Origin: Heterodontus francisci
Lineage: Eukaryota
Direction: 5' to 3'
DNA: 64,000 nt
NCBI RefSeq assembly: GCF_036365525.1
Contig: NC_090404.1
Coordinates: forward strand, 3,968,001 to 4,032,000
Shown here piece by piece: positions 1 through 64,000 of this stretch. Every line of letters begins with the position of its first letter. The stretch's first letter is position 1. Under the pieces are notes generated by a model. That model saw nothing but the letters and a program-made list of their open reading frames with translations, did not search any database and had not been told where the DNA came from. Made by a program: the position numbers and the translations under genes.

Positions 1-1187
1 ACATCCAGGCTTGGGCTGATAAGTGGCAAGTAACATTTGCGCCACACAAGTGCCAGGCAATGACTATCTCAAAGAATAGAGAATCGAACCATCTCCTTTT
101 GACGTCCAATGGCATTACCATCACTGAATCCCCCACTACCAACAACCTAAACGTCGCCATTGGCCAGAAATTGAACTGGAACAGCCACATAAGTGCGATG
201 ATTACAAGGGCAGGTCAGAGGATGGAAATTACGCGGTGAGTACCTCACCTTGTGTTAACCCAATGCCTGTCCACCATCTAAGTCAGGAATATGATGCAAT
301 ACTTCCCACTTGCCTGGATGGGTGCAGCTCCAATAACACTCAAGAAGCTCAACACCATTCAGGACAAAGCAGCCCACTTTATTTTATTCATTCATGGGAT
401 GTGGGCGTCGCAGGCCAGGCCAGCATTTATTGCCCCATCCCTAATTACCCTTGAGCTGTGAGCCATTTCGAGGGCATATAAGAGTCAACCACATTGCTGT
501 GGATCTGGACTAACATGTAGGCCATACCAGGTAAGGACAGCAGATTTCCTTCCCTGAAGGACATTAGTGAACCAGATGGGTTTTTACAACAATCGACAAT
601 GGTTTCATGGCCATCATTAGACTAGCTTTTTAAATTCCAGATTTATTAATTGAATTCAAATTCCACTTTCTGCTGTGGTGGGATTCGAATCCATGTCCCC
701 AGAGCACTACCCTGGGTCTCTGGGTTACTAGTCCAGTGACATTACCAGTACACCACCGCCTCCCCTTGATCGGCATTCCATCCACCACATTCAACATTCA
801 CTCCCTTTGATACCGATGCATAGTGTGTACCGGAGACTAGATGCACTACAGCAACTCACCAAGCCTCCTTCAACAGCACTTTCTACACCCGCCACCACTA
901 CCACCTAGAAGTACAAGGGCAGTAGATGCACCGGAACACCACTACCTGTAAGTTTCCATCCAAAGCACACATCATCCTGACGTGGAACTATATCATCGTT
1001 CCTCACTGTCGCTGGGTATAAATCCTGGAACTCCCTTCCTAACATCACTGTGGGTGCACCTACACCTCAAGGACTGCAGCGGTTGGAAAAGGCAGCTCAC
1101 CATCACCTTCTCAAGGGAAAATAAGGATCGGAAATAAATGCTGGACTAGCCTGCGACGCCTACATCCCACGAACAAATAAAAAAAAA
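1..1187 (+). mobile_element. CR1/L2-clade LINE 3' fragment interrupted by a SINE
   Basis: IQAWADKWQV RT C-terminus and A-rich tail; homologous to 25465-26550 (-). Confidence 0.75.
378..765 (-). mobile_element. tRNA-derived SINE nested in the LINE, sharing its 3' tail
   Basis: tRNA-like head with B-box (GGATTCGAATCCC); tail ATAAATGCTGG...GCGACGCCCACATCCC matches the LINE tail at ~1135-1185. Confidence 0.7.
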
Positions 1188-1514
1188 TTGTAGTGAGTGT
1201 ACTTTTTAGACATGTCAACAGCTGGTGTATTTTTTCCTGAGATTTCGTCTCACTCCTTTCCTTATTATCTAGCTAGGAGGCTGTGCAGATTTCAGGCAAT
1301 ACCATTGCATGCTGTTGATATCCGAGCTGTATATTCATAATCTAATGGCAAGAATCCACTTCTGACACAGGTGCTGTCACCGGAAATGGGGTTAGTATAT
1401 CAACACATAGTCCACCTGAACAAAAGAACAGGAGGTTAGACAGGCTCAATCTAAACTTGCCTCTAATAAGTCCGTGTAACTTCTCATCTACCCTGCAGAT
1501 CATCATATGAATGT

Positions 1515-2310
1515 TTGCATAAGAACATACGATTGAGGAGCAGAAGTAGGCCACCAGGCCCCTCGAACCTGTTCCACCATTCAACAAGGTCATGGCTGAT
1601 CTGTTTGTAACCTTAACTCCACATTCCCGCCTCGGTTGTCCAGTATCAATCTACCTCTGTCTCAAAAATACTCAAAGACTCTGCTCTACTGCCTTCTGAG
1701 GAAGATAATTCCAAAGACTCACAACCCTCTGAAAGAAAAAAAGGTCTCCTCATCTCTGTCTTAAATGGGCAACCCCTTGTTTTTAAACAGTGACCCCTAG
1801 TTACAGATTCTTCCACAAGAGGAAAGATCCTTTCCACATCCACCCTGTCAAGCACCCGTAGGATCTTCTATGTTTCAATCAAGTAGCCTCATACTTTTCT
1901 AACCGCCAGCGGATGCAAACCTAGCCTATCCAATCTTTCCTCATAAGACAAACAGCTCATTCCAGGCAATAGTCTAGTTCACCTTCTCTGAACCTTCTTC
2001 ATTTACACCCTCCCTGAAATAAGGAAACCAATACTACACACAGTACTCCAGATGTGGTCTCACCAATGACCTGCATAACGGTAGCATAACCTCCCTACTT
2101 TTGTATTCAATTCCCCTCGCAATAAATGGAAACATTCTATTAGCTTTCCTAATTACTTGATGCACTTGCATACTACATTTTTGTAATTCATGCACGCGGA
2201 CTCCCTGATCCTTCTGCATCTCAGAGTTCTGCAATCTCTCCCCATTTAGATAATATGCTCCTTTTTAACTCTTCCCGCCAAAATGGACAATTTCACATTT
2301 TTCCACACAA
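1515..2310 (-). mobile_element. CR1 LINE 3' fragment
   Basis: LVRPHLEYCV and TRGHCLK motifs. Confidence 0.8.
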
Positions 2311-3600
2311 TCACTCCGTTCCCTATTAGCTTTGGCGCTGGCATCTCGTGACTTTTTAATTGTCATGCTTGGGCTTAGCAACCTCTACTAGTGGAGCCTA
2401 TTTACTCCGGTTTCGAATGGGGCCATTGAGGTGATTGAGAGTTTATAGATTTCTATATCAAATCACGAATGCCAGTTGCTGTTTTCCAAAAACCTAAATT
2501 GGAGAGGATCAGACCAAGTCATTACTTTTGATGATGTTTAAGCAAGAAAGTTGTGGTAAACTTTCAGGTCAAATTCTGGACGCCATTATTTTTTAAGGTC
2601 GTGTGGAAGGTGGAGACGAGATTTATCGGGTGGTACCACAGGCTTTAGTTATGTGGAGAGACTAGATTGTTTTCGAGGAAGGTTAGGGGAGACTTAATGG
2701 AAACGTTCAATACTCAACCCTGCAAGTAACTGCTTACCCTGATATAAAGCTCGATCACCTAAGGACTAAGATTTAAGAGAATTGGCAAGAAAGACAGTGG
2801 AAGAGGAAATGTATTGTTTGTACAGCAATTTGTTATGATCTGTATTATGCTGTCTGAAAGTCTGGCGGTAGCAGATTCAGTAGTAATTTTCAAAAGATAA
2901 TTGTCTATGTACTCGAAAAGAACTACAATGCAAAAAAAAGCTCTATAAAGGGCGAGGAGAATAGCAGGAATAGCAAACTCTTTTAAAGAGCCAGCGCCTG
3001 CACAATCGACTAAGTAGCATCAATTTGTAGTACTAGATGATTGTATGATTCTAGTGCCTTCATTTACCTCGCAAATTATTTTCACCCAGTCACTTAAACA
3101 GTTAATAGGAGCATTTTGTCCAAAGAATTCTCGAGAGCCAACCATCTCCCTCCACCCCATCTATGCAGTTGTGCCAGGCCGTGCACTTTCTGCGGTTGCA
3201 CAGAACCTTCAATTCGCTCAGTTTGGAATTTTCGGCAGCATCGCCCACAACTCCCATTTACTGCTCTGCCTCGCCTCCGCAGTGTTACTGAAGTGATTGC
3301 TGCCACCGCTCTATTCTTGACAGTAGTTGGATCAGCAGTGCTCCGACAGAGGGTTTTCTGCACTGCAGAGTTACCGACTTATCAAGAAGGACCGTCTCCC
3401 TCCACTCCTCATCATTCTATCACTTCTCAGCAATATTTCCTTCCCAGTAAAAATTAATTCCCGTCCCCCCACCCTCCACCGATGGATGTAGCTGATCTGG
3501 TATTATTGGTGAAATAATATTTATGGCGGTGATGACGGTTATGTTTTTCGATGTGATAATGATGATGTTGATTGTGATTATTACTATTATTTTATATTAG

Positions 3601-3899
3601 AATGGAACCAGCAAGGCACAGTGGAACAGCCTGTTGACGAAAAGCTGGTTGAAGAGGAAAGCAGTGTCACACTAACCTGTACTTTGAAAACAATCTCTTC
3701 TACCCCTTCTGTGTTCTGGTACAGTCAGCACCCTGCTCAGACTCCACATAACATGCTTTATATCCATGCAGGGATAGTAAACCAGAACCCCAACTTCACT
3801 GACCGATTCTTTTCTCTGTTTACTAAAGCTACCAAGACCACCGAGTTAACGATCAGTCGTACCCTGATCCCCGACATAGCCGTGGATTTCTGTGCTGTA
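3601..3899 (+). pseudogene. TRAV/DV: TCR alpha/delta-type V pseudogene (RSS lost, YYC>DFC)
   Basis: VEQP...VTLTC...VFWYSQHP...DRF...LTIS...AVDFCAV, then immediately a repeat; decayed leader at ~3386-3447. Confidence 0.8.
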
Positions 3900-4153
3900 A
3901 TAAAAGCAAAATACTGCGGATGCTGGAAATCTGAAATAAAAACAAGAAATGCTGGAACCACTCAGCAGGTCTGGTAGCATCTGTGAAACGAGAAGCCGAG
4001 TTAACGTTTCGGGTCAGTGAATTAAGGTGGATCCCGATGGGTTCATTCCTTTAGGGTCAATCTACTTAAATGCTTCTGTTCAAGGAACCGACCGATTCAA
4101 AATAATATATGATAACGATGTGAAACACAGTGTTGTGTAAATTGTGAACTTAC

Positions 4154-4420
4154 CAGTTAATACAGCTGCAGCTTTGAGGAATAAATAAAAAGTAACACCC
4201 AACATGTTTGCAGAGAGCTAATGGCGGAATTAAAGGAAACGGGTTGAAGCTGAAATTGATTCCGTCAATACATGGGAAGATGTTAAGTCATATCCGGACA
4301 GTCTGTCGATTGGTTCCATCCTCACAGAGTCACGTGACAGCTAATCAGCTCACAGTCCCTTTGTTTTCTAATTCATCCAATCATCTCGCAGTTCAATTGT
4401 TTTGCAATTCATGACGTCAG
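4154..4420 (-). pseudogene. Orphan TCR V promoter and leader exon (MLGVTFYLFLKAAAVLT, 4154-4205) with no V exon
   Basis: CRE TGACGTCA 4412-4419, CCAAT boxes, G|gtaag donor; homologous to 18272-18590 on the + strand. Confidence 0.8.
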
Positions 4421-5291
4421 AACGTGTTGGAGCAAACGGAGTGAAATTGCTCTGCTTACAAGAGGGAACATGATGGAGATTAAACGCAAGGTTGGCCCTT
4501 AAACAGACATTTCGTGAGGTTACGACATTAAAGGGATATAATCAATGTTATTTTTCATTCTGTGTCGTTAAAAGTGCTGCTCATTGACCATTAGCACCAT
4601 CTACAGCAGATCTCAATGGGGATGAAGAGGCCCAGCGGACCTTGAACTATGCCATGAATTAAACAAACGTCCATTTATATGAATATAATGGGGAGTGACT
4701 AGCAGGTTTGAGGAGAACGCGGGTGCCATAAGCGGATGGGCTGGAATATTCTTAGGTGAGAAATATTAAAAATATTTACAAGATGCCGACATTAATAATA
4801 GTTTAATATTTAAAATATTGCAAAATTCTATTTGAAACTGATGCCACTATTTCTGAATCTGTTTCTTTTTCCCGTTTCTTCGATAATGCTGCTTCACGAT
4901 GTTCTCAGCCCGTAGCTCGCCAACATTGAAATCGTGAATGCAGCCTCCCACTACCCTCTTGTGGCGACTAAATATAACTACAAAAGGGCTCGTGTCCACT
5001 TATCTCATAATTCAGCTCCAAGGTTCACCCGAGCAAACCCGTGACTAGCCAAGAAACACACTGAGTTTCCTCTCGCAGACAGAATTTGTTTGCATGGGAT
5101 GAATAATTCCAAACAAAAGAGACAGGAAGTAAAGAGAGGGAGACTGTCCACTTACTTATGTGCCTGACTATTTAATGATCAGTTCATATATTTACTGGGA
5201 CATCTTCCCATCTTTATAATCGTTGTCTGCTCTATTTTCACAAGCCATGTCCCAGATTTGATTCAGTGAGAGGAGGTGAGAGTGCCTTGCC

Positions 5292-5769
5292 GGTTTTTGT
5301 ACGGGCGGACTGTGCCTCTGTAACAGTGTGAGGCTCAGCGCACAGTGATACACGGCAGAGTCAGAGACAAGAGCCCCGGCAACTTTTAGAGGAGCCGTTT
5401 TCTTGTCTTGGTCCAAATCAGCAGAAAACCTGTCAGGGAAATCTGGAGAATTATCTCCCGACACGGAGCTATATCTTTTCAGTAAATATCTCGGAGCTTC
5501 CCTGGGATATTGGACGTATCAGAAGAGAGTTGAGCCACCGTATGCTGTTGAATAATTGCAATTTAGTATTATGGTCTGTCCTTCCTGAACCATCAATTCA
5601 GGCGGATCCTGGGACACCGAATCTCTGCCAATCGTTCCTGAAACATAAATACAGAGCTTGTAGAATATCTTGGAGTAGATATAACGTATGTAACATACAC
5701 TGATTAATGAAACATAGACTCACCTTGTAAAACGACCATTAGAATCAGTAAGGAACATGGGGAACACAT
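5292..5769 (-). pseudogene. TRAV/DV: TCR alpha/delta V pseudogene: leader 5724-5769, V exon 5331-5637, 23-RSS 5292-5330
   Basis: Open except that the invariant Trp codon is TGA (5519-5521); RSS CACACTG-23-ACAAAAACC. Confidence 0.92.
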
Positions 5770-7149
5770 GGTGTCTGGATTAGACTTCGACAGAAAATAA
5801 CAAAATATTTTCAAAATCTTAACCTTTCTGGTCTGATATTAAAGGAAAAACTTAGATCAGAGCCAGGCTTCACTTAATAGCCGACTGAGGGGCGTTTCCA
5901 AAGGACGGGATTGGCAGGTCTCTCAGTATGACTCTGCACCAATCATTGTTACTTGTGCAGCGATTTCCGCTGCAAACTCTTTCCTTCACTGTCTGTGTCT
6001 TGTGTGTCTCTTTCCCTGTCTCACTCTCTTGCTCTGTGTGTCTCTGTCAGTATCTTTGTCTCTTCTCGCTTTGCCTCCTTTTCCCTCGAACTCAATGTCT
6101 CTATTCATAAATAGGTTGATCGATCTCTTATAAAGTTGAAGTGTGAGAACATTGAAAATTAGTCTCAGCCTGGCATTAATGAATTCTGAAAGACAAAGTA
6201 TCTGAAAGATTGCGATAGTGAGGTACAGCCCGTGAAAAGGACAATGTGCAAAGACTAGATTACAGCACGCAGACTCAGTACCGATAATGGGATAATTTAC
6301 ATGATTTAATGGGTTAACGTGTTTAGTATTAATTAAAAATAACCCGAACACATTGACATGTTATCAAGATAGCAAGATGGGACTAAGCCTGTAAGATATA
6401 GAACAAATAAAAGCTAAAAGAAAAAATGAAAATACGAGCTTGAGTCAATGCGGAATAAAAGACAAACTCTGCTCCCAATGGGAACGGGTAAGATCACTTC
6501 TGCAGTATCCATTGCCTTAGCTGGTAAGATTTATAATAATCTGACTTGTTAACTGTGCTTTTCCCTGTACTAAATGCAACTATTTAATTATCACAACCGA
6601 TTTGGTGTAATCTCCTTCTGAAAGTCTTTCAAAACGTATTTCTAAATAATAGTTCTCAGAATTGAAGGAAAAAATGCTGGGAGAACTACTGATGGATTCC
6701 ACCAGAGGACAGCAAACACTCATTAATCAGCCTGCAGCATCTGTTTGGAAAAGCTGATCTCTGCCAGTATTATACAGGGTACACACAGAACTGCTGAGCC
6801 CATTAACTGCTGAGCTAAGGTTCCTGGAGATAGCTTCACCCACTGGCAGATCCGGGTCTTGTTCATCAGCAACTCGTTGGTTTCAAATCTAATTGTGCAC
6901 CTCGAACTCATTCGGATTAAATTGATGAGTTCATCTGTCCTCAGTGAAGCGGATTCCCCAGACTGTCTCTGTCTCACTCGATGGCCCCCAGGTAAGAAAA
7001 TACAGATTCTGGGCACTACTCCAAATTCTAACACCCATTCTGTCAATTTAGTCACAATCCAGTTTCCGATGATCTGTTAAGTAGTGTGAAATTTATTTGC
7101 ACCATAAGAGGTATCTTTTTCCCGTTGCATTTCACCCTTGGGTAGGTCT

Positions 7150-8110
7150 CAGTTATGAATACATTAGACACCATCTCTGTTTATTTTACAGTAGGCCGTG
7201 TGTCAGTTATTACTGAACTAGACCATGCTTCTGTTTATGCTATACTGGACCCTGTATTAGTTAAACTTCTTTATAATTTTCCCTCTTTATATTACAATAG
7301 CCCCTGCCTCACTAATTACTGTACTAGGCCAAGCCTCTGCTTAAATTGCACTAGACTATGTCTCTGTTTATGCTGCAAAATATCCTGTCTCTCTTGACAT
7401 TATATTTGACCCTGTTTCATTTATTACTGCATTCGACCATCTGTTTGTGCATGTTAGACTGGGCCCTATCTCACTTATTACTGCACTAGACCATGTCTCT
7501 ATTAATATTGCACTAGTCCCTGTCTCTGTTATTACTGAACTAGAACATATCTTGTTTATATTACACTAGGCCCTGTGTTAGTTATTACTACAATAGACCA
7601 TATCTCTATTTATATTAAAATAGACCCTGTTTCAGTTATTACTGCACTAGGCCATGTCGCTGTTTATATTACACTAGGCCTTGTTTCACTTATTACTGCC
7701 CTAGACCATGTCTCTATTTATATTACACTAGTCCCTGTCTCAGTTATTACTAAACTAGACCATATCTTGTTTATATTACACTCGGTTCTGTCTCAGTTAT
7801 TCCTGCACTAGACCATTTCTCTATTTATATTGCACGAGGCCCTGTGTCAGTTATTACTGCAACAGACCATATCTCTATTTATATTACAATAGACCCTGTT
7901 TCAGTTATTGCTGCGCATGGCCATGCCTCTGTCTTTATTACGCTAGGCCTTGTCTCAGTTAATACCGCACTAGACCATGTCCCTGTTTATATTACACTAG
8001 GACCTGTCTCTTACTACTGTACTGGAACATGTCTCTATTTATATTGCACTGGACCATTTCTTTTTATAACCGATTAAGTCTTCTCTCAGCTGTTACTTCA
8101 CCAGACTATG
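7150..8110. repeat. Degenerate ~27/54-bp minisatellite
   Basis: Repeated (ttattactgcactagaccatgtctctg / tttatattacactaggccctgtctcag); also at ~12970-13600. Confidence 0.85.
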
Positions 8111-8906
8111 TGTCCCTTTATAAACCACGGTCCTACAACACATTTTCAATACCTGTGTAGTGAGACAGTGAGTTCCAATATACAGAGACATTTGTCAACT
8201 TGACTACAGGTCAATGATTCTGAAATCCCCTAATATAGCAGAGGCTTGTCACCCAAACCCCCCACTGCCTAGTGAAGAGGCCCTCACCTACCAATTAACA
8301 GCTTTCTGTGTCACAGACCCTGCTAGGTGTGGAAGAGACTAAGGGGAGATGTCAGTATCCAGGGTGATGGTGATGGGGGTGATGGGGTAGGGTTGGCCTC
8401 TGACTTGATACATCGAAACAACCCGCATTCACCTGCACAGGGATGCTGATGAGATCTTCTTTTCACTCAATCACTTGCAATGTCCTATTTCACATGTATA
8501 ATTTTTATTTTACCTGCGCATTGTTTTTTCTGTTACCTGCCTGTTTTCTCAAGCTCTCCATTTCAAATGATTTTCCCCATCTGTTTATGACGATGGGAGT
8601 ATCTGTTGTTTGTGAAGGGTGTTGGGATGATAGAGAAATGAGGAAAAGGAAAACGCCGAAAGATCGGGATAAATAGAGGTTAAACCTCTAGACAGGGAGC
8701 AGAAAAAATAAACAAAGGGTTAAATTGTGAATTCGTACAATGAAAGGAAGACCTGAGTAATGTACCAAGGAAAACCATTCGACCAAAATGGTTTGCATAG
8801 TTTTGGTTATACTAACAGTTCACAATTCAAGTCCCATTTTAGATTGAGTGAGTGAGAATGCCTTGCCGGTTTTTGTACAGACTGTCTGCGCCACTCTAAC
8901 AGTGTG

Positions 8907-9213
8907 GGGATCATCCCACAGTGATACATGGCAGAGTCAGAGATAAGAGCCCCGGCGACTTTTAAAGGAACCGTTTGCTTGGCTTTGTCCAAATCAGCAG
9001 AAAACCGGTCTGGAAAATCGTGAGATTTATCCCCTTGTCCTGTGCCGTACCTCCTCAGTAAGTACCTCGGAGCTTCCCTGGGATACTGGATGTACCAGAA
9101 GAGAGTTGAGCCAGCGTATTTAGCTGTGTAACTACAGTTCAGTATTACGGTCTGTCCTTCCTGAACTGTCAATTCAGGCGGATCCTGGGAAACTGAATCT
9201 TTACCACTCGATC
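8907..9213 (-). CDS. TRAV/DV: TCR alpha/delta V exon, intact, with 23-RSS at 8868-8906
   Basis: DSVSQDPPELTVQEGQTVILNCSY...LFWYIQYPREAPRYLL...DSAMYHCGMI; RSS CACACTG-23-ACAAAAACC. Confidence 0.92.
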
Positions 9214-9294
9214 CTGTAACAACGTACAGACTGTCAACAATCTGAAAGTAAATATCACCTATGGAACAAATAATGACCATTTAAACACACTCAC

Positions 9295-9340
9295 CAGGCA
9301 GAAGGACCACTATTATCAGTAAGCAACATAGGGAAAACAT
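9295..9340 (-). CDS. TRAV/DV: Leader exon of intact TCR V (MFSLCCLLIIVVLLP)
   Basis: ATG, hydrophobic core, G|gtgag donor. Confidence 0.9.
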
Positions 9341-9499
9341 GGTATCTAGTTTAGCAGTCGACAGTGAACAGCACACATTTAAAATATGTATTCGCTTCTA
9401 GTCGTCTACGGAAGAGTAAACTCAGATCAGAGACAGGCTTCACTTCTTGGGAAACTGAGGGGCGTTTCTCAGTTCTGCAATTTTCTGCTCTCTCAGATC

Positions 9500-9507
9500 T
9501 GACGTCA
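9500..9507. promoter_or_regulatory. CRE (TGACGTCA) in TCR V promoter
   Basis: Perfect palindrome 160 bp upstream of the leader ATG; CREs are known TCR V promoter elements. Confidence 0.7.
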
Positions 9508-10341
9508 GCTGTGAACCAATCACTGTTAGCTGACGACCAAATACAGCTGTCTCTCTCCAATTGCTTTCCCTCCCTGCCTGTATTTCTGTGTCTTTCTTAC
9601 TTCCTTGATCTGTGTCTCATTATCAGTCATTCTGTCTCTTTCTCGCTTTGTTTAGCTTTCGCGAAAACTCATTTTCTCTATCTTTAGGTAGATTGATCTT
9701 CCTGTCAAATTAAGGTGAAAAGTGAAATTATTCGACATTAGGCTTATGCTGATTGAGGTATAAATGAACACCTTTCAGTCCATGAGCATAATTAATAGTT
9801 ACTGTGTTAAGTTCAGAAAGGACATGATAAATAGTCACCTATCTCCGAAGCCGGATGCGTTAACACAAATCATCTGCCGGTAAGGTGTTGGTTTTAGTCA
9901 GTCAGTATTTCTAAACGCAGAAACTTTGAAATGTGACGACCCTGAGGCCGCCTTTGAGATTGGATCAATTTTGAAAGATTTCACCTGACAGATACGCACC
10001 AGACCAGAACTTTTGCGAGTACAAATTGGTCCTCTTATTCATCCCGGAGATGTACAGGTCTGTGCTAACAGGGATCGAGAAATAAGCAACGATTCCACTA
10101 ACTTAACCAAATGATGAAATTTCCCATTGAAATTAGGATGTCGCGAATACAGAGAGACCAGACGAAATCTTCCCCTTTGTGTTCCCAGCGAAAGGTTAAT
10201 GAAACCCAACCCTGAATAACCCGCCTCGCCCCCCGTCAGTCAGCTCAGTGTGATTAGTGGCAATGAGTGAAATAAACTGATAACCATTATCTACAGTCAA
10301 CACCTGTCTTTGCTTCTTTGAGACGACTACGCACAAACCAA

Positions 10342-10462
10342 TTAAAAATCAAACTCTTGCACAGATCGGTTAGAGATAAAACTGTCTCTCAGATCAATTA
10401 GAGATCAAGCTGTCTCTCAGGTCAATTAGAGATCAAACTGTCTCTCAGGTTAACAAGAGATC
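10342..10462 (+). repeat. 28-bp tandem repeat, ~4 copies
   Basis: ttagagatcaaactgtctctcaggtcaa units. Confidence 0.8.
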
Positions 10463-11010
10463 CAGATGACTATTTCTTATCAGTCTTTGCCTCTGGTGAG
10501 CAGAATTTGATGTTAATTTTTCAGTTCTCTTAAAAAAAACATGTGGTTAAGGATGTGACATCAGACTAGTCAGAGCGAATCCTCTCAGCTTTTTCTATCT
10601 GATGTCCTGCAGGAAGTGACATAGGACTAGCACCAGGTCTTTCCTGTATGATGTTCTGTAGGTTCCTGAGAAACATCTTTACCCAGAGAATGGTGAGAAT
10701 GTGGAACTCGCTACCACAAGGGGAGACTGAGGTGAATCATATAGATGCATTTCAGGGGACGCTGGATAAACTGATGAGGGATAAATGGAAGGAAAGATTT
10801 TCTGATAGAGGGAGTTGACGAGGAGTGGAGGATGCGAACCTCCATGTGGGGAATGTGAACCCGAGCACGGATCAGCTGGGAAGAATTATATTTTCTGTGC
10901 TCCAAATTCTACTTAATTTTATGAAACACTGACGGCGAAATTTCACCGTCAGTTCGGGTCAGTTGAAGTTTTAATCGGTAATTTCCGCTGTCTTTAACCG
11001 TGTGTTCCAG

Positions 11011-11300
11011 ATCTGAGCGATGGAGATTCTGTTACTGAGTGGAAATCTCGCTCACACAGACAGAGGGAGAAGATGTCACTTTAACCTGCACCTATCCCAG
11101 CGATGGTTATTACTTATTCTGGTACCGCCAATACCCAGGCAGACAGTTTGCAGTCCGGAGGTACACAAGCGGCGGCGATGAATGTATGGCGGTTTTCTGA
11201 TACAGTCCAGCAGTCAGACAAGTTGCATCGATTGACCATCTCGAAGCTGCGGCTGTCTGACACCGCGGTCTATTGCTGTGCACTGAGTGCTGTGCTACAG
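11011..11300 (+). pseudogene. TRAV/DV: TCR alpha/delta V pseudogene (two frameshifts, no usable RSS)
   Basis: GDSVTE / EGEDVTLTCTY...YLFWYRQYPG / RFSD...LTISKLRLSDTAVYCCAL in three frames. Confidence 0.85.
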
Positions 11301-14300
11301 CCTCGTACAGTAGCTGCTGCAGGTTTCTGGGTCACAGCTGCTGTTTGTTGAGGGCTGTTTATAACAGCGGATCACTCACTGACATGTGATTACATTCCTC
11401 TGTGGGAAGAACGCGAGCACAATCCACATAAACACCATCTAAAATCATTCACACCGAACACTGATTCCGTCCGATTATCACATTAACTGTGTGAGGGCAG
11501 AATTGGCTGCTGTTTATTTGTGTATCTCCAGGAACTCGACAATCCCATTGGGAATACAAACTCCAACAGGTGGCCTGGAACTAGTTACATCCGTGCGTCG
11601 CTTCCTCCGAAGTGACTCACTGTAATGAACAAATGAAGATTGGTATAAAATATCAGTCTTCAGTGTCGACAGCGGCAGGGCTGGTGGAAAGGAACCTGAT
11701 AACTGAAGTAACTTGACTAAACACTTCTCAATGTTAAAAACACTTACAGTTGTTGAAACTAATAATCTACAATATATACAAGGTTTAGGAGGTTGTTTTC
11801 AGGACAGGGTAAGAAGCTGATGAGCAATGATGAATGGACTAATAATCTGTAAGCTTAGACGTGGTGTGCTTCAGGCACCGGGATAAATGGTAAGAAGCAC
11901 AGCTGGATACAAAATGCTAATCGAAAAAAGTGTCAAAAGATTGACCTAATGAGGCACAAACCGTGAAAAGGACATTGTACAAAGACTAGAAAACCGTGCG
12001 CACACTCACTAAAGAGACTGGTATAATTTAGAAGATGAATCGATGGTCTAATATGTTTACTATTATTTATAAATAACAAGAACACCATGACGGTATCACT
12101 TCAGCAAGACGTTACTAATACTTAAAATATACAACACATATAATCTCAAAAAACTGGAATGTATAAGCTTGAGACAATGTAGGAAAATCAAGGGTATTAT
12201 CAAGGATATATTTCATGACTGTGATCGTGGTTCTCCTTTAGGAAAGCTGGTTTTCCGTAACCCTTGCAGGTACAAAAGAAGGACTGAGCTGTTCTTTGCA
12301 CTAGTCGGTTTATCGGATCTCCGCTGCTCTCAGTGGGAACGGGTAATGTCATTTCTATTGTGTGTATTCCCATCGCCGGAATATGATTTGTTAACTCTGA
12401 TTTTCTTACCCCAAATACAGCTATTTAATTACTATAACGGTTTGGTATAGTTTTCTCCTGAATGTCGTACAAAAGGAACTTGGAAACAATAGTTCTCCGA
12501 ATTGATGGAAATATTGCAGAGAAGAAATTCTTATTTATTCCACCAGGCGGCAGCACATCCTCAGGAATCACCCTGCAGCATTATCTGGAAACGCTGATCT
12601 CTACCAGCATGATATAGGTCACAAATAGAGACAGCTGCTAAGATAGGGTTCCTAGAGATAACTTCGTCCATCAGCTGAACTAGGATTTGTCTATCTGAAA
12701 CTTCGTAGTTTCGAATCTTACTGTGTTTCTGGAAACCACATAGATTAATCCGGGGAAACCTTTCCTCGGGGAAGCGGATTCTCCAGCCTAAACCCGTCGC
12801 ATTCGATGATCTCTAGGTAACAAACTACAGATTCCAGTCACTTTTACAAATTCTAACATCCATTCTGTAAATGCTTTCACAATCCCATTTCATATGATCT
12901 GGCGAGAAATGTGAAATCCATTCGAGCCATGAGAAATATATTTTGCCGAGTTACATTTCACCCTTGGATCTCTCTCAGTTATTCAAGCATTGCACGTGAT
13001 CTCTGTTTGTTTTACTCTCGGCCCTGTGCCAATTATTACTGAATGCTTTTGGTTATATTGCATTAGTGCCAGTCTCGGTTAGACTGCACTCGAATATGTT
13101 CCTGTTTATATTTCGCTGGGCCCTGCCTCACTAATTGCTGCACTAGGCAATGCCTCTATTTATATTACGCCAGATCTTTGTTTCTTCATTGACTGCACAC
13201 GACCATCTCTTTGTATATTTTACACTGGCCTTGTCTCAGTTATTACTATACCAGAATATGCTCTGTTTATGTTACATTAAGGACTGTCTTTGTTATTAGT
13301 GGACTAGATCATGCCACTCTTTATATGACACGAGACCTTTGCTGTTTGTTCCAAAAATTTACATTATTCATAACATTTATAAGAAAAGGTAGATTACAAC
13401 ACCATTCATGGTGGACATTTCAGAAAGTGCAAAAAAGATCAGTTTCTTTCGATAGAGAAAATAAGGTGCCTCACACTGTTGCCGTTCCATTTTATATATA
13501 ATGTACACTAGACCTTATATTACTCTTATATCATTCTATGCCCTAGCTCAGTTATTACGTCACTTGACCTTACCTCTGTTTATATTACAGTAGACTGTTT
13601 CTGTTTTGGTCGCATTTGCTGACAACGCTATCGTTAGGTGGCGCCGGGCGAGCGGAGCGGGCCGGAGAGAGCAGATGAGCGGGGGGGGGGGGGGGGAGGG
13701 GTTGGGGAGCAGCGGAGCAGGAGTGGGGGAGCAGCGGAGCGGCCGGAGGGAGCAGCGGCGGGGGGTTGGGGGGGGGGGGTTAAATGCATGCAAAAAAAGT
13801 TAGCATTTTTTCAATTTGTATTTTGTAATGAAACGCATGTCAGGACTTCAAGCAACATTCTGTGAGGACTCCAAGCAACATTCCATGAGGACTTCAAGCA
13901 ATATTGGACTGTAAATGTGCAAGGACTCGATTTTTTTTCTATTTTAAATGTTGTTTATAGCTTCATAGTGTCTAAGAATTTAGTTGTTCTAATTAAAGAG
14001 TTAATTTGTTGATTTAAAGACACGTGCTTTGCTTAGCCTCATTCGGGGGATTAATAGATGGTACAATTTGGCTGGCTCTTTCTTTAATTTGGAAAATTTT
14101 AAATGATATGTTAGGCGATCTGTGGAGTGACGAGATTGAATTATCAATGCGCTTCTCCCATCACAATCTGAATTATATATTTTGATTGGGGGCTTTGACT
14201 GGAGCAGTCAGTCGTAACATATTTATTGGGGGCTCAAACCCCGGAATGGCTTGGAAAGAAAGAGAAAAAAAAAGAACTCTGAATAATGTTTGTTTGGAAA

Positions 14301-14469
14301 GGCATTCAAATTTCAATCGTGTTTAGAAACCAATGTTTACAATTAAGGGGCAATCGATTTTAGGGCTTTATTATTAATTAAACATGTTCTATTGGATAGA
14401 TATGAAAATCTGACAATATTGTCGCAGTGTCACGACCTCAGAATGTCCCTTTTATGGCAGTTTACACAA

Positions 14470-15000
14470 GAGCGTTTACGCCTGTGTGTTTTTAAATGTG
14501 TGTATATGTGAGTGTGAATCTCAGTATCTGTTTACTGTTAGCTGTGGCTGTGTGCTAATCTGTTTGTATCTGTGAATGTGAATGTGTGTGCATGTCTGTT
14601 TTTATTGCTCTATGTTTGCGAGTGTCGACGTGTGTGTCCGTGTGTGTGCGTCGGTGTGTGTGTGTAATTGTTTGTGCTGTGAATGTGTGTGTGTGTTAAT
14701 CTATCTGCATCTGTGTTCCGTGTGTGTGTGTTTGGTCTGTGTTTGCGTCTCTGTTCCGTATGTGTGTTTATCTGAGTTTGTCTTTTCAGTGCTGTATGTG
14801 GGGTTTGTATGAAGTTCTCTACCTGATCACTTACCAAAGATCTTTCGTTTTAAACATCTCAGCGGAATAAACATAAACGTCCTCCACAATATATTAACAA
14901 ATGCGTTTTGCGGGGTTTGGATGTCTGTGCCTGTACAAGTGTGTCTGTGTGTAAGTCTGTGTGCGCGTGTTTTTATCTGTTTCCAATGCACCTTGACATG
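14470..15000. repeat. Degenerate TG-rich microsatellite
   Basis: Interrupted (TG)n. Confidence 0.8.
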
Positions 15001-15371
15001 GTTGTGCTGTCCACGGCACGGTGCGCTTTGATCAATTTCCGAAGATCCTAATCCCCAACAACAGAAGTGGTTGTTCAGAGAGATAGAAATGAACGGGAGA
15101 AGAAATTCCAGCTGGTTTGATAACAACTCAGCGCTGTTTCTTCCTTTCCAGGTTCTGTAAGGTCCCAGTCTCTGTTTCTGGAGTTAAGACAGGAACCGTA
15201 GAGATAAAACTCTGCCTGACACAGATTATTGTCCTGATCACAGGTCGGTACCATTAGAAACTCCCTACAACGTTCGCCAATTATCATTAAATTTCCCTTC
15301 TACAGTTCTGGTCACTTTCACTTTATTATACTCCATCTAACATGCTGTGTGTCCGCTGTTTATTTTCACAG

Positions 15372-15678
15372 ATGGGTAACAGAGACTCAGGGCTCCAGTA
15401 AGAACAAGGAGTTGGATCAGTAAATTCAGTAATAACATGTAGTTGTTCTGTATGGTTTAATTTGCCAGCTGTAACCTGTTCTGGTATCGCCAGTATCCAC
15501 ACCGAGTTCCTCAGTATCTGTTCAGAAACGATAGTCACTAGAATAAGGAGACGGCTCCCGGTTTTTGAACACTTCAGCACGTAATTTCAACCGGATGGAA
15601 GGCATTTTTCTCCCATCTATGAAAGGCTTGCGGATCACAGACAACGACTATTATTACTGCACCATGAGACCCACAGTG
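15372..15678 (+). pseudogene. TRAV/DV: Heavily decayed TCR V pseudogene
   Basis: NLFWYRQYPHRVPQYL and DYYYCTMRP followed by CACAGTG (15672-15678); stops, frameshifts, no nonamer. Confidence 0.8.
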
Positions 15679-16553
15679 AATAAGATTCCTCGACCAGACT
15701 ACAGGTCGGTATTAAGGGTGGGCTCCAGGAAAAAAAGGGATTGCATCCTACAGCCTTTCTATAGAAAATGGACGGGAACATACACTTTTTCCGAGCTGTT
15801 CTCTTTGTCAGTGCTATCACAGTTGTGAAATGTGTCTGTAGCATTTGAACCTAGGGCCAAATTCAGAAATTTCCAGTTACCTGTTAACAATGACCTGCAG
15901 ATCTCTGGGATGAATAACAGGATCGATCTGTCCAAGTAAAGGTCCTTGATATGACACATATCCGTCAGGCCACACCTTGCAAAGTTTCTGAAACAAGAGC
16001 TGCTGAATGAAATCATCACTTTAGTCGTACAAGTTGAGCCTGAGTGGTACCACACGCAATTTGAAGAGGAATGACTGCTTATAACGTCCCTGATATCCTT
16101 AGGACTATAGCAATGATGTTCATGGTCTGGAGGGTATTCATTCATACCAGGGCTTCAGAGCAATTCGAATTCTTTCACCTTAATTAGAGAGAGATCTATT
16201 TCTCAAAAAAGATAAATATATCCAGTTAGACAACAATGGAGACAAAGTGAGAAAGAAACAGAAAAACTGACAACGAGATAAAGAACAAGACATTGAGATA
16301 GGGAGAAAAACACACAAACGCAGTCTGGGAAGAAAGTATTGGTGAGACACAGCAGTAACTGGTCCTCAACGAACCTGACTGGTTCACAGCTGACATAGTA
16401 TCTGAGCCACCAGCCAACGCAACCCAGAGAAACGCCCGTCCGTTTTACAACAAGTGAATTCTGCCTCGATCAAATGTCATTCTTCAATATCGGATTAGAA
16501 GATTAACAATTAAAACCTACTGCTATTTTCGGTCGAACTCTAAACCAGACGCC

Positions 16554-17004
16554 ATTTGCTTCCTATGTTTGTGATTGATTATACTGGCCTTGCTGTTTAA
16601 GTGGTCAGTGTGTCTTCCAGGGTCATATTCATTCTTTTGATTTTGACTTCTGTGTTTTGTTACAGGAACGAGTGGTGACGATTCAGTGTCACAGGACCCA
16701 CCTCAATTAACAGTTCAGGAAAGACGGGCGGTAATTCTGAACTTTAGTTACACGACAGCGGAGCCTGACTTAAATCTCTTCTGGTACATCCAGTATCTGA
16801 GGGAAGCTCCGACATTTTACTGAGAACATGCGGCATGGTACAGGGGGATAAATCTCCAGATTTTCCAGATTCTGGTGAATTGGACAAAGACAAGAAAACA
16901 GTTCCTTCAAAAGTCGACGGTGCTCTTGTCTCTGACTCTGCCGTGTGTTACTGTGTCCTCCGCCCCACTCTGTTAGTGTATCGTAGTCAGTCAGTACAAA
17001 CATG
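16554..17004 (+). pseudogene. TRAV/DV: TCR V pseudogene, same family as the 5.3 and 8.9 kb Vs (V exon 16666-16965)
   Basis: DSVSQDPPQLTVQE...; first Cys>Phe, frameshift after EAP, leader ATG>ATT with a stop; RSS CACTCTG-23-ACAAACATG. Confidence 0.88.
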
Positions 17005-18524
17005 GCAAAGGACTCTCACCTCCTCTCACTGAATCTGGATTGTCATCTGATAATGGAGCACAAACCAAACTGTGGAGAGAAACACATTGGTCAGTTTATA
17101 GATGGGTAGTTCATAAAACAGTTCCAGAGATACACGGACTGCCCCCCGCCTACATTTTCTCCTTCAATGACCACTTCCTACTTTGTTTGAAGGTATCCAG
17201 CCATTGCCGACAAGCGTCTGTGAATTCCGGCTGTGGAGTCCGTGAGTATAAAACTCAGTGTGTTTCACAGCTCAGTAACGGGTTGGTTCTTGTTAGTTTG
17301 GGAACTGAATAATAAGATAGTTGGACATTCGCACTCCAGTCATCACACCGAGTGCTTGGCTGCAATATAACCAAAAGGTAGATCGGATAATGAAGAATAT
17401 AAAACAGTTAACTCTGGATATAACTTTAAATTAAACTGCGGAATTATAGCTTAGGGACACGGGTTCAAACTATGAAAGGTCATTTCAGGACCGATATCAG
17501 GAAATTCTTCAGCAATCAATACGTGGAATCAGGTTCCAGATGCAACAGAAGAGGGTCAAACCTGGGAATAATTTCATAAAATGATGGATATTCCAAAGGC
17601 GAAGGTTGGAGCGGGTTGGGGGTGGAGGCATGTTGGTGTTAAATGATCTATCCTAAGAGCAGTAGAATTCCAACGCCCGCTCTGCATGATCCTGTGATCT
17701 TGTGATCAATCGCAGGAGTTGGCGATTGGTACTGGACATGCAGACATATTTAGTCACTGTGTTGGTGCCAGTGTGGAAACGAGTGCAGCTTCAGAACAGC
17801 ATTCAGTGACTTGACTGAAGAAACGGATTGAAGAAAAGTTTCGGTAACAGAACCATTCATTTCAAATGGAAGTTGCTTTGATCAATGTTATTATGAAGGA
17901 ATGAAATATTGTTACTAATGGCGATATTCTGCATTTATTAAGAAGCAGCTCACCACAGAATCACTAAAGCAATTTGTTGTGACACTCCGCCACTCTCCTC
18001 AAAGCTGTCAATCATTCCCTATTGCATTCAAGTAAAAGGCATTTATCTCCAGAACAACTGCAAACTTGTTATGCTGGCTGTGGGAAATCTTAATGAGCAG
18101 TGAACAGCTCTTATCATGGAATTCAATGGCACAGATGCCAGGACAACATGAATTATTTTCCTCAGGCCCCAGCCTCACAGACTGGCTCTGTTAAAGGGCC
18201 AGCATTGAGTTTTAACCCCGTCCAGTTCCCTGTTGTGAGAACAATTTCATTGGACTCCCTGTTCACTGCTCTGATGTCATCAATTCTGCAATAAAGGACC
18301 TATGCGCTGATTGGAAGAACTGGAGAATAAAGGATTTGTGATCTGATTGGACGAATTAAAGAACAAAGGACCCGTGAGTTGATTGGATGTCACCTGCTGA
18401 CCCGGCCAGCAATGTATCTATCCGGAGATAGGCTGGATATTGAACAGGATCTTCTCAAGTCCTGATGAAAGCAATTCCAGCTTCAGTCCGTTCAGTTCAG
18501 ATCATCCATCAACTGTCTAAAAAC

Positions 18525-19382
18525 ATGTCAGACGTTACTTTTTACTTATTCCTCACAGCTGCAGCTCTTTTAACTGGGAAGTTCACAATTTACACAAGGC
18601 CGTCTTTCACATCTTGATCAGATAGTTCATCAATCTGTTCCCTGAAGACAAGGGTAACAATCGATTGATCGGAAGTGAACAAAGCAATCCAGATCTACCT
18701 TGAGTCAACACTGAACACTGTTTGAGCAAACTCGACAAACTCCCCCAGGAGGAGAAACTTGAAGAGTTGAGCTGAGATTACAGGGGAATGGCTGACAGAC
18801 ATGTTCCTCCCCACCAGGGCTAATGACAGACACCGATAGACACACGAGTCTTACACCCACAGGCCATTTGTAGGCCTCCCTTTACAGTCAATCCCAGCAC
18901 CTTCCTGTTGCACCTTCTGAACAGTGGAAAGTGTATTTGTGTTTACCTGTCCTAATTTCTCAGTTAAGTATTGGGGGTGACGGGCTGATTCTGGGAGATA
19001 GACGTTGGTTAATTTAATATTGCTCTGTTCTTGCAGGACATTGTCGAGGAGACTCCGTTTCACAGACACCAGCTGTAATCACAATAATTGAAGGAGCTGA
19101 TGTTCGGTTGCACTGTAATTATACAGCTACAAGCAGCAGCAATCCTTACCTATTCTGGTACCGTCAGTATTCCAGTGGATACATGGAATATCTGCTGCAA
19201 AGAAACAAATATAGTGAGGACCGAGAAAGATTTCCAGAGGACCGTTTTTCAGCGGAGCTCGATGATTCGATCCGAACCGTCCCGCTGAAAGTATCTAAAA
19301 CAGAACTGACAGACTCTGCGGTGTACTACTGCACACTGAGACCCACAGAGACACAGAGCTGGGCTGATCCTGTACAAAAACT
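18525..19382 (+). pseudogene. TRAV/DV: TCR alpha/delta V: leader 18525-18576 with GG donor, intact V exon 19037-19343, 23-RSS 19344-19382
   Basis: DSVSQTPAVITIIEGADVRLHCNY...LFWYRQY...DSAVYYCTLRP; CACAGAG-23-ACAAAAACT; donor reads G|ggaag where the paralog at 4154 has G|gtaag. Confidence 0.85.
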
Positions 19383-19677
19383 ATCAGAGAGTCGCTCAAC
19401 ATAACAGCAAGTTAGGGAAACATTGTGATCGGAGGTGAGTCTCTGCATTTGTGATTAGACCTTGTACTGTTAATGTTAATATACAGTTATCCTTATTCCT
19501 GCAATGTTTCACTTTTCAAATAATGATCTAATTTCCTTTTAAAAGTAACGATTGAATCTATCTCCACCAACATTTTCAGACAGTGTATTATGGAGCATAA
19601 CATCTCGCTGAATAAAGGCAAAATTCTCTTCCTTTTTCCTCTGTTTCTTTTAGCAAGTATCTATGTGTTTTTGTAGA

Positions 19678-21130
19678 TCGGCAACACCGGACAGCCCGCT
19701 TCTACCTCCTTCCGAAAATTCACAAACAAGACTGTCCTGGCAGACCCATCGTTTCAGCCTGTTCCTGCCCCACTGAACTTATTTCTTGCGATCTTGACTC
19801 TATCTTTTCAACTGGTCCAGTCTCTTCCCACCTGCATCCGTGACTCTTCTGAAGCCCGACATCATTTTGACAATTTCCGGTTTCCTGGCCCAAACTGCCT
19901 CCTGTTCACGATGGACGTCCAATGTTTCTACACCTCCATCCCCCACCAGGAAGGTCTGAGGGCTCACTCCTTCTTCCTTGAACAGAGGTCTTCGTTATGC
20001 CTGTCGTTTTGTGGGATATGTCGAACATTCCTTGTTCCAGTCCAAATAAGGCCCCCTCCCCCAACTCTTTTTTCGGTATATTTATGATTGTCTTGGTGCC
20101 GTTTCCTGCTCCCACCCCGAACTGGAAATCTTTATCAACTTTGCTTCTAATTTTCACCCTTCTCTCTCCTTTATATGGTCCATCTCCGACACATCCCTTC
20201 CCTTCTTTGACGTCTTTGTCTCCATCTCTCGGGATAGGCTGTCTAACATAAACCCACAGACTCCCACAACTACCTCGATTACACTTCTTCACAGCCTACC
20301 TCCTGTAAGGACTATAGTCCATTCTCCCAGTTTCTCGGTCTCGAGCGCATCTGTTCTGATGATGCAACCTTCGGCAGTAGCGCTTCTGACCTGTTTTCCT
20401 CCTTCCTCAACAGAGCATTCCCCGCACCACCTCCCACCACATCCCACGCCCCGCCCCCCACAACGCCCCACACTGCGTTTGACGGGGCCCTTCAACCGTG
20501 CCCGGCCCATTTCCCGCACTTCTGCCATCACCCCTTCCACTCCCTCCCAGAACCGCGAGTGCTCCCCTTCTCCTCACTTTCCACCCCACCAGCCTCCATA
20601 TCCAAAGGATCATCCTTCACCATTTCTGTCACGTCCAGCATGATGCCAATACCAAACGCAGCTTCCCCTCCCCTCCCATGTCAGCATTCCGAAGGGATCA
20701 TTCCCTCCCCGACACCCTAGTCCACTCCTCCATTACCCCCAACAAGTCATCCCCTTCCTATTGCTCCCTCCCATGCAATCACTGGAGGTGAAATACCTGC
20801 CCCTTTACCTCCTCTCTCCTCACTATCCAAGGCCCCAAACACTCCGTTCAGATGAACCAGCGATTTACTTGTACTTCTTTCAATGCAGTATACTGTATTC
20901 GCTGCTTGCAATGCAGTCACCTCTGCACTAGGGAGACCAAAGGCAGATTGGGTGACCGCTTTCTGGAACACCTCTGCTCAGTCCAAAAACATGCCTCGAG
21001 CTTCTTGTCGCTTGTCATTTCAATACCCGCACCCGCTCCCACCCATACAAAGCCCCGCCCCCGCCCCCCTCCCCCCCCCACCCCCACTCTGCTCTCTTGC
21101 CCACTTCTCTCTCCTGGGCTTGCAGCAGTG
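19678..21130 (+). mobile_element. Penelope-like retroelement fragment (RT plus GIY-YIG endonuclease)
   Basis: [47 protein letters not shown]. Confidence 0.85.
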
Positions 21131-21139
21131 TTACATGTG

Positions 21140-22195
21140 CTGTGGAGAAAGTGGAACCAGTGGATGGATCTTACTTAGGTTTCCAGAAGGCATTTGATAA
21201 GGTGCCACATCGAAGGTTATTGCAGAAAATAAAAGCTCATGGTGTCGGGGGTAACATATTGACATGGACAGAAGATTGGTTAGCTAACAGCAACAGAGAG
21301 TATGCATAAATAGGTCAGTTTCTGAATGGCAAGATGTAACGAATGGTGTGTCACAGGAATCTGTGCTGGGGCCTCAACTTTTTACAATTTATATAAATGA
21401 CTTAGATGAAGGGACCGAAGGTATGGTTGCTAAATTTGCTGATGACACAAAGATGGCTGGAAAGTAAGAGGACAAAAGAAGGCTACAAAGGGATGTAGAT
21501 AGGTTAAGTGAGTGGGCAAAGATCTGGCAAATTGAGTATAATGTGGGAAAGTGTGAGATTGTCCTTTTTGACAGGAAGAATAAAAAAGAAATATGTTATC
21601 TAAATGGTGAGGGATTTCCGAGCTGTGAGATGCAGAGGGATCTGGGTGCCCTAGTGCATGAATCGCAAAAGTTTAGTATGCAGATACAGCACATAATTAG
21701 GTAAGCGAATAGAATGTTATCGTTTAATTGAATACAAAAGTAAGCAGGGTATGCTTCAGCGTAAAAGGACGTTGGCGTGACCACATCTGGATTACTGTGT
21801 ACAGTACTGGTCTCCTTATTTAAGGAAGGGTGTAAATGCGTTGGAGTTAGTACAGAGATGGTTTACGAGGTAAATACCTGGAATGGATGGGCTGTCTTGC
21901 CAGGAAAGATAGGATAAGCTAGGCTTGTATCCGCTGGAATTTAGAGGAGAAAGAGGCGACTTGATTGAAACATATAATATCCTGAGGGGTCTTGACAGGG
22001 TGGATGTGGAAAGGATGCTTCCCCTTGTGGGAGAATCTCGAACAAGGGGTCACTGTTTAAAAATAAGGGGTCGCCCATTTAAGACAGAGATGAGGAGAAC
22101 TTTTTTCTCTCAGAGGGTCGTCAGTCTTTGAATTTCTCTTCCTCAAAAGGCAGTGGAAACGGAGTCTTTGAATATTATTAAGGCAGAGGTAGATA
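21140..22195 (+). mobile_element. CR1 LINE RT 3' fragment
   Basis: FQKAFDKVPH, KFADDTK, RTRGHCLK. Confidence 0.85.
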
Positions 22196-22483
22196 TTTTA
22201 GTTCTTTTCATCATTCGTATTTTAACCATGTGTCTGCCCACTTTTTGTTTGTGTTTGTGCTTTTGGCGAGGGCTGTTCATTATTCTGTCATTTAACACCC
22301 TCTCTGCACTAATGCTTCGTCTTCCACCACACCCTGAGCACTCTCTTTGCCTTTGCCTTTGCCCCATGACCTCCTTGTCTGTTAATCGCTCTGACCATCT
22401 GTCTGATCAACAATTTCCCTTTTGTTACCTTTACCCCCACCCCCGCTTTATTTGTTTATAAGCTATTATATTTCTAACCTTTT

Positions 22484-22523
22484 CTAGTTCTGATGAAAGG
22501 TCAGTGACCTGAAACGTTAACTC
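22484..22523 (+). ncRNA. Minimal hammerhead ribozyme motif in Penelope terminal repeat
   Basis: AGTT-CTGATGA-a-AGGTC agt GACCT-GAAA-CGTT-AACT; stem I AGTT/AACT, palindromic AACGTT stem III. Confidence 0.65.
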
Positions 22524-22765
22524 TGTTTCTCTCTCCACAGATGCTCAGTATTTCCAGAACGTTTTATCTTTGTTTATATGTTTGCGTCCGGCTGTTACTG
22601 ACCCTCCCTGACACTGGCAACAGTTTCTCTTTATTCACTCCATCAAAATCCATATATCTTTTTTTCAAATGTCATTCAGTGATCTTTTATTCTGAAATGT
22701 TATCCTGCTTTTGTTGGGATTTACTATTCACACTTTCTCTAAATGTTTCTCTCTCTGTCCTTCAG

Positions 22766-23110
22766 AGAGCGGCCTCGCAGACATCACTCATCAGCCAAAA
22801 GAAAATGTGACAGCTCGGGGAGCAGTGAGCTTCACCATGACAAGCTCCTAGACTGAGGTGACGAGAGTTTGCCTGGACTGGTAGTGGGATGGTCTCTCCG
22901 TGGATCCGGAGAAATTCTCATCCGCTGCACCGACGGGTTCATTGACAATTCGCCTTTTGCAAGCCGGGTCTTCACCACATCTTTGGTCAAAAAATACACG
23001 GCCGTCAGTTAAACAGTTTCACAGGCGACAGCTGCCAATACCAGGAAATACTTCTGAGTCTTAACACCGCACACAGCCGTGTATGTAGGGCAATAGCCTC
23101 TGCATAAACT
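22766..23110 (+). pseudogene. TRAV/DV: Decayed TCR V pseudogene with 23-RSS
   Basis: ttcag acceptor; ADITHQPKENVT...VCLDW* / ILIRCTDG...KYF*VLTP; RSS CACAGCC-23-GCATAAACT (23072-23110). Confidence 0.7.
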
Positions 23111-23764
23111 GAAGCTGTTATGACACGAATACTGTGTCAGTGAACTCGCGGTATCATTGTATTTCATGGTAGCTACAGAGTGCAATGGTCTAATGGAGAA
23201 ACGTAACAATTCTTTCATCCATTTTCCCTCAGTGTATCATAAACGGACAGATTGACAATTTTATCGAACATTGTGCACCCAAAGAAATTATTATTGTTGA
23301 CCACAAATTAAAAATATCTCGAAAACACTTGGACTCCCAAATTCCTTCATTCCTCCACAAGAGTCAGCGTCAGAGTCAATGACACCATTTCTGGCACAGA
23401 ATTCCACATTCACACTTCCTACTTTGTGATAAACTTCCTTCTATTTAAAAGTCAATCTTCTGCTGTTTGACAGCTCACACTATTGGCTATCTTTATTGTC
23501 GCTGTTTCCACAGGGACCAGCAGAGTTTCTTCTTTGCTTTGTATTGTTACAGTCCATTTTACCCAGGAAGCTCCCAGCAGAAAGGAGGTTCTGTTTGTAT
23601 TGACTCCATTAATGACTGGGCAGTGGAGGGCTGAAGCTCCCACAATTCACAGCAGCTAGTAGAAGCCTGGGATATCACTGACAGTGAAGTTTCAGTCAAT
23701 GATATTGCACTGGCGAATGTGTGGGTAGTGCGCCATCTGACATCAGCAAACAAGACCTTCAAGT

Positions 23765-24695
23765 TTTTGAAAGGAAGAAATGCTGGAAATACTCAGTAGG
23801 TCTGGCAGCATCTGTGGAGAAGAAGCAGACTGAATGTTCACTGGAACGGACAGAGATGTGAGCTTGAGAGCGGGGGGACCGTTGAAATGGCAAGCAACCG
23901 GAAGCTCGGGGTCATGCTTTCGGACTGGGCGGAGGTGTTCCGCAACGCGGTCACCCAGTTTGTGTTTGGTCTTTCCAATGTAAAGGAGACCACATTGTGA
24001 GCAGCGAATACAGTATACTACAGTGAAAGAAGTATGAGTAAATCGCTGATTCACCTGAAATGAGTGTTTGGGGCCTTGAATAGTGAGGAGAGAGGAGGTA
24101 AAGGGGCAGGTATTACACCTCCTGCGATTGCAGGGGAAGGTACCTTCGGAAAGGGACGAGGTGGAGTGGGTAATGGAGGAGTGGACCAGGGTGTCGCGGA
24201 GGGAATGATCCCTTCAGAATGCAGACATGGGAAGGGAGGGGAAGATGCATTTGGTAGTGGCATCACGCTGGACGTGGCATAAATGGCGCTGGATGATCCC
24301 TTGAAATATGGAGACTGATGGGGTGGAAAATGAGGACAAGGGGAACCCTGTCGCGGTTCTGAGAGGGGGGGAAGGAGTGAGGGTAGAGGTGCGGGAAATG
24401 GGCCGGACATGGTTGAGGGTCCTGTCAACCACAGGGGGGGGAAATTCTTGGTTGAGGAAAAGGGGAAGTCATATCAGAAGCGCTGTCATGGAAGGTAGCA
24501 TCATCAGAGCAGATCCATCGGAGACAGAGAAAGTGGGAGAATGGAATGGAGTCCTTACAGGAGGCTGGGTGTGATGAAGTGGAGTCAAGGTGGCTGCGGG
24601 AGTCGGTGGGCTTATAATGGATATTAGCAGACAGCCTATCCCCAAAGATGGAAACAGAGAAGTAGAGGAAGGGAAGGGCAGTGTCGGAGATGGAC
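23765..24695 (-). mobile_element. Penelope-like retroelement fragment (GIY-YIG)
   Basis: VVYCIRCSQCGLLYIGKTKHKLGDRVAEH. Confidence 0.85.
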
Positions 24696-25464
24696 GGTTT
24701 CCAATGATATTTCCTGAATCTGTAACTCTGCAATGCAGGAGAATCTCTGACGGAGCAGAAATACAAATCCCACTCCCCCTCCACTGCTGATCCAACCAAT
24801 GACAAGAATGGACCCGCGGCAGCACTCCCTCCAATAACACAATCGGGTCAGAGCAAGAGCAGCAAACGGAAGTTGTGGGCGAGGATGCCGCAGACTCAAA
24901 ATGTGAGTGAAGTGTGAGGCGACACTCTGCTGCACTCGGAACTGATTGAGTGGGAATAGTGTCTGTCGAATCTCCAGAATTCTGTGGCTATTCACCACCT
25001 GCTTGCTGTTCAGTTGACTGGGAAATTTAGAGTGGAAGGAGAATGAAGGTACCAGAATAATAGAATCTGAGAGCACAGAGTGAGGCCATTCGGCCTATAC
25101 TCCCGATGCCTCTTTGGAAGAGTTCACTAATTCATACTTCACCCCCTACATTTTTCACATTGTCCTGTTTTGTTGTTCATTTTCAAGTATATACAGACTT
25201 CCCTTTCGAAAATTACTGTTCAATCTGCTTCCACCACCCTTTCAAGCAGTACATTCCAAATCTTAACAAATCACCGTGTATTAAATATAACTCAATTTTC
25301 CCTGTCATTTTTCAACAACTCTTTTAAATTGGAGTCCTTGGGATACACAATTTTATGCCAGTGGAAACAGTTACGTGCAATCTACTCTATACTGATAGAT
25401 GGAGAACAACCCCAGCTTTCTCTCGTCCCTCTGCATAAAAGTTCATCATTTTACTTATTCTTTA

Positions 25465-26550
25465 ATCGGAGGTGGGTATCTTTGTTGAGGTCAGTATTTA
25501 ATACCTGTCTCTACTTGCCTTTGATAAGGTGGTGGTGAGCTCCCTTCTTGAACTACCGCAGTCCTGGGGGTGCAGGTTCACCCACAGTGCTATTAGGAAG
25601 GGAGCTCCAGGATTTTGACCCAGCAACAGTGAAGGAACGGCGCTTTAGTTTCAAGTCAGGATGGTGTGTGGTTTGGAGGGGAACGTGCAGCTGTTGGCGT
25701 TCCTATGTATCTACCGTCCTTGTCCTTCTAGGTGTTAGAGATCACGGGAATGGAAGGTACTGTCCAAGGCGTCTTGGTGCGTTGCTGCAGTGCATCTTGG
25801 AGATGGTAAACACTGCTGCTACTGTGTGTGGGTGGTGGAGTGAGTGAATGCTGAAAGTTGTGGATGTGATGCCGATCAAGCGGGCTGCATTCTCCTGGAT
25901 GGTGTAGAGCTTCCTGACTGTTGTTGGAGCTGCACGAATACAGGCAAATGGAGGGTATTCCATCACACTCCTGACTTATGCATGTAGGTGGAGGGTAGGC
26001 TTTGTGGAGACAGTAAGTTAGTTACTCGCCGCAGAATTCCTCGCCTCTGACCTGCTCTAGTAGCCATAGCACTTTTATGGCTGGTCCAATTCAGTTTCTG
26101 GTCAATGATAACCTGCAGAATTAGGTACGTGGGGGATTCAGCAATGGCAATGGTATTGTACATCAAGGGAAGATGGTTCGATTCTCTTTTGTTTGAGATG
26201 GTCATTGCCTGGCACCTGCGTTGTGTGAAGTTTACCTGCCACTTATCAGCCCAAGCCTGGATGTTGTCCAGGTCTTGCTGCATCTGGATACGGACTGCCA
26301 CGAATGGTGCTGAACATTGTGCAATCCTCAGCGACTATACCAATTCTGACCTTATTATTGAAGGAAGGTCATTGACGAAGCAGCTGAGGATGGTCTTTCC
26401 TAGGACACTACCCTGAGGAACTCATGCAGTGATGTCCTGGGACTGAGATGATTGACCTCCAACAACCACAACCATCTTCATTTGTCCAGGTATGACTCCA
26501 ACCAGCGAAAATGTTCCCCCTTGATTCTCATGGGCACCCGTTTTGCTCAG
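25465..26550 (-). mobile_element. CR1/L2-clade LINE 3' fragment
   Basis: QQDLDNIQAWADKWQVNF; same family as 1-1187. Confidence 0.8.
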
Positions 26551-27199
26551 GCTCCTTGATGTTATACTCCTGCTACCATTTTGGTATACTTCCTCCGCAC
26601 TCGCTTCAATGTCTTGAGATTCTTTTTCAATAGTGGGGACAGCTGTTAAGCTAACAGGCATATAATTTCCTGCTGTCTGTCACAACACTTTTTGCGAGTT
26701 TTCAATCCTCTCGGAGGTTTCCAGAATCTGGGGTATTTTGGGAGATTGCAACCAATACATCCACCATCTCTACAGCGACTTCTTTTCAAGGGAGATGGAA
26801 TGGAGCAAGGTGAGGGGATCTCTCGGCTGGTGTTCAGTGAGTTCAGGAAGATGGTATCAGAGGGAATGGAGCAGGGAGAGAAGATTCCTGGGGTGATCTT
26901 CAGTGAGTCCAAGGAGATGGTGTAAGAGGGAATAGAGCAGAACAAAGAGGAAGTTCATCAGAGGCGGAGGGGGGGGGGGGTGGGGGGGGGGGGTGGGGGT
27001 GGGGGGGGGGGCTGGGGCGGGGGCGGGGTGGCAGCGGAGGGCAAATAACGAGGTATAGTAGAAATGATGGAGGCAGTGATTCAACATGTGCATAACAGAA
27101 AAGTGGACACTGTGTGTATCTGACAGAACAGGTGGACAGTGTGGTTTGTGTATATAACAGTAAATTTGAAGTTAGAGTCTATGTGTCAGAGAGGCCTCA

Positions 27200-30100
27200 G
27201 AATCGGGGCTCATTTCTAACGTATGTCCTCCCTCTTGTGTCTACCAGATCCCAGGCTCTGGGAGTCATCCCAGCAATTAAATTCATTAAAATTCATTGAA
27301 ACCCTAATTAACTAATTAATTAATAAATAGAGGAGCAACTAACCCGGAGGGAGGAGATTACTGCATTTAATATTTATAGTAGAAATCTTGCGCGAGGGAC
27401 CATATAGTTAATTGTAACTTTATTTAGTAAGGATTTAATAAGTATTTCTTTTAAATTAATTTATTAATTCGTGCTAGAAATGTCTGTTAAGAGGGGTAAA
27501 GTGCTTCACCTGTGAGATGTGGGAGGTCCGTGACACTTCCAGCATTGCGGACAACGTCATCTGCAAGAAGTGTACCCAATTGCAGCTCGTCACAGACCGC
27601 ATGGATCGGTTGGAGCAGCAATTGGATGCGCTTAGGAGCATGCAGGTGGTGGAAAGCATCATAGACAGGTGTTTTGGAGGCATGGGTACACCCAAGGTGC
27701 AGGCAGATGGATGGGTGACCGCTAGAAGGGGCAGGCAGTTAGTGCAGGAATCCACTGTGGCTGTCCACCTCTCTAATAAGTATACCATTTTCGATACTGT
27801 TGGGAGGGATGGCCTATCTGGGGAAAACAACAGCAGCAGCCACAGCAGTGGCACCACGGCTGGTTCTGTTGTTCAACAGGGAGAGACAAAGCGCAGAAGA
27901 GCATTAGTTCTTGGGTACTCTATGGACAGGGGCACAGATAGGCGCTTCTGAGGTCGTGAAAGAGACTCTCGGATCGTATACTGCCTTCCTGGTGCCAGGG
28001 TCAAGGATGTCTCTGAACGGGCAAGGGGCATTCTGAAGCTGTGGGTGAACAGCCAGAGTTTGTGGTACACATAGGTACCAACGACATAGGCAGGAAGAGT
28101 GACGGGGTTCTGCAGGAGGAATTCCGGGAGTTGGGTAGTAAGTTACAAAACAGGACATCTAGGGTTGTAATCTCAGGATTACTCCCTGTGCCACGTGCCA
28201 GTGAGGCGAGAAATAAGAAGATAGTGCAGCTGAACACGTGGCTAAACAGCTGGTGTAGGAGGGAGGGTTTCAGAGATCTGGATCATTGGGATCCCTTCCG
28301 GGGCAGGTGGGACCTGTACAAGAAGGACGGGTTGCATCTAAACTGGAGGGGCACAAATGTCCTGGCCGCAACTTTTGCAAGCGTCACTCGGGAGGGTTTA
28401 AACTAGTGTGGCAGGGGGGTGGGAACAAGAGCAGTTGGTCAGCAGGTGAAACAACTGAGGGGGAACTAGTAAATAAGGCCAGTAAGACTGAGAGGAAGAG
28501 CAGGCAGGGAGATGTTGCTGAGCACAGCGGGACTGGTGGTCTGAAGTGCATTTGTTTCAATGCGAGAAGTATAACAGGTAAGGCAGATGAAATTAAAGCT
28601 TGGATTAGTACTTGATGTTGTTGCTATTACAGAGATTTGGTTGAGGGAAGGGCAGGATTGGCAGCTAAATGTTCCAGGATTTAGAAGCTTCAGGCGGGAT
28701 AGAGGGGGGTGTAAAAGGGGTGGGGGAGTTGCATTACTGGTTAAGGAGAATATCACAGCTGTACTGCGGGAGGATACCTCGGAAATCTCATGCAGCGAGG
28801 CAATATGTAGTGCTCAGGAATAGGACGGGTGCAGTCACAATGTAGGGGGTTTAATACAGGCCTCCCAACAGCCAGCGGTGGAGAGAGAAGCATATATGTG
28901 GATAGATTTTGGAAAGATGTAAAAGCAACATGGTTGTTGTGAGCGGTAATTTTAACTTAACCTATATTGACTGTGACTCAATTAGTGCAAGGCGCTTGGA
29001 TGGGGCAGAATTTTGGAGGAGCATCCAGGGGGGCTTCTTGAAACAATGTGTTGATTGTCCAACGAGAGAAGGGGCCGTACCGTACCTGGTATTGGGGAAT
29101 GAGCCCAGCCAGGTGGTCGATGTTTCTGCAAGGGAGCATTTCTGGAACGGTAGCCATAATTCAGTAAGTTTTAAGGTACTTGTGGATAAGGATAAAAGTA
29201 GTCCTCCGGTGAAGGTGCTAAATTGGAGGAAGGCTAATTATAACAATAATAGGCAGGAACTGAAGCATTTAGATTGGGGGCGGCTGTCTGAGGGTCAATC
29301 AACATCTGACATGTGGGAGTCTTTCAAACGTCAGTTGGTTAGAATCCAGGACCGGCATGTTCCTGTGAGGATGAAAGATAAGTTTGGCAAGTTTCGGGTA
29401 CCTTGGATAACGAGGGATATTGTGAGCTTACTGAAAAAGTAAAAGGAAGCATTCGTAAGGGCGAGAAGGATGGGAACATACGAAGCCCTTGAGGAATATA
29501 ACGAAAGTAGAAAGCAACTTAAGCAAGGAATCAGGAGGGTTAAAAGCGGTCATGAAAAGTCTTTGACAAACAGGATTAAGGAGAATCCCACGGCTTTATA
29601 TCCGTATATAAAGAACAAGAGGTTAGCCAGGGTAAGGGTTGGCCCACTCAAGGACAGAGGAGGGAATCTATGCGTGGAGCCTGAGGAAGTGTGCGAGGTA
29701 CTAAATGAGTACTTTGTATCAGTATTCACCCAAGAGAAGGACTTGGTGGATGATGAGTCCGGGGAAGGGAGTGTAGATAGTCTGGGATATGTCGATATCA
29801 AAAAGGAGGAGGTGTTGGGCGTCTTGAAAAACATTAAGATAAAGATGTCCCCAGGGCCTGATGGGATCTACCCCAGAATACTGAGGGAGGCAAGGGAGGA
29901 AATTGCTGGAGCCTTGAAAGAAATCTTTGTATCCTCATTGGCTACAGGTGAGGTCCCAGAGGACAGGAGAATAGCCAATGTTGTTCCTTTGTTTAAGAAG
30001 GGTGGTAAGGATAATCCAGGAAATTGGAGGCCGGTGAGCCTTACGTCAGTGGTAGGGAAATTATAAGAGAAGATTCTTCGGGACCGAATTTATTCCCATT

Positions 30101-31345
30101 TGGCAACAAATGGACTTATTAGCGAGAGGCAGCATGGTTTTGTGAAAGAGAGGTCGTGTCTCACTAACTTGATCGTGTTGTTTGAGGAAGTGATGAAGAT
30201 GATTGATGAAGGAAGGGCAGTGGAAGTTGTCTACATGGACTTCAGTAAAGCCTTTGACAAAGTCCTTCATAGCAGATTGGTACAAAAGGTGAAGTTACAT
30301 GGGATCAGAGGTGAGCTGGCAAGATGGATGCAGAACTGGCTCGGTCATAGAAGACAGAGTGTAGCAGTGGAAGGGTGTTTTTCTGAATGGAGGACTGTGA
30401 CTAATTGTGTTTTGCAGGGATCAGTGCTGGGACCTTTGCTGTTTTCAGTATATGTAAATGATTTGGAGGGAAATGTAGCTGGTCTGATGAGTAAGTTTCC
30501 GGATGACACAAAGGTTGGTGGAGTTGAGGATAGTGATGAGGATTGTCAGAGGTTACAGCAGGATATAGATCAGTTGGAGACATAGGCAGAGAAATGGCAG
30601 TTGGAGTTTAATCCAGACAAATGTGAGGTAATGCATTTTGGAAGGTCCAATACAAGTGGGAAGTATCCAGTAATAGCAGAACCCTTAGGAGTATTGACAG
30701 GCAGAGAGATCTGGGCGTACAGGTCCAAAGATCACTGAAAGTGGCAACGCAGGTGGATAAGGTAGTCAAGAAGGCAGATGGCATGCTTGCCTTCATCGGT
30801 TGGGGCATAGAGTATAAGAATTGGCAAGTTGTGCTGCAGCTGCACAGACCCTCAGTTAGGCCACACTTGGAATATTGCATACAATTCTAGTCGCCATACC
30901 ACCAGAAGTATGTGGAGGCTTTGGAGAGGGTACAGAAGAGGTTTACCAGGATGTGGCCTGGTCAGGAGGGTATTAGCTACCAGGAGAGGTTGGATAAACT
31001 CGAATTGTTTTCACTGGAACGACGGAGGTGGAGGGGTGAAATGATAGAGGTTTACAAAGTTATGAGTTGCATGGACAGAGTGCTTAGTCGGAAGGTTTTT
31101 CCCAGGGTGGAAGAGTCAGTTACTAGACGACATAGCTTTAAGGTATGAGGGGCAAAGTTTAAAGGGGATGTGCGAGGCAAGCTCTTTACACAGAGGGTGG
31201 TGAGTGCCTGGAACCTGCTGCCGGGGGAGGTGGTGGAAGCAGGTACGATAGCGATGTTTAAGAGGCATCTTGACAAATGCACGAATAGGATGGGAATAGA
31301 GGGATACGGTCCCCGGATGTGCAAAAGGTTTTAGTTTTGACAGGC
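27200..31345 (+). mobile_element. Near full-length, decayed CR1 LINE (ORF1 zinc-finger/SGNH esterase; ORF2 APE endonuclease + RT)
   Basis: ICKKC, VVHIGTNDIG, DGLHLN; CFNARSI, RGGGVALL, SPGPDGIYPR, DFSKAFDKV, QGSVLGP, DDTK; many stops and frameshifts. Confidence 0.92.
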
Positions 31346-32562
31346 ATTATTCATTTTTCTTTGAATTGTGCCTCCTTCTTTGTCTAATAGGCTTCAGGAT
31401 TAGGAAGTCATTCCCAGGGGTTGTCCTCTCTGATGTATTCAATAGTTCCTTGAATGTGGGCTCCCTGTTGTGGCAGATTGACCCCAGGCTCTTGGAATAA
31501 TTCGCAGCATTTATTCTTAATGGTCTATCGTTCCAGATATTCATTAGTCTTGAGGAATCATTCCCAGGGTTTAATGTCTCTCGTGTCTGTGTTATATTTT
31601 TAACCTGGTCTGTGCCTGCCCTGGGAGCGTTTGCTGGTGCAGTGTAGAGGGAGCTTTACTGTGTATCTAACCCGGGCTGTGCCTGTCCTGAGAGTGTGTT
31701 TTGCGGCAGTGTGAAGGGAGCTGTCCTCTGCATTATCCCGTGCACTACCGATCCTGGGAATTTTTGATGGACATTATTCTTTCATATACTATACTGTATC
31801 AGCCTATGATGGAGCAGGACGCTGCTCCTTAATGCAACGTGGCACCTGCCTGTGACAGACTATAAGATGGGAGGTGCTCCTCTTCGCTGTGCGGCCATTC
31901 TGTGCCCGGGCATTGGCATTTTGAGGCAGAAGGAAAGGTGTCTTTATTCTGATGGGCCACTGGATGGCGCAACAGCACCATCACCGAAAGACTTTTGGTT
32001 CAAACACAAACCAGACAGGACTGGTGGAAAATAGCTGTCAGGAAAAGGAAAAATGTGTAATCGGTAAAATGGAGTGTGTGAATGGGCCTTGGAGCAAGGA
32101 ATTCAGCAAAGTCAAGTTAGTCCATTTGTTACTCAAGATTTATTAACAATTTCAAAAAAAACATTTTACAGAAACATTTTTAAAGGGTCCAAAGTGAATT
32201 TAGCACCTGTGAGTCACATTGAGGACAAAACACATGCGATCTGAGCTGTAGACTACTTCTAAAATTGTTGCAGATTAGAGAGAAAACAGGGGCTCAACAT
32301 AAAGAGAAGGAAACAGTTGCGAATAAGGAATAGTTATTTATTTACAGATGAAATTCAAACTATTGTGAAACTCGAAGGCGCATAGATATTATAGGTAAGA
32401 TTATCTGACACAATTCAAAGAGAAAAACGGAAACAATGTTTATGATCTTCTCAGCTACAGATTCTGAACCATAAACTGACGGCAATTTACTTTTACAGTT
32501 TGTTTGATAATACAGAGATGTTAAAAAATAAGGAAAATCCAGGGCGGCCAAAATTCGATCGA

Positions 32563-32571
32563 TCACTTAAC
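32563..32571 (-). CDS. IGHM: IgM TM2 exon (VK*)
   Basis: ttttacag|GTT AAG TGA completes the KVK cytoplasmic tail; AATAAA at 32337-32342 downstream. Confidence 0.9.
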   Translation of the reverse strand, partial: VK

Positions 32572-32703
32572 CTGTAAAATAGGGATAAAAGAATGAAGCA
32601 GAGATTTCGTGGTCTTGGACATTCATCTCAGAACTATGAAATTTTAGAGATTTGTTAAACCGCTTCATTTAATTTGAAATGTGAGTGGATTGAATATTCT
32701 CAC

Positions 32704-32831
32704 CTTCACCAGAGTGACGGCAGCGCTGTAGAAAATGCTCAGGAAGAACAGGATGATGAATGTTGAAGCGGTTGTCCAGATGTTGCCGCTCTCTTCCTCA
32801 TTGTCTTCAATCCAGATGTGGCCTGAGTAAT
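32704..32831 (-). CDS. IGHM: IgM TM1 exon ([43 protein letters not shown])
   Basis: Acidic spacer plus the conserved TASTF..LF.LS..YS...TL transmembrane motif; AAG|gtgag donor; absent from the ORF track. Confidence 0.93.
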
Positions 32832-33349
32832 CTTCGGGTTTTTAGAGGAGAAATATATTTAGATCGTTCATTAATCCAGGATATAAGATTGTCAATTTGC
32901 ACTCGCAGAGTTCTTCCTTAAGCCATTATTTTGCTCTCTAATTTAATTTTCAGTTTGTATCCATTGTGAAGTTAATCACTCTCAGCAATCTACCTCTGTT
33001 ACTAACCCCACAGCCATTCTTCCCATATGATCCTCGTCCAGGCCCTGTTGGAAAATATGATATTTCTTTCTTCAGGGTCAGGCGCTATTCTAGTCTGGAT
33101 CAATCTTGTTCTATCATTCGGGATATCGATGGAATTTTACTGATCAATATCGATAGTTTTGAGATTTTCATTGGTGCTGGGTAAGAGATTGGATGCGAGT
33201 TCTAATCTTGTTTATTTGTGATGGAAGTTGTTGGTCAATCATTAACTGACCTCAGTTTCTAAGTGAAAACTTTGCTTCACTGTGTTTGTAGGTCCAACAT
33301 GTATGAGGGAATATGTTGGAGAAGGTGCCCATTCAAACAGTGCATTTGA

Positions 33350-34320
33350 ATGCTACTTTCACATATAGCCTGGTGCTTTTGTTTGTACGCTTTAATACAT
33401 GTGTATGTGTGCATAAGTATCTGTTACTTTGCATCACTCAGTGCGTGTCCATGGCTTGTGTGTGTGAGATTTAATGTATGTTTCAATGCGTTCCTTTGTG
33501 CACCCGCCTGTGAATGTATCAATGTGCGTATTTATAACTTGATGCCCATGTGTTGTGTCCCTGTATGTTAGTATGTGCTTATGTGCCAATGTGTATCAAT
33601 GTGTGTTTTCAAGTGGCCGCGTGTGTGTGTATGTGCATGTGCGTGTGTATAAAATATATCATCCTTAATGTTTTGTCTTCATTCATCCATGTGTGTGCAT
33701 GAGCATGATAATGTTTGTTTTTGTGTGTGGTTTGGTCCCCATGCGTGCTTTATGTTGTGAGCTTTTGTGTTGACAGATGTCTTTATGTTTTCCTGTGTGT
33801 CAATGTGTGTTTATGTTTCCATGTGTGCGTATGAGTTTGTTAATGTTTGTTTTTGTGTGCTTCTGTCCCCATAAGTGTGATAATGCTTCTGCTTTTGTGT
33901 TGATGTCTACGTTTATGCATTAATATGTGTGATTATGTGTACATGTGTGCTAATGTGTGTGTTATGTGCATGTTTTTGCATCCATGTACGTGTCATAATG
34001 TTAATGTTGGTGTCTATTTGTGTGTGAGTGATCGTGTTAATGTGTCTGTTTAAATGTTTGTGTGCAGATGTGTTAGTCTGTTAATGTGTGAGTATGTTTC
34101 CATCTAGCTGTGTTTATGTCAATGATTATGAAAGCTTTTCCGTCTATGTTTCTGTGTTTGTGAGACTGTACTAATGTGTACATTTATGTTTATTTTTGCG
34201 TGGGTGACTTTGAAGTGTTTATATCTGCGTTTGAGTCTGTTTGTGTGTGTAGGTGTAATTGTGTGGTTGTGCATTTGAGTGTGTTTATGTGTGTGTTTTT
34301 GTCTGTGTGCCTGCGCATCT
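33350..34320. repeat. Degenerate TG-rich tract in Cmu4-TM1 intron
   Basis: Interrupted (TG)n over ~1 kb. Confidence 0.8.
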
Positions 34321-34489
34321 TTATTCTTGTTCAAAGTTTTACAGAGAATAAATAACCGGGTCTGACCCTGACGGTGTGCATTATGGAGAATATTCTTCAC
34401 TGTTCTTTGTATAAATGTATTCTGTGCGAGATGTCATCTGACATCATCTGAATGACTGCAACAATGTAACTGATGGATAAAAACTGAAG

Positions 34490-34690
34490 TTATGGAAATG
34501 CTCAGCAGGTCAGACAGCAGCTGTGGACAGAGAAGCAGAATTAACGTTTCAGGTCGGTGCCCTTTTCACACACCTGAAATGTTAACCCTGCTTCTCTCTC
34601 CACAGATGCTGCCTGACCTGCTGAGTATTTAAGCATCTTCTGTTTTTATTTCAGATTTCCCCTATCTGCAATATTTTGCTTTTATTTCCA
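34490..34690. mobile_element. Penelope-derived inverted-repeat element
   Basis: ~60-bp arms (34496-34555 / 34572-34630) forming a hairpin; related copies at 3900, 50452, 52250, 53690 and 63245. Confidence 0.7.
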
Positions 34691-35589
34691 TGAAACTGAT
34701 GGGCCTCAGAAACATCAGGAACAGGAGACGATTAAATCTTCAGCTAGGTTTAGATGATTATGTTATTAGAATTTAACAGGGAAACCGTGAACGATATTAC
34801 GTTACATAAATATATATTTTACAATGTGATTCCCATGTGGAAAGTTTAAAATCTTCGCACACTGCGCTCGAAGCCGACTTTGTACTGATGGCATTTGAGT
34901 CCATTTAATAGAGAGCAGGGGGAGTGGGAGTATAAGGTTTACAAATGTCCTTGCCCCTTTTTCTGTTGGAGGAAACGTGGCGAGGAGCTACAGTCAGTTC
35001 ACAATTCTCTTTACCGTCTGTCTGTTGCAGAAGTACCGTTGCAGTGGATTCACAAGTACCCTTTCCTCTTCTCTGTTTGGAAAGTGGGGTACAGTGTTAT
35101 AGTAAATTCCTCTTCCCCCTCTTTCTGATGGGGGATTTTGGGAGGACTTCACATTCGTGTGTGGCCATCACTTCAGTTCCCAGTGCGCATGATGCTTCAA
35201 CTAAAAACTGACCCTATTCTGAAGGGATGGCCAACATGAGAAGCAGGTACACCGAGATCTAAATGCACTGCGTATTTTTGTTGGTAAGGAGAAATGTCCA
35301 GATTCCCCATCTCCTCCTCCCCGGCCCCCCACCCCTGTCCCCCTCTAATGCTCCCCACCGCCTCCGCCTCCTCCAACGGGAGGAAAGTTACTGAAATTCT
35401 TCCACAGAATCCAATAATGAATCAGGTTTACTCTGTGAATTAATATGTGCTGGAAACATTGGTTGTACAAGACTTGGGCCCGAGACCTGCAAATATCATG
35501 CTTTGATGAAAAGACCTACACTTAGCAAATGTGGGAAGCACAATTAATTGAGCTGTTGTGTATTTAAATCGCGATTGGAAGAAAAGGTC

Positions 35590-35607
35590 TTTATTGTGTT
35601 TTTTATT
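35590..35607 (-). terminator. Secretory-form polyadenylation signals (two AATAAA)
   Basis: AATAAA at 35602-35607 and 35590-35595, 30-45 nt after the stop. Confidence 0.75.
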
Positions 35608-35635
35608 TAAGAATTGAAATGCAATCGAGAAATTC

Positions 35636-36030
35636 TCATTGACATGAATTAACGGTGTCCAACAGTGCAAGGGAAATGTTCACAAAACTCGGTTTACCGC
35701 TGGATTTATTAACTGTTCTGTTGATGATCTTCAAGGGGATTGCTTCATGTCCCACCACACAGGAGTAAGAAGCGCCGCTGGCCCACTCCTCCGCTGCAAT
35801 GGATAACAGGCTGTAGATGAAGAAGGAGCTCTTGTCGTTCTCCGCCATCACCTCGGTGTTCTTGTAGTTGCCAGGATTCACCGACTTGTCATTGACGGTC
35901 CACTTGACGAAGATCTCTCGGGGGGAGAAACCTCTCACTAAGCAGGTGAGGGAGAGGAACCTCTCAGCGGAGACTTCTTCTGCTGGGGGCAGGAGAACAG
36001 ACACAGACGGTTCCCGCAGATCTTTCCATG
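35636..36030 (-). CDS. IGHM: IgM Cmu4 plus secretory tailpiece ([20 protein letters not shown])
   Basis: [17 protein letters not shown]...YSCVVGHEA; tailpiece with NIS sequon and penultimate Cys; internal donor G|gtaaac at 35698/35697 for the membrane form. Confidence 0.95.
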
Positions 36031-36500
36031 CTGAAAAATTAAAATAAATGTCAATAAACTAGACAATTTCAGAGACAATGACACCGGTGGTTAAATGTGA
36101 GAGAAATTGTGAAGGTTTCCCTTTTCCTCTCTGGGGCCTGTGCTGTTTTCCAGCTGGCGCAGAGGCGCTGCAATCCTGCTCGCCGAGAACATAAAGGATT
36201 AGACTGGAAAATTACATAGAACTTGCAGCACAGGAGCAGGCCATTAGGACGAGCTAGCCTATGCTGGTGTTTATGCTGCACACGGACCTCCTCCCACCTT
36301 ACTTCAGCTCTTTCTATTCCTTTCTCCATAATCCACGTATCCAGCATCGCCTGAAATGCATCACCTCTGGTCCCAGGGAGGTTCATTAGTGAATTACAAT
36401 TAAATTATCAGCGTAATCCATTCAACCACTTAGTTGGGCCTTGCACAAACACCGGCAAGAAGCACAACCTCTGACTTATTGCTTCAATCACATTGCTCAC

Positions 36501-36806
36501 CTTCCTTGTGGATGGAATCTCTGAGAGGAGTCGGCAGATCCTGATGGCTCACCACACAGTAGAACACAGCCTCACTCAGCCAGGCTTGTGTCGAGATGTC
36601 TACGGTGCTGATCACGCTGTCGGGATCCTCTCCGGGTTGGACGGCAATCTCTGATTTCAAAGGCTTCTGTTCTTGTGTCCAGGACACGTTGACACCATAA
36701 GGAGCATTAGACACGACGCAGGTTAAGGTGACCGTGGCCTCCAGTAAGACCTGTTCTATTGATGGTGGCAGTAGTTTAATTACTGGATGATTGCACTCGG
36801 AAGAAT
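36501..36806 (-). CDS. IGHM: IgM constant exon Cmu3
   Basis: [16 protein letters not shown]...LTCVVSN...[13 protein letters not shown]; 306 nt, phase 1. Confidence 0.95.
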
Positions 36807-38210
36807 CTGTAGAACAGAAATGAGAGTCAAAGAAATCTCCATCTTCAGGATCAGGACGCGAGTATTTAACTATCACTTTCTTCAGGAGGGGAAAAACACC
36901 TTTCACTTCAACACTGTCGTTCATGGGAAGAGCAACGATTTGTAAAATCTGGGACATCCAAGCGGATCACATCTGTGCTGAATATAATGGCTCTGTCACC
37001 CCAGGACATGAGCTACACATGAAATTCATAGTGGCTCAAAACGAATGAAATTACGAATTTTAGGACCAACTAGAAACAAAGTTAATGTTCTGGTGCCTTG
37101 TCAGTATATTTGGGGAGATGAAAATGTTCAGCAACCAGTCAGAGGAGGGGCGAAAGGTCGGTAAAATGCAGTCCCAAGGTTTTTGTTTTTGTGTGGTGAG
37201 GAATAATTCGCAATACCGGATGAGATAGTTTTCTAATATCTGCCACGAGTGAGTATTTCTCGTGTGTCGGCATGGCGTTAGAAGGCGATCTGACCACAGG
37301 ACTGTAATAAGAGCATAAGAATAAGAGTAGGCCATTCAGCCCCTCGAGCGCGTTCCGCCATTCAATTACACGATGGCTGAATTGTATCTTAATTCTGTTT
37401 ACCCATATATAACCCTTAATACCCTTACCTGTCAGAAATCTATCACTCGCAACATTAAAGTTTTCAATGGATGTCAAGCTTCTAAAGTGAGTTGGGGGAG
37501 AGAATTCCAGAGTACCGCTATCTACTGTGTGAACACTCCCTTCCTGATATCATTCCTGAATGACCATGGTCCAATCTGAAGGTTATGCCCCCTTGTTCTG
37601 AAGTTCCTCACCAGAGGAAATATTTTTCTCCATTGACTCCATCAATTCCAGTAAACATCTTAACCACCTCATTTAGATCACCCTTTAATCTTCTATACTC
37701 AAAGCAATACCAGTTTGGCCTGTGAAACCTGTCCTCATAACTTAACCCGATCAGCCCCGTTATCATTATGGTCAATTCTTGTTGCACCACTCCCAAGGCC
37801 AATACACTCTTCCTGTGCTCTACAGTCCAGAATTGAACACAGTTTTCTAAATAGGGTAGATGCTCTTTATGGCACCTGATTCCGAGGCCGTTACCAAGAA
37901 AGGGTTCCAGATGCCGATTGCTGCTCCGTGTATGATTAGCCCATTCAGGATAAAGCTGATATACAGGCCACCTCACTCACTACATGACATCACAGTCGAG
38001 CTAAACATTCTTTCATGATGTGATGACATGTTGAACCGTGAGCAATCCTAATTTCTAATTTCTAAATCCTAAACTCACAGCGAAATAACACATAAAAACT
38101 GCACGATGGCGATTTAGAAATTGTTCTTTTTACTAATTCCAATAAATTCCTGACTTTCAGTAACATGGAGTACAGAAAGATGTGGAGCTTCCTGGGACTG
38201 TGCCTCTTAC

Positions 38211-38528
38211 CTGGAGATCCGGTGATGTTTCGGCTTTGGATGACCGCTTGATGAGAGACCTGGCAGGTATAGACCGTGTTGGTGAACCATTCCCGAGCGG
38301 GGACTGTCAGCCGACTGGTCGCTGAGAAGTTCCCGTTCGTTTCACAGGCGGGAGAGGTAACGAAGCCCGATTCCATGGGATGTCCATCCTTCAACCAACT
38401 CACGGTTATTGCTTCTGGATGGAAATCGATGATTGAACACACGACAGTTGCAAATCTGCTGCTTGTGATTTCTTCACTGGAAGTCTGGGTGAGGATAACA
38501 GTTGGATGGACGATGTCACCTTTACAAT
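38211..38528 (-). CDS. IGHM: IgM constant exon Cmu2
   Basis: [11 protein letters not shown]...[16 protein letters not shown]...YTCQVSH; 318 nt, phase 1. Confidence 0.95.
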
Positions 38529-38740
38529 CTTCAAGAAAAAACATGTTAGACATTTCGAGAAGAAATTAATAACTAATACAAACTGCTCTTATATTTTAAC
38601 AGGTTATTTGCATCAAGCAGGCACTAACTGATGTTTCCAGGGGTCTGAACTGTGCACAACACTCTAAATGTGGAATAGCCAAAGTTCTACACAAGATCCG
38701 TCGAGCTTTTCTGTTTTTCCACAGTTTCCACAACACTAAC

Positions 38741-39037
38741 CTGGAATTTCCTTGATCCAGAGCGACTCTCCACGTCGAACCTCGCAGTAGATTTTGCTGC
38801 TTCCCACCTCTGACTCGGTGATGGTTAACTGGCTGCTCAGGGTGTAGGTTCCCTTCTTGTTCAGCACTGACGGGTAAGTCTTCAAACCAGTGGTGATCGG
38901 TTCTTTACCTTTCTTCCAGGAAACGCTGGTGATTTGGGGGATGTAGTCCATCGCCAAACAGCCGTAGGCCATGGAGCCGTCGGTGTTGGGTTGTTCACAG
39001 GAGCACAGGCCGTAAAGGGTTGGGGGAGACGGTGTCG
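38741..39037 (-). CDS. IGHM: IgM constant exon Cmu1
   Basis: [14 protein letters not shown]...GCLAMDY...[16 protein letters not shown]; C1-set domain, phase-1 splice sites, 297 nt. Confidence 0.95.
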
Positions 39038-40719
39038 CTAGGAAAGAATGGCAAATTGAACAAGTTAGACTGTGATTCATGCTTACTAAATAACCAGACA
39101 ACTCGGAATTCGACTCCAGCTGGAAATTGATTCCAATATTTTCCGATTAAAACCTTCATCCGCATTTGAGCTGCGATCAGTTACATCATTTGGTGATCAT
39201 CACCTGTGGGTCCCCTGGTCAGGAACACACCTCTCTTTCAGGACCTGTCACATTACAAAAGTAAGAGCCTTTTGAAGTTATCTCAATAAGGTATTTTTCA
39301 TTGGATTAAACTGAAAGAGGAGTTTCTCCGCTTTGTTCGGCCAATATTTATTTCTGACCCAACAGCAATTGGTCAAAAAACACGCGGCGTTTATTAATTG
39401 CAGTTGTTGGAAATTTCTTCTCTGCAAATTGACTGCTGGGTTGCCCCACACCTCCACCTCCTCCCAGCGCCCCTCCCCACCACCAGCAGACCACCCCGCC
39501 CCCCCTCCCCCTCCAAGAAAATAGCAACTACTCTGAAAAAGTGTCATTGGAATGCGTGCTTATAAAATGAACTTAATACTGTAAACTTGAATACCAGGCA
39601 AATTCGTTCCATTATTTTCCCATAAAAACCTACAATACATCCGAGCATGTTTATGACCCAGGGTGATGAATTCAAAGACATGATAGCTGAGAAGAAGGCC
39701 ATTCGGTCCATCAGGCCTGTGAAAGATCACTCCAGCGATCTCGCTGACCTTCCAATTCCTAATCTTCTTTTCAAAATTTCATTTTATCCAGCTATTTTAG
39801 ATTCTATTTATAGCCCTCTTTCTGATAGGACAATCCAGATCCTAACAACCCCCTGTGTAGAAAAGTAGATTCATACCCTCTTCCTTCATTCTTTTGACGC
39901 TGATTTTAAATCAGTGCCCTCTACAGACCAACTCACTGATCTGGGCAAATTGGTATCTGAATTTCTGTATAAAACATTCATTATTCAAAACACCTCTACC
40001 AGACTTCATTTTAATCTTCTATGTTCCCATAATATTGAAGAACTTTTACAAGAAATAGTTGAAGTCTACTTTAAAATATGGACTGAATCATTTAGTACAC
40101 AGATTTCAGAGGGGATTTTTTACACAGCCTAGTTTCTGGAATTAAAGTTTTTAATGACTCGGCAATGACTCTAAGCTACCACTTTCCTTTTCAGGACTTG
40201 AAGATTGTGACTTCTGTTCTATATTATTCGACTGATTGGATTCTCTGGAGTTTGCTTCTCCCTCCAACCCAAATAATAAACCGAATTAAATCCGATTCCT
40301 AAAAATCGGTCATTTGGACTGATGCGCTTTAAATGGTCCATTTAATTTTCCAAAGTATCTTCCCACCCCTCACCAGTGAGAACTGGTGTTGCTGACTGTG
40401 TCGTTACAGACACCTCTTCTTGCTGCTTGCACCGCCCATAATGTGAACATCAGGACAGGGTTCTTCTACAAATATCTGATATTGTCATTACTTACACATT
40501 ATAAATCGAGTGAATATCAGTCGGTTCCATGGAAGGACGGACAAAAGTTCCTGAAGTGTTACTGCTGACATGGTCAACTCTCACTTCTGATTTGTGTGGA
40601 CAATTTAAACACCTGAGGCCTATCGGTCAGATATTGGAAGCTCGCTCACCAATATGATGTAAAAGAGGTTGCCGGTTATGGTGGCGCAATAGTAGGACAT
40701 ATGGGCTTTCAAATGGCAT

Positions 40720-41600
40720 TAGATAACATGTCACGTAAGAGAACATTCAGAAAATGGAAGCGCGTGGATTAAAGGGGTCTTAGTAACCTGTTCAGGTACA
40801 GGAAACAGAGAGTGACGGTGAACCAATGATTTTCTGACTGGAGAGAATTAAGCATTGTGATCCCCCCTTGGTTCGGTCATAGGGTCATTATTATTTTTGT
40901 TAAATATAATGACGTGGTACTGGGTATGGGGCGTAGAATTTCGAAGGTCAAAGATGATACAAAACAAATAGTGAGCAGGATACTATCAGAGTTCAGAAGG
41001 ACATGGGCAGGTGAAATGTTCAGAGACAGAGCAAATGCAATTTAATGCGGTTAAATGTGAAGTGCTGGACCTTTTGAGGAACAACACGGAAAGTTAATGC
41101 AATCTAAATGGTCCTATATTCAAGGGGTAGAAATGTAGAGGGACCAGAGTTGCATATTCACAATGTTTTTTTTCAAGGTGGTTAAGAAAGCGAATGGAAT
41201 ACTTGGTCTTGGTAAAATGGAGTACGAATTACAAAAAACCAGGAAGTCATATTAAAGTATTACTAATCACTAATTAGGCTGGAGTATTTTTGCACAATTC
41301 TGGCCATCACACTTTCGAAAGGATGTCAAGGCATTGGGGGGATTGTAGAGGGAGTTTACCAGACTGATGCCAGGAATGAGGGAGTTCAGTTATATAGAGT
41401 TATTATACGAGCCGAATTGTTCTCGTTAGGCGGTTACCGATTAGTTATGTTCAAAATTATGAGATGTTTTGATACAGCAGATAAGGAAAAACTATTTCCT
41501 CTGAAAAATGGGTCAGTAACAAAATAATTAATTGTCAAAAAAGAGCGTGGGCGGGTGGTGGCTGTGGAAAAAGGTTTCTTTCCTGACAGAGGGTGCTTTT
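40720..41600 (+). mobile_element. Old CR1 fragment in the JH-Cmu1 intron
   Basis: Decayed similarity to the CR1 RT 3' half. Confidence 0.65.
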
Positions 41601-42539
41601 CACAGAAGCATAGAACGATTACACCACAAAAGGAGGCCATTCAGCCCGCCGTGTCTGTGCCGGTTCTCTGCAGGCGAAACCGGACATATCCTTGAAGGAC
41701 ATTAATTTGCGTGGCTATGAGGGAAAAACTGGCTTGTAAGATTAAATTGGAGAGCGCTTTGAGAGCTAACACAGGCATGATGGGCTGAATGGCCACATTC
41801 TCTGTGAGAACTTTCTATCATTCTACCCGACTCAGTCGTATTAGTTATCCCCAATTTAATGGGACGAAAAGCTTCATAAATTTTAACATCTCTGTGACAT
41901 ATATTTTGTTGCTTTTTATAATGAAAGAGGGTTTTTAAAATAAGAGGTTCTGAGCGATTTTATTCAAATGAGTCAATCAGATACTGTCAGAGACTTAAAG
42001 CATATTGTGATTGACATTGATTGCAGGCTAATGATATCACTTCAAAAATTTCACAAGAGCTTACTACAGTGGCTCTGTGCCCTCTGCTGTGACACAATCC
42101 AATGATTGCATCTCCCCAGAGTTTATCACTGACTGTGACCTTTTGAAAATACTTGAACTAAATAATGATTTCAAACATGAGAATATCATGATGGTTATTT
42201 GGAGTGGGAGTCTCCACTATCTCCATTTAAAGCGCCAAAATAACTTCCAGTCTCCCATCAGATCAGAACAGGCGTTGGTCTCTGGAGCGTTACAATCACT
42301 TCCTGAAACTGTTTGTTCTGAAAGTGCACTCAAAATCAGGCCAATCTCATTCAATAATTATCTGAAACTTAATATGTTTAAATATTATTAATTCATTAAA
42401 ATTTGGCCAAGAATTAATGTTAAAATCAATTCATGTGCGTTGTTTCATCTGGACAATTGAATAATTTATATTCATATATCTGGGTCGAGGACTCACAGTT
42501 TATGAGTTCGTTGCAGATTGAGATTCCTTGAACACTGTG

Positions 42540-42900
42540 GGGAAAACATTCTCAGATCAGGTACAGGACAGTTAAGCTGCAAAGTAAAGATCCCTCTATA
42601 CGGCCCTATCATGCGTTGTAATCTCAGACATCGCAAGTGTTATATTCCGTAGAAAGCTGCCTCTACACTACACTGTCACTCTGGGTCAGGTACAGCATCA
42701 GTTTAATATAAAATAAAAATTCCCTCTACGCTGTCCCATCAAATATATCCAGGACAGGTTCAATCCGGTTTAGATACTGAGTAATTCCTCCCTCTGCGCT
42801 GTCCCCATCAAGTAGTCCCAGGACAGTTACAATATAGATTAAATATACAGTAAAACTTCCTCTACATTGCCGAATCAATCACTCCCAAGGGAGGAGCATT
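42540..42900. repeat. ~70-bp tandem repeat (cccaggacagg...gtaaa..tccctctac.ctgtccc)
   Basis: About 5 degenerate units; a reverse copy lies at ~31600-31800. Confidence 0.7.
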
Positions 42901-45900
42901 ACTGATTACAAACTGACCAAATCCCCTTCGACAGTCCGTCTGTTGTGTCTCTGAACTGTTATTTCTGACTGCCTCAGACTGGAATTATGATCTCATTGCT
43001 GAGGCGCCTCATCAAACTTAAAGTCAAACTTTTAGGTTTCTCGGGGGTACAAGTTTCTTAATTAAATGGATCAAGTTGCATTCCTTGAAATGAAACGAAC
43101 CAGTCTGTTTGCAACCTGCAGGGAGGATTCCTCGTCCTGACACAGTGAGCAGGCGCACAGAAACAGAACAGACACAAACGGTGCAACAATCGGGCTCTCA
43201 GCAGTTAGATCTGTTCAATTGTCAATTTCAATGAAGCTGTTTTATTCTAGTTCATCAATTGTCAAATTGTGACCACTCCAAATCTGTATACTCTTTGAAA
43301 TTAAACTGATATTCATTTCAAAAACTCCCTTCGACCTCCAAGTGTTTCTCCCTGTCTGTTTACAATCTTAAAAGCATGTAAGAAAGTTTCACTTAAAATG
43401 AGTACATCAGAAGAATACACATTCAGGAAAATTAGATGTCCATAACCAGAACTCAGTGACAGAGTAAGAATTTAGAAAATCAGGAGTTATTTATCTTGCA
43501 AACTGATTACCCACTGGTTTGATACAATTTCATAATTCAATTTTACAAAATAAAAAGTTGAACCACTGCTCAAAGTTAATTCATTAAAATCTGCGGTGAT
43601 ACTTGATTGAGCTGAGAACAGCTGAGTAAGAAATATATTGTTCTCTAAGTTATTGCTAGACATAATGAAAAAATCTCTCCGATTCTTGAGATTTTGCACT
43701 CATTGGAATCCTGGCAAGTATACTATTGAATTGTGGGAGGTCATTTATGTTTAGTGAATTAGCACTATTATATTCTAAGCTAATATTCATGTTAGCTGAT
43801 TTTATACTGTATTTATCATTTATAAATAAATAAAAATAAATAAATTAGTTAATATTACTTCAAGACCAGTTTCTGCCTGGCACCTTGTGAATTAATGGAG
43901 TTTTAATTAAGTCATTATGACACTTTATCAATATTAAATAATCAACGTCATATGAATAGATGAAAACCTTCAGACAAATATATTACATCATGCTGAAATC
44001 GAATCACAGTGCAATAATTTAAAATGAACAATAACTTCTAGTCCCGCCCTGCTTTCTCTCTACAAACTTGTAAACTGCGCAGGTATCTGAATGCGTTGAT
44101 ATATTATAAGCTCCTACCATTCTCAGCGAGTATTTCACACAATGGATTTAGCCTGGCCGGGGTCACATGTCACTAACTGGGCTGTCACATAGCCTGTTTG
44201 TGAAAGCAGCTCTCCCGTGTTTAAATATCGTTATAAATCTTAACTATATGAGATAAAATATCAAAAACATCCGGGCACTTTGTGATCAGTAACTGTGCTG
44301 CCACTATTTAATCACACGATGTTTTTAGATTTTACTCCCGTAATTCACACAGTCCCTGTAAATTAATTGCTAAATATATTGTGATTTTTATTGAAAGAAG
44401 TTCCAAAATGATCACTGCAAAACTGGACGTAAACAACTCTTTCAGATCATCTGTGACATTGAAACCTAATGAGCAAATGTAGCCGAGATTTGGCGGATCA
44501 ATTTAATATTTATTAAGCATAACTCTCAGGTATAATCTGTTCTTTGTCTATCATTCCATCCTGCGTGCAGCACAACTATGGGAGACAGGATGTTGTTACT
44601 GAATTCAAAACTAACATTAAACTTTTGTAATTAATTGAATCTGCTTGAATTTCCAGGTGTTATTTGTTTGTCTTTAGCCTTACGCAGTCTGCAAGTTTCT
44701 TCAATTTAAATAAAATCATATGCACAATTCTTTGACTGCCATTGACCTCTTGTCCCAGGAAAATGGTTAATATTAGATTAGTGATAATTATCTCACTGTC
44801 CAACAACAAATGACATTGAAGAAAGAATATGGAAGAACATGAACGCAAAGAATGTAATAACCGGACAGATATATTACACTGACAAACTGCAATTTACAGC
44901 GCCTATTTAAGTTGTAAGTAAATACAAGCTGACATTCAACTGTTTTAATCAGGAATATCACAATTAATTTAAAAGCGCTCATTAACCTGAAAACAGCACT
45001 GGAATAAGTACACTGTTATTGAAATAATTTCAAGCACAATTAAAAATAGTTTCCAGTCATAAAGTTTTCCGGTCACGACAATTGTGCGCTTGGCACGCCA
45101 GAACTGTAAAAGACGATTCATGAATAATGAATCGATCTTAATATGAAAGCGTATTTGGTTTATATGAGGACATATTGCCGCATTATAATTGTTTGAATTG
45201 TATTAATTTTACTCTCCAATCTGCAAACCTGCTACTTATTCAGTTTGTAATTGCAGTAACATTTTACGGATTGAAGGAGCGTTACAAACCATGGCTTTAC
45301 AGTTCAATCTGCAATTATCATTTAAATTTTTTTAAATGCCTTGAAATATCTTTTTTTTTATTTCTGAAATCTGCCTGTTATCCGGCTTTCGAATCGTCTT
45401 TGAAACAGTTTCAAACAAATAGAATGTATCCATTTGATCAGAAAACCTGCAGCCGCTCGGTGTCACCCGGGTTCAACAAAGCAGAAACGCCAAATAGTTT
45501 TACAAATTTTACTTTGTAACACAGAGACACACTCTCCTCAGCAGATAACCTCCAACTCACATCACTGAGGGGCTGAATCCCACCTCAGTACGTTTCAAGG
45601 CGAAGCAGCTTAATTCCACAATCACTTTCAGTAGAATCAAATGTAACATCCCAAAAAAAACATCTCAATACAGAATCCACCGAGCCTGCCTGTCTCTGAA
45701 TTACCAAATATATAAAATAATGGCAGCAGATTTGTTAGGACAGAGAGCATGTTTAATAAATTAATATTGATTCTGTAGCATATTTCATTTATATTGCCTG
45801 ATATCACTGCATTATTAAAAGTGAGGTTATATTAATGTAAATCTGGCCAAAGCTGCAAATTTGTTATTTCTGTAATTCTTAATTACATCAAAATTTATTG

Positions 45901-46411
45901 TATTACATCTGAGCATTCGTAAGCAGTAGATTGATAGATAGCAATTTAATTACCACAAATAAAAATAGATCAAAATATCAGAAGGCTATTTTTGACCACT
46001 GAAGCTTTCTGCATAATTTTATTTCAAACATATTTAAAGACTTATTGTTTCTATTAGATCAGAAAACCTGCAGCAACTAGATGTCACCCAGATTAAACAT
46101 TGCAGAAACGTCAAACGGTTTAAATACCAAACAGTTTGGTATTTAAAGTAGCCCAAACGCTCAGTCCCATCAACAAATAAACACCAAATCACATCAATCT
46201 GGAGCTGAATCCTTCAACAGCACCGTGTATAAAGAAACCATTAAGTTCTTTAATCCCTTAGCAGCAGAATCACATAAAACATTGCAACAAATTCGCAATA
46301 TAGAATCCACCAAATCCACTTTTCAGTGAACGAATGTATCATTACAATAAACAGAAATATAAAATTAAAAACACAAATAAAACAGTTAATGAAGAAATGT
46401 ATGTTTCTTAC

Positions 46412-46459
46412 CTGCAGTCACCGTCACCATGGTCCCTTGTCCCCAGTACTCAAGATAGT
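46412..46459 (-). CDS. IGHJ: IgH JH segment (YLEYWGQGTMVTVTA) with 23-RSS
   Basis: WGxG motif, G|gtaag donor, upstream GGTTATTGT-23-CAATGTG (46460-46498). Confidence 0.95.
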
Positions 46460-46837
46460 CACATTGTTACATTCCCTGGGCTGGGTCACACAATAACCGG
46501 CTCTGCACAGAATAGTGAGAAATCCATTATTATTTTAAATATCCACACTCCAGAGGCAAAATAAAATCTTGATGGTTCTTTGTAAAATTATAACTGCGTT
46601 AATAATTCTTTTCACTCTTTATAAATTTCCCTGATGTTTTATATATCAGCAATTATTGAAATCACCAACTGATGAATGAATAATTAATCCGTTTATCCAT
46701 AATAAACCGTGCTAGGAGGACAGTGCTGGACACAAATAGTACTTCACTGTATATATAGTTGGATTGTTAAAGCGAGCACTGACCCAGACTCATCAATTAG
46801 TGTTGAGGGAGTTTTTGTATTGACAGTAACTGCTGTG

Positions 46838-46850
46838 CCACCCAGTATAT
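46838..46850 (-). other. IgH D2 segment (ATATACTGGGTGG), 12/12 RSS
   Basis: AGTATTTGA-12-CACTGTG (46851-46878) and CACAGCA-12-ACAAAAACT (46810-46837). Confidence 0.92.
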
Positions 46851-47227
46851 CACAGTGAGACATCCCGTGTCAAATACTGCGGCGGACTGTTAACTGTAAA
46901 ATACAGAGATTACATTTCACAGCGATCTCAAAAACATGATTGCGATCCCCCTAAGAGTACATCAGTGAGATAATTCAGTTTATACCAGTCATTATATTTA
47001 TAAAGAGATCGGAATATTTCAGAATCATCTGTGCTGATTTAGCGTGACAGTCAACATGAATAAAGCAGGAGACTTTTATACAATTTTACAAATCTATATT
47101 GTATTTCCCCAATTTTATATTTAATCCTCATTGTTTATGGACCATCCGCCATGTTAGTGATCGCTGGTTTGAGCAAACTCCCTGTCTGGGATTTTTGTAT
47201 GAAGAACTCGCTCTGTACAGCACCGTG

Positions 47228-47242
47228 ACCCACTATAGTACC
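47228..47242 (-). other. IgH D1 segment (GGTACTATAGTGGGT), 12-RSS 5' and 22-RSS 3'
   Basis: AGTATTTGT-12-CACTGTG (47243-47270) and CACGGTG-22-ACAAAAATC (47190-47227). Confidence 0.93.
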
Positions 47243-47654
47243 CACAGTGACACGAACCTGCACAAATACTGCACTCACTCTCTGTTCAGTACTGCCTCCC
47301 AATATTCACTTCAAATAAAAATTCACTTCTGATCTAATTCAGAATATATCCAAAAGTTTATACCATGCAGTAGGAATTGAACCCAGCTCCAAGTAACGCC
47401 CTCCAGGTATCACTCCCATTAAAAAACTAGCATCTTATCCAGATCTGCAATTGCTGACACTGTTAACATTAAAAATCAGCACAGCCAAAATTACTCATCA
47501 GTTAGTGTCTTAGATTTGTACCATTGAATTTTCACTATGCTAGTTCTGTGAGAGACAATCTATGGCCTGGTTCTGAACACCGCCGTTAATATTGTATTTA
47601 ATAAAATTACTGACCGTCAGTTTATGATGGAAGTTGTCGAATTCTCTCTCCATA

Positions 47655-47693
47655 TGTTCTTGTACATGTCCAGCCCTGGTTCCTCTCATTGTG
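47655..47693 (-). other. VH 23-RSS
   Basis: CACAATG-23 bp-ACAAGAACA. Confidence 0.9.
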
Positions 47694-47998
47694 ATCACTG
47701 GCACAGTAATATATAGCGGTGTCTTCAGTCTTCAGGCTCTTCATGTCCAAAGCGAAGATGTTGTTTGAAGTGTCTTTGGACGCAGTAAATCGATCTTTAA
47801 TCTCTGGGGCGTAAGCATTGTTGGATGAACTGTAGTAGCTAACCAGCCACTCCAGCCCCTGTCCGGGAACCTGCCGGACCCAGAACATCCAGTAGCTGCC
47901 AAGAGTGAACCCGCTGGTTTTACAGGTCAGTCTCAGGGAGCCTCCGGGTTTCCCGGTCTCTGCCTCTGGCTGAGTCAACACGACATCCGAATGGACAC
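47694..47998 (-). CDS. IGHV: IgH VH exon, intact
   Basis: acag acceptor; [22 protein letters not shown]...[12 protein letters not shown]...[10 protein letters not shown] with both Cys and the Trp. Confidence 0.96.
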
Positions 47999-48125
47999 CT
48001 GTAAAAAATATCAAAAACCCCGAGGATTAATCCTGGTGAAATGATTCTTTACTCTGTAACATTCCAGAGAGGGACTAATACTAAAACAGTAACAGTGAGA
48101 GACTCGGACAATAAAAACTACTCAC

Positions 48126-48171
48126 GGGATAAGAAAACCAGTAACAGACTGAGAGAAATCGCCGACCTCAT
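48126..48171 (-). CDS. IGHV: IgH VH leader exon (MRSAISLSLLLVFLS)
   Basis: ATG, hydrophobic 15-aa signal, phase-1 donor C|gtgag. Confidence 0.92.
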
Positions 48172-48261
48172 CCTTCTGCCAATTTGGGGGAAATGGTTCT
48201 GGTAAGAACTCACTGAGCAAACCGGCTCCCGTACTGTTGGATTGCGGTCCCAGTGACCGGC

Positions 48262-48270
48262 ATTTAAATA
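48262..48270 (-). promoter_or_regulatory. TATA-like box of VH promoter
   Basis: TATTTAAAT ~90 bp upstream of the leader ATG. Confidence 0.55.
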
Positions 48271-49959
48271 CCCGGCAGAAGGGGGCGAGGTTACAGGCGC
48301 CGCCTATTGATTCCCTGATAGAGGCGGTTACTGGATCCACGTCCCACCTTCCACATCATCAACAGAATGGACTCATATCATTACACTGAGTTATTATTAA
48401 ATGTGAACTTTTTATCGGTATCCAGGGATAGTCAGTTGGCTGTGTGGTTTCAATGCAATGTGTTACTTGGTACTAAATGGAACTGCTGCAGTGAGGAATG
48501 TGTCAGTAATAAACAAGTGCATTGTGGACTGTGAATTAAACCCCTTTATTTCCTCAACTCATCACAGGGGATGTGAATCGCTAAGATTAATTTCCGTTAC
48601 CAAGGTCAAACGTTACTGATAGTATGTATCAATTCATCTCCCGTTATCGATCCCTTCGATCTATACCAGTGAAGCATCCCCGATAATTTGAATTGTTATC
48701 AATTTATGCAATTAAATGCGGGACATAAGTAAAGTGATTTTATTTTCAATTTGAATGGCTGTAGTTATACGATTTAGGATCAGAATGAATAGAAACGCCT
48801 CGTATTATACAAGTCTCTCTCTCTGTCTGCATTTCTCGAGCTGCTCCTGACGCCAGTCCTTCTAAAATTACCGAATACAGAAGTCCGCTTGCCTTGATAC
48901 GTAAAATTCATATCAGCTTTTGAAAAAGAGAATCTAGTGAATCAGAATCAATACGGTAATCAGGAAATCTATCCCTGATACCCAGATCATTGCAGCTAAC
49001 ATTACTAACGACAGACTGTTTAACACGCACTGGTATCAGGAACACAGTATATCAGGACTTAAAGCTATGCTACAAAATATCACAAAAAGAAACGCTTTAT
49101 TTGTAGTGGAAACGGATCACAAACTGGGCATTTCTCTAACCACTGATATCTCCACTGAGAGGGATGGATATGCAATCCAAATTATCAGATATTAAACTGT
49201 CCGCAGCTGTTATCAGTAATGAAAGAGTCTTTATAGTTTGAATGTGATACACAGCTCTGTGAGAAAATTCAAGGAAATGCAGCGGGTTCTGGGCAATTCC
49301 ACCTATTTCTTTATTTAATATACGATTTCCAATTTTCTATTTCCGATGTGGGTGTGGGGGTCATTAAAATCTCTCTCTAGAACTTCATGCAGTAGAAATA
49401 AATGGTCTTAATGATCCAGAATAATATTTAATTGTCACGTGTCAATTTATTATTTTGCGCTCCCAGTTTATAATGATATGAGCAGTGAGTTTACCGAAAA
49501 TCATTCTTTAGACGTGATACCGTGAAATGATTTATTTTTTGTAAGAGCGCTGCTGAATAGTTAATATTTAAATGGTTAAATGCCATCTTTGTCCATTCAT
49601 ATTCACACTAATCTGCCCCACACAGTATTTGGCACCAACCCAGCCGACTGCCATCAGGGAGACTCAAACAGCAATGTCATTTACAGGAAGCATCTGGGGT
49701 TCTGTGCAGTAAATCAAAGATCTGTTTCCTCGTAATTGACCGCTTGGCTGCAAACCAACTTCAAACCCTTACCATTGTCAATGAGGCCTATTCATAAACA
49801 AATCTGCCCAGCAACAATACTGGAGTTAATTTTATTTTTTTCAGTTGCTTACCGAGGTGAACTGTTCCCATCTCTCAGCAAAGGAAATATATCCACTGTC
49901 TCAGACACCCTTTTAGGACCAACAGTCTGAGGAACTGTGCAGCATATCATAACATTGTA

Positions 49960-49960
<1 letters not shown>

Positions 49961-50037
<77 letters not shown>

Positions 50038-50356
50038 GGATGGAGAGANNNNNNNNNNNNNNNNNNNNNNNNNNNNNNNNNNNNNNNNNNNNNNNNNNNN
50101 NNNNNNNNNNNNNNNNNNNNNNNNNNNNNNNNNNNNNNNNNNNNNNNNNNNNNNNNNNNNNNNNNNNNNNNNNNNNNNNNNNNNNNNNNNNNNNNNNNNN
50201 NNNNNNNNNNNNNNNNNNNNNNNNNNNNNNNNNNNNNNNNNNNNNNNNNNNNNNNNNNNNNNNNNNNNNNNNNNNNNNNNNNNNNNNNNNNNNNNNNNNN
50301 NNNNNNNNNNNNNNNNNNNNNNNNNNNNNNNNNNNNNNNNNNNNNNNNNNNNNNNN
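49961..50356. repeat. (GATA)n/(GACA)n microsatellite followed by an assembly gap (N 50049-50356)
   Basis: Read directly from the sequence. Confidence 0.95.
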
Positions 50357-50575
50357 GAGAAAATACATTCTGTAATTGATAAATATGCTTGTTTGCGTGG
50401 ATGGAGGCATAGCTGCAACGATGCAGGGATGACTAGATAGTTGGATGGCTGAATAAAAGCAAAATACTGCTGATGCTGAAAATCTGAGATCAAAGTGGAA
50501 AGTGTTGGACATACTCAGCAGGGCTGGCAGCAACTGTGGAGAAAGAAACAGAGTTAACGTTTAACGTCTGTGCAG

Positions 50576-50845
50576 TAGGTGACACAGTGGCACAGTGGTT
50601 ACCACTGCAGCCTCACAATTCCAGTGACCTGGATTCGGGTACTGCCTGTGTGGAGTTCTCCTTGTGACCGCGTGGGCTTCTGCCGGGTACTCTGGTTCCT
50701 TCCCACAGCCAAAGACTTGCAGGTCGATGGGTAAAATGGCTATTGTAAATTACTCCTCGTGTGGGTATGTGGTAGGGAATATGGGATTAACGTAGGATTA
50801 GTATAAATGGGTGGTTGTTGGTTGGCACAGACTCGGTGAGCCGAA
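50576..50845 (+). mobile_element. tRNA-derived SINE (HE1/V-SINE-like); second copy at ~54775-55090
   Basis: GGCACAGTGG..CAGTGGTTA..GCAGCCTCACA head and shared body in two copies. Confidence 0.75.
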
Positions 50846-53800
50846 GGGCCGGTTTCAGTGCTGTTTGCTTCTCCATAAACTTTCATCAGAACTGGCAAAG
50901 GTTAGACATGTAATAGGCTGTGTGAAAGTGGTGGAGTTGGTGAGGAATAGAATAAAAGGGAAGGTTTGGCACAAAGCAGAAGAGATCTCCTGAATGTCTA
51001 AACGTTTTGTTTCACGTACTGATGAACAGATTGATGGATGCATGGAATGAATAGATGGACAGATAGATAGATGGGCCTGAAAGATGCTGTTCTTCAACCA
51101 CATCTTTGTGATTGACGATTCCTAACAGGAAGCCCCCTCTTTATTTCATTTGCATTACTTTGACGCCTTCCAGTTCTTCCTGATTTTCTGGATCATTTCA
51201 ATCCCTCGGATATCCAGAAGTAACGAGATCAATTCACAAAAAGCATGGTGATAACCCTGCGGTATCTCTACTAATGGGGCACATTTATCACAAAGATATA
51301 AAGGGAGAATATGACTGGGTTATGAAGGGACGATTGTAATATTTCTGAACATGTGGTCCTTTCATGTACATCAAAGCACTCAACTCGAATTACTTCAAAC
51401 ACATCAGCAATATAGAAAATCATTGGATACATTTTCCACTTCTCTCTGTAAATACTTATTCCTCTGTTATACTGGTCCATTCACGCCATTCTAAAGAACA
51501 CAGATAAAAGGAGAATACACTGTACCTTTCTTCACCGCCATATATTCATTGTAAGTCATTGGCCACAGTGAAATATAACATGTGGGTAGAGCACACTGTG
51601 GTCCCAAATTCAAATGTCCTTAACTCCTTCAGCCACATTTCCCAGAGCCTCTCCATTTAGTCCATTCATGCACTATTGTTCACGAGTTCAGTACATCAGT
51701 GAGATTTACTGAGGCTGATGGTACAGGGTCACTGTGATAAGAACATAAGAAATAGAGGCAGGAGTAGGCCATTCAGCCCCTCAAGCCTGCTCCGCCATTT
51801 AAGAAGATCATGGCTGATCTTGTTGTGGCCTTAACACCACTTTCTTGCTTGCCCCGAAACCCTCCCCCACCAATCCCCGATAACCTTTGATTCCCTTGTC
51901 GATCAAAAATGGGTGACCATGATATCATTGTGGATTGTTGTGAAGACCCATCTGATGCACTATTGTCATTTAGGGAAGGAAATGTGCTGTCCTTTTCTGG
52001 TCTGGACTACATGTGACTCCAGACCCACGCCGATGTGGTTGACTCTTAACTGTCCTCTGAAATGGACTAGACAGACACTCAGTTCAAGGGCAATTAGGGA
52101 TGGGCAATAAATGCTGGCCTATCCAGCGACGCCCACATCGCAGGAACAAATTAAAAATTGGTTGAATATTACAATACAATTCCCAGAATGGCAGAGTTAT
52201 CCTCGTGTTGGATTCAAGGTCACACCCACAGACAGTGACTGTACTATCTATAACAAAAACAAAAAGTGCTGGAAAAGCTCAGCAGGTCTGGCAGCATCTG
52301 TGGAGAGAGAAGCAAAGTTCATGGTTCAGGTCTGTGACCTTTCATCCAAACTGGCAAAGTTTAGAAAATAATTTCCTCCTGCACTCTGTACTGACTACCT
52401 GCCGTTCTGTACCCTACGGGGGAATGACCTGAGGGATCCGGATTCTGCCTGATTTAACACTGTATCTATAATGGAATTTAACTGTGAATGCCTGGAGTTC
52501 CATTTACTTATTCCTCCTTGATCTATATTTTAATGAGCAATGACCCTTGATCATCAGCCGTGGCTTGGTTGGTACCACTCTCCGCTCTGAGTTTGCAGGT
52601 CCAAGTTTCATGTTCTACTCTAGGACCTGAGCACAAAAATTACACTGGAACTACAGTGGAATGCTGCACTGTCAGAGGTATCGTCTTTCAGATGGGACAA
52701 GAACCCAAGGCGCTGTCTGCTCTCTCAGGTGTAAAGGATCCCATGGCACTATTTCGAACAAGTGCCGGAGAGTTCTACCAGGTGTTCTGATCAGTATTTC
52801 TCCCTCAACCGACCTCACAAAAACAGACTATCTGGTCATTATCGTATTGCTGTTATTGGAGGGGCCGAGTGGCCTGCTGCTGCTCCCAATTCGCATGTTC
52901 GTATGTTTGCTTTATGCAAATTGGATGCTGCATTTCCGACATTCCTAACGTGACGGTAGTTCACAAGTAGTTCATTAGTTGCAACGTTTTTGAGAGGTCC
53001 TGTGGTCGTGAAAGGCCCGAGAGAAATGCAACAATTTTTGGTCTTTTTTCCGAACGATAGTTGTAAAAAGGAGTGATGCATTGAGCAAGTAAATCATACA
53101 CTGCTCGAATGATAAAGCTGAGAAGGAGGCCATTCAGCCTTTCAGGACTGTACCAGCTCTTTGACAAACTATCCAATTATTCCACTCCCCCCTGTTATTT
53201 CACCAAAACCGTGCACTCTTTTTCCATTTGAAATATCTATGAAATTCCCTTTCAAAAGTTATTGTTCAATCTACTTCCCCCCTTTCAGGAATTGCATTCC
53301 AGATCATAACAATTTCCTCTGTCATTTGTCTTCGCCCTCATATCGACTAGAGTCATAGAATTAGAGAGTCATTTACGGCACAGACGGAAGACATTCGGCC
53401 CATTGAGTACATGCTGGCTCTCCACAGAGCTTTTCAGTCAGCCTCACTGCCTCACTCGATCCTCGTAGCCCTGCAAGTCTATTTCCTTCAAATGACCATC
53501 CAATTTCCTTTTGAAGTCATTTATTGTCTCTGCTTCCACCACCTTTGTGGACAGCAATTTCCAAGTCATTACCACCCGCTGTGTTCCAGCGTTCCTCTTC
53601 ATATTCCCCTTGCATCTATTGCCCAAAGCCTTCATTCTGTGTCTCCTAGTCCTTGTACCATTAGTTAATGTGTGCGACTTTTCCTCCACAAATATAAAAT
53701 AAAACAAGAAATGCTGGAAATACTCAGCAGCATTTATACTCAGAACGGTATGTTAATGTCAGTGATCCTGTCTTATCAACACCTTCACCTTTGTTATCTC

Positions 53801-53854
53801 TTGCCCCACCCCCACTTTACTTGCATAAAACCTTTTACATTTTTAATATTTGTT

Positions 53855-53892
53855 CGTTCTGATGAAGGGTCACTGACCTGAAACATTAACTC
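53855..53892 (+). ncRNA. Second hammerhead-like motif (degenerate stem III)
   Basis: GTT-CTGATGA-AGGGTCACTGACCT-GAAA-CATTAAC. Confidence 0.5.
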
Positions 53893-53999
53893 TGTTTATC
53901 TCTGCACAGATGCTGCCAGACCTGCTGAGTATATCCAGCATTTCATGTTTTTATTTCAGATTTCCAGCATCTGCAGTATTTTGCTTTTATTTTCCACTT

Positions 54000-54590
54000 C
54001 TAACTTGCCTAAGTCTGTCATAATCTTGCACATGTCTATTAATCTCCCCTCAATCTCTTTTTTTTTTGAAGAAGAATAAGCTCAGTTTTTCCAACTTGTC
54101 CTTGTCACTAAAATCCTCGATCCCCAGAACTATTCTAATAAATCTCTCTCAAGGACCCTCACATGCTTCCAAAAGTGTGGTGACCAGAAATGGACGCAAT
54201 ACTCCAGTATTGGCCTGACCAGAGCTTTATAAATGTTCAGCGTAACTTCCCTGCTTTTGTACTCAATACCTGTGTTTATGAAGCCCAAGATCCCATATGC
54301 TTGACTAACCACTCTCTCAAGATGTTGTGCCACCTTCAAAGATCAATGCACATGCATCCCAATGTCCCCCTGTTCCTGTACACTCTTCAGAACTATGCCA
54401 TTAAGTAAATGTTGCCTCTCCCTTTCCCTTCTGCAAAAATGAATCACCCGCCACTTGTCTGTCCACTCTGCTGACCTATCTATGACCTGTTGCAGTCGTT
54501 ATATATCATCCTCATTATTTGCCATACCTCCAAGATTGATGTCATATGCAAATTTGGAGATTCTACTCCATATTCCAAGATCCAAGTCGA
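54000..54590 (-). mobile_element. CR1 LINE fragment
   Basis: KALVRPILEYCVHFWSP. Confidence 0.8.
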
Positions 54591-57139
54591 CGCAGCTTTT
54601 GGTTATTTTGCTATTTATCTTGAATTTTTGTCCTCTCGTTTTCAACCCTTCTACCACTGGAAATATTTACAATTAACATATTCTATCAAACGCACCAAGG
54701 CTCCTCAGACAGCACCTTGCAAACCCACAACCTCTACCTCGAAGGACAAGAGTACCAGATGCATGGGACCATCACAGGGTGGCACAGTGGGGCAGTGGTA
54801 AGCACCGCAGCTTCACAGCTCCAGCGACCCGGCTTCAATTCTGGGTAGTGCCTGTGTGGAGGTTGTAAGTTCTCCCAGTGATGTTTCCTCCCACATCCAA
54901 AAGACTTGCAGGTTAATAGGTAAACTGGCCATTATAAATTGTCCCTAGTATAGGTCGGTGTTAGGGGAATATCGAGATAGGTGAGGATGTGGTAGGAATA
55001 TGGGATTAGTGTAGGATTGGTATAAATGGGTGGTTGATGGTCGGCTCAGACTCGGTGGGCCGAAAGGCCTGTTTCAGTGCTGTATATCAAAATCAAATCA
55101 CCACCTGCAAGTTCCCATACAAATCACACAACATCCTGACTTGGATCTATATCGCTGTTCCTTCACTGTCGCTGGGTCAAAATCCTGGAACTCCCTTCCT
55201 ACCAGCACCTTGGGTGTAGCTACCTCACATGAACTGCAGTGGTTCAAGAAGGCAGCTGATCACCACCTTTTCAAGGGCAATTAGGGATGGGCAATAAATG
55301 CTGGCCTAGCCAGGGATGCCCACATCCCATGAATAAAAAAAAATCAAAACACCTCTATGAAATCTCCTTTTAACCTTTTCTTCTCTCAGCAGAACAAACT
55401 TTGCTGCTTCAGTCTCTCCATCTAACAGAAATCTTTATCCTTGGTACCATTTTAGAACATTTTTCTGGACCATCTACAAGGCCTTGATGTCTTTCTGAAA
55501 AAGTGGTACCCAGAAATGAACACAATACTCCAGCTGAGGCCTACTGGTGTTTTGTAAAAGTTTAGCATAATCATAATTTTTCTGCTGGAGTCGTCTATGA
55601 CTTGATGCAATGAGAACTGAGGTAAGGGCTAATGTAATATAAACAGATGGATGGTGCGGTGTAGTAATAACTGAGAGAGGATCTACTGCAATATAAATTG
55701 ACACATTATACAATGCAAGAATAAAAGAGACATTGTCCAGCGTAATATAGATGGATATGTGACATTGAGTAATATAAACAGCGGAATCATTTTGTGTAAT
55801 AGGTTTAGAGCCATGCTTAAATATATTACATGTTCGGCAATTACGTTTTGAATAGAAGGAAATAAAATGCTAAAATATAATTTGTGACGGTAATTATCCA
55901 TCTTTGTTGAATCCATTGAGAAGTATTAATAATGATGTGCTTTCTACACAAACGCACACATTTTACATATACACATATACAATTACACATACATGTACAC
56001 TTACATGTGTGTTTGTGTGTGCTCGATTAGTTTTCAGTTGTCCCCATCTAGCAGCTGAGAGCTATGGAATTAGGTTAAAGTTACACTGGACTCTGCCTCC
56101 TTCGTTACTGCACTAGACACTGCTGCAGTTCATATTACAGTAGACATTATCTCAGTTGGCATTGCACTAGACATCTCTTTGTTTATTTTGCACATGACTC
56201 ATTCTAGTTTACTGCTGCACTAGACCATGCTTCAACTTATATTACACAAGGCCCTGCCTCAGTTGTTTCTGCAATGCACCATATCTCTGTTTATATGACA
56301 CTGGACTCTGTCCCAGCATACTACATTAGACCATGTGCAGTTATTACTGCAGGAGAACATTTATCTGTCTATAATACATAGGCTTTGCTCAGTTGTTACT
56401 ACTCGATCATGTCCCACTTATATTACACGAAATCCTATCCCACCAATATTATACTGGACCATGTTGCTTTTTATATTATGCTAGGTCTTGTCCCAGTTAT
56501 TACTGCGGCAGCCCATAGGGTTGTGTTGTGTGGTCACGTTTCCAGACTCTGTCTGACACCGTCATTAGGTCAGACGAAACCTAAATAGAAAATCCTGCAG
56601 GGAAAACAATCCTTAACAATAGAAAGGAATTGTGAAAATTATCACTGTACAACACAAGTGATGGATTCGTAAACTTCAACACAACAGAATTTGTCAGTAA
56701 GCAGTGTAAATTGCTTAATTTTAGTCCTATCCCTCAACCCAGTTCATCTCTGGGAGATTGTTACAAGATTCGCCCCATCCGTTCAACAAAAATATTCCCC
56801 ACATAATACCAGAGCAATTAGAAATTGCACACCACTGCTTATCGCGATGAACAAGATTAACCGTATTCTTACAACCAAAAATGATTGCACCACACACAGA
56901 CATATATTTTCATTTATATTCCTATCCATCTATCTATATAACAGTTAAATGGTCTGTTGCCGTAAAATAACTGAGACACGGCCTCGTATAAACAAAAGAC
57001 AAAGACATGGTTTCATGGAATTAAACAGAGTTATGGTTTAATGCGATATTCAATTCAATTCAATTCCATTTTATTGATGATAAGTTGAATTGGAGAGAAC
57101 AGTGTGGAGATGTGGTGACCAAGTGACATACACCAATAT

Positions 57140-57450
57140 ACTACTCAGAAAATTAAAATCCTTTCGAGTAGAACCCGTAATCCTGAAAATCTTCCATACG
57201 GTTGTTGTTTTGGGTGCTGTCCTATTTGGATGTCTTTCCTGGTACTGTTGTCTTCGGAATGTAGATACTTTAAGGGTACAGAGATTTCTGAACCAAGCAG
57301 GAATGGTAGTGATGAGCAAATATTTCTTGACAACATCTGCTCTCAAAAGATTTGTACAAAACAACATTATGAACATTAAGAATCGCCCCTTGTCTCAATC
57401 TTACTTTTCAAAGCGTTCAGGGAATGCAGGACAAATCGGTTCTTGAACTC
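57140..57450 (+). mobile_element. Non-LTR retrotransposon fragment (Rex1/Babar-like post-RT region)
   Basis: LLRKLKSFRV..ILKIFH..VV..VLFGCLSWY...RVQRFLNQAG resembles, from memory, the C-terminal segment of that clade. Confidence 0.55.
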
Positions 57451-60139
57451 GTTCGTGCTTCTCTCTGAAATAACTTTGAACGGGAGCTTGAGAAATGGAT
57501 GACCATAAGGGATTCATTGATTATTTTCATGCATTGAAATTAGTTTTAAACATCTATTTCAATCAACTTAGACTTTGTGTGATAGGGTAATTTTCTTTCT
57601 TTTTATTGCTATTGTCCAATTGCAATTTTAAAGTGTGCAATGTTATTCTGAGAGTTATGGCATTAGCTGGATTTTAGCATCCTGCACCAGCCCATCTAGC
57701 GGTGCTGTGTGGTCACGGTTCCAGACCCAGGCTTACACAGTCCGTTCGTCAGACGAAAGCTAAATAGAATATCCTGCAGGAAAAACATCCCTCAGCAATA
57801 AAAGGAATCTGTGAGCAATTTTCACAGTACAACACAACAGTGAATTCGTAAACTTTCACACAAAGTTTATCACTAAGTAGAGTAAAGTTCATTACACCTT
57901 TACTCTGTTCCCTCAATCCTAGTTGATCGCTGGGAGATGGTTACATTACGCCAGTTGACACTGACCATTGTTTGTAAAATTTAGCGACATCATTATTTTT
58001 CTACTCGTCGTCCACGGCCTCGTGAAATGAGAAATGAAACAAGGCCTATTTTAAATATAAACAGATACATGGTCCGGTCATACACATTACATTACAATCG
58101 GCCCTGTTTACATTACATTTGGCCCTATTTCTGTTGATGTTACTGTGGTCTTGTCTCAGTTTTAAATGCAGAAACGTTTGCCTCTTAATATAGCAAACAA
58201 GATTCTGTTCCAGTCATTACTGCACTCGGCCAACTCCCTCTCTCTCTCCCTCTCTGTTTATAATGCACCACCTCCTCTCCCAGTTACGAAACCATGTCTC
58301 TATTTCCATTGCACCAGACCCTGCCTCTGTTATTACTCAACTAAATTAATTCTGCTGATATTTCACTGTCCCAGTTTATGTTACTAGAGATGCTGCCTCC
58401 TTTATTGTTGCACTAGACTACGCTTCTACTCACATTTCACAAGGCCCTGTCTCACATATTACTACACTGGGCCATATCTCTGTTTCTATTAAGCAAAGCC
58501 CTGTCTCAGCTGACAACATAAGACCATGTGCTGTTATTAGTGCAGGAGACCAATTCTCTGTTTATAATACATTCGGCCTTGCTCCGTTATTACTGCACTA
58601 AATCATGTCCTACCTTTGTTACATTTCCTTTGTTCTGAGGAGAATACCTCAAGTCTTCAATTATATTTTAGAATTTTATTTCCTTCTACCCAAAACGTAA
58701 TTGCAGATCATTTAATACAATTGGCCAAGGCTCGAGATTTATTGAACACATCGATTTCGTTGTTTATATTACATTAGACCATGTTGTTTGTTTCTATTCT
58801 GCTCGGCTGCCTCAGATGTTGCGGCGCGAGGCCATATCTCTATTCATTCCACTAAACGATGTCACATTCTATAATGTTGTAGTTTGTGTCTCAGTTATTA
58901 GTGAAGTAACCAGAAAAAATATTGGAAGATGTCGGAGAGGAAATGGTGACGGTAAAACGTTAAAATGAATTTTATGGAAGCAGAAATGGTGCGAAATTCA
59001 AATAAAGCAGCAAATGTTTCATTCCTTTACAAACAATGGAAATAATGAATCAGTCATTTACAGATTTATTAACTTCACATCATGTACAGGTAGTATCATT
59101 GTTACCATCACTTGCACAAATCATTACACACGCAAGGTGTTTACCATCAGCTTCTGTGTGATGGTGAGGTGATCACTTAACAATAAAGCACAGAGTCGCT
59201 GATCATTACCCCTCGGTCTGCAATGACATTTTGAATTAAATAAATGCTTTAAAAATTGGTGAAGATACTTACTTATGTTTATGGAGTTGTAAACAATATG
59301 GTGTGCTTTGCACAGATACAAATGGAGTTACTTTGGTGAAAGAGTGAAACCAGGGGCTAAATGGGGACTGTGCTGACGAAAAGCCCCTGTTTGAATGACT
59401 GCATTTAGCACCCAATTTCCATCTAATTGCTGATTGCCATAAAATTGAACTTGTCTGGAAATGTTAAACCAGAGACCAGCAGGTTCAACACCCAGGTGCT
59501 GATTAACCACAATATTCTTGAATCAATATATGTGGGCTCCATGCACGCACTTCTACTATAAGTGTGAGGTTGGCGGTCTGACACATGGTAACAAGTTTCA
59601 GGATGGCTCAGGAACCAACTGAGTGGCTGCACAGATTCTCCGAAAGCCTTGTAGGTCCTGGTGGAGGAGATTCAGGAGAGGAGGGATGTCCTGTACCCGC
59701 AATGTACCCTTCTGTCTCACTATCCTGCAGCAGCTGGTGCTACTCTGCCTGGCCTCATGTCCTCCTCCCATTCGTACACCAGGATGCCGATGACCTCGCT
59801 GTGAAGGCCATTCCTTGAGAGGCAGGTTCTGCCACAAGTGGCGGAACCCCTTCAACCAAGATCAACAAATTAAACTAACAAACGTTCAGCCATTTTGCTC
59901 TATTACAAATTTCTCTGTGCAGAAATCGGCCACATTCATCTGGAATTAGTTGCACTTCAAATTTTGGGACCTCCTAGAGAAGGTGATGGGCTGGTACATC
60001 AACGCAAGCTGTTTCTTGGTGTATTAGTATCAGAAGCAGTAACTGACATCGACATTTTCACAAGACGAGCAATGGCCAAACACAACCACAAGGAGTCAGT
60101 GAAAGCCCAATTGTTTACATTACTTGAAACAGGTGCTGC

Positions 60140-61650
60140 CTTCATTATTACTGCTCCAGATCCTGTTTCTGTTTATATTACACTAGATGCTGTCTCTGTT
60201 TATATTAAGCTAGAACTTGCTTTTGTCTATATTATACTAGATGTTGTCTCTGTTTATATTATACTCGGTCATTTTCCAATTCGTATTCCAACAAATATTG
60301 TCTCTGATAATATAAAAACAGTATATTGCTCAGCTATTCCGACATTGGCCCAATCCCAGGTGTTAATACTCTGGACCATGTTTCTGCTTGCACCACACAA
60401 TACCCTGTCTAGGTCATTCCTGCACGAGATCACATTTCTGTTTCTGTCACACAAAGCCCTGTCTCTGTTATTACTGCAATGGACCATCTCTCTGTTACTA
60501 CTACACGGAATTCTGTCTCACCGAGTGCTGCACTTGTGCATGTCTCAGATGATTGAAATCGAGGTTCTGTATCAATAATTACTGCACTGGACCTTGTCTC
60601 GGTTTTTCTTCTAATGGACCCTGTCTCACGTATGACTACATTCTATCATGTCCCTGTTCTCATTGCACAAGACACTGTCCCAATTATTATTGCACTCGAC
60701 AGATTTCAGATTACACTTGATCATGTATCTGTTTAACTGACACCAGAACATGTCTGTTAATACGACACGAGACACAATCTCAGTTTTTACTGAGCTGGAC
60801 CCAGTGTTGGTTCATATTACCGTAGATCTTGTATCAATAATTGGTGCACTGGAGCCTGTCTCAGTATTCCTGCACCAGGCCCTGTCCCTGTTTATATTAC
60901 CACAGTGCCTGTCTCTGATCATATTGCACCAGTCCCTCTCTCAGTTATTACTGCTCTGGACCCTATCCCAGCTGCTACTACACAGAACTATGTCTCTGTT
61001 TATATTAAGTTCGGCAAAGTCTCTGTTATTGCTGCACCAAACCCTGTGTCTGTTTATAGTACACTAAACCCAGTCTCAATTAGTGCTGGACCATTCAATG
61101 TCTCCGTTCATATTACACTGGAACATGTCCCTGTTAATACTCCACTTGAACATGTCCCTGTTCAAATTAAAATAAGCCTTGTCTTTTCATTACTAATGTG
61201 TTCATATTGCAATTGGAACACTCTCTGTTTATATTACACAGGACCCTGTCTCTTTTTATATGACACTTGATCCTGTCTCTTTTTATATTACACTAGACCC
61301 TGCCTCTGTTTCTATTCCATTTGACCCTTTCTCTGTTTATATTACACTCGAACATGACTCAGTTACGACTGGACTTCGTTGCTTCTCTGTTTATATTACA
61401 TTCGACCCTATCTCTGTTCTTACTGCTCCAGGCCTTGGCCATGTTTACATTACACTCGACCTTATCTCTGTTCTTTCAGCACCAAGCCCTGTCACTGTTT
61501 ATATTACTCTCGACCCTGTCTCTGATTGCATTACACTCTGCCGTGCCTCTGTTATTATTAAACTAGGCCCTGTCTCTGTTTATATTACTTTGGACGCTGA
61601 CTCTGTTTATATTGCAGTTGACCCTGTCTCTTTTTATATTTCACGAGACC
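60140..61650. repeat. 27-bp minisatellite (same family as 7150-8110); further tracts at ~55600-56510 and ~58100-58900
   Basis: ccctgtctctgtttatattacactcga-type units. Confidence 0.85.
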
Positions 61651-61654
61651 CATT

Positions 61655-64000
61655 TCAGCAAAAGTGACCATAACGCTGGAAGGTTTAAGGTAGTTATGGA
61701 AAAGGACAAAGATAGATCAGAAATAAAGGTACTGAATTGGGGGAAGGACGATTTCAATACTATAAAACAGTATCTGGCCGTAGTGGACTGGGAGTCGCTA
61801 CTTGGAGGAAAGTCTACACCAGACCAGTGGGAGTCATTCAAGGAGGAAACAGTGAGAGTTCAAAGACAACATGTACCCGTTAAGGTGAAGGGAACCCTGG
61901 ATGTCAAGGGATATAGAGGATTGGATCAGGAAAAAAGGAAGCTTTTGGCAGATTCACAGCGCTGAAAGCAGTGGAGGTACTAGATGAGTATAGAAAGTGT
62001 AGCAGGGGGGTACTTAAAAAAGTAGTTAGGAGAGAGAAGAGTAGATAAGAAAAAACACTGGCAGGCTAGATAAAGGAAAATTCTAAAGCGTTTTCTAAGT
62101 ATATTAAGGGTAAGAGGATAACCAGGGACCAAAGGTGCAATCTCTGTGTGGAGCCGGAGGACATTGGTGAGGTTTTAAATGATTACTTTTAATCTGAGTT
62201 CACCATAGAGAAGGTCAATGTTGGTGTAGAGATCAGGGAAGGGGATTGTGATATACTTGAACATATTAGCATTGAAAGGGAGGAAGTATTAGCGGTTCTG
62301 GTGGGCTTAAAAGTGGATGAATCCCCAGGCCCAGATGAGATGCATCCCAGGCGGTTATGTGAGGCAAGGGAAGAGATAGCATGGACTCTGACACAAATTT
62401 TCAAATCTGCTCTGGCCACAGGAGAGGTACCAGAGGATTGGAGGACAGCGAATGTGGTACCATTATTCAAGAGGGGGAGTAGGGATAAACCAGGGAATTA
62501 CAGGCCGGTGAGTGTAACATCAGTGGTAAGGAAATTATTGGAAAAAACTCTGAGGGATAGGATTAATCTCCACTTGGAGAGGCAGGGATTAATCAGGGAT
62601 AGGGAGCATGGCTTTGTCAGGGGGAGATCGTGTCTAACTAACTAGATTGAATGTTACAAGGCGGTGACTCAATGGATAGATGAGGATAAAGCAGTTGATA
62701 TTCTACATGGACTTCAGTCAGGTTTTTGATAAGGTCCCACATGGGAGATTGTTTAAAAAGATAAGATCTCATGGGATCCAGGGCAATTTGGCATATTGGA
62801 TCCAAAATTGGCTCAGTAGCAGGAGGCAGAGGGTTATGGTTGAGGGTTGTTTTTGCAAGTGGAAGCCTTTGACCAGTGGTGTACCGCAGGGATCGGTGCT
62901 GGGACCCATACTGTTTGTAGTGTACATTAATGATTTAGGCGTGAATATAGGAGGTGTGATCAGTAAGTTCGCAGATGACATGAAAATTGGTGGTGCCGTA
63001 AATAGTGAGGAGGATGGCCTTCCATTACAGGACGATATCGATGGGCTGGTAAGATGGGCAGAACCGTGGCAAATAGAATTTAATCCTGAGAAGTGTGAGG
63101 TGATGCATTTTTGGAGTACTAATCAGGCAAGGGAATATATCGTGGATGGCAGGACCCTATGAAGTACAGAGGGTCAGAGGGACCTTGGTGTAATTGTCCA
63201 TAGATCACTGAAAGCAGCAGCACAGGTAGATAAGATGGTTAATATAAAAGCAAAGTACTGCGGATGCTGGAAATCTGAAACAAAAACAAGAAATGCTGGA
63301 ATCACTCAGCAGGTCTGGCAGCATCTGTGGAAAGAGAAGCAGAGTTCACGTTTCAGGTCAGTGACCCTTCTTCGGATAAGATGTTTAGCAGGGCAGATGA
63401 AAATTATTAGAGGCATTTATGGGATCGATAGGAAGAAACATTTTCCCTCATGCGGATAGGTCAATAACTAGGGGACATAGATTTAAGATAAGGGGCAGGA
63501 GTTTTAGAGGGGAGTGGAGGAAAGAAAATTCACCCAGAGGTTGATTGGAATCTGGAACACACTGCCTGAAGAGGTTGTAGAGGCAGGAACACACACGACA
63601 TTTAAGAAGTATTTAGATGAGCACTTGAAATGCCATAGTATACAAGACTATGGGTCAAGTGCGGGCAAGTGGGATTAGTTTTGGACAGGTGCTTGATGGT
63701 CAGCGCAGGGGCGCTGGGCCGAAGGGCCTGCTTCTGTGGTGTAAAGCTCTATGACTCTATAGGATTCTTGACTTTATGAGCCGAGGCATTGAATATAAGA
63801 GCAGGGAAGTTATGATGGAGCTGTATAAAACACTGGTTAGGCCACAGCTGGAGTACTGTGAACAGTTCTGGGCACCACACTATTGGAAGGATGTGATTGC
63901 ACTGGAGAGGGTGCAGAGGAGATTCAGCAGGATGTTGCCTGGGCTGGAGCATTTCAGCTCTGCAGAGAGACTGAAAAGGCTAGGGTTGTTTTACTTAGAG
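61655..64000 (+). mobile_element. CR1 LINE ORF2 fragment with nested insertions
   Basis: SPGPDEMHPR, NYRPVS, DKVPH, PQGSVLGP, KFADD. Confidence 0.9.

What the first reader, a model, noticed from the sequence alone, without database searches (positions are those of the whole stretch)
3601..48171. Intact IgM heavy-chain gene physically contiguous with a TCR alpha/delta V array
Seen: a complete IgM cluster with secreted and membrane exons ends at 32563, only ~9.5 kb from the nearest TCR-type V RSS (23110), with no N gap between them. Established: shark IgH genes are V-D-D-J-C clusters, and IgHV-TCR delta chimeric rearrangements and Ig/TCRAD linkage are known in cartilaginous fish. Inference: this is a fully functional antibody gene, not an orphan VH or decayed C, bordering or inside the TCRAD locus, so B- and T-cell recombination substrates share one domain.
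Basis: partly seen in the sequence, partly recalled or inferred. Interest (0 to 1): 0.82.

Follow-up and report, generated by a model that had tools for sequence, protein, structure and literature searches.

The report
Shark IgM cluster beside TCR V genes
A complete, unrearranged shark antibody (IgM) gene cluster lies 13 kb from seven T-cell-receptor-type V gene segments, six of them defective; the layout is real as assembled but was published for four other sharks and rays in 2025.

Summary
On the minus strand, from 48171 to 32563, there is a textbook cartilaginous-fish IgM minicluster. It has a split leader, VH (23-RSS), D1 (12/22), D2 (12/12), JH (23-RSS), four phase-1 Cmu exons, a secretory tailpiece, and TM1 and TM2. 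Every part is open and unjoined. The only N run in the window (50049-50356) lies outside the interval.

RNA-like contigs show the predicted CH2-CH3, CH3-CH4 and CH4(cryptic donor)-TM1 joints. A loose end matches this window's TM2.

Between 3.6 and 19.4 kb there are seven V segments, and their profile ranks TCR alpha and V-delta chains above any single-V antibody chain. Only one (V3, 9340-8868) is fully intact. The others have a stop at Trp41, frameshifts, a lost Cys23, a leader without ATG, or an RSS displaced by a repeat.

The "RSS at 23110" has no recognisable V. The true gap from the IgM cluster to the nearest V RSS is 13.2 kb, filled with Penelope and LINE debris.

This interleaving of IgH and TCR alpha/delta V genes is the "AgRC" described by Flajnik et al. 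2025. The scan has also noted it many times elsewhere in this (probably horn shark) genome. Contiguity was not checked with reads, and the TCR D/J/C position cannot be tested from this window. It is a new example of a known kind, of low to moderate interest.

The parts
48126..48171 (-). IgM VH leader exon (ATG at 48171, GT donor at 48125); TATTTAAA box at 48270-48263
   Evidence: Read directly from the sequence. The exon is 46 nt, phase 1, and encodes a hydrophobic leader, MRSAISLSLLLVFLS.
47694..47998 (-). VH exon, open, with Cys23, Trp41, YYC and the ending CASD
   Evidence: Pfam V-set E=4e-18. 88% identical to HV01_HETFR, the Heterodontus francisci Ig heavy chain V region. VH profile 202 bits against 58 bits for the alpha/delta profile.
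47655..47693 (-). VH 23-RSS (CACAATG - 23 - ACAAGAACA)
47190..47270 (-). D1 (47242-47228, ggtactatagtgggt) with a 5' 12-RSS and a 3' 22-RSS (CACGGTG-22-ACAAAAATC)
46810..46878 (-). D2 (46850-46838, atatactgggtgg) with a 5' 12-RSS and a 3' 12-RSS (CACAGCA-12-ACAAAAACT)
46412..46498 (-). JH: 23-RSS (GGTTATTGT-23-CAATGTG) and J coding 46459-46412 (YLEYWGQGTMVTVTA), followed by a GTAAGA donor
38741..39037 (-). Cmu1 exon (AG acceptor, GTTAGT donor, phase 1)
   Evidence: Pfam C1-set E=7.7e-11.
38211..38528 (-). Cmu2 exon
   Evidence: C1-set E=3.8e-20. The donor at 38211 is confirmed by RNA joints 36806..38211.
36501..36806 (-). Cmu3 exon
   Evidence: C1-set E=4.5e-9. Both ends are confirmed by RNA joints 36806..38211 and 36030..36501.
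35636..36030 (-). Cmu4 exon with the secretory tailpiece ([20 protein letters not shown]); cryptic TM donor after 35698; AATAAA at 35607-35602
   Evidence: C1-set E=3.7e-21. The best PDB matches covering both domain and tail are IgM mu chains, E about 1e-45. RNA joint 32831..35698.
32704..32831 (-). TM1 exon ([43 protein letters not shown])
   Evidence: The acceptor at 32831 was fixed by an RNA joint with CT..AC ends, which is GT..AG on the minus strand.
32563..32571 (-). TM2 exon (VK, stop)
   Evidence: The loose end of an X2 contig at 32702 reads on into exactly this TM2 sequence.
3601..3899 (+). V1: alpha/delta-type V exon, open, but without an adjacent RSS. A dispersed repeat starts directly after the Cys-Ala-Val codons, and the leader is unconvincing.
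   Evidence: The tail of the ORF (3902-3974) matches copies at 50453, 53916 and 63166. Alpha/delta profile 119 bits.
5292..5707 (-). V2: alpha/delta-type V with a perfect 23-RSS (CACACTG-23-ACAAAAACC, 5330-5292) but a stop codon in place of the invariant Trp41
   Evidence: 165 bits
8868..9340 (-). V3: the only fully intact alpha/delta-type V. It has a leader at 9340-9295 (MFSLCCLLIIVVLLP), a GTGAGT donor, a V exon at 9213-8907 with Cys23, Trp41 and Cys104, and a perfect 23-RSS at 8906-8868.
   Evidence: V-set E=3.7e-15. Profile 179 bits. Relatives are V-J joined cDNAs.
11042..11297 (+). V4: alpha/delta-type V pseudogene (frameshift between FR2 and FR3, RSS decayed)
   Evidence: 35 bits
15461..15684 (+). 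V5: alpha/delta-type V pseudogene (several stops and frameshifts; the heptamer remains, the nonamer is lost)
   Evidence: 27 bits
16647..17011 (+). V6: alpha/delta-type V pseudogene (Cys23 replaced by Phe, a stop, a frameshift, RSS decayed to CACTCTG-23-ACAAACATG)
19037..19382 (+). V7: alpha/delta-type V with an open V exon (19037-19343) and a good 23-RSS (CACAGAG-23-ACAAAAACT). The leader homologue at about 18924-18976 has no in-frame ATG.
   Evidence: 147 bits
19794..31324 (.). Spacer of retroelement debris. It holds two diverged, inverted Penelope-like copies (20178-20993 and 23913-24695; GIY-YIG ORF 23743-24054) and a LINE with an esterase-like ORF (28041-28406) and reverse transcriptase (30100-30585).

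Best explanation
This is one ordinary germline (unjoined) IgM heavy-chain minicluster of a shark, probably Heterodontus. It sits in the chromosomal region where elasmobranch IgH miniclusters are interspersed with TCR alpha/delta-type V segments, the antigen-receptor complex (AgRC) of Flajnik et al. 2025.

The cluster should work as such clusters do. RAG joins VH, D1, D2 and JH within the cluster, as the 23 / 12-22 / 12-12 / 23 spacer pattern allows. The transcript is then either polyadenylated after the Cmu4 tailpiece (secreted form) or spliced from a cryptic donor inside Cmu4 to TM1 and TM2 (membrane form).

The V segments 13-29 kb beyond its 3' end are relics of local duplication of alpha/delta V genes. 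Six are defective. One (V3) keeps everything needed for RAG use and could serve a distant TCR D/J/C.

What is shown: the anatomy, the intactness, the V class, the splice sites at family level, and the lack of gaps. What is inferred: actual rearrangement and expression of this particular cluster, use of V3, and true physical contiguity.
For: - Exon and RSS anatomy were read directly from the sequence.
- Pfam gives V-set and four C1-set domains.
- Cmu4 plus its tail matches IgM mu chains best.
- VH is 88% identical to a Heterodontus francisci VH.
- In RNA-like runs X1, X2 and X7, exon depth is 1e5-1e6 against 10-670 in introns. The joints fall exactly at the predicted CH2/CH3, CH3/CH4 and CH4-cryptic/TM1 sites, and a loose end matches this TM2.
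- Intron depth falls after the secretory poly(A) site. Intron contigs carry the same variants as the same-sample DNA run X3, which suggests pre-mRNA of this locus or its allele.
- An alpha/delta profile finds exactly seven V loci.
- With the profile of V3's relatives, every single-V chain in the PDB top 60 is a TCR alpha chain (91-104 bits). V-delta-1 constructs reach 115 bits. Antibodies appear only as multi-V constructs.
- Relatives P0109, P0141 and P0218 are V-J joined, with ..LIFGxGTKLTV...
- The only N run lies outside the interval.
- The published layout is in PMC12227049.
Against: - No read-level proof that 19.4-32.5 kb is correctly assembled.
- Cmu exons are multi-copy, so the RNA joints are not specific to this cluster.
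- DNA contigs of the laid sample differ from the window by about 1-2% in introns, so they come from another individual, another haplotype or a close paralogue.
- No TCR D/J/C is in the window.
- No octamer (ATGCAAAT) was found upstream of VH.
Confidence: 0.85

Rival explanations
1. Assembly misjoin. The IgM cluster and the V array come from different places and were joined inside the Penelope/LINE repeats at 19.8-31.3 kb.
For: The interval is almost entirely repeats. Contiguity was not tested with reads.
Against: There are no Ns in the interval. The two Penelope copies are only 77-85% alike, so they are poor substrates for assembly collapse. The same juxtaposition is published for four other elasmobranchs and was noted repeatedly elsewhere in this genome by the scan (leads only).
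Confidence: 0.05
2. The Vs are a dead orphon field with no role. Only the IgM cluster matters, and the adjacency is a fossil of past duplications rather than a shared recombination domain.
For: Six of the seven Vs are defective. There is no TCR D/J/C within 64 kb. The Vs have mixed orientations.
Against: V3 keeps its leader ATG, splice sites, Cys23, Trp41, Cys104 and a perfect nonamer. V2 and V7 keep near-perfect RSSs, so decay is recent or incomplete.
Confidence: 0.35
3. The Vs are not TCR alpha/delta V genes but light-chain or other V genes.
For: With single-sequence phmmer, some antibody VL-containing constructs score about as well as TCR alpha chains. No labelled shark TRAV/TRDV references were available for a tree.
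Against: The profile search ranks only TCR alpha and V-delta chains among single-V chains. The FR3 motif DRFSAxLDKxxKTVPLxI..SDSAVYxCA and the 23-RSS fit TRAV. No J-C follows any V, as it would in a shark IgL cluster. The nearest named relative is a 'T cell receptor alpha variable 8-6'.
Confidence: 0.04

Closest known systems
Elasmobranch antigen-receptor complex (AgRC): IgM/IgW/IgNAR miniclusters linked to TCR alpha/delta (Flajnik et al., Sci Adv 2025, PMC12227049)
   Same: [quoted passage not shown] It draws the same consequences: trans-rearrangement and shared targeting of hypermutation.
   Different: The species is different, probably a horn shark, which is not among the four. In this stretch almost all the Vs are pseudogenes. 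Linkage to PSMB5, UrIg2 and TCR C genes could not be examined from one window.
Classical horned-shark IgM heavy-chain cluster (VH-D1-D2-JH-Cmu, about 16 kb; Litman laboratory, 1980s; from my own knowledge)
   Same: The same order, the same RSS spacer pattern (23 / 12-22 / 12-12 / 23), V-D-D-J spacings of about 0.4 kb, a J-C intron of about 7 kb, four Cmu exons, two TM exons, and a total of 15.6 kb.
   Different: Nothing of substance. Here the flanks are also seen.
IgHV-TCR delta chimeric rearrangements and TAILV / VH-delta segments in nurse shark (cited as refs 26, 27 and 33 in PMC12227049)
   Same: A VH with a 23-RSS lies on the same DNA as TCR-type V genes, which gives a physical basis for such chimeras.
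   Different: No TCR delta D/J/C is in the window. No chimeric transcript was examined. The Vs next to the cluster are alpha/delta-type, not VH-like TAILV: the VH profile scores 15-31 bits on the four where it scores at all (V2, V3, V4, V7), against 27-179 bits for the alpha/delta profile across the seven.

Membership tests
Cartilaginous-fish IgM heavy-chain minicluster | Split leader and a VH exon ending in YYC, followed by a 23-RSS | tested here: met
Cartilaginous-fish IgM heavy-chain minicluster | Two D segments with 12/22(23) and 12/12 RSS, and a JH with a 23-RSS, a WGxGT motif and a splice donor, all within about 1.6 kb of VH | tested here: met
Cartilaginous-fish IgM heavy-chain minicluster | Four C1-set Cmu exons with phase-1 AG/GT borders | tested here: met
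   The CH2/CH3 and CH3/CH4 borders are confirmed by RNA joints.
Cartilaginous-fish IgM heavy-chain minicluster | A mu-type secretory tailpiece (N-glycosylation site, penultimate Cys) and a membrane form made by splicing a cryptic Cmu4 donor to TM1 and TM2 | tested here: met
   Joint 32831..35698 and a loose end matching TM2.
Cartilaginous-fish IgM heavy-chain minicluster | This particular cluster is rearranged and expressed in B cells | tested here: inconclusive
   Exon reads are not cluster-specific. Intron contigs in RNA-like runs share variants with same-sample DNA and drop in depth after the poly(A) site. This is suggestive only.
TCR alpha/delta V gene segment | A V-set domain with Cys23, Trp41 and Cys104, and an open frame | tested here: met
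   Met for V3, V7 and V1. Not met for V2 (Trp41 stop), V4, V5 or V6.
TCR alpha/delta V gene segment | Closer to TCR alpha/delta V than to Ig or TCR beta/gamma V | tested here: met
   Profile against PDB. Alpha/delta against VH profiles. No tree was built with shark references.
TCR alpha/delta V gene segment | A 23-bp-spacer RSS directly after the V exon | tested here: met
   V2, V3 and V7 have one. It is decayed or absent in V1, V4, V5 and V6.
TCR alpha/delta V gene segment | Found joined to a TCR alpha or delta J-C in transcripts | not tested
   Only relatives (P0109, P0141, P0218) are seen V-J joined.
AgRC layout (IgH clusters interleaved with the TCR alpha/delta locus) | An IgH V(D)JC minicluster and alpha/delta-type V exons on one uninterrupted stretch | tested here: met
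   as assembled.
AgRC layout (IgH clusters interleaved with the TCR alpha/delta locus) | Same chromosome as TCR alpha/delta D-J-C, other IgH isotypes and PSMB5 | not testable with these tools
   Only this window is readable. Scan notes place NAR-TCR/TCR delta cassettes 3.8-4.5 Mb away. These are unverified leads.

The most novel reading that the evidence does not exclude
The mixed orientation makes cis Ig/TCR hybrids possible. A plus-strand alpha/delta V with a 23-RSS (V7-type) faces the same way as the 12-RSS 5' of D1. One RAG inversion of 19344-47242 would therefore place a TCR-type V in front of D1-D2-JH-Cmu, giving a TCR-V/IgM heavy chain. Conversely, this VH could reach TCR delta D segments in cis. 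If such joints occur in vivo from this locus, it would be a natural source of hybrid receptors.
Probability: 0.06. Interest if true: 0.6.

Novelty: new member of a known kind. Interest (0 to 1): 0.25.

Why it matters
This gives a cleanly annotated example, to the base, of the IgH/TCR alpha-delta interleaving in what is probably the horn shark. That is the species in which shark IgH clusters were first defined, and it was not among the four species of the 2025 description.

It also adds a caution. Here the TCR-type Vs beside the antibody cluster are mostly dead, so physical proximity alone does not show a shared working recombination domain.

Tried and rejected
- **Word-index protein search with V3.** It returned only 3 unnamed hits and was of no use for classification.
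- **Full HMMER search of V3 with two cluster look-ups.** There were many relatives, but nearly all were 'uncharacterized' or 'Ig-like domain' proteins. Only one was named as TCR alpha variable. No labelled shark TRAV/TRDV set could be obtained, so no tree was built.
- **Single-sequence PDB searches.** These did not separate V-alpha from VL. The profile search did.
- **An eighth V at 22.76-23.11 kb.** By eye it has a 'TAVY' motif and an RSS-like string. tblastn gave only short TAVYxC-type matches on both strands, and neither V profile hits it. I rejected it as a V.
- **Cmu2 word search.** It returned only chimaera Ig-like fragments, because full-length mu chains fall outside the length window.
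- **Horn-shark IgH/TCR map in the literature.** No paper was found in the held library.
- **Octamer upstream of VH.** None was found.
- **Spliced IgM model.** It was never joined.


Full report
**What is there**

The window has a single N run, at 50049-50356. The stretch from the V array to the IgM cluster is therefore gap-free as assembled.

ORF listing, tblastn and direct reading show a complete IgM heavy-chain cluster on the minus strand:

| Part | Coordinates (minus strand) | Notes |
|---|---|---|
| Leader exon | 48171-48126 | |
| VH exon | 47998-47694 | |
| VH 23-RSS | 47693-47655 | |
| D1 | 47242-47228 | 12-RSS 5', 22-RSS 3' |
| D2 | 46850-46838 | 12-RSS on both sides |
| JH 23-RSS | 46498-46460 | |
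| JH coding | 46459-46412 | YLEYWGQGTMVTVTA, then a GT donor |
| Cmu1 | 39037-38741 | |
| Cmu2 | 38528-38211 | |
| Cmu3 | 36806-36501 | |
| Cmu4 | 36030-35636 | tailpiece [20 protein letters not shown]; AATAAA at 35607 |
| TM1 | 32831-32704 | |
| TM2 | 32571-32563 | VK, stop |

All borders are AG/GT and phase 1, and no exon has a stop or a frameshift.

- Pfam calls the VH a V-set domain and each C exon a C1-set domain.
- Cmu4 with its tail matches IgM mu chains best, over both domain and tailpiece.
- The VH is 88% identical to a Heterodontus francisci VH and 70-81% identical to those of other sharks. One relative of the TCR-type Vs also comes from a 59.5-Mb H. francisci chromosome. The genome is therefore probably a horn shark, as earlier scan notes say.

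**Expression evidence**

Three small runs of the same species behave like RNA. Exon depth is 1e5-1e6, against 10-670 in introns.

- Their contigs skip exactly 36030..36501 (CH3/CH4), 36806..38211 (CH2/CH3) and 32831..35698 (cryptic Cmu4 donor to TM1). The ends are GT..AG on the minus strand.
- The last joint moved my TM1 acceptor nine bases upstream of my first guess.
- A loose end at 32702 continues into this window's TM2 sequence.

These exons are multi-copy, so the joints prove the splice pattern for the family, not for this cluster.

Intron contigs in the RNA-like runs carry the same variants as the same-sample DNA run X3. Their depth falls from 300-670 (CH2-CH3 intron) to 3-50 beyond the secretory poly(A) site. 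That fits pre-mRNA from this locus or its allele better than DNA carry-over, but it is only suggestive.

The DNA contigs differ from the window by about 1-2% in introns. The laid sample is therefore another individual, another haplotype or a very close paralogue.

**The V array**

tblastn and a local scan of the whole window with two profiles find exactly seven V loci outside the VH.

| V | Coordinates | Strand | State |
|---|---|---|---|
| V1 | 3601-3899 | + | Open V exon. A dispersed repeat begins right after Cys-Ala-Val, so there is no RSS. The leader is doubtful. |
| V2 | 5707-5292 | - | Perfect 23-RSS, but a stop replaces the invariant Trp41. |
| V3 | 9340-8868 | - | Fully intact: leader with ATG, good splice sites, Cys23, Trp41, Cys104, and CACACTG-23-ACAAAAACC. 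|
| V4 | about 11042-11297 | + | Frameshift; RSS gone. |
| V5 | about 15461-15684 | + | Several stops and frameshifts. |
| V6 | 16647-17011 | + | Cys23 replaced by Phe, a stop and a frameshift. |
| V7 | 19037-19382 | + | Open V exon and CACAGAG-23-ACAAAAACT, but the leader homologue has no in-frame ATG. |

This rests. One V is intact, three are nearly so and three are wrecks.

**Are they TCR alpha/delta Vs?**

Single-sequence PDB searches did not separate V-alpha from VL. I collected relatives with the full HMMER search and aligned eighteen sequences (A1).

- Three of the relatives are V-J joined cDNA-like sequences, with ..LIFGxGTKLTV...
- The only informative name among twenty looked up is 'T cell receptor alpha variable 8-6'.
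- With the profile of A1, every single-V chain in the PDB top 60 is a TCR alpha chain (91-104 bits). V-delta-1 constructs score 115 bits. Antibodies appear only as constructs with two to four V domains.
- On the four V loci where the VH profile scores at all (V2, V3, V4, V7), it gives 15-31 bits. The alpha/delta profile gives 27-179 bits across the seven.

I accept 'alpha/delta type'. The caveat is that no tree with curated shark references could be made.

The string at 23072-23110 is a weak RSS look-alike (5/7 and 6/9). I could not attach it to a V. tblastn gives only short TAVY-type matches on both strands, and neither profile hits 22.7-23.2 kb.

The nearest credible V RSS ends at 19382, which is 13.2 kb from the TM2 stop. 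The spacer holds two diverged inverted Penelope-like copies (77-85% alike, with a GIY-YIG ORF) and a LINE with an esterase-like ORF and reverse transcriptase.

**How it most likely works**

The cluster is a standard self-contained unit. The spacer pattern permits VH-D1, D1-D2 and D2-JH joining by the 12/23 rule. Alternative poly(A) use and splicing give the secreted and membrane forms.

The Vs lie downstream of the cluster's 3' end, in both orientations. V3 could only serve a TCR D/J/C far outside the window.

A plus-strand V such as V7 points its 23-RSS the same way as the 12-RSS 5' of D1. One inversion could therefore put a TCR-type V in front of D1-D2-JH-Cmu. Here the candidate V7 lacks a start codon, and I saw no evidence that this happens.

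**Comparison with what is known**

Flajnik et al. [quoted passage not shown] - IgH genes stay as V(D)JC miniclusters.
- The authors discuss trans-rearrangement and shared hypermutation as consequences.

Earlier notes of this scan describe the same layout in many other windows of this genome over at least 9 Mb. They place NAR-TCR and TCR delta cassettes 3.8-4.5 Mb away. I used these notes as leads only. I checked the paper they pointed to, but I could not check the distant loci.

No paper on the horn shark map turned up in the held library.

**Verdict**

It is a new instance of a known kind, in a species not yet described.

Contiguity across the repeats and membership of the TCRAD locus proper remain untested.

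The spliced IgM protein was never assembled; exons were searched one at a time by reference.

Noticed in passing
window 7146-8061 and 59895-61667: A 27/54-bp satellite (unit about TCTCTGTTTATATTACACTAGGCCCTG) occurs between V2 and V3 and again beyond the IgM cluster. The long 'ORFs' at 59.9-61.7 kb (VSVYITLDP repeats) are translations of it, not genes.
   Followed up: partly
window 3900-3990; copies at 50453-50527, 53916-53990 and 63166-63318: A dispersed repeat tail (..AATGCTGGAACCACTCAGCAGGTCTGG..) begins immediately after the last codons of V1, where its RSS should be. It looks like a retroelement insertion at, or in place of, the RSS.
   Followed up: partly
window 20178-20993 and 23913-24695: Two Penelope-like elements lie in inverted orientation, 77-85% complementary. 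One has a GIY-YIG ORF (23743-24054). They enclose the RSS-like string at 23072-23110.
   Followed up: partly
window 27517-31324: A LINE whose upstream ORF has a GDSL-esterase-like domain (28041-28406), followed by reverse transcriptase (30100-30585). Its reading frame is broken into pieces. A second RT fragment of the same kind lies at 62301-63162.
   Followed up: no
window 33300-34430 (Cmu4-TM1 intron): A long CA/CACA-rich low-complexity tract gives spurious His/Thr-rich ORFs. Contigs were cut there in the read laying (33615-33652).
   Followed up: no
window 32560-38555: DNA and RNA contigs of sample S1 differ from the window at the same intron positions (about 1-2%) with no trace of the window's own letters. 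The public runs found are not from the assembled haplotype, or they represent a near-identical paralogous cluster.
   Followed up: partly
window 50049-50356: The only assembly gap (308 N) is flanked by a simple repeat (translates as SIYLSIYL), 1.9 kb upstream of the VH leader ATG (48171).
   Followed up: no
window 48172-48800: No canonical octamer (ATGCAAAT or ATTTGCAT) was found upstream of the VH leader, only a TATTTAAA box at 48270-48263.
   Followed up: partly
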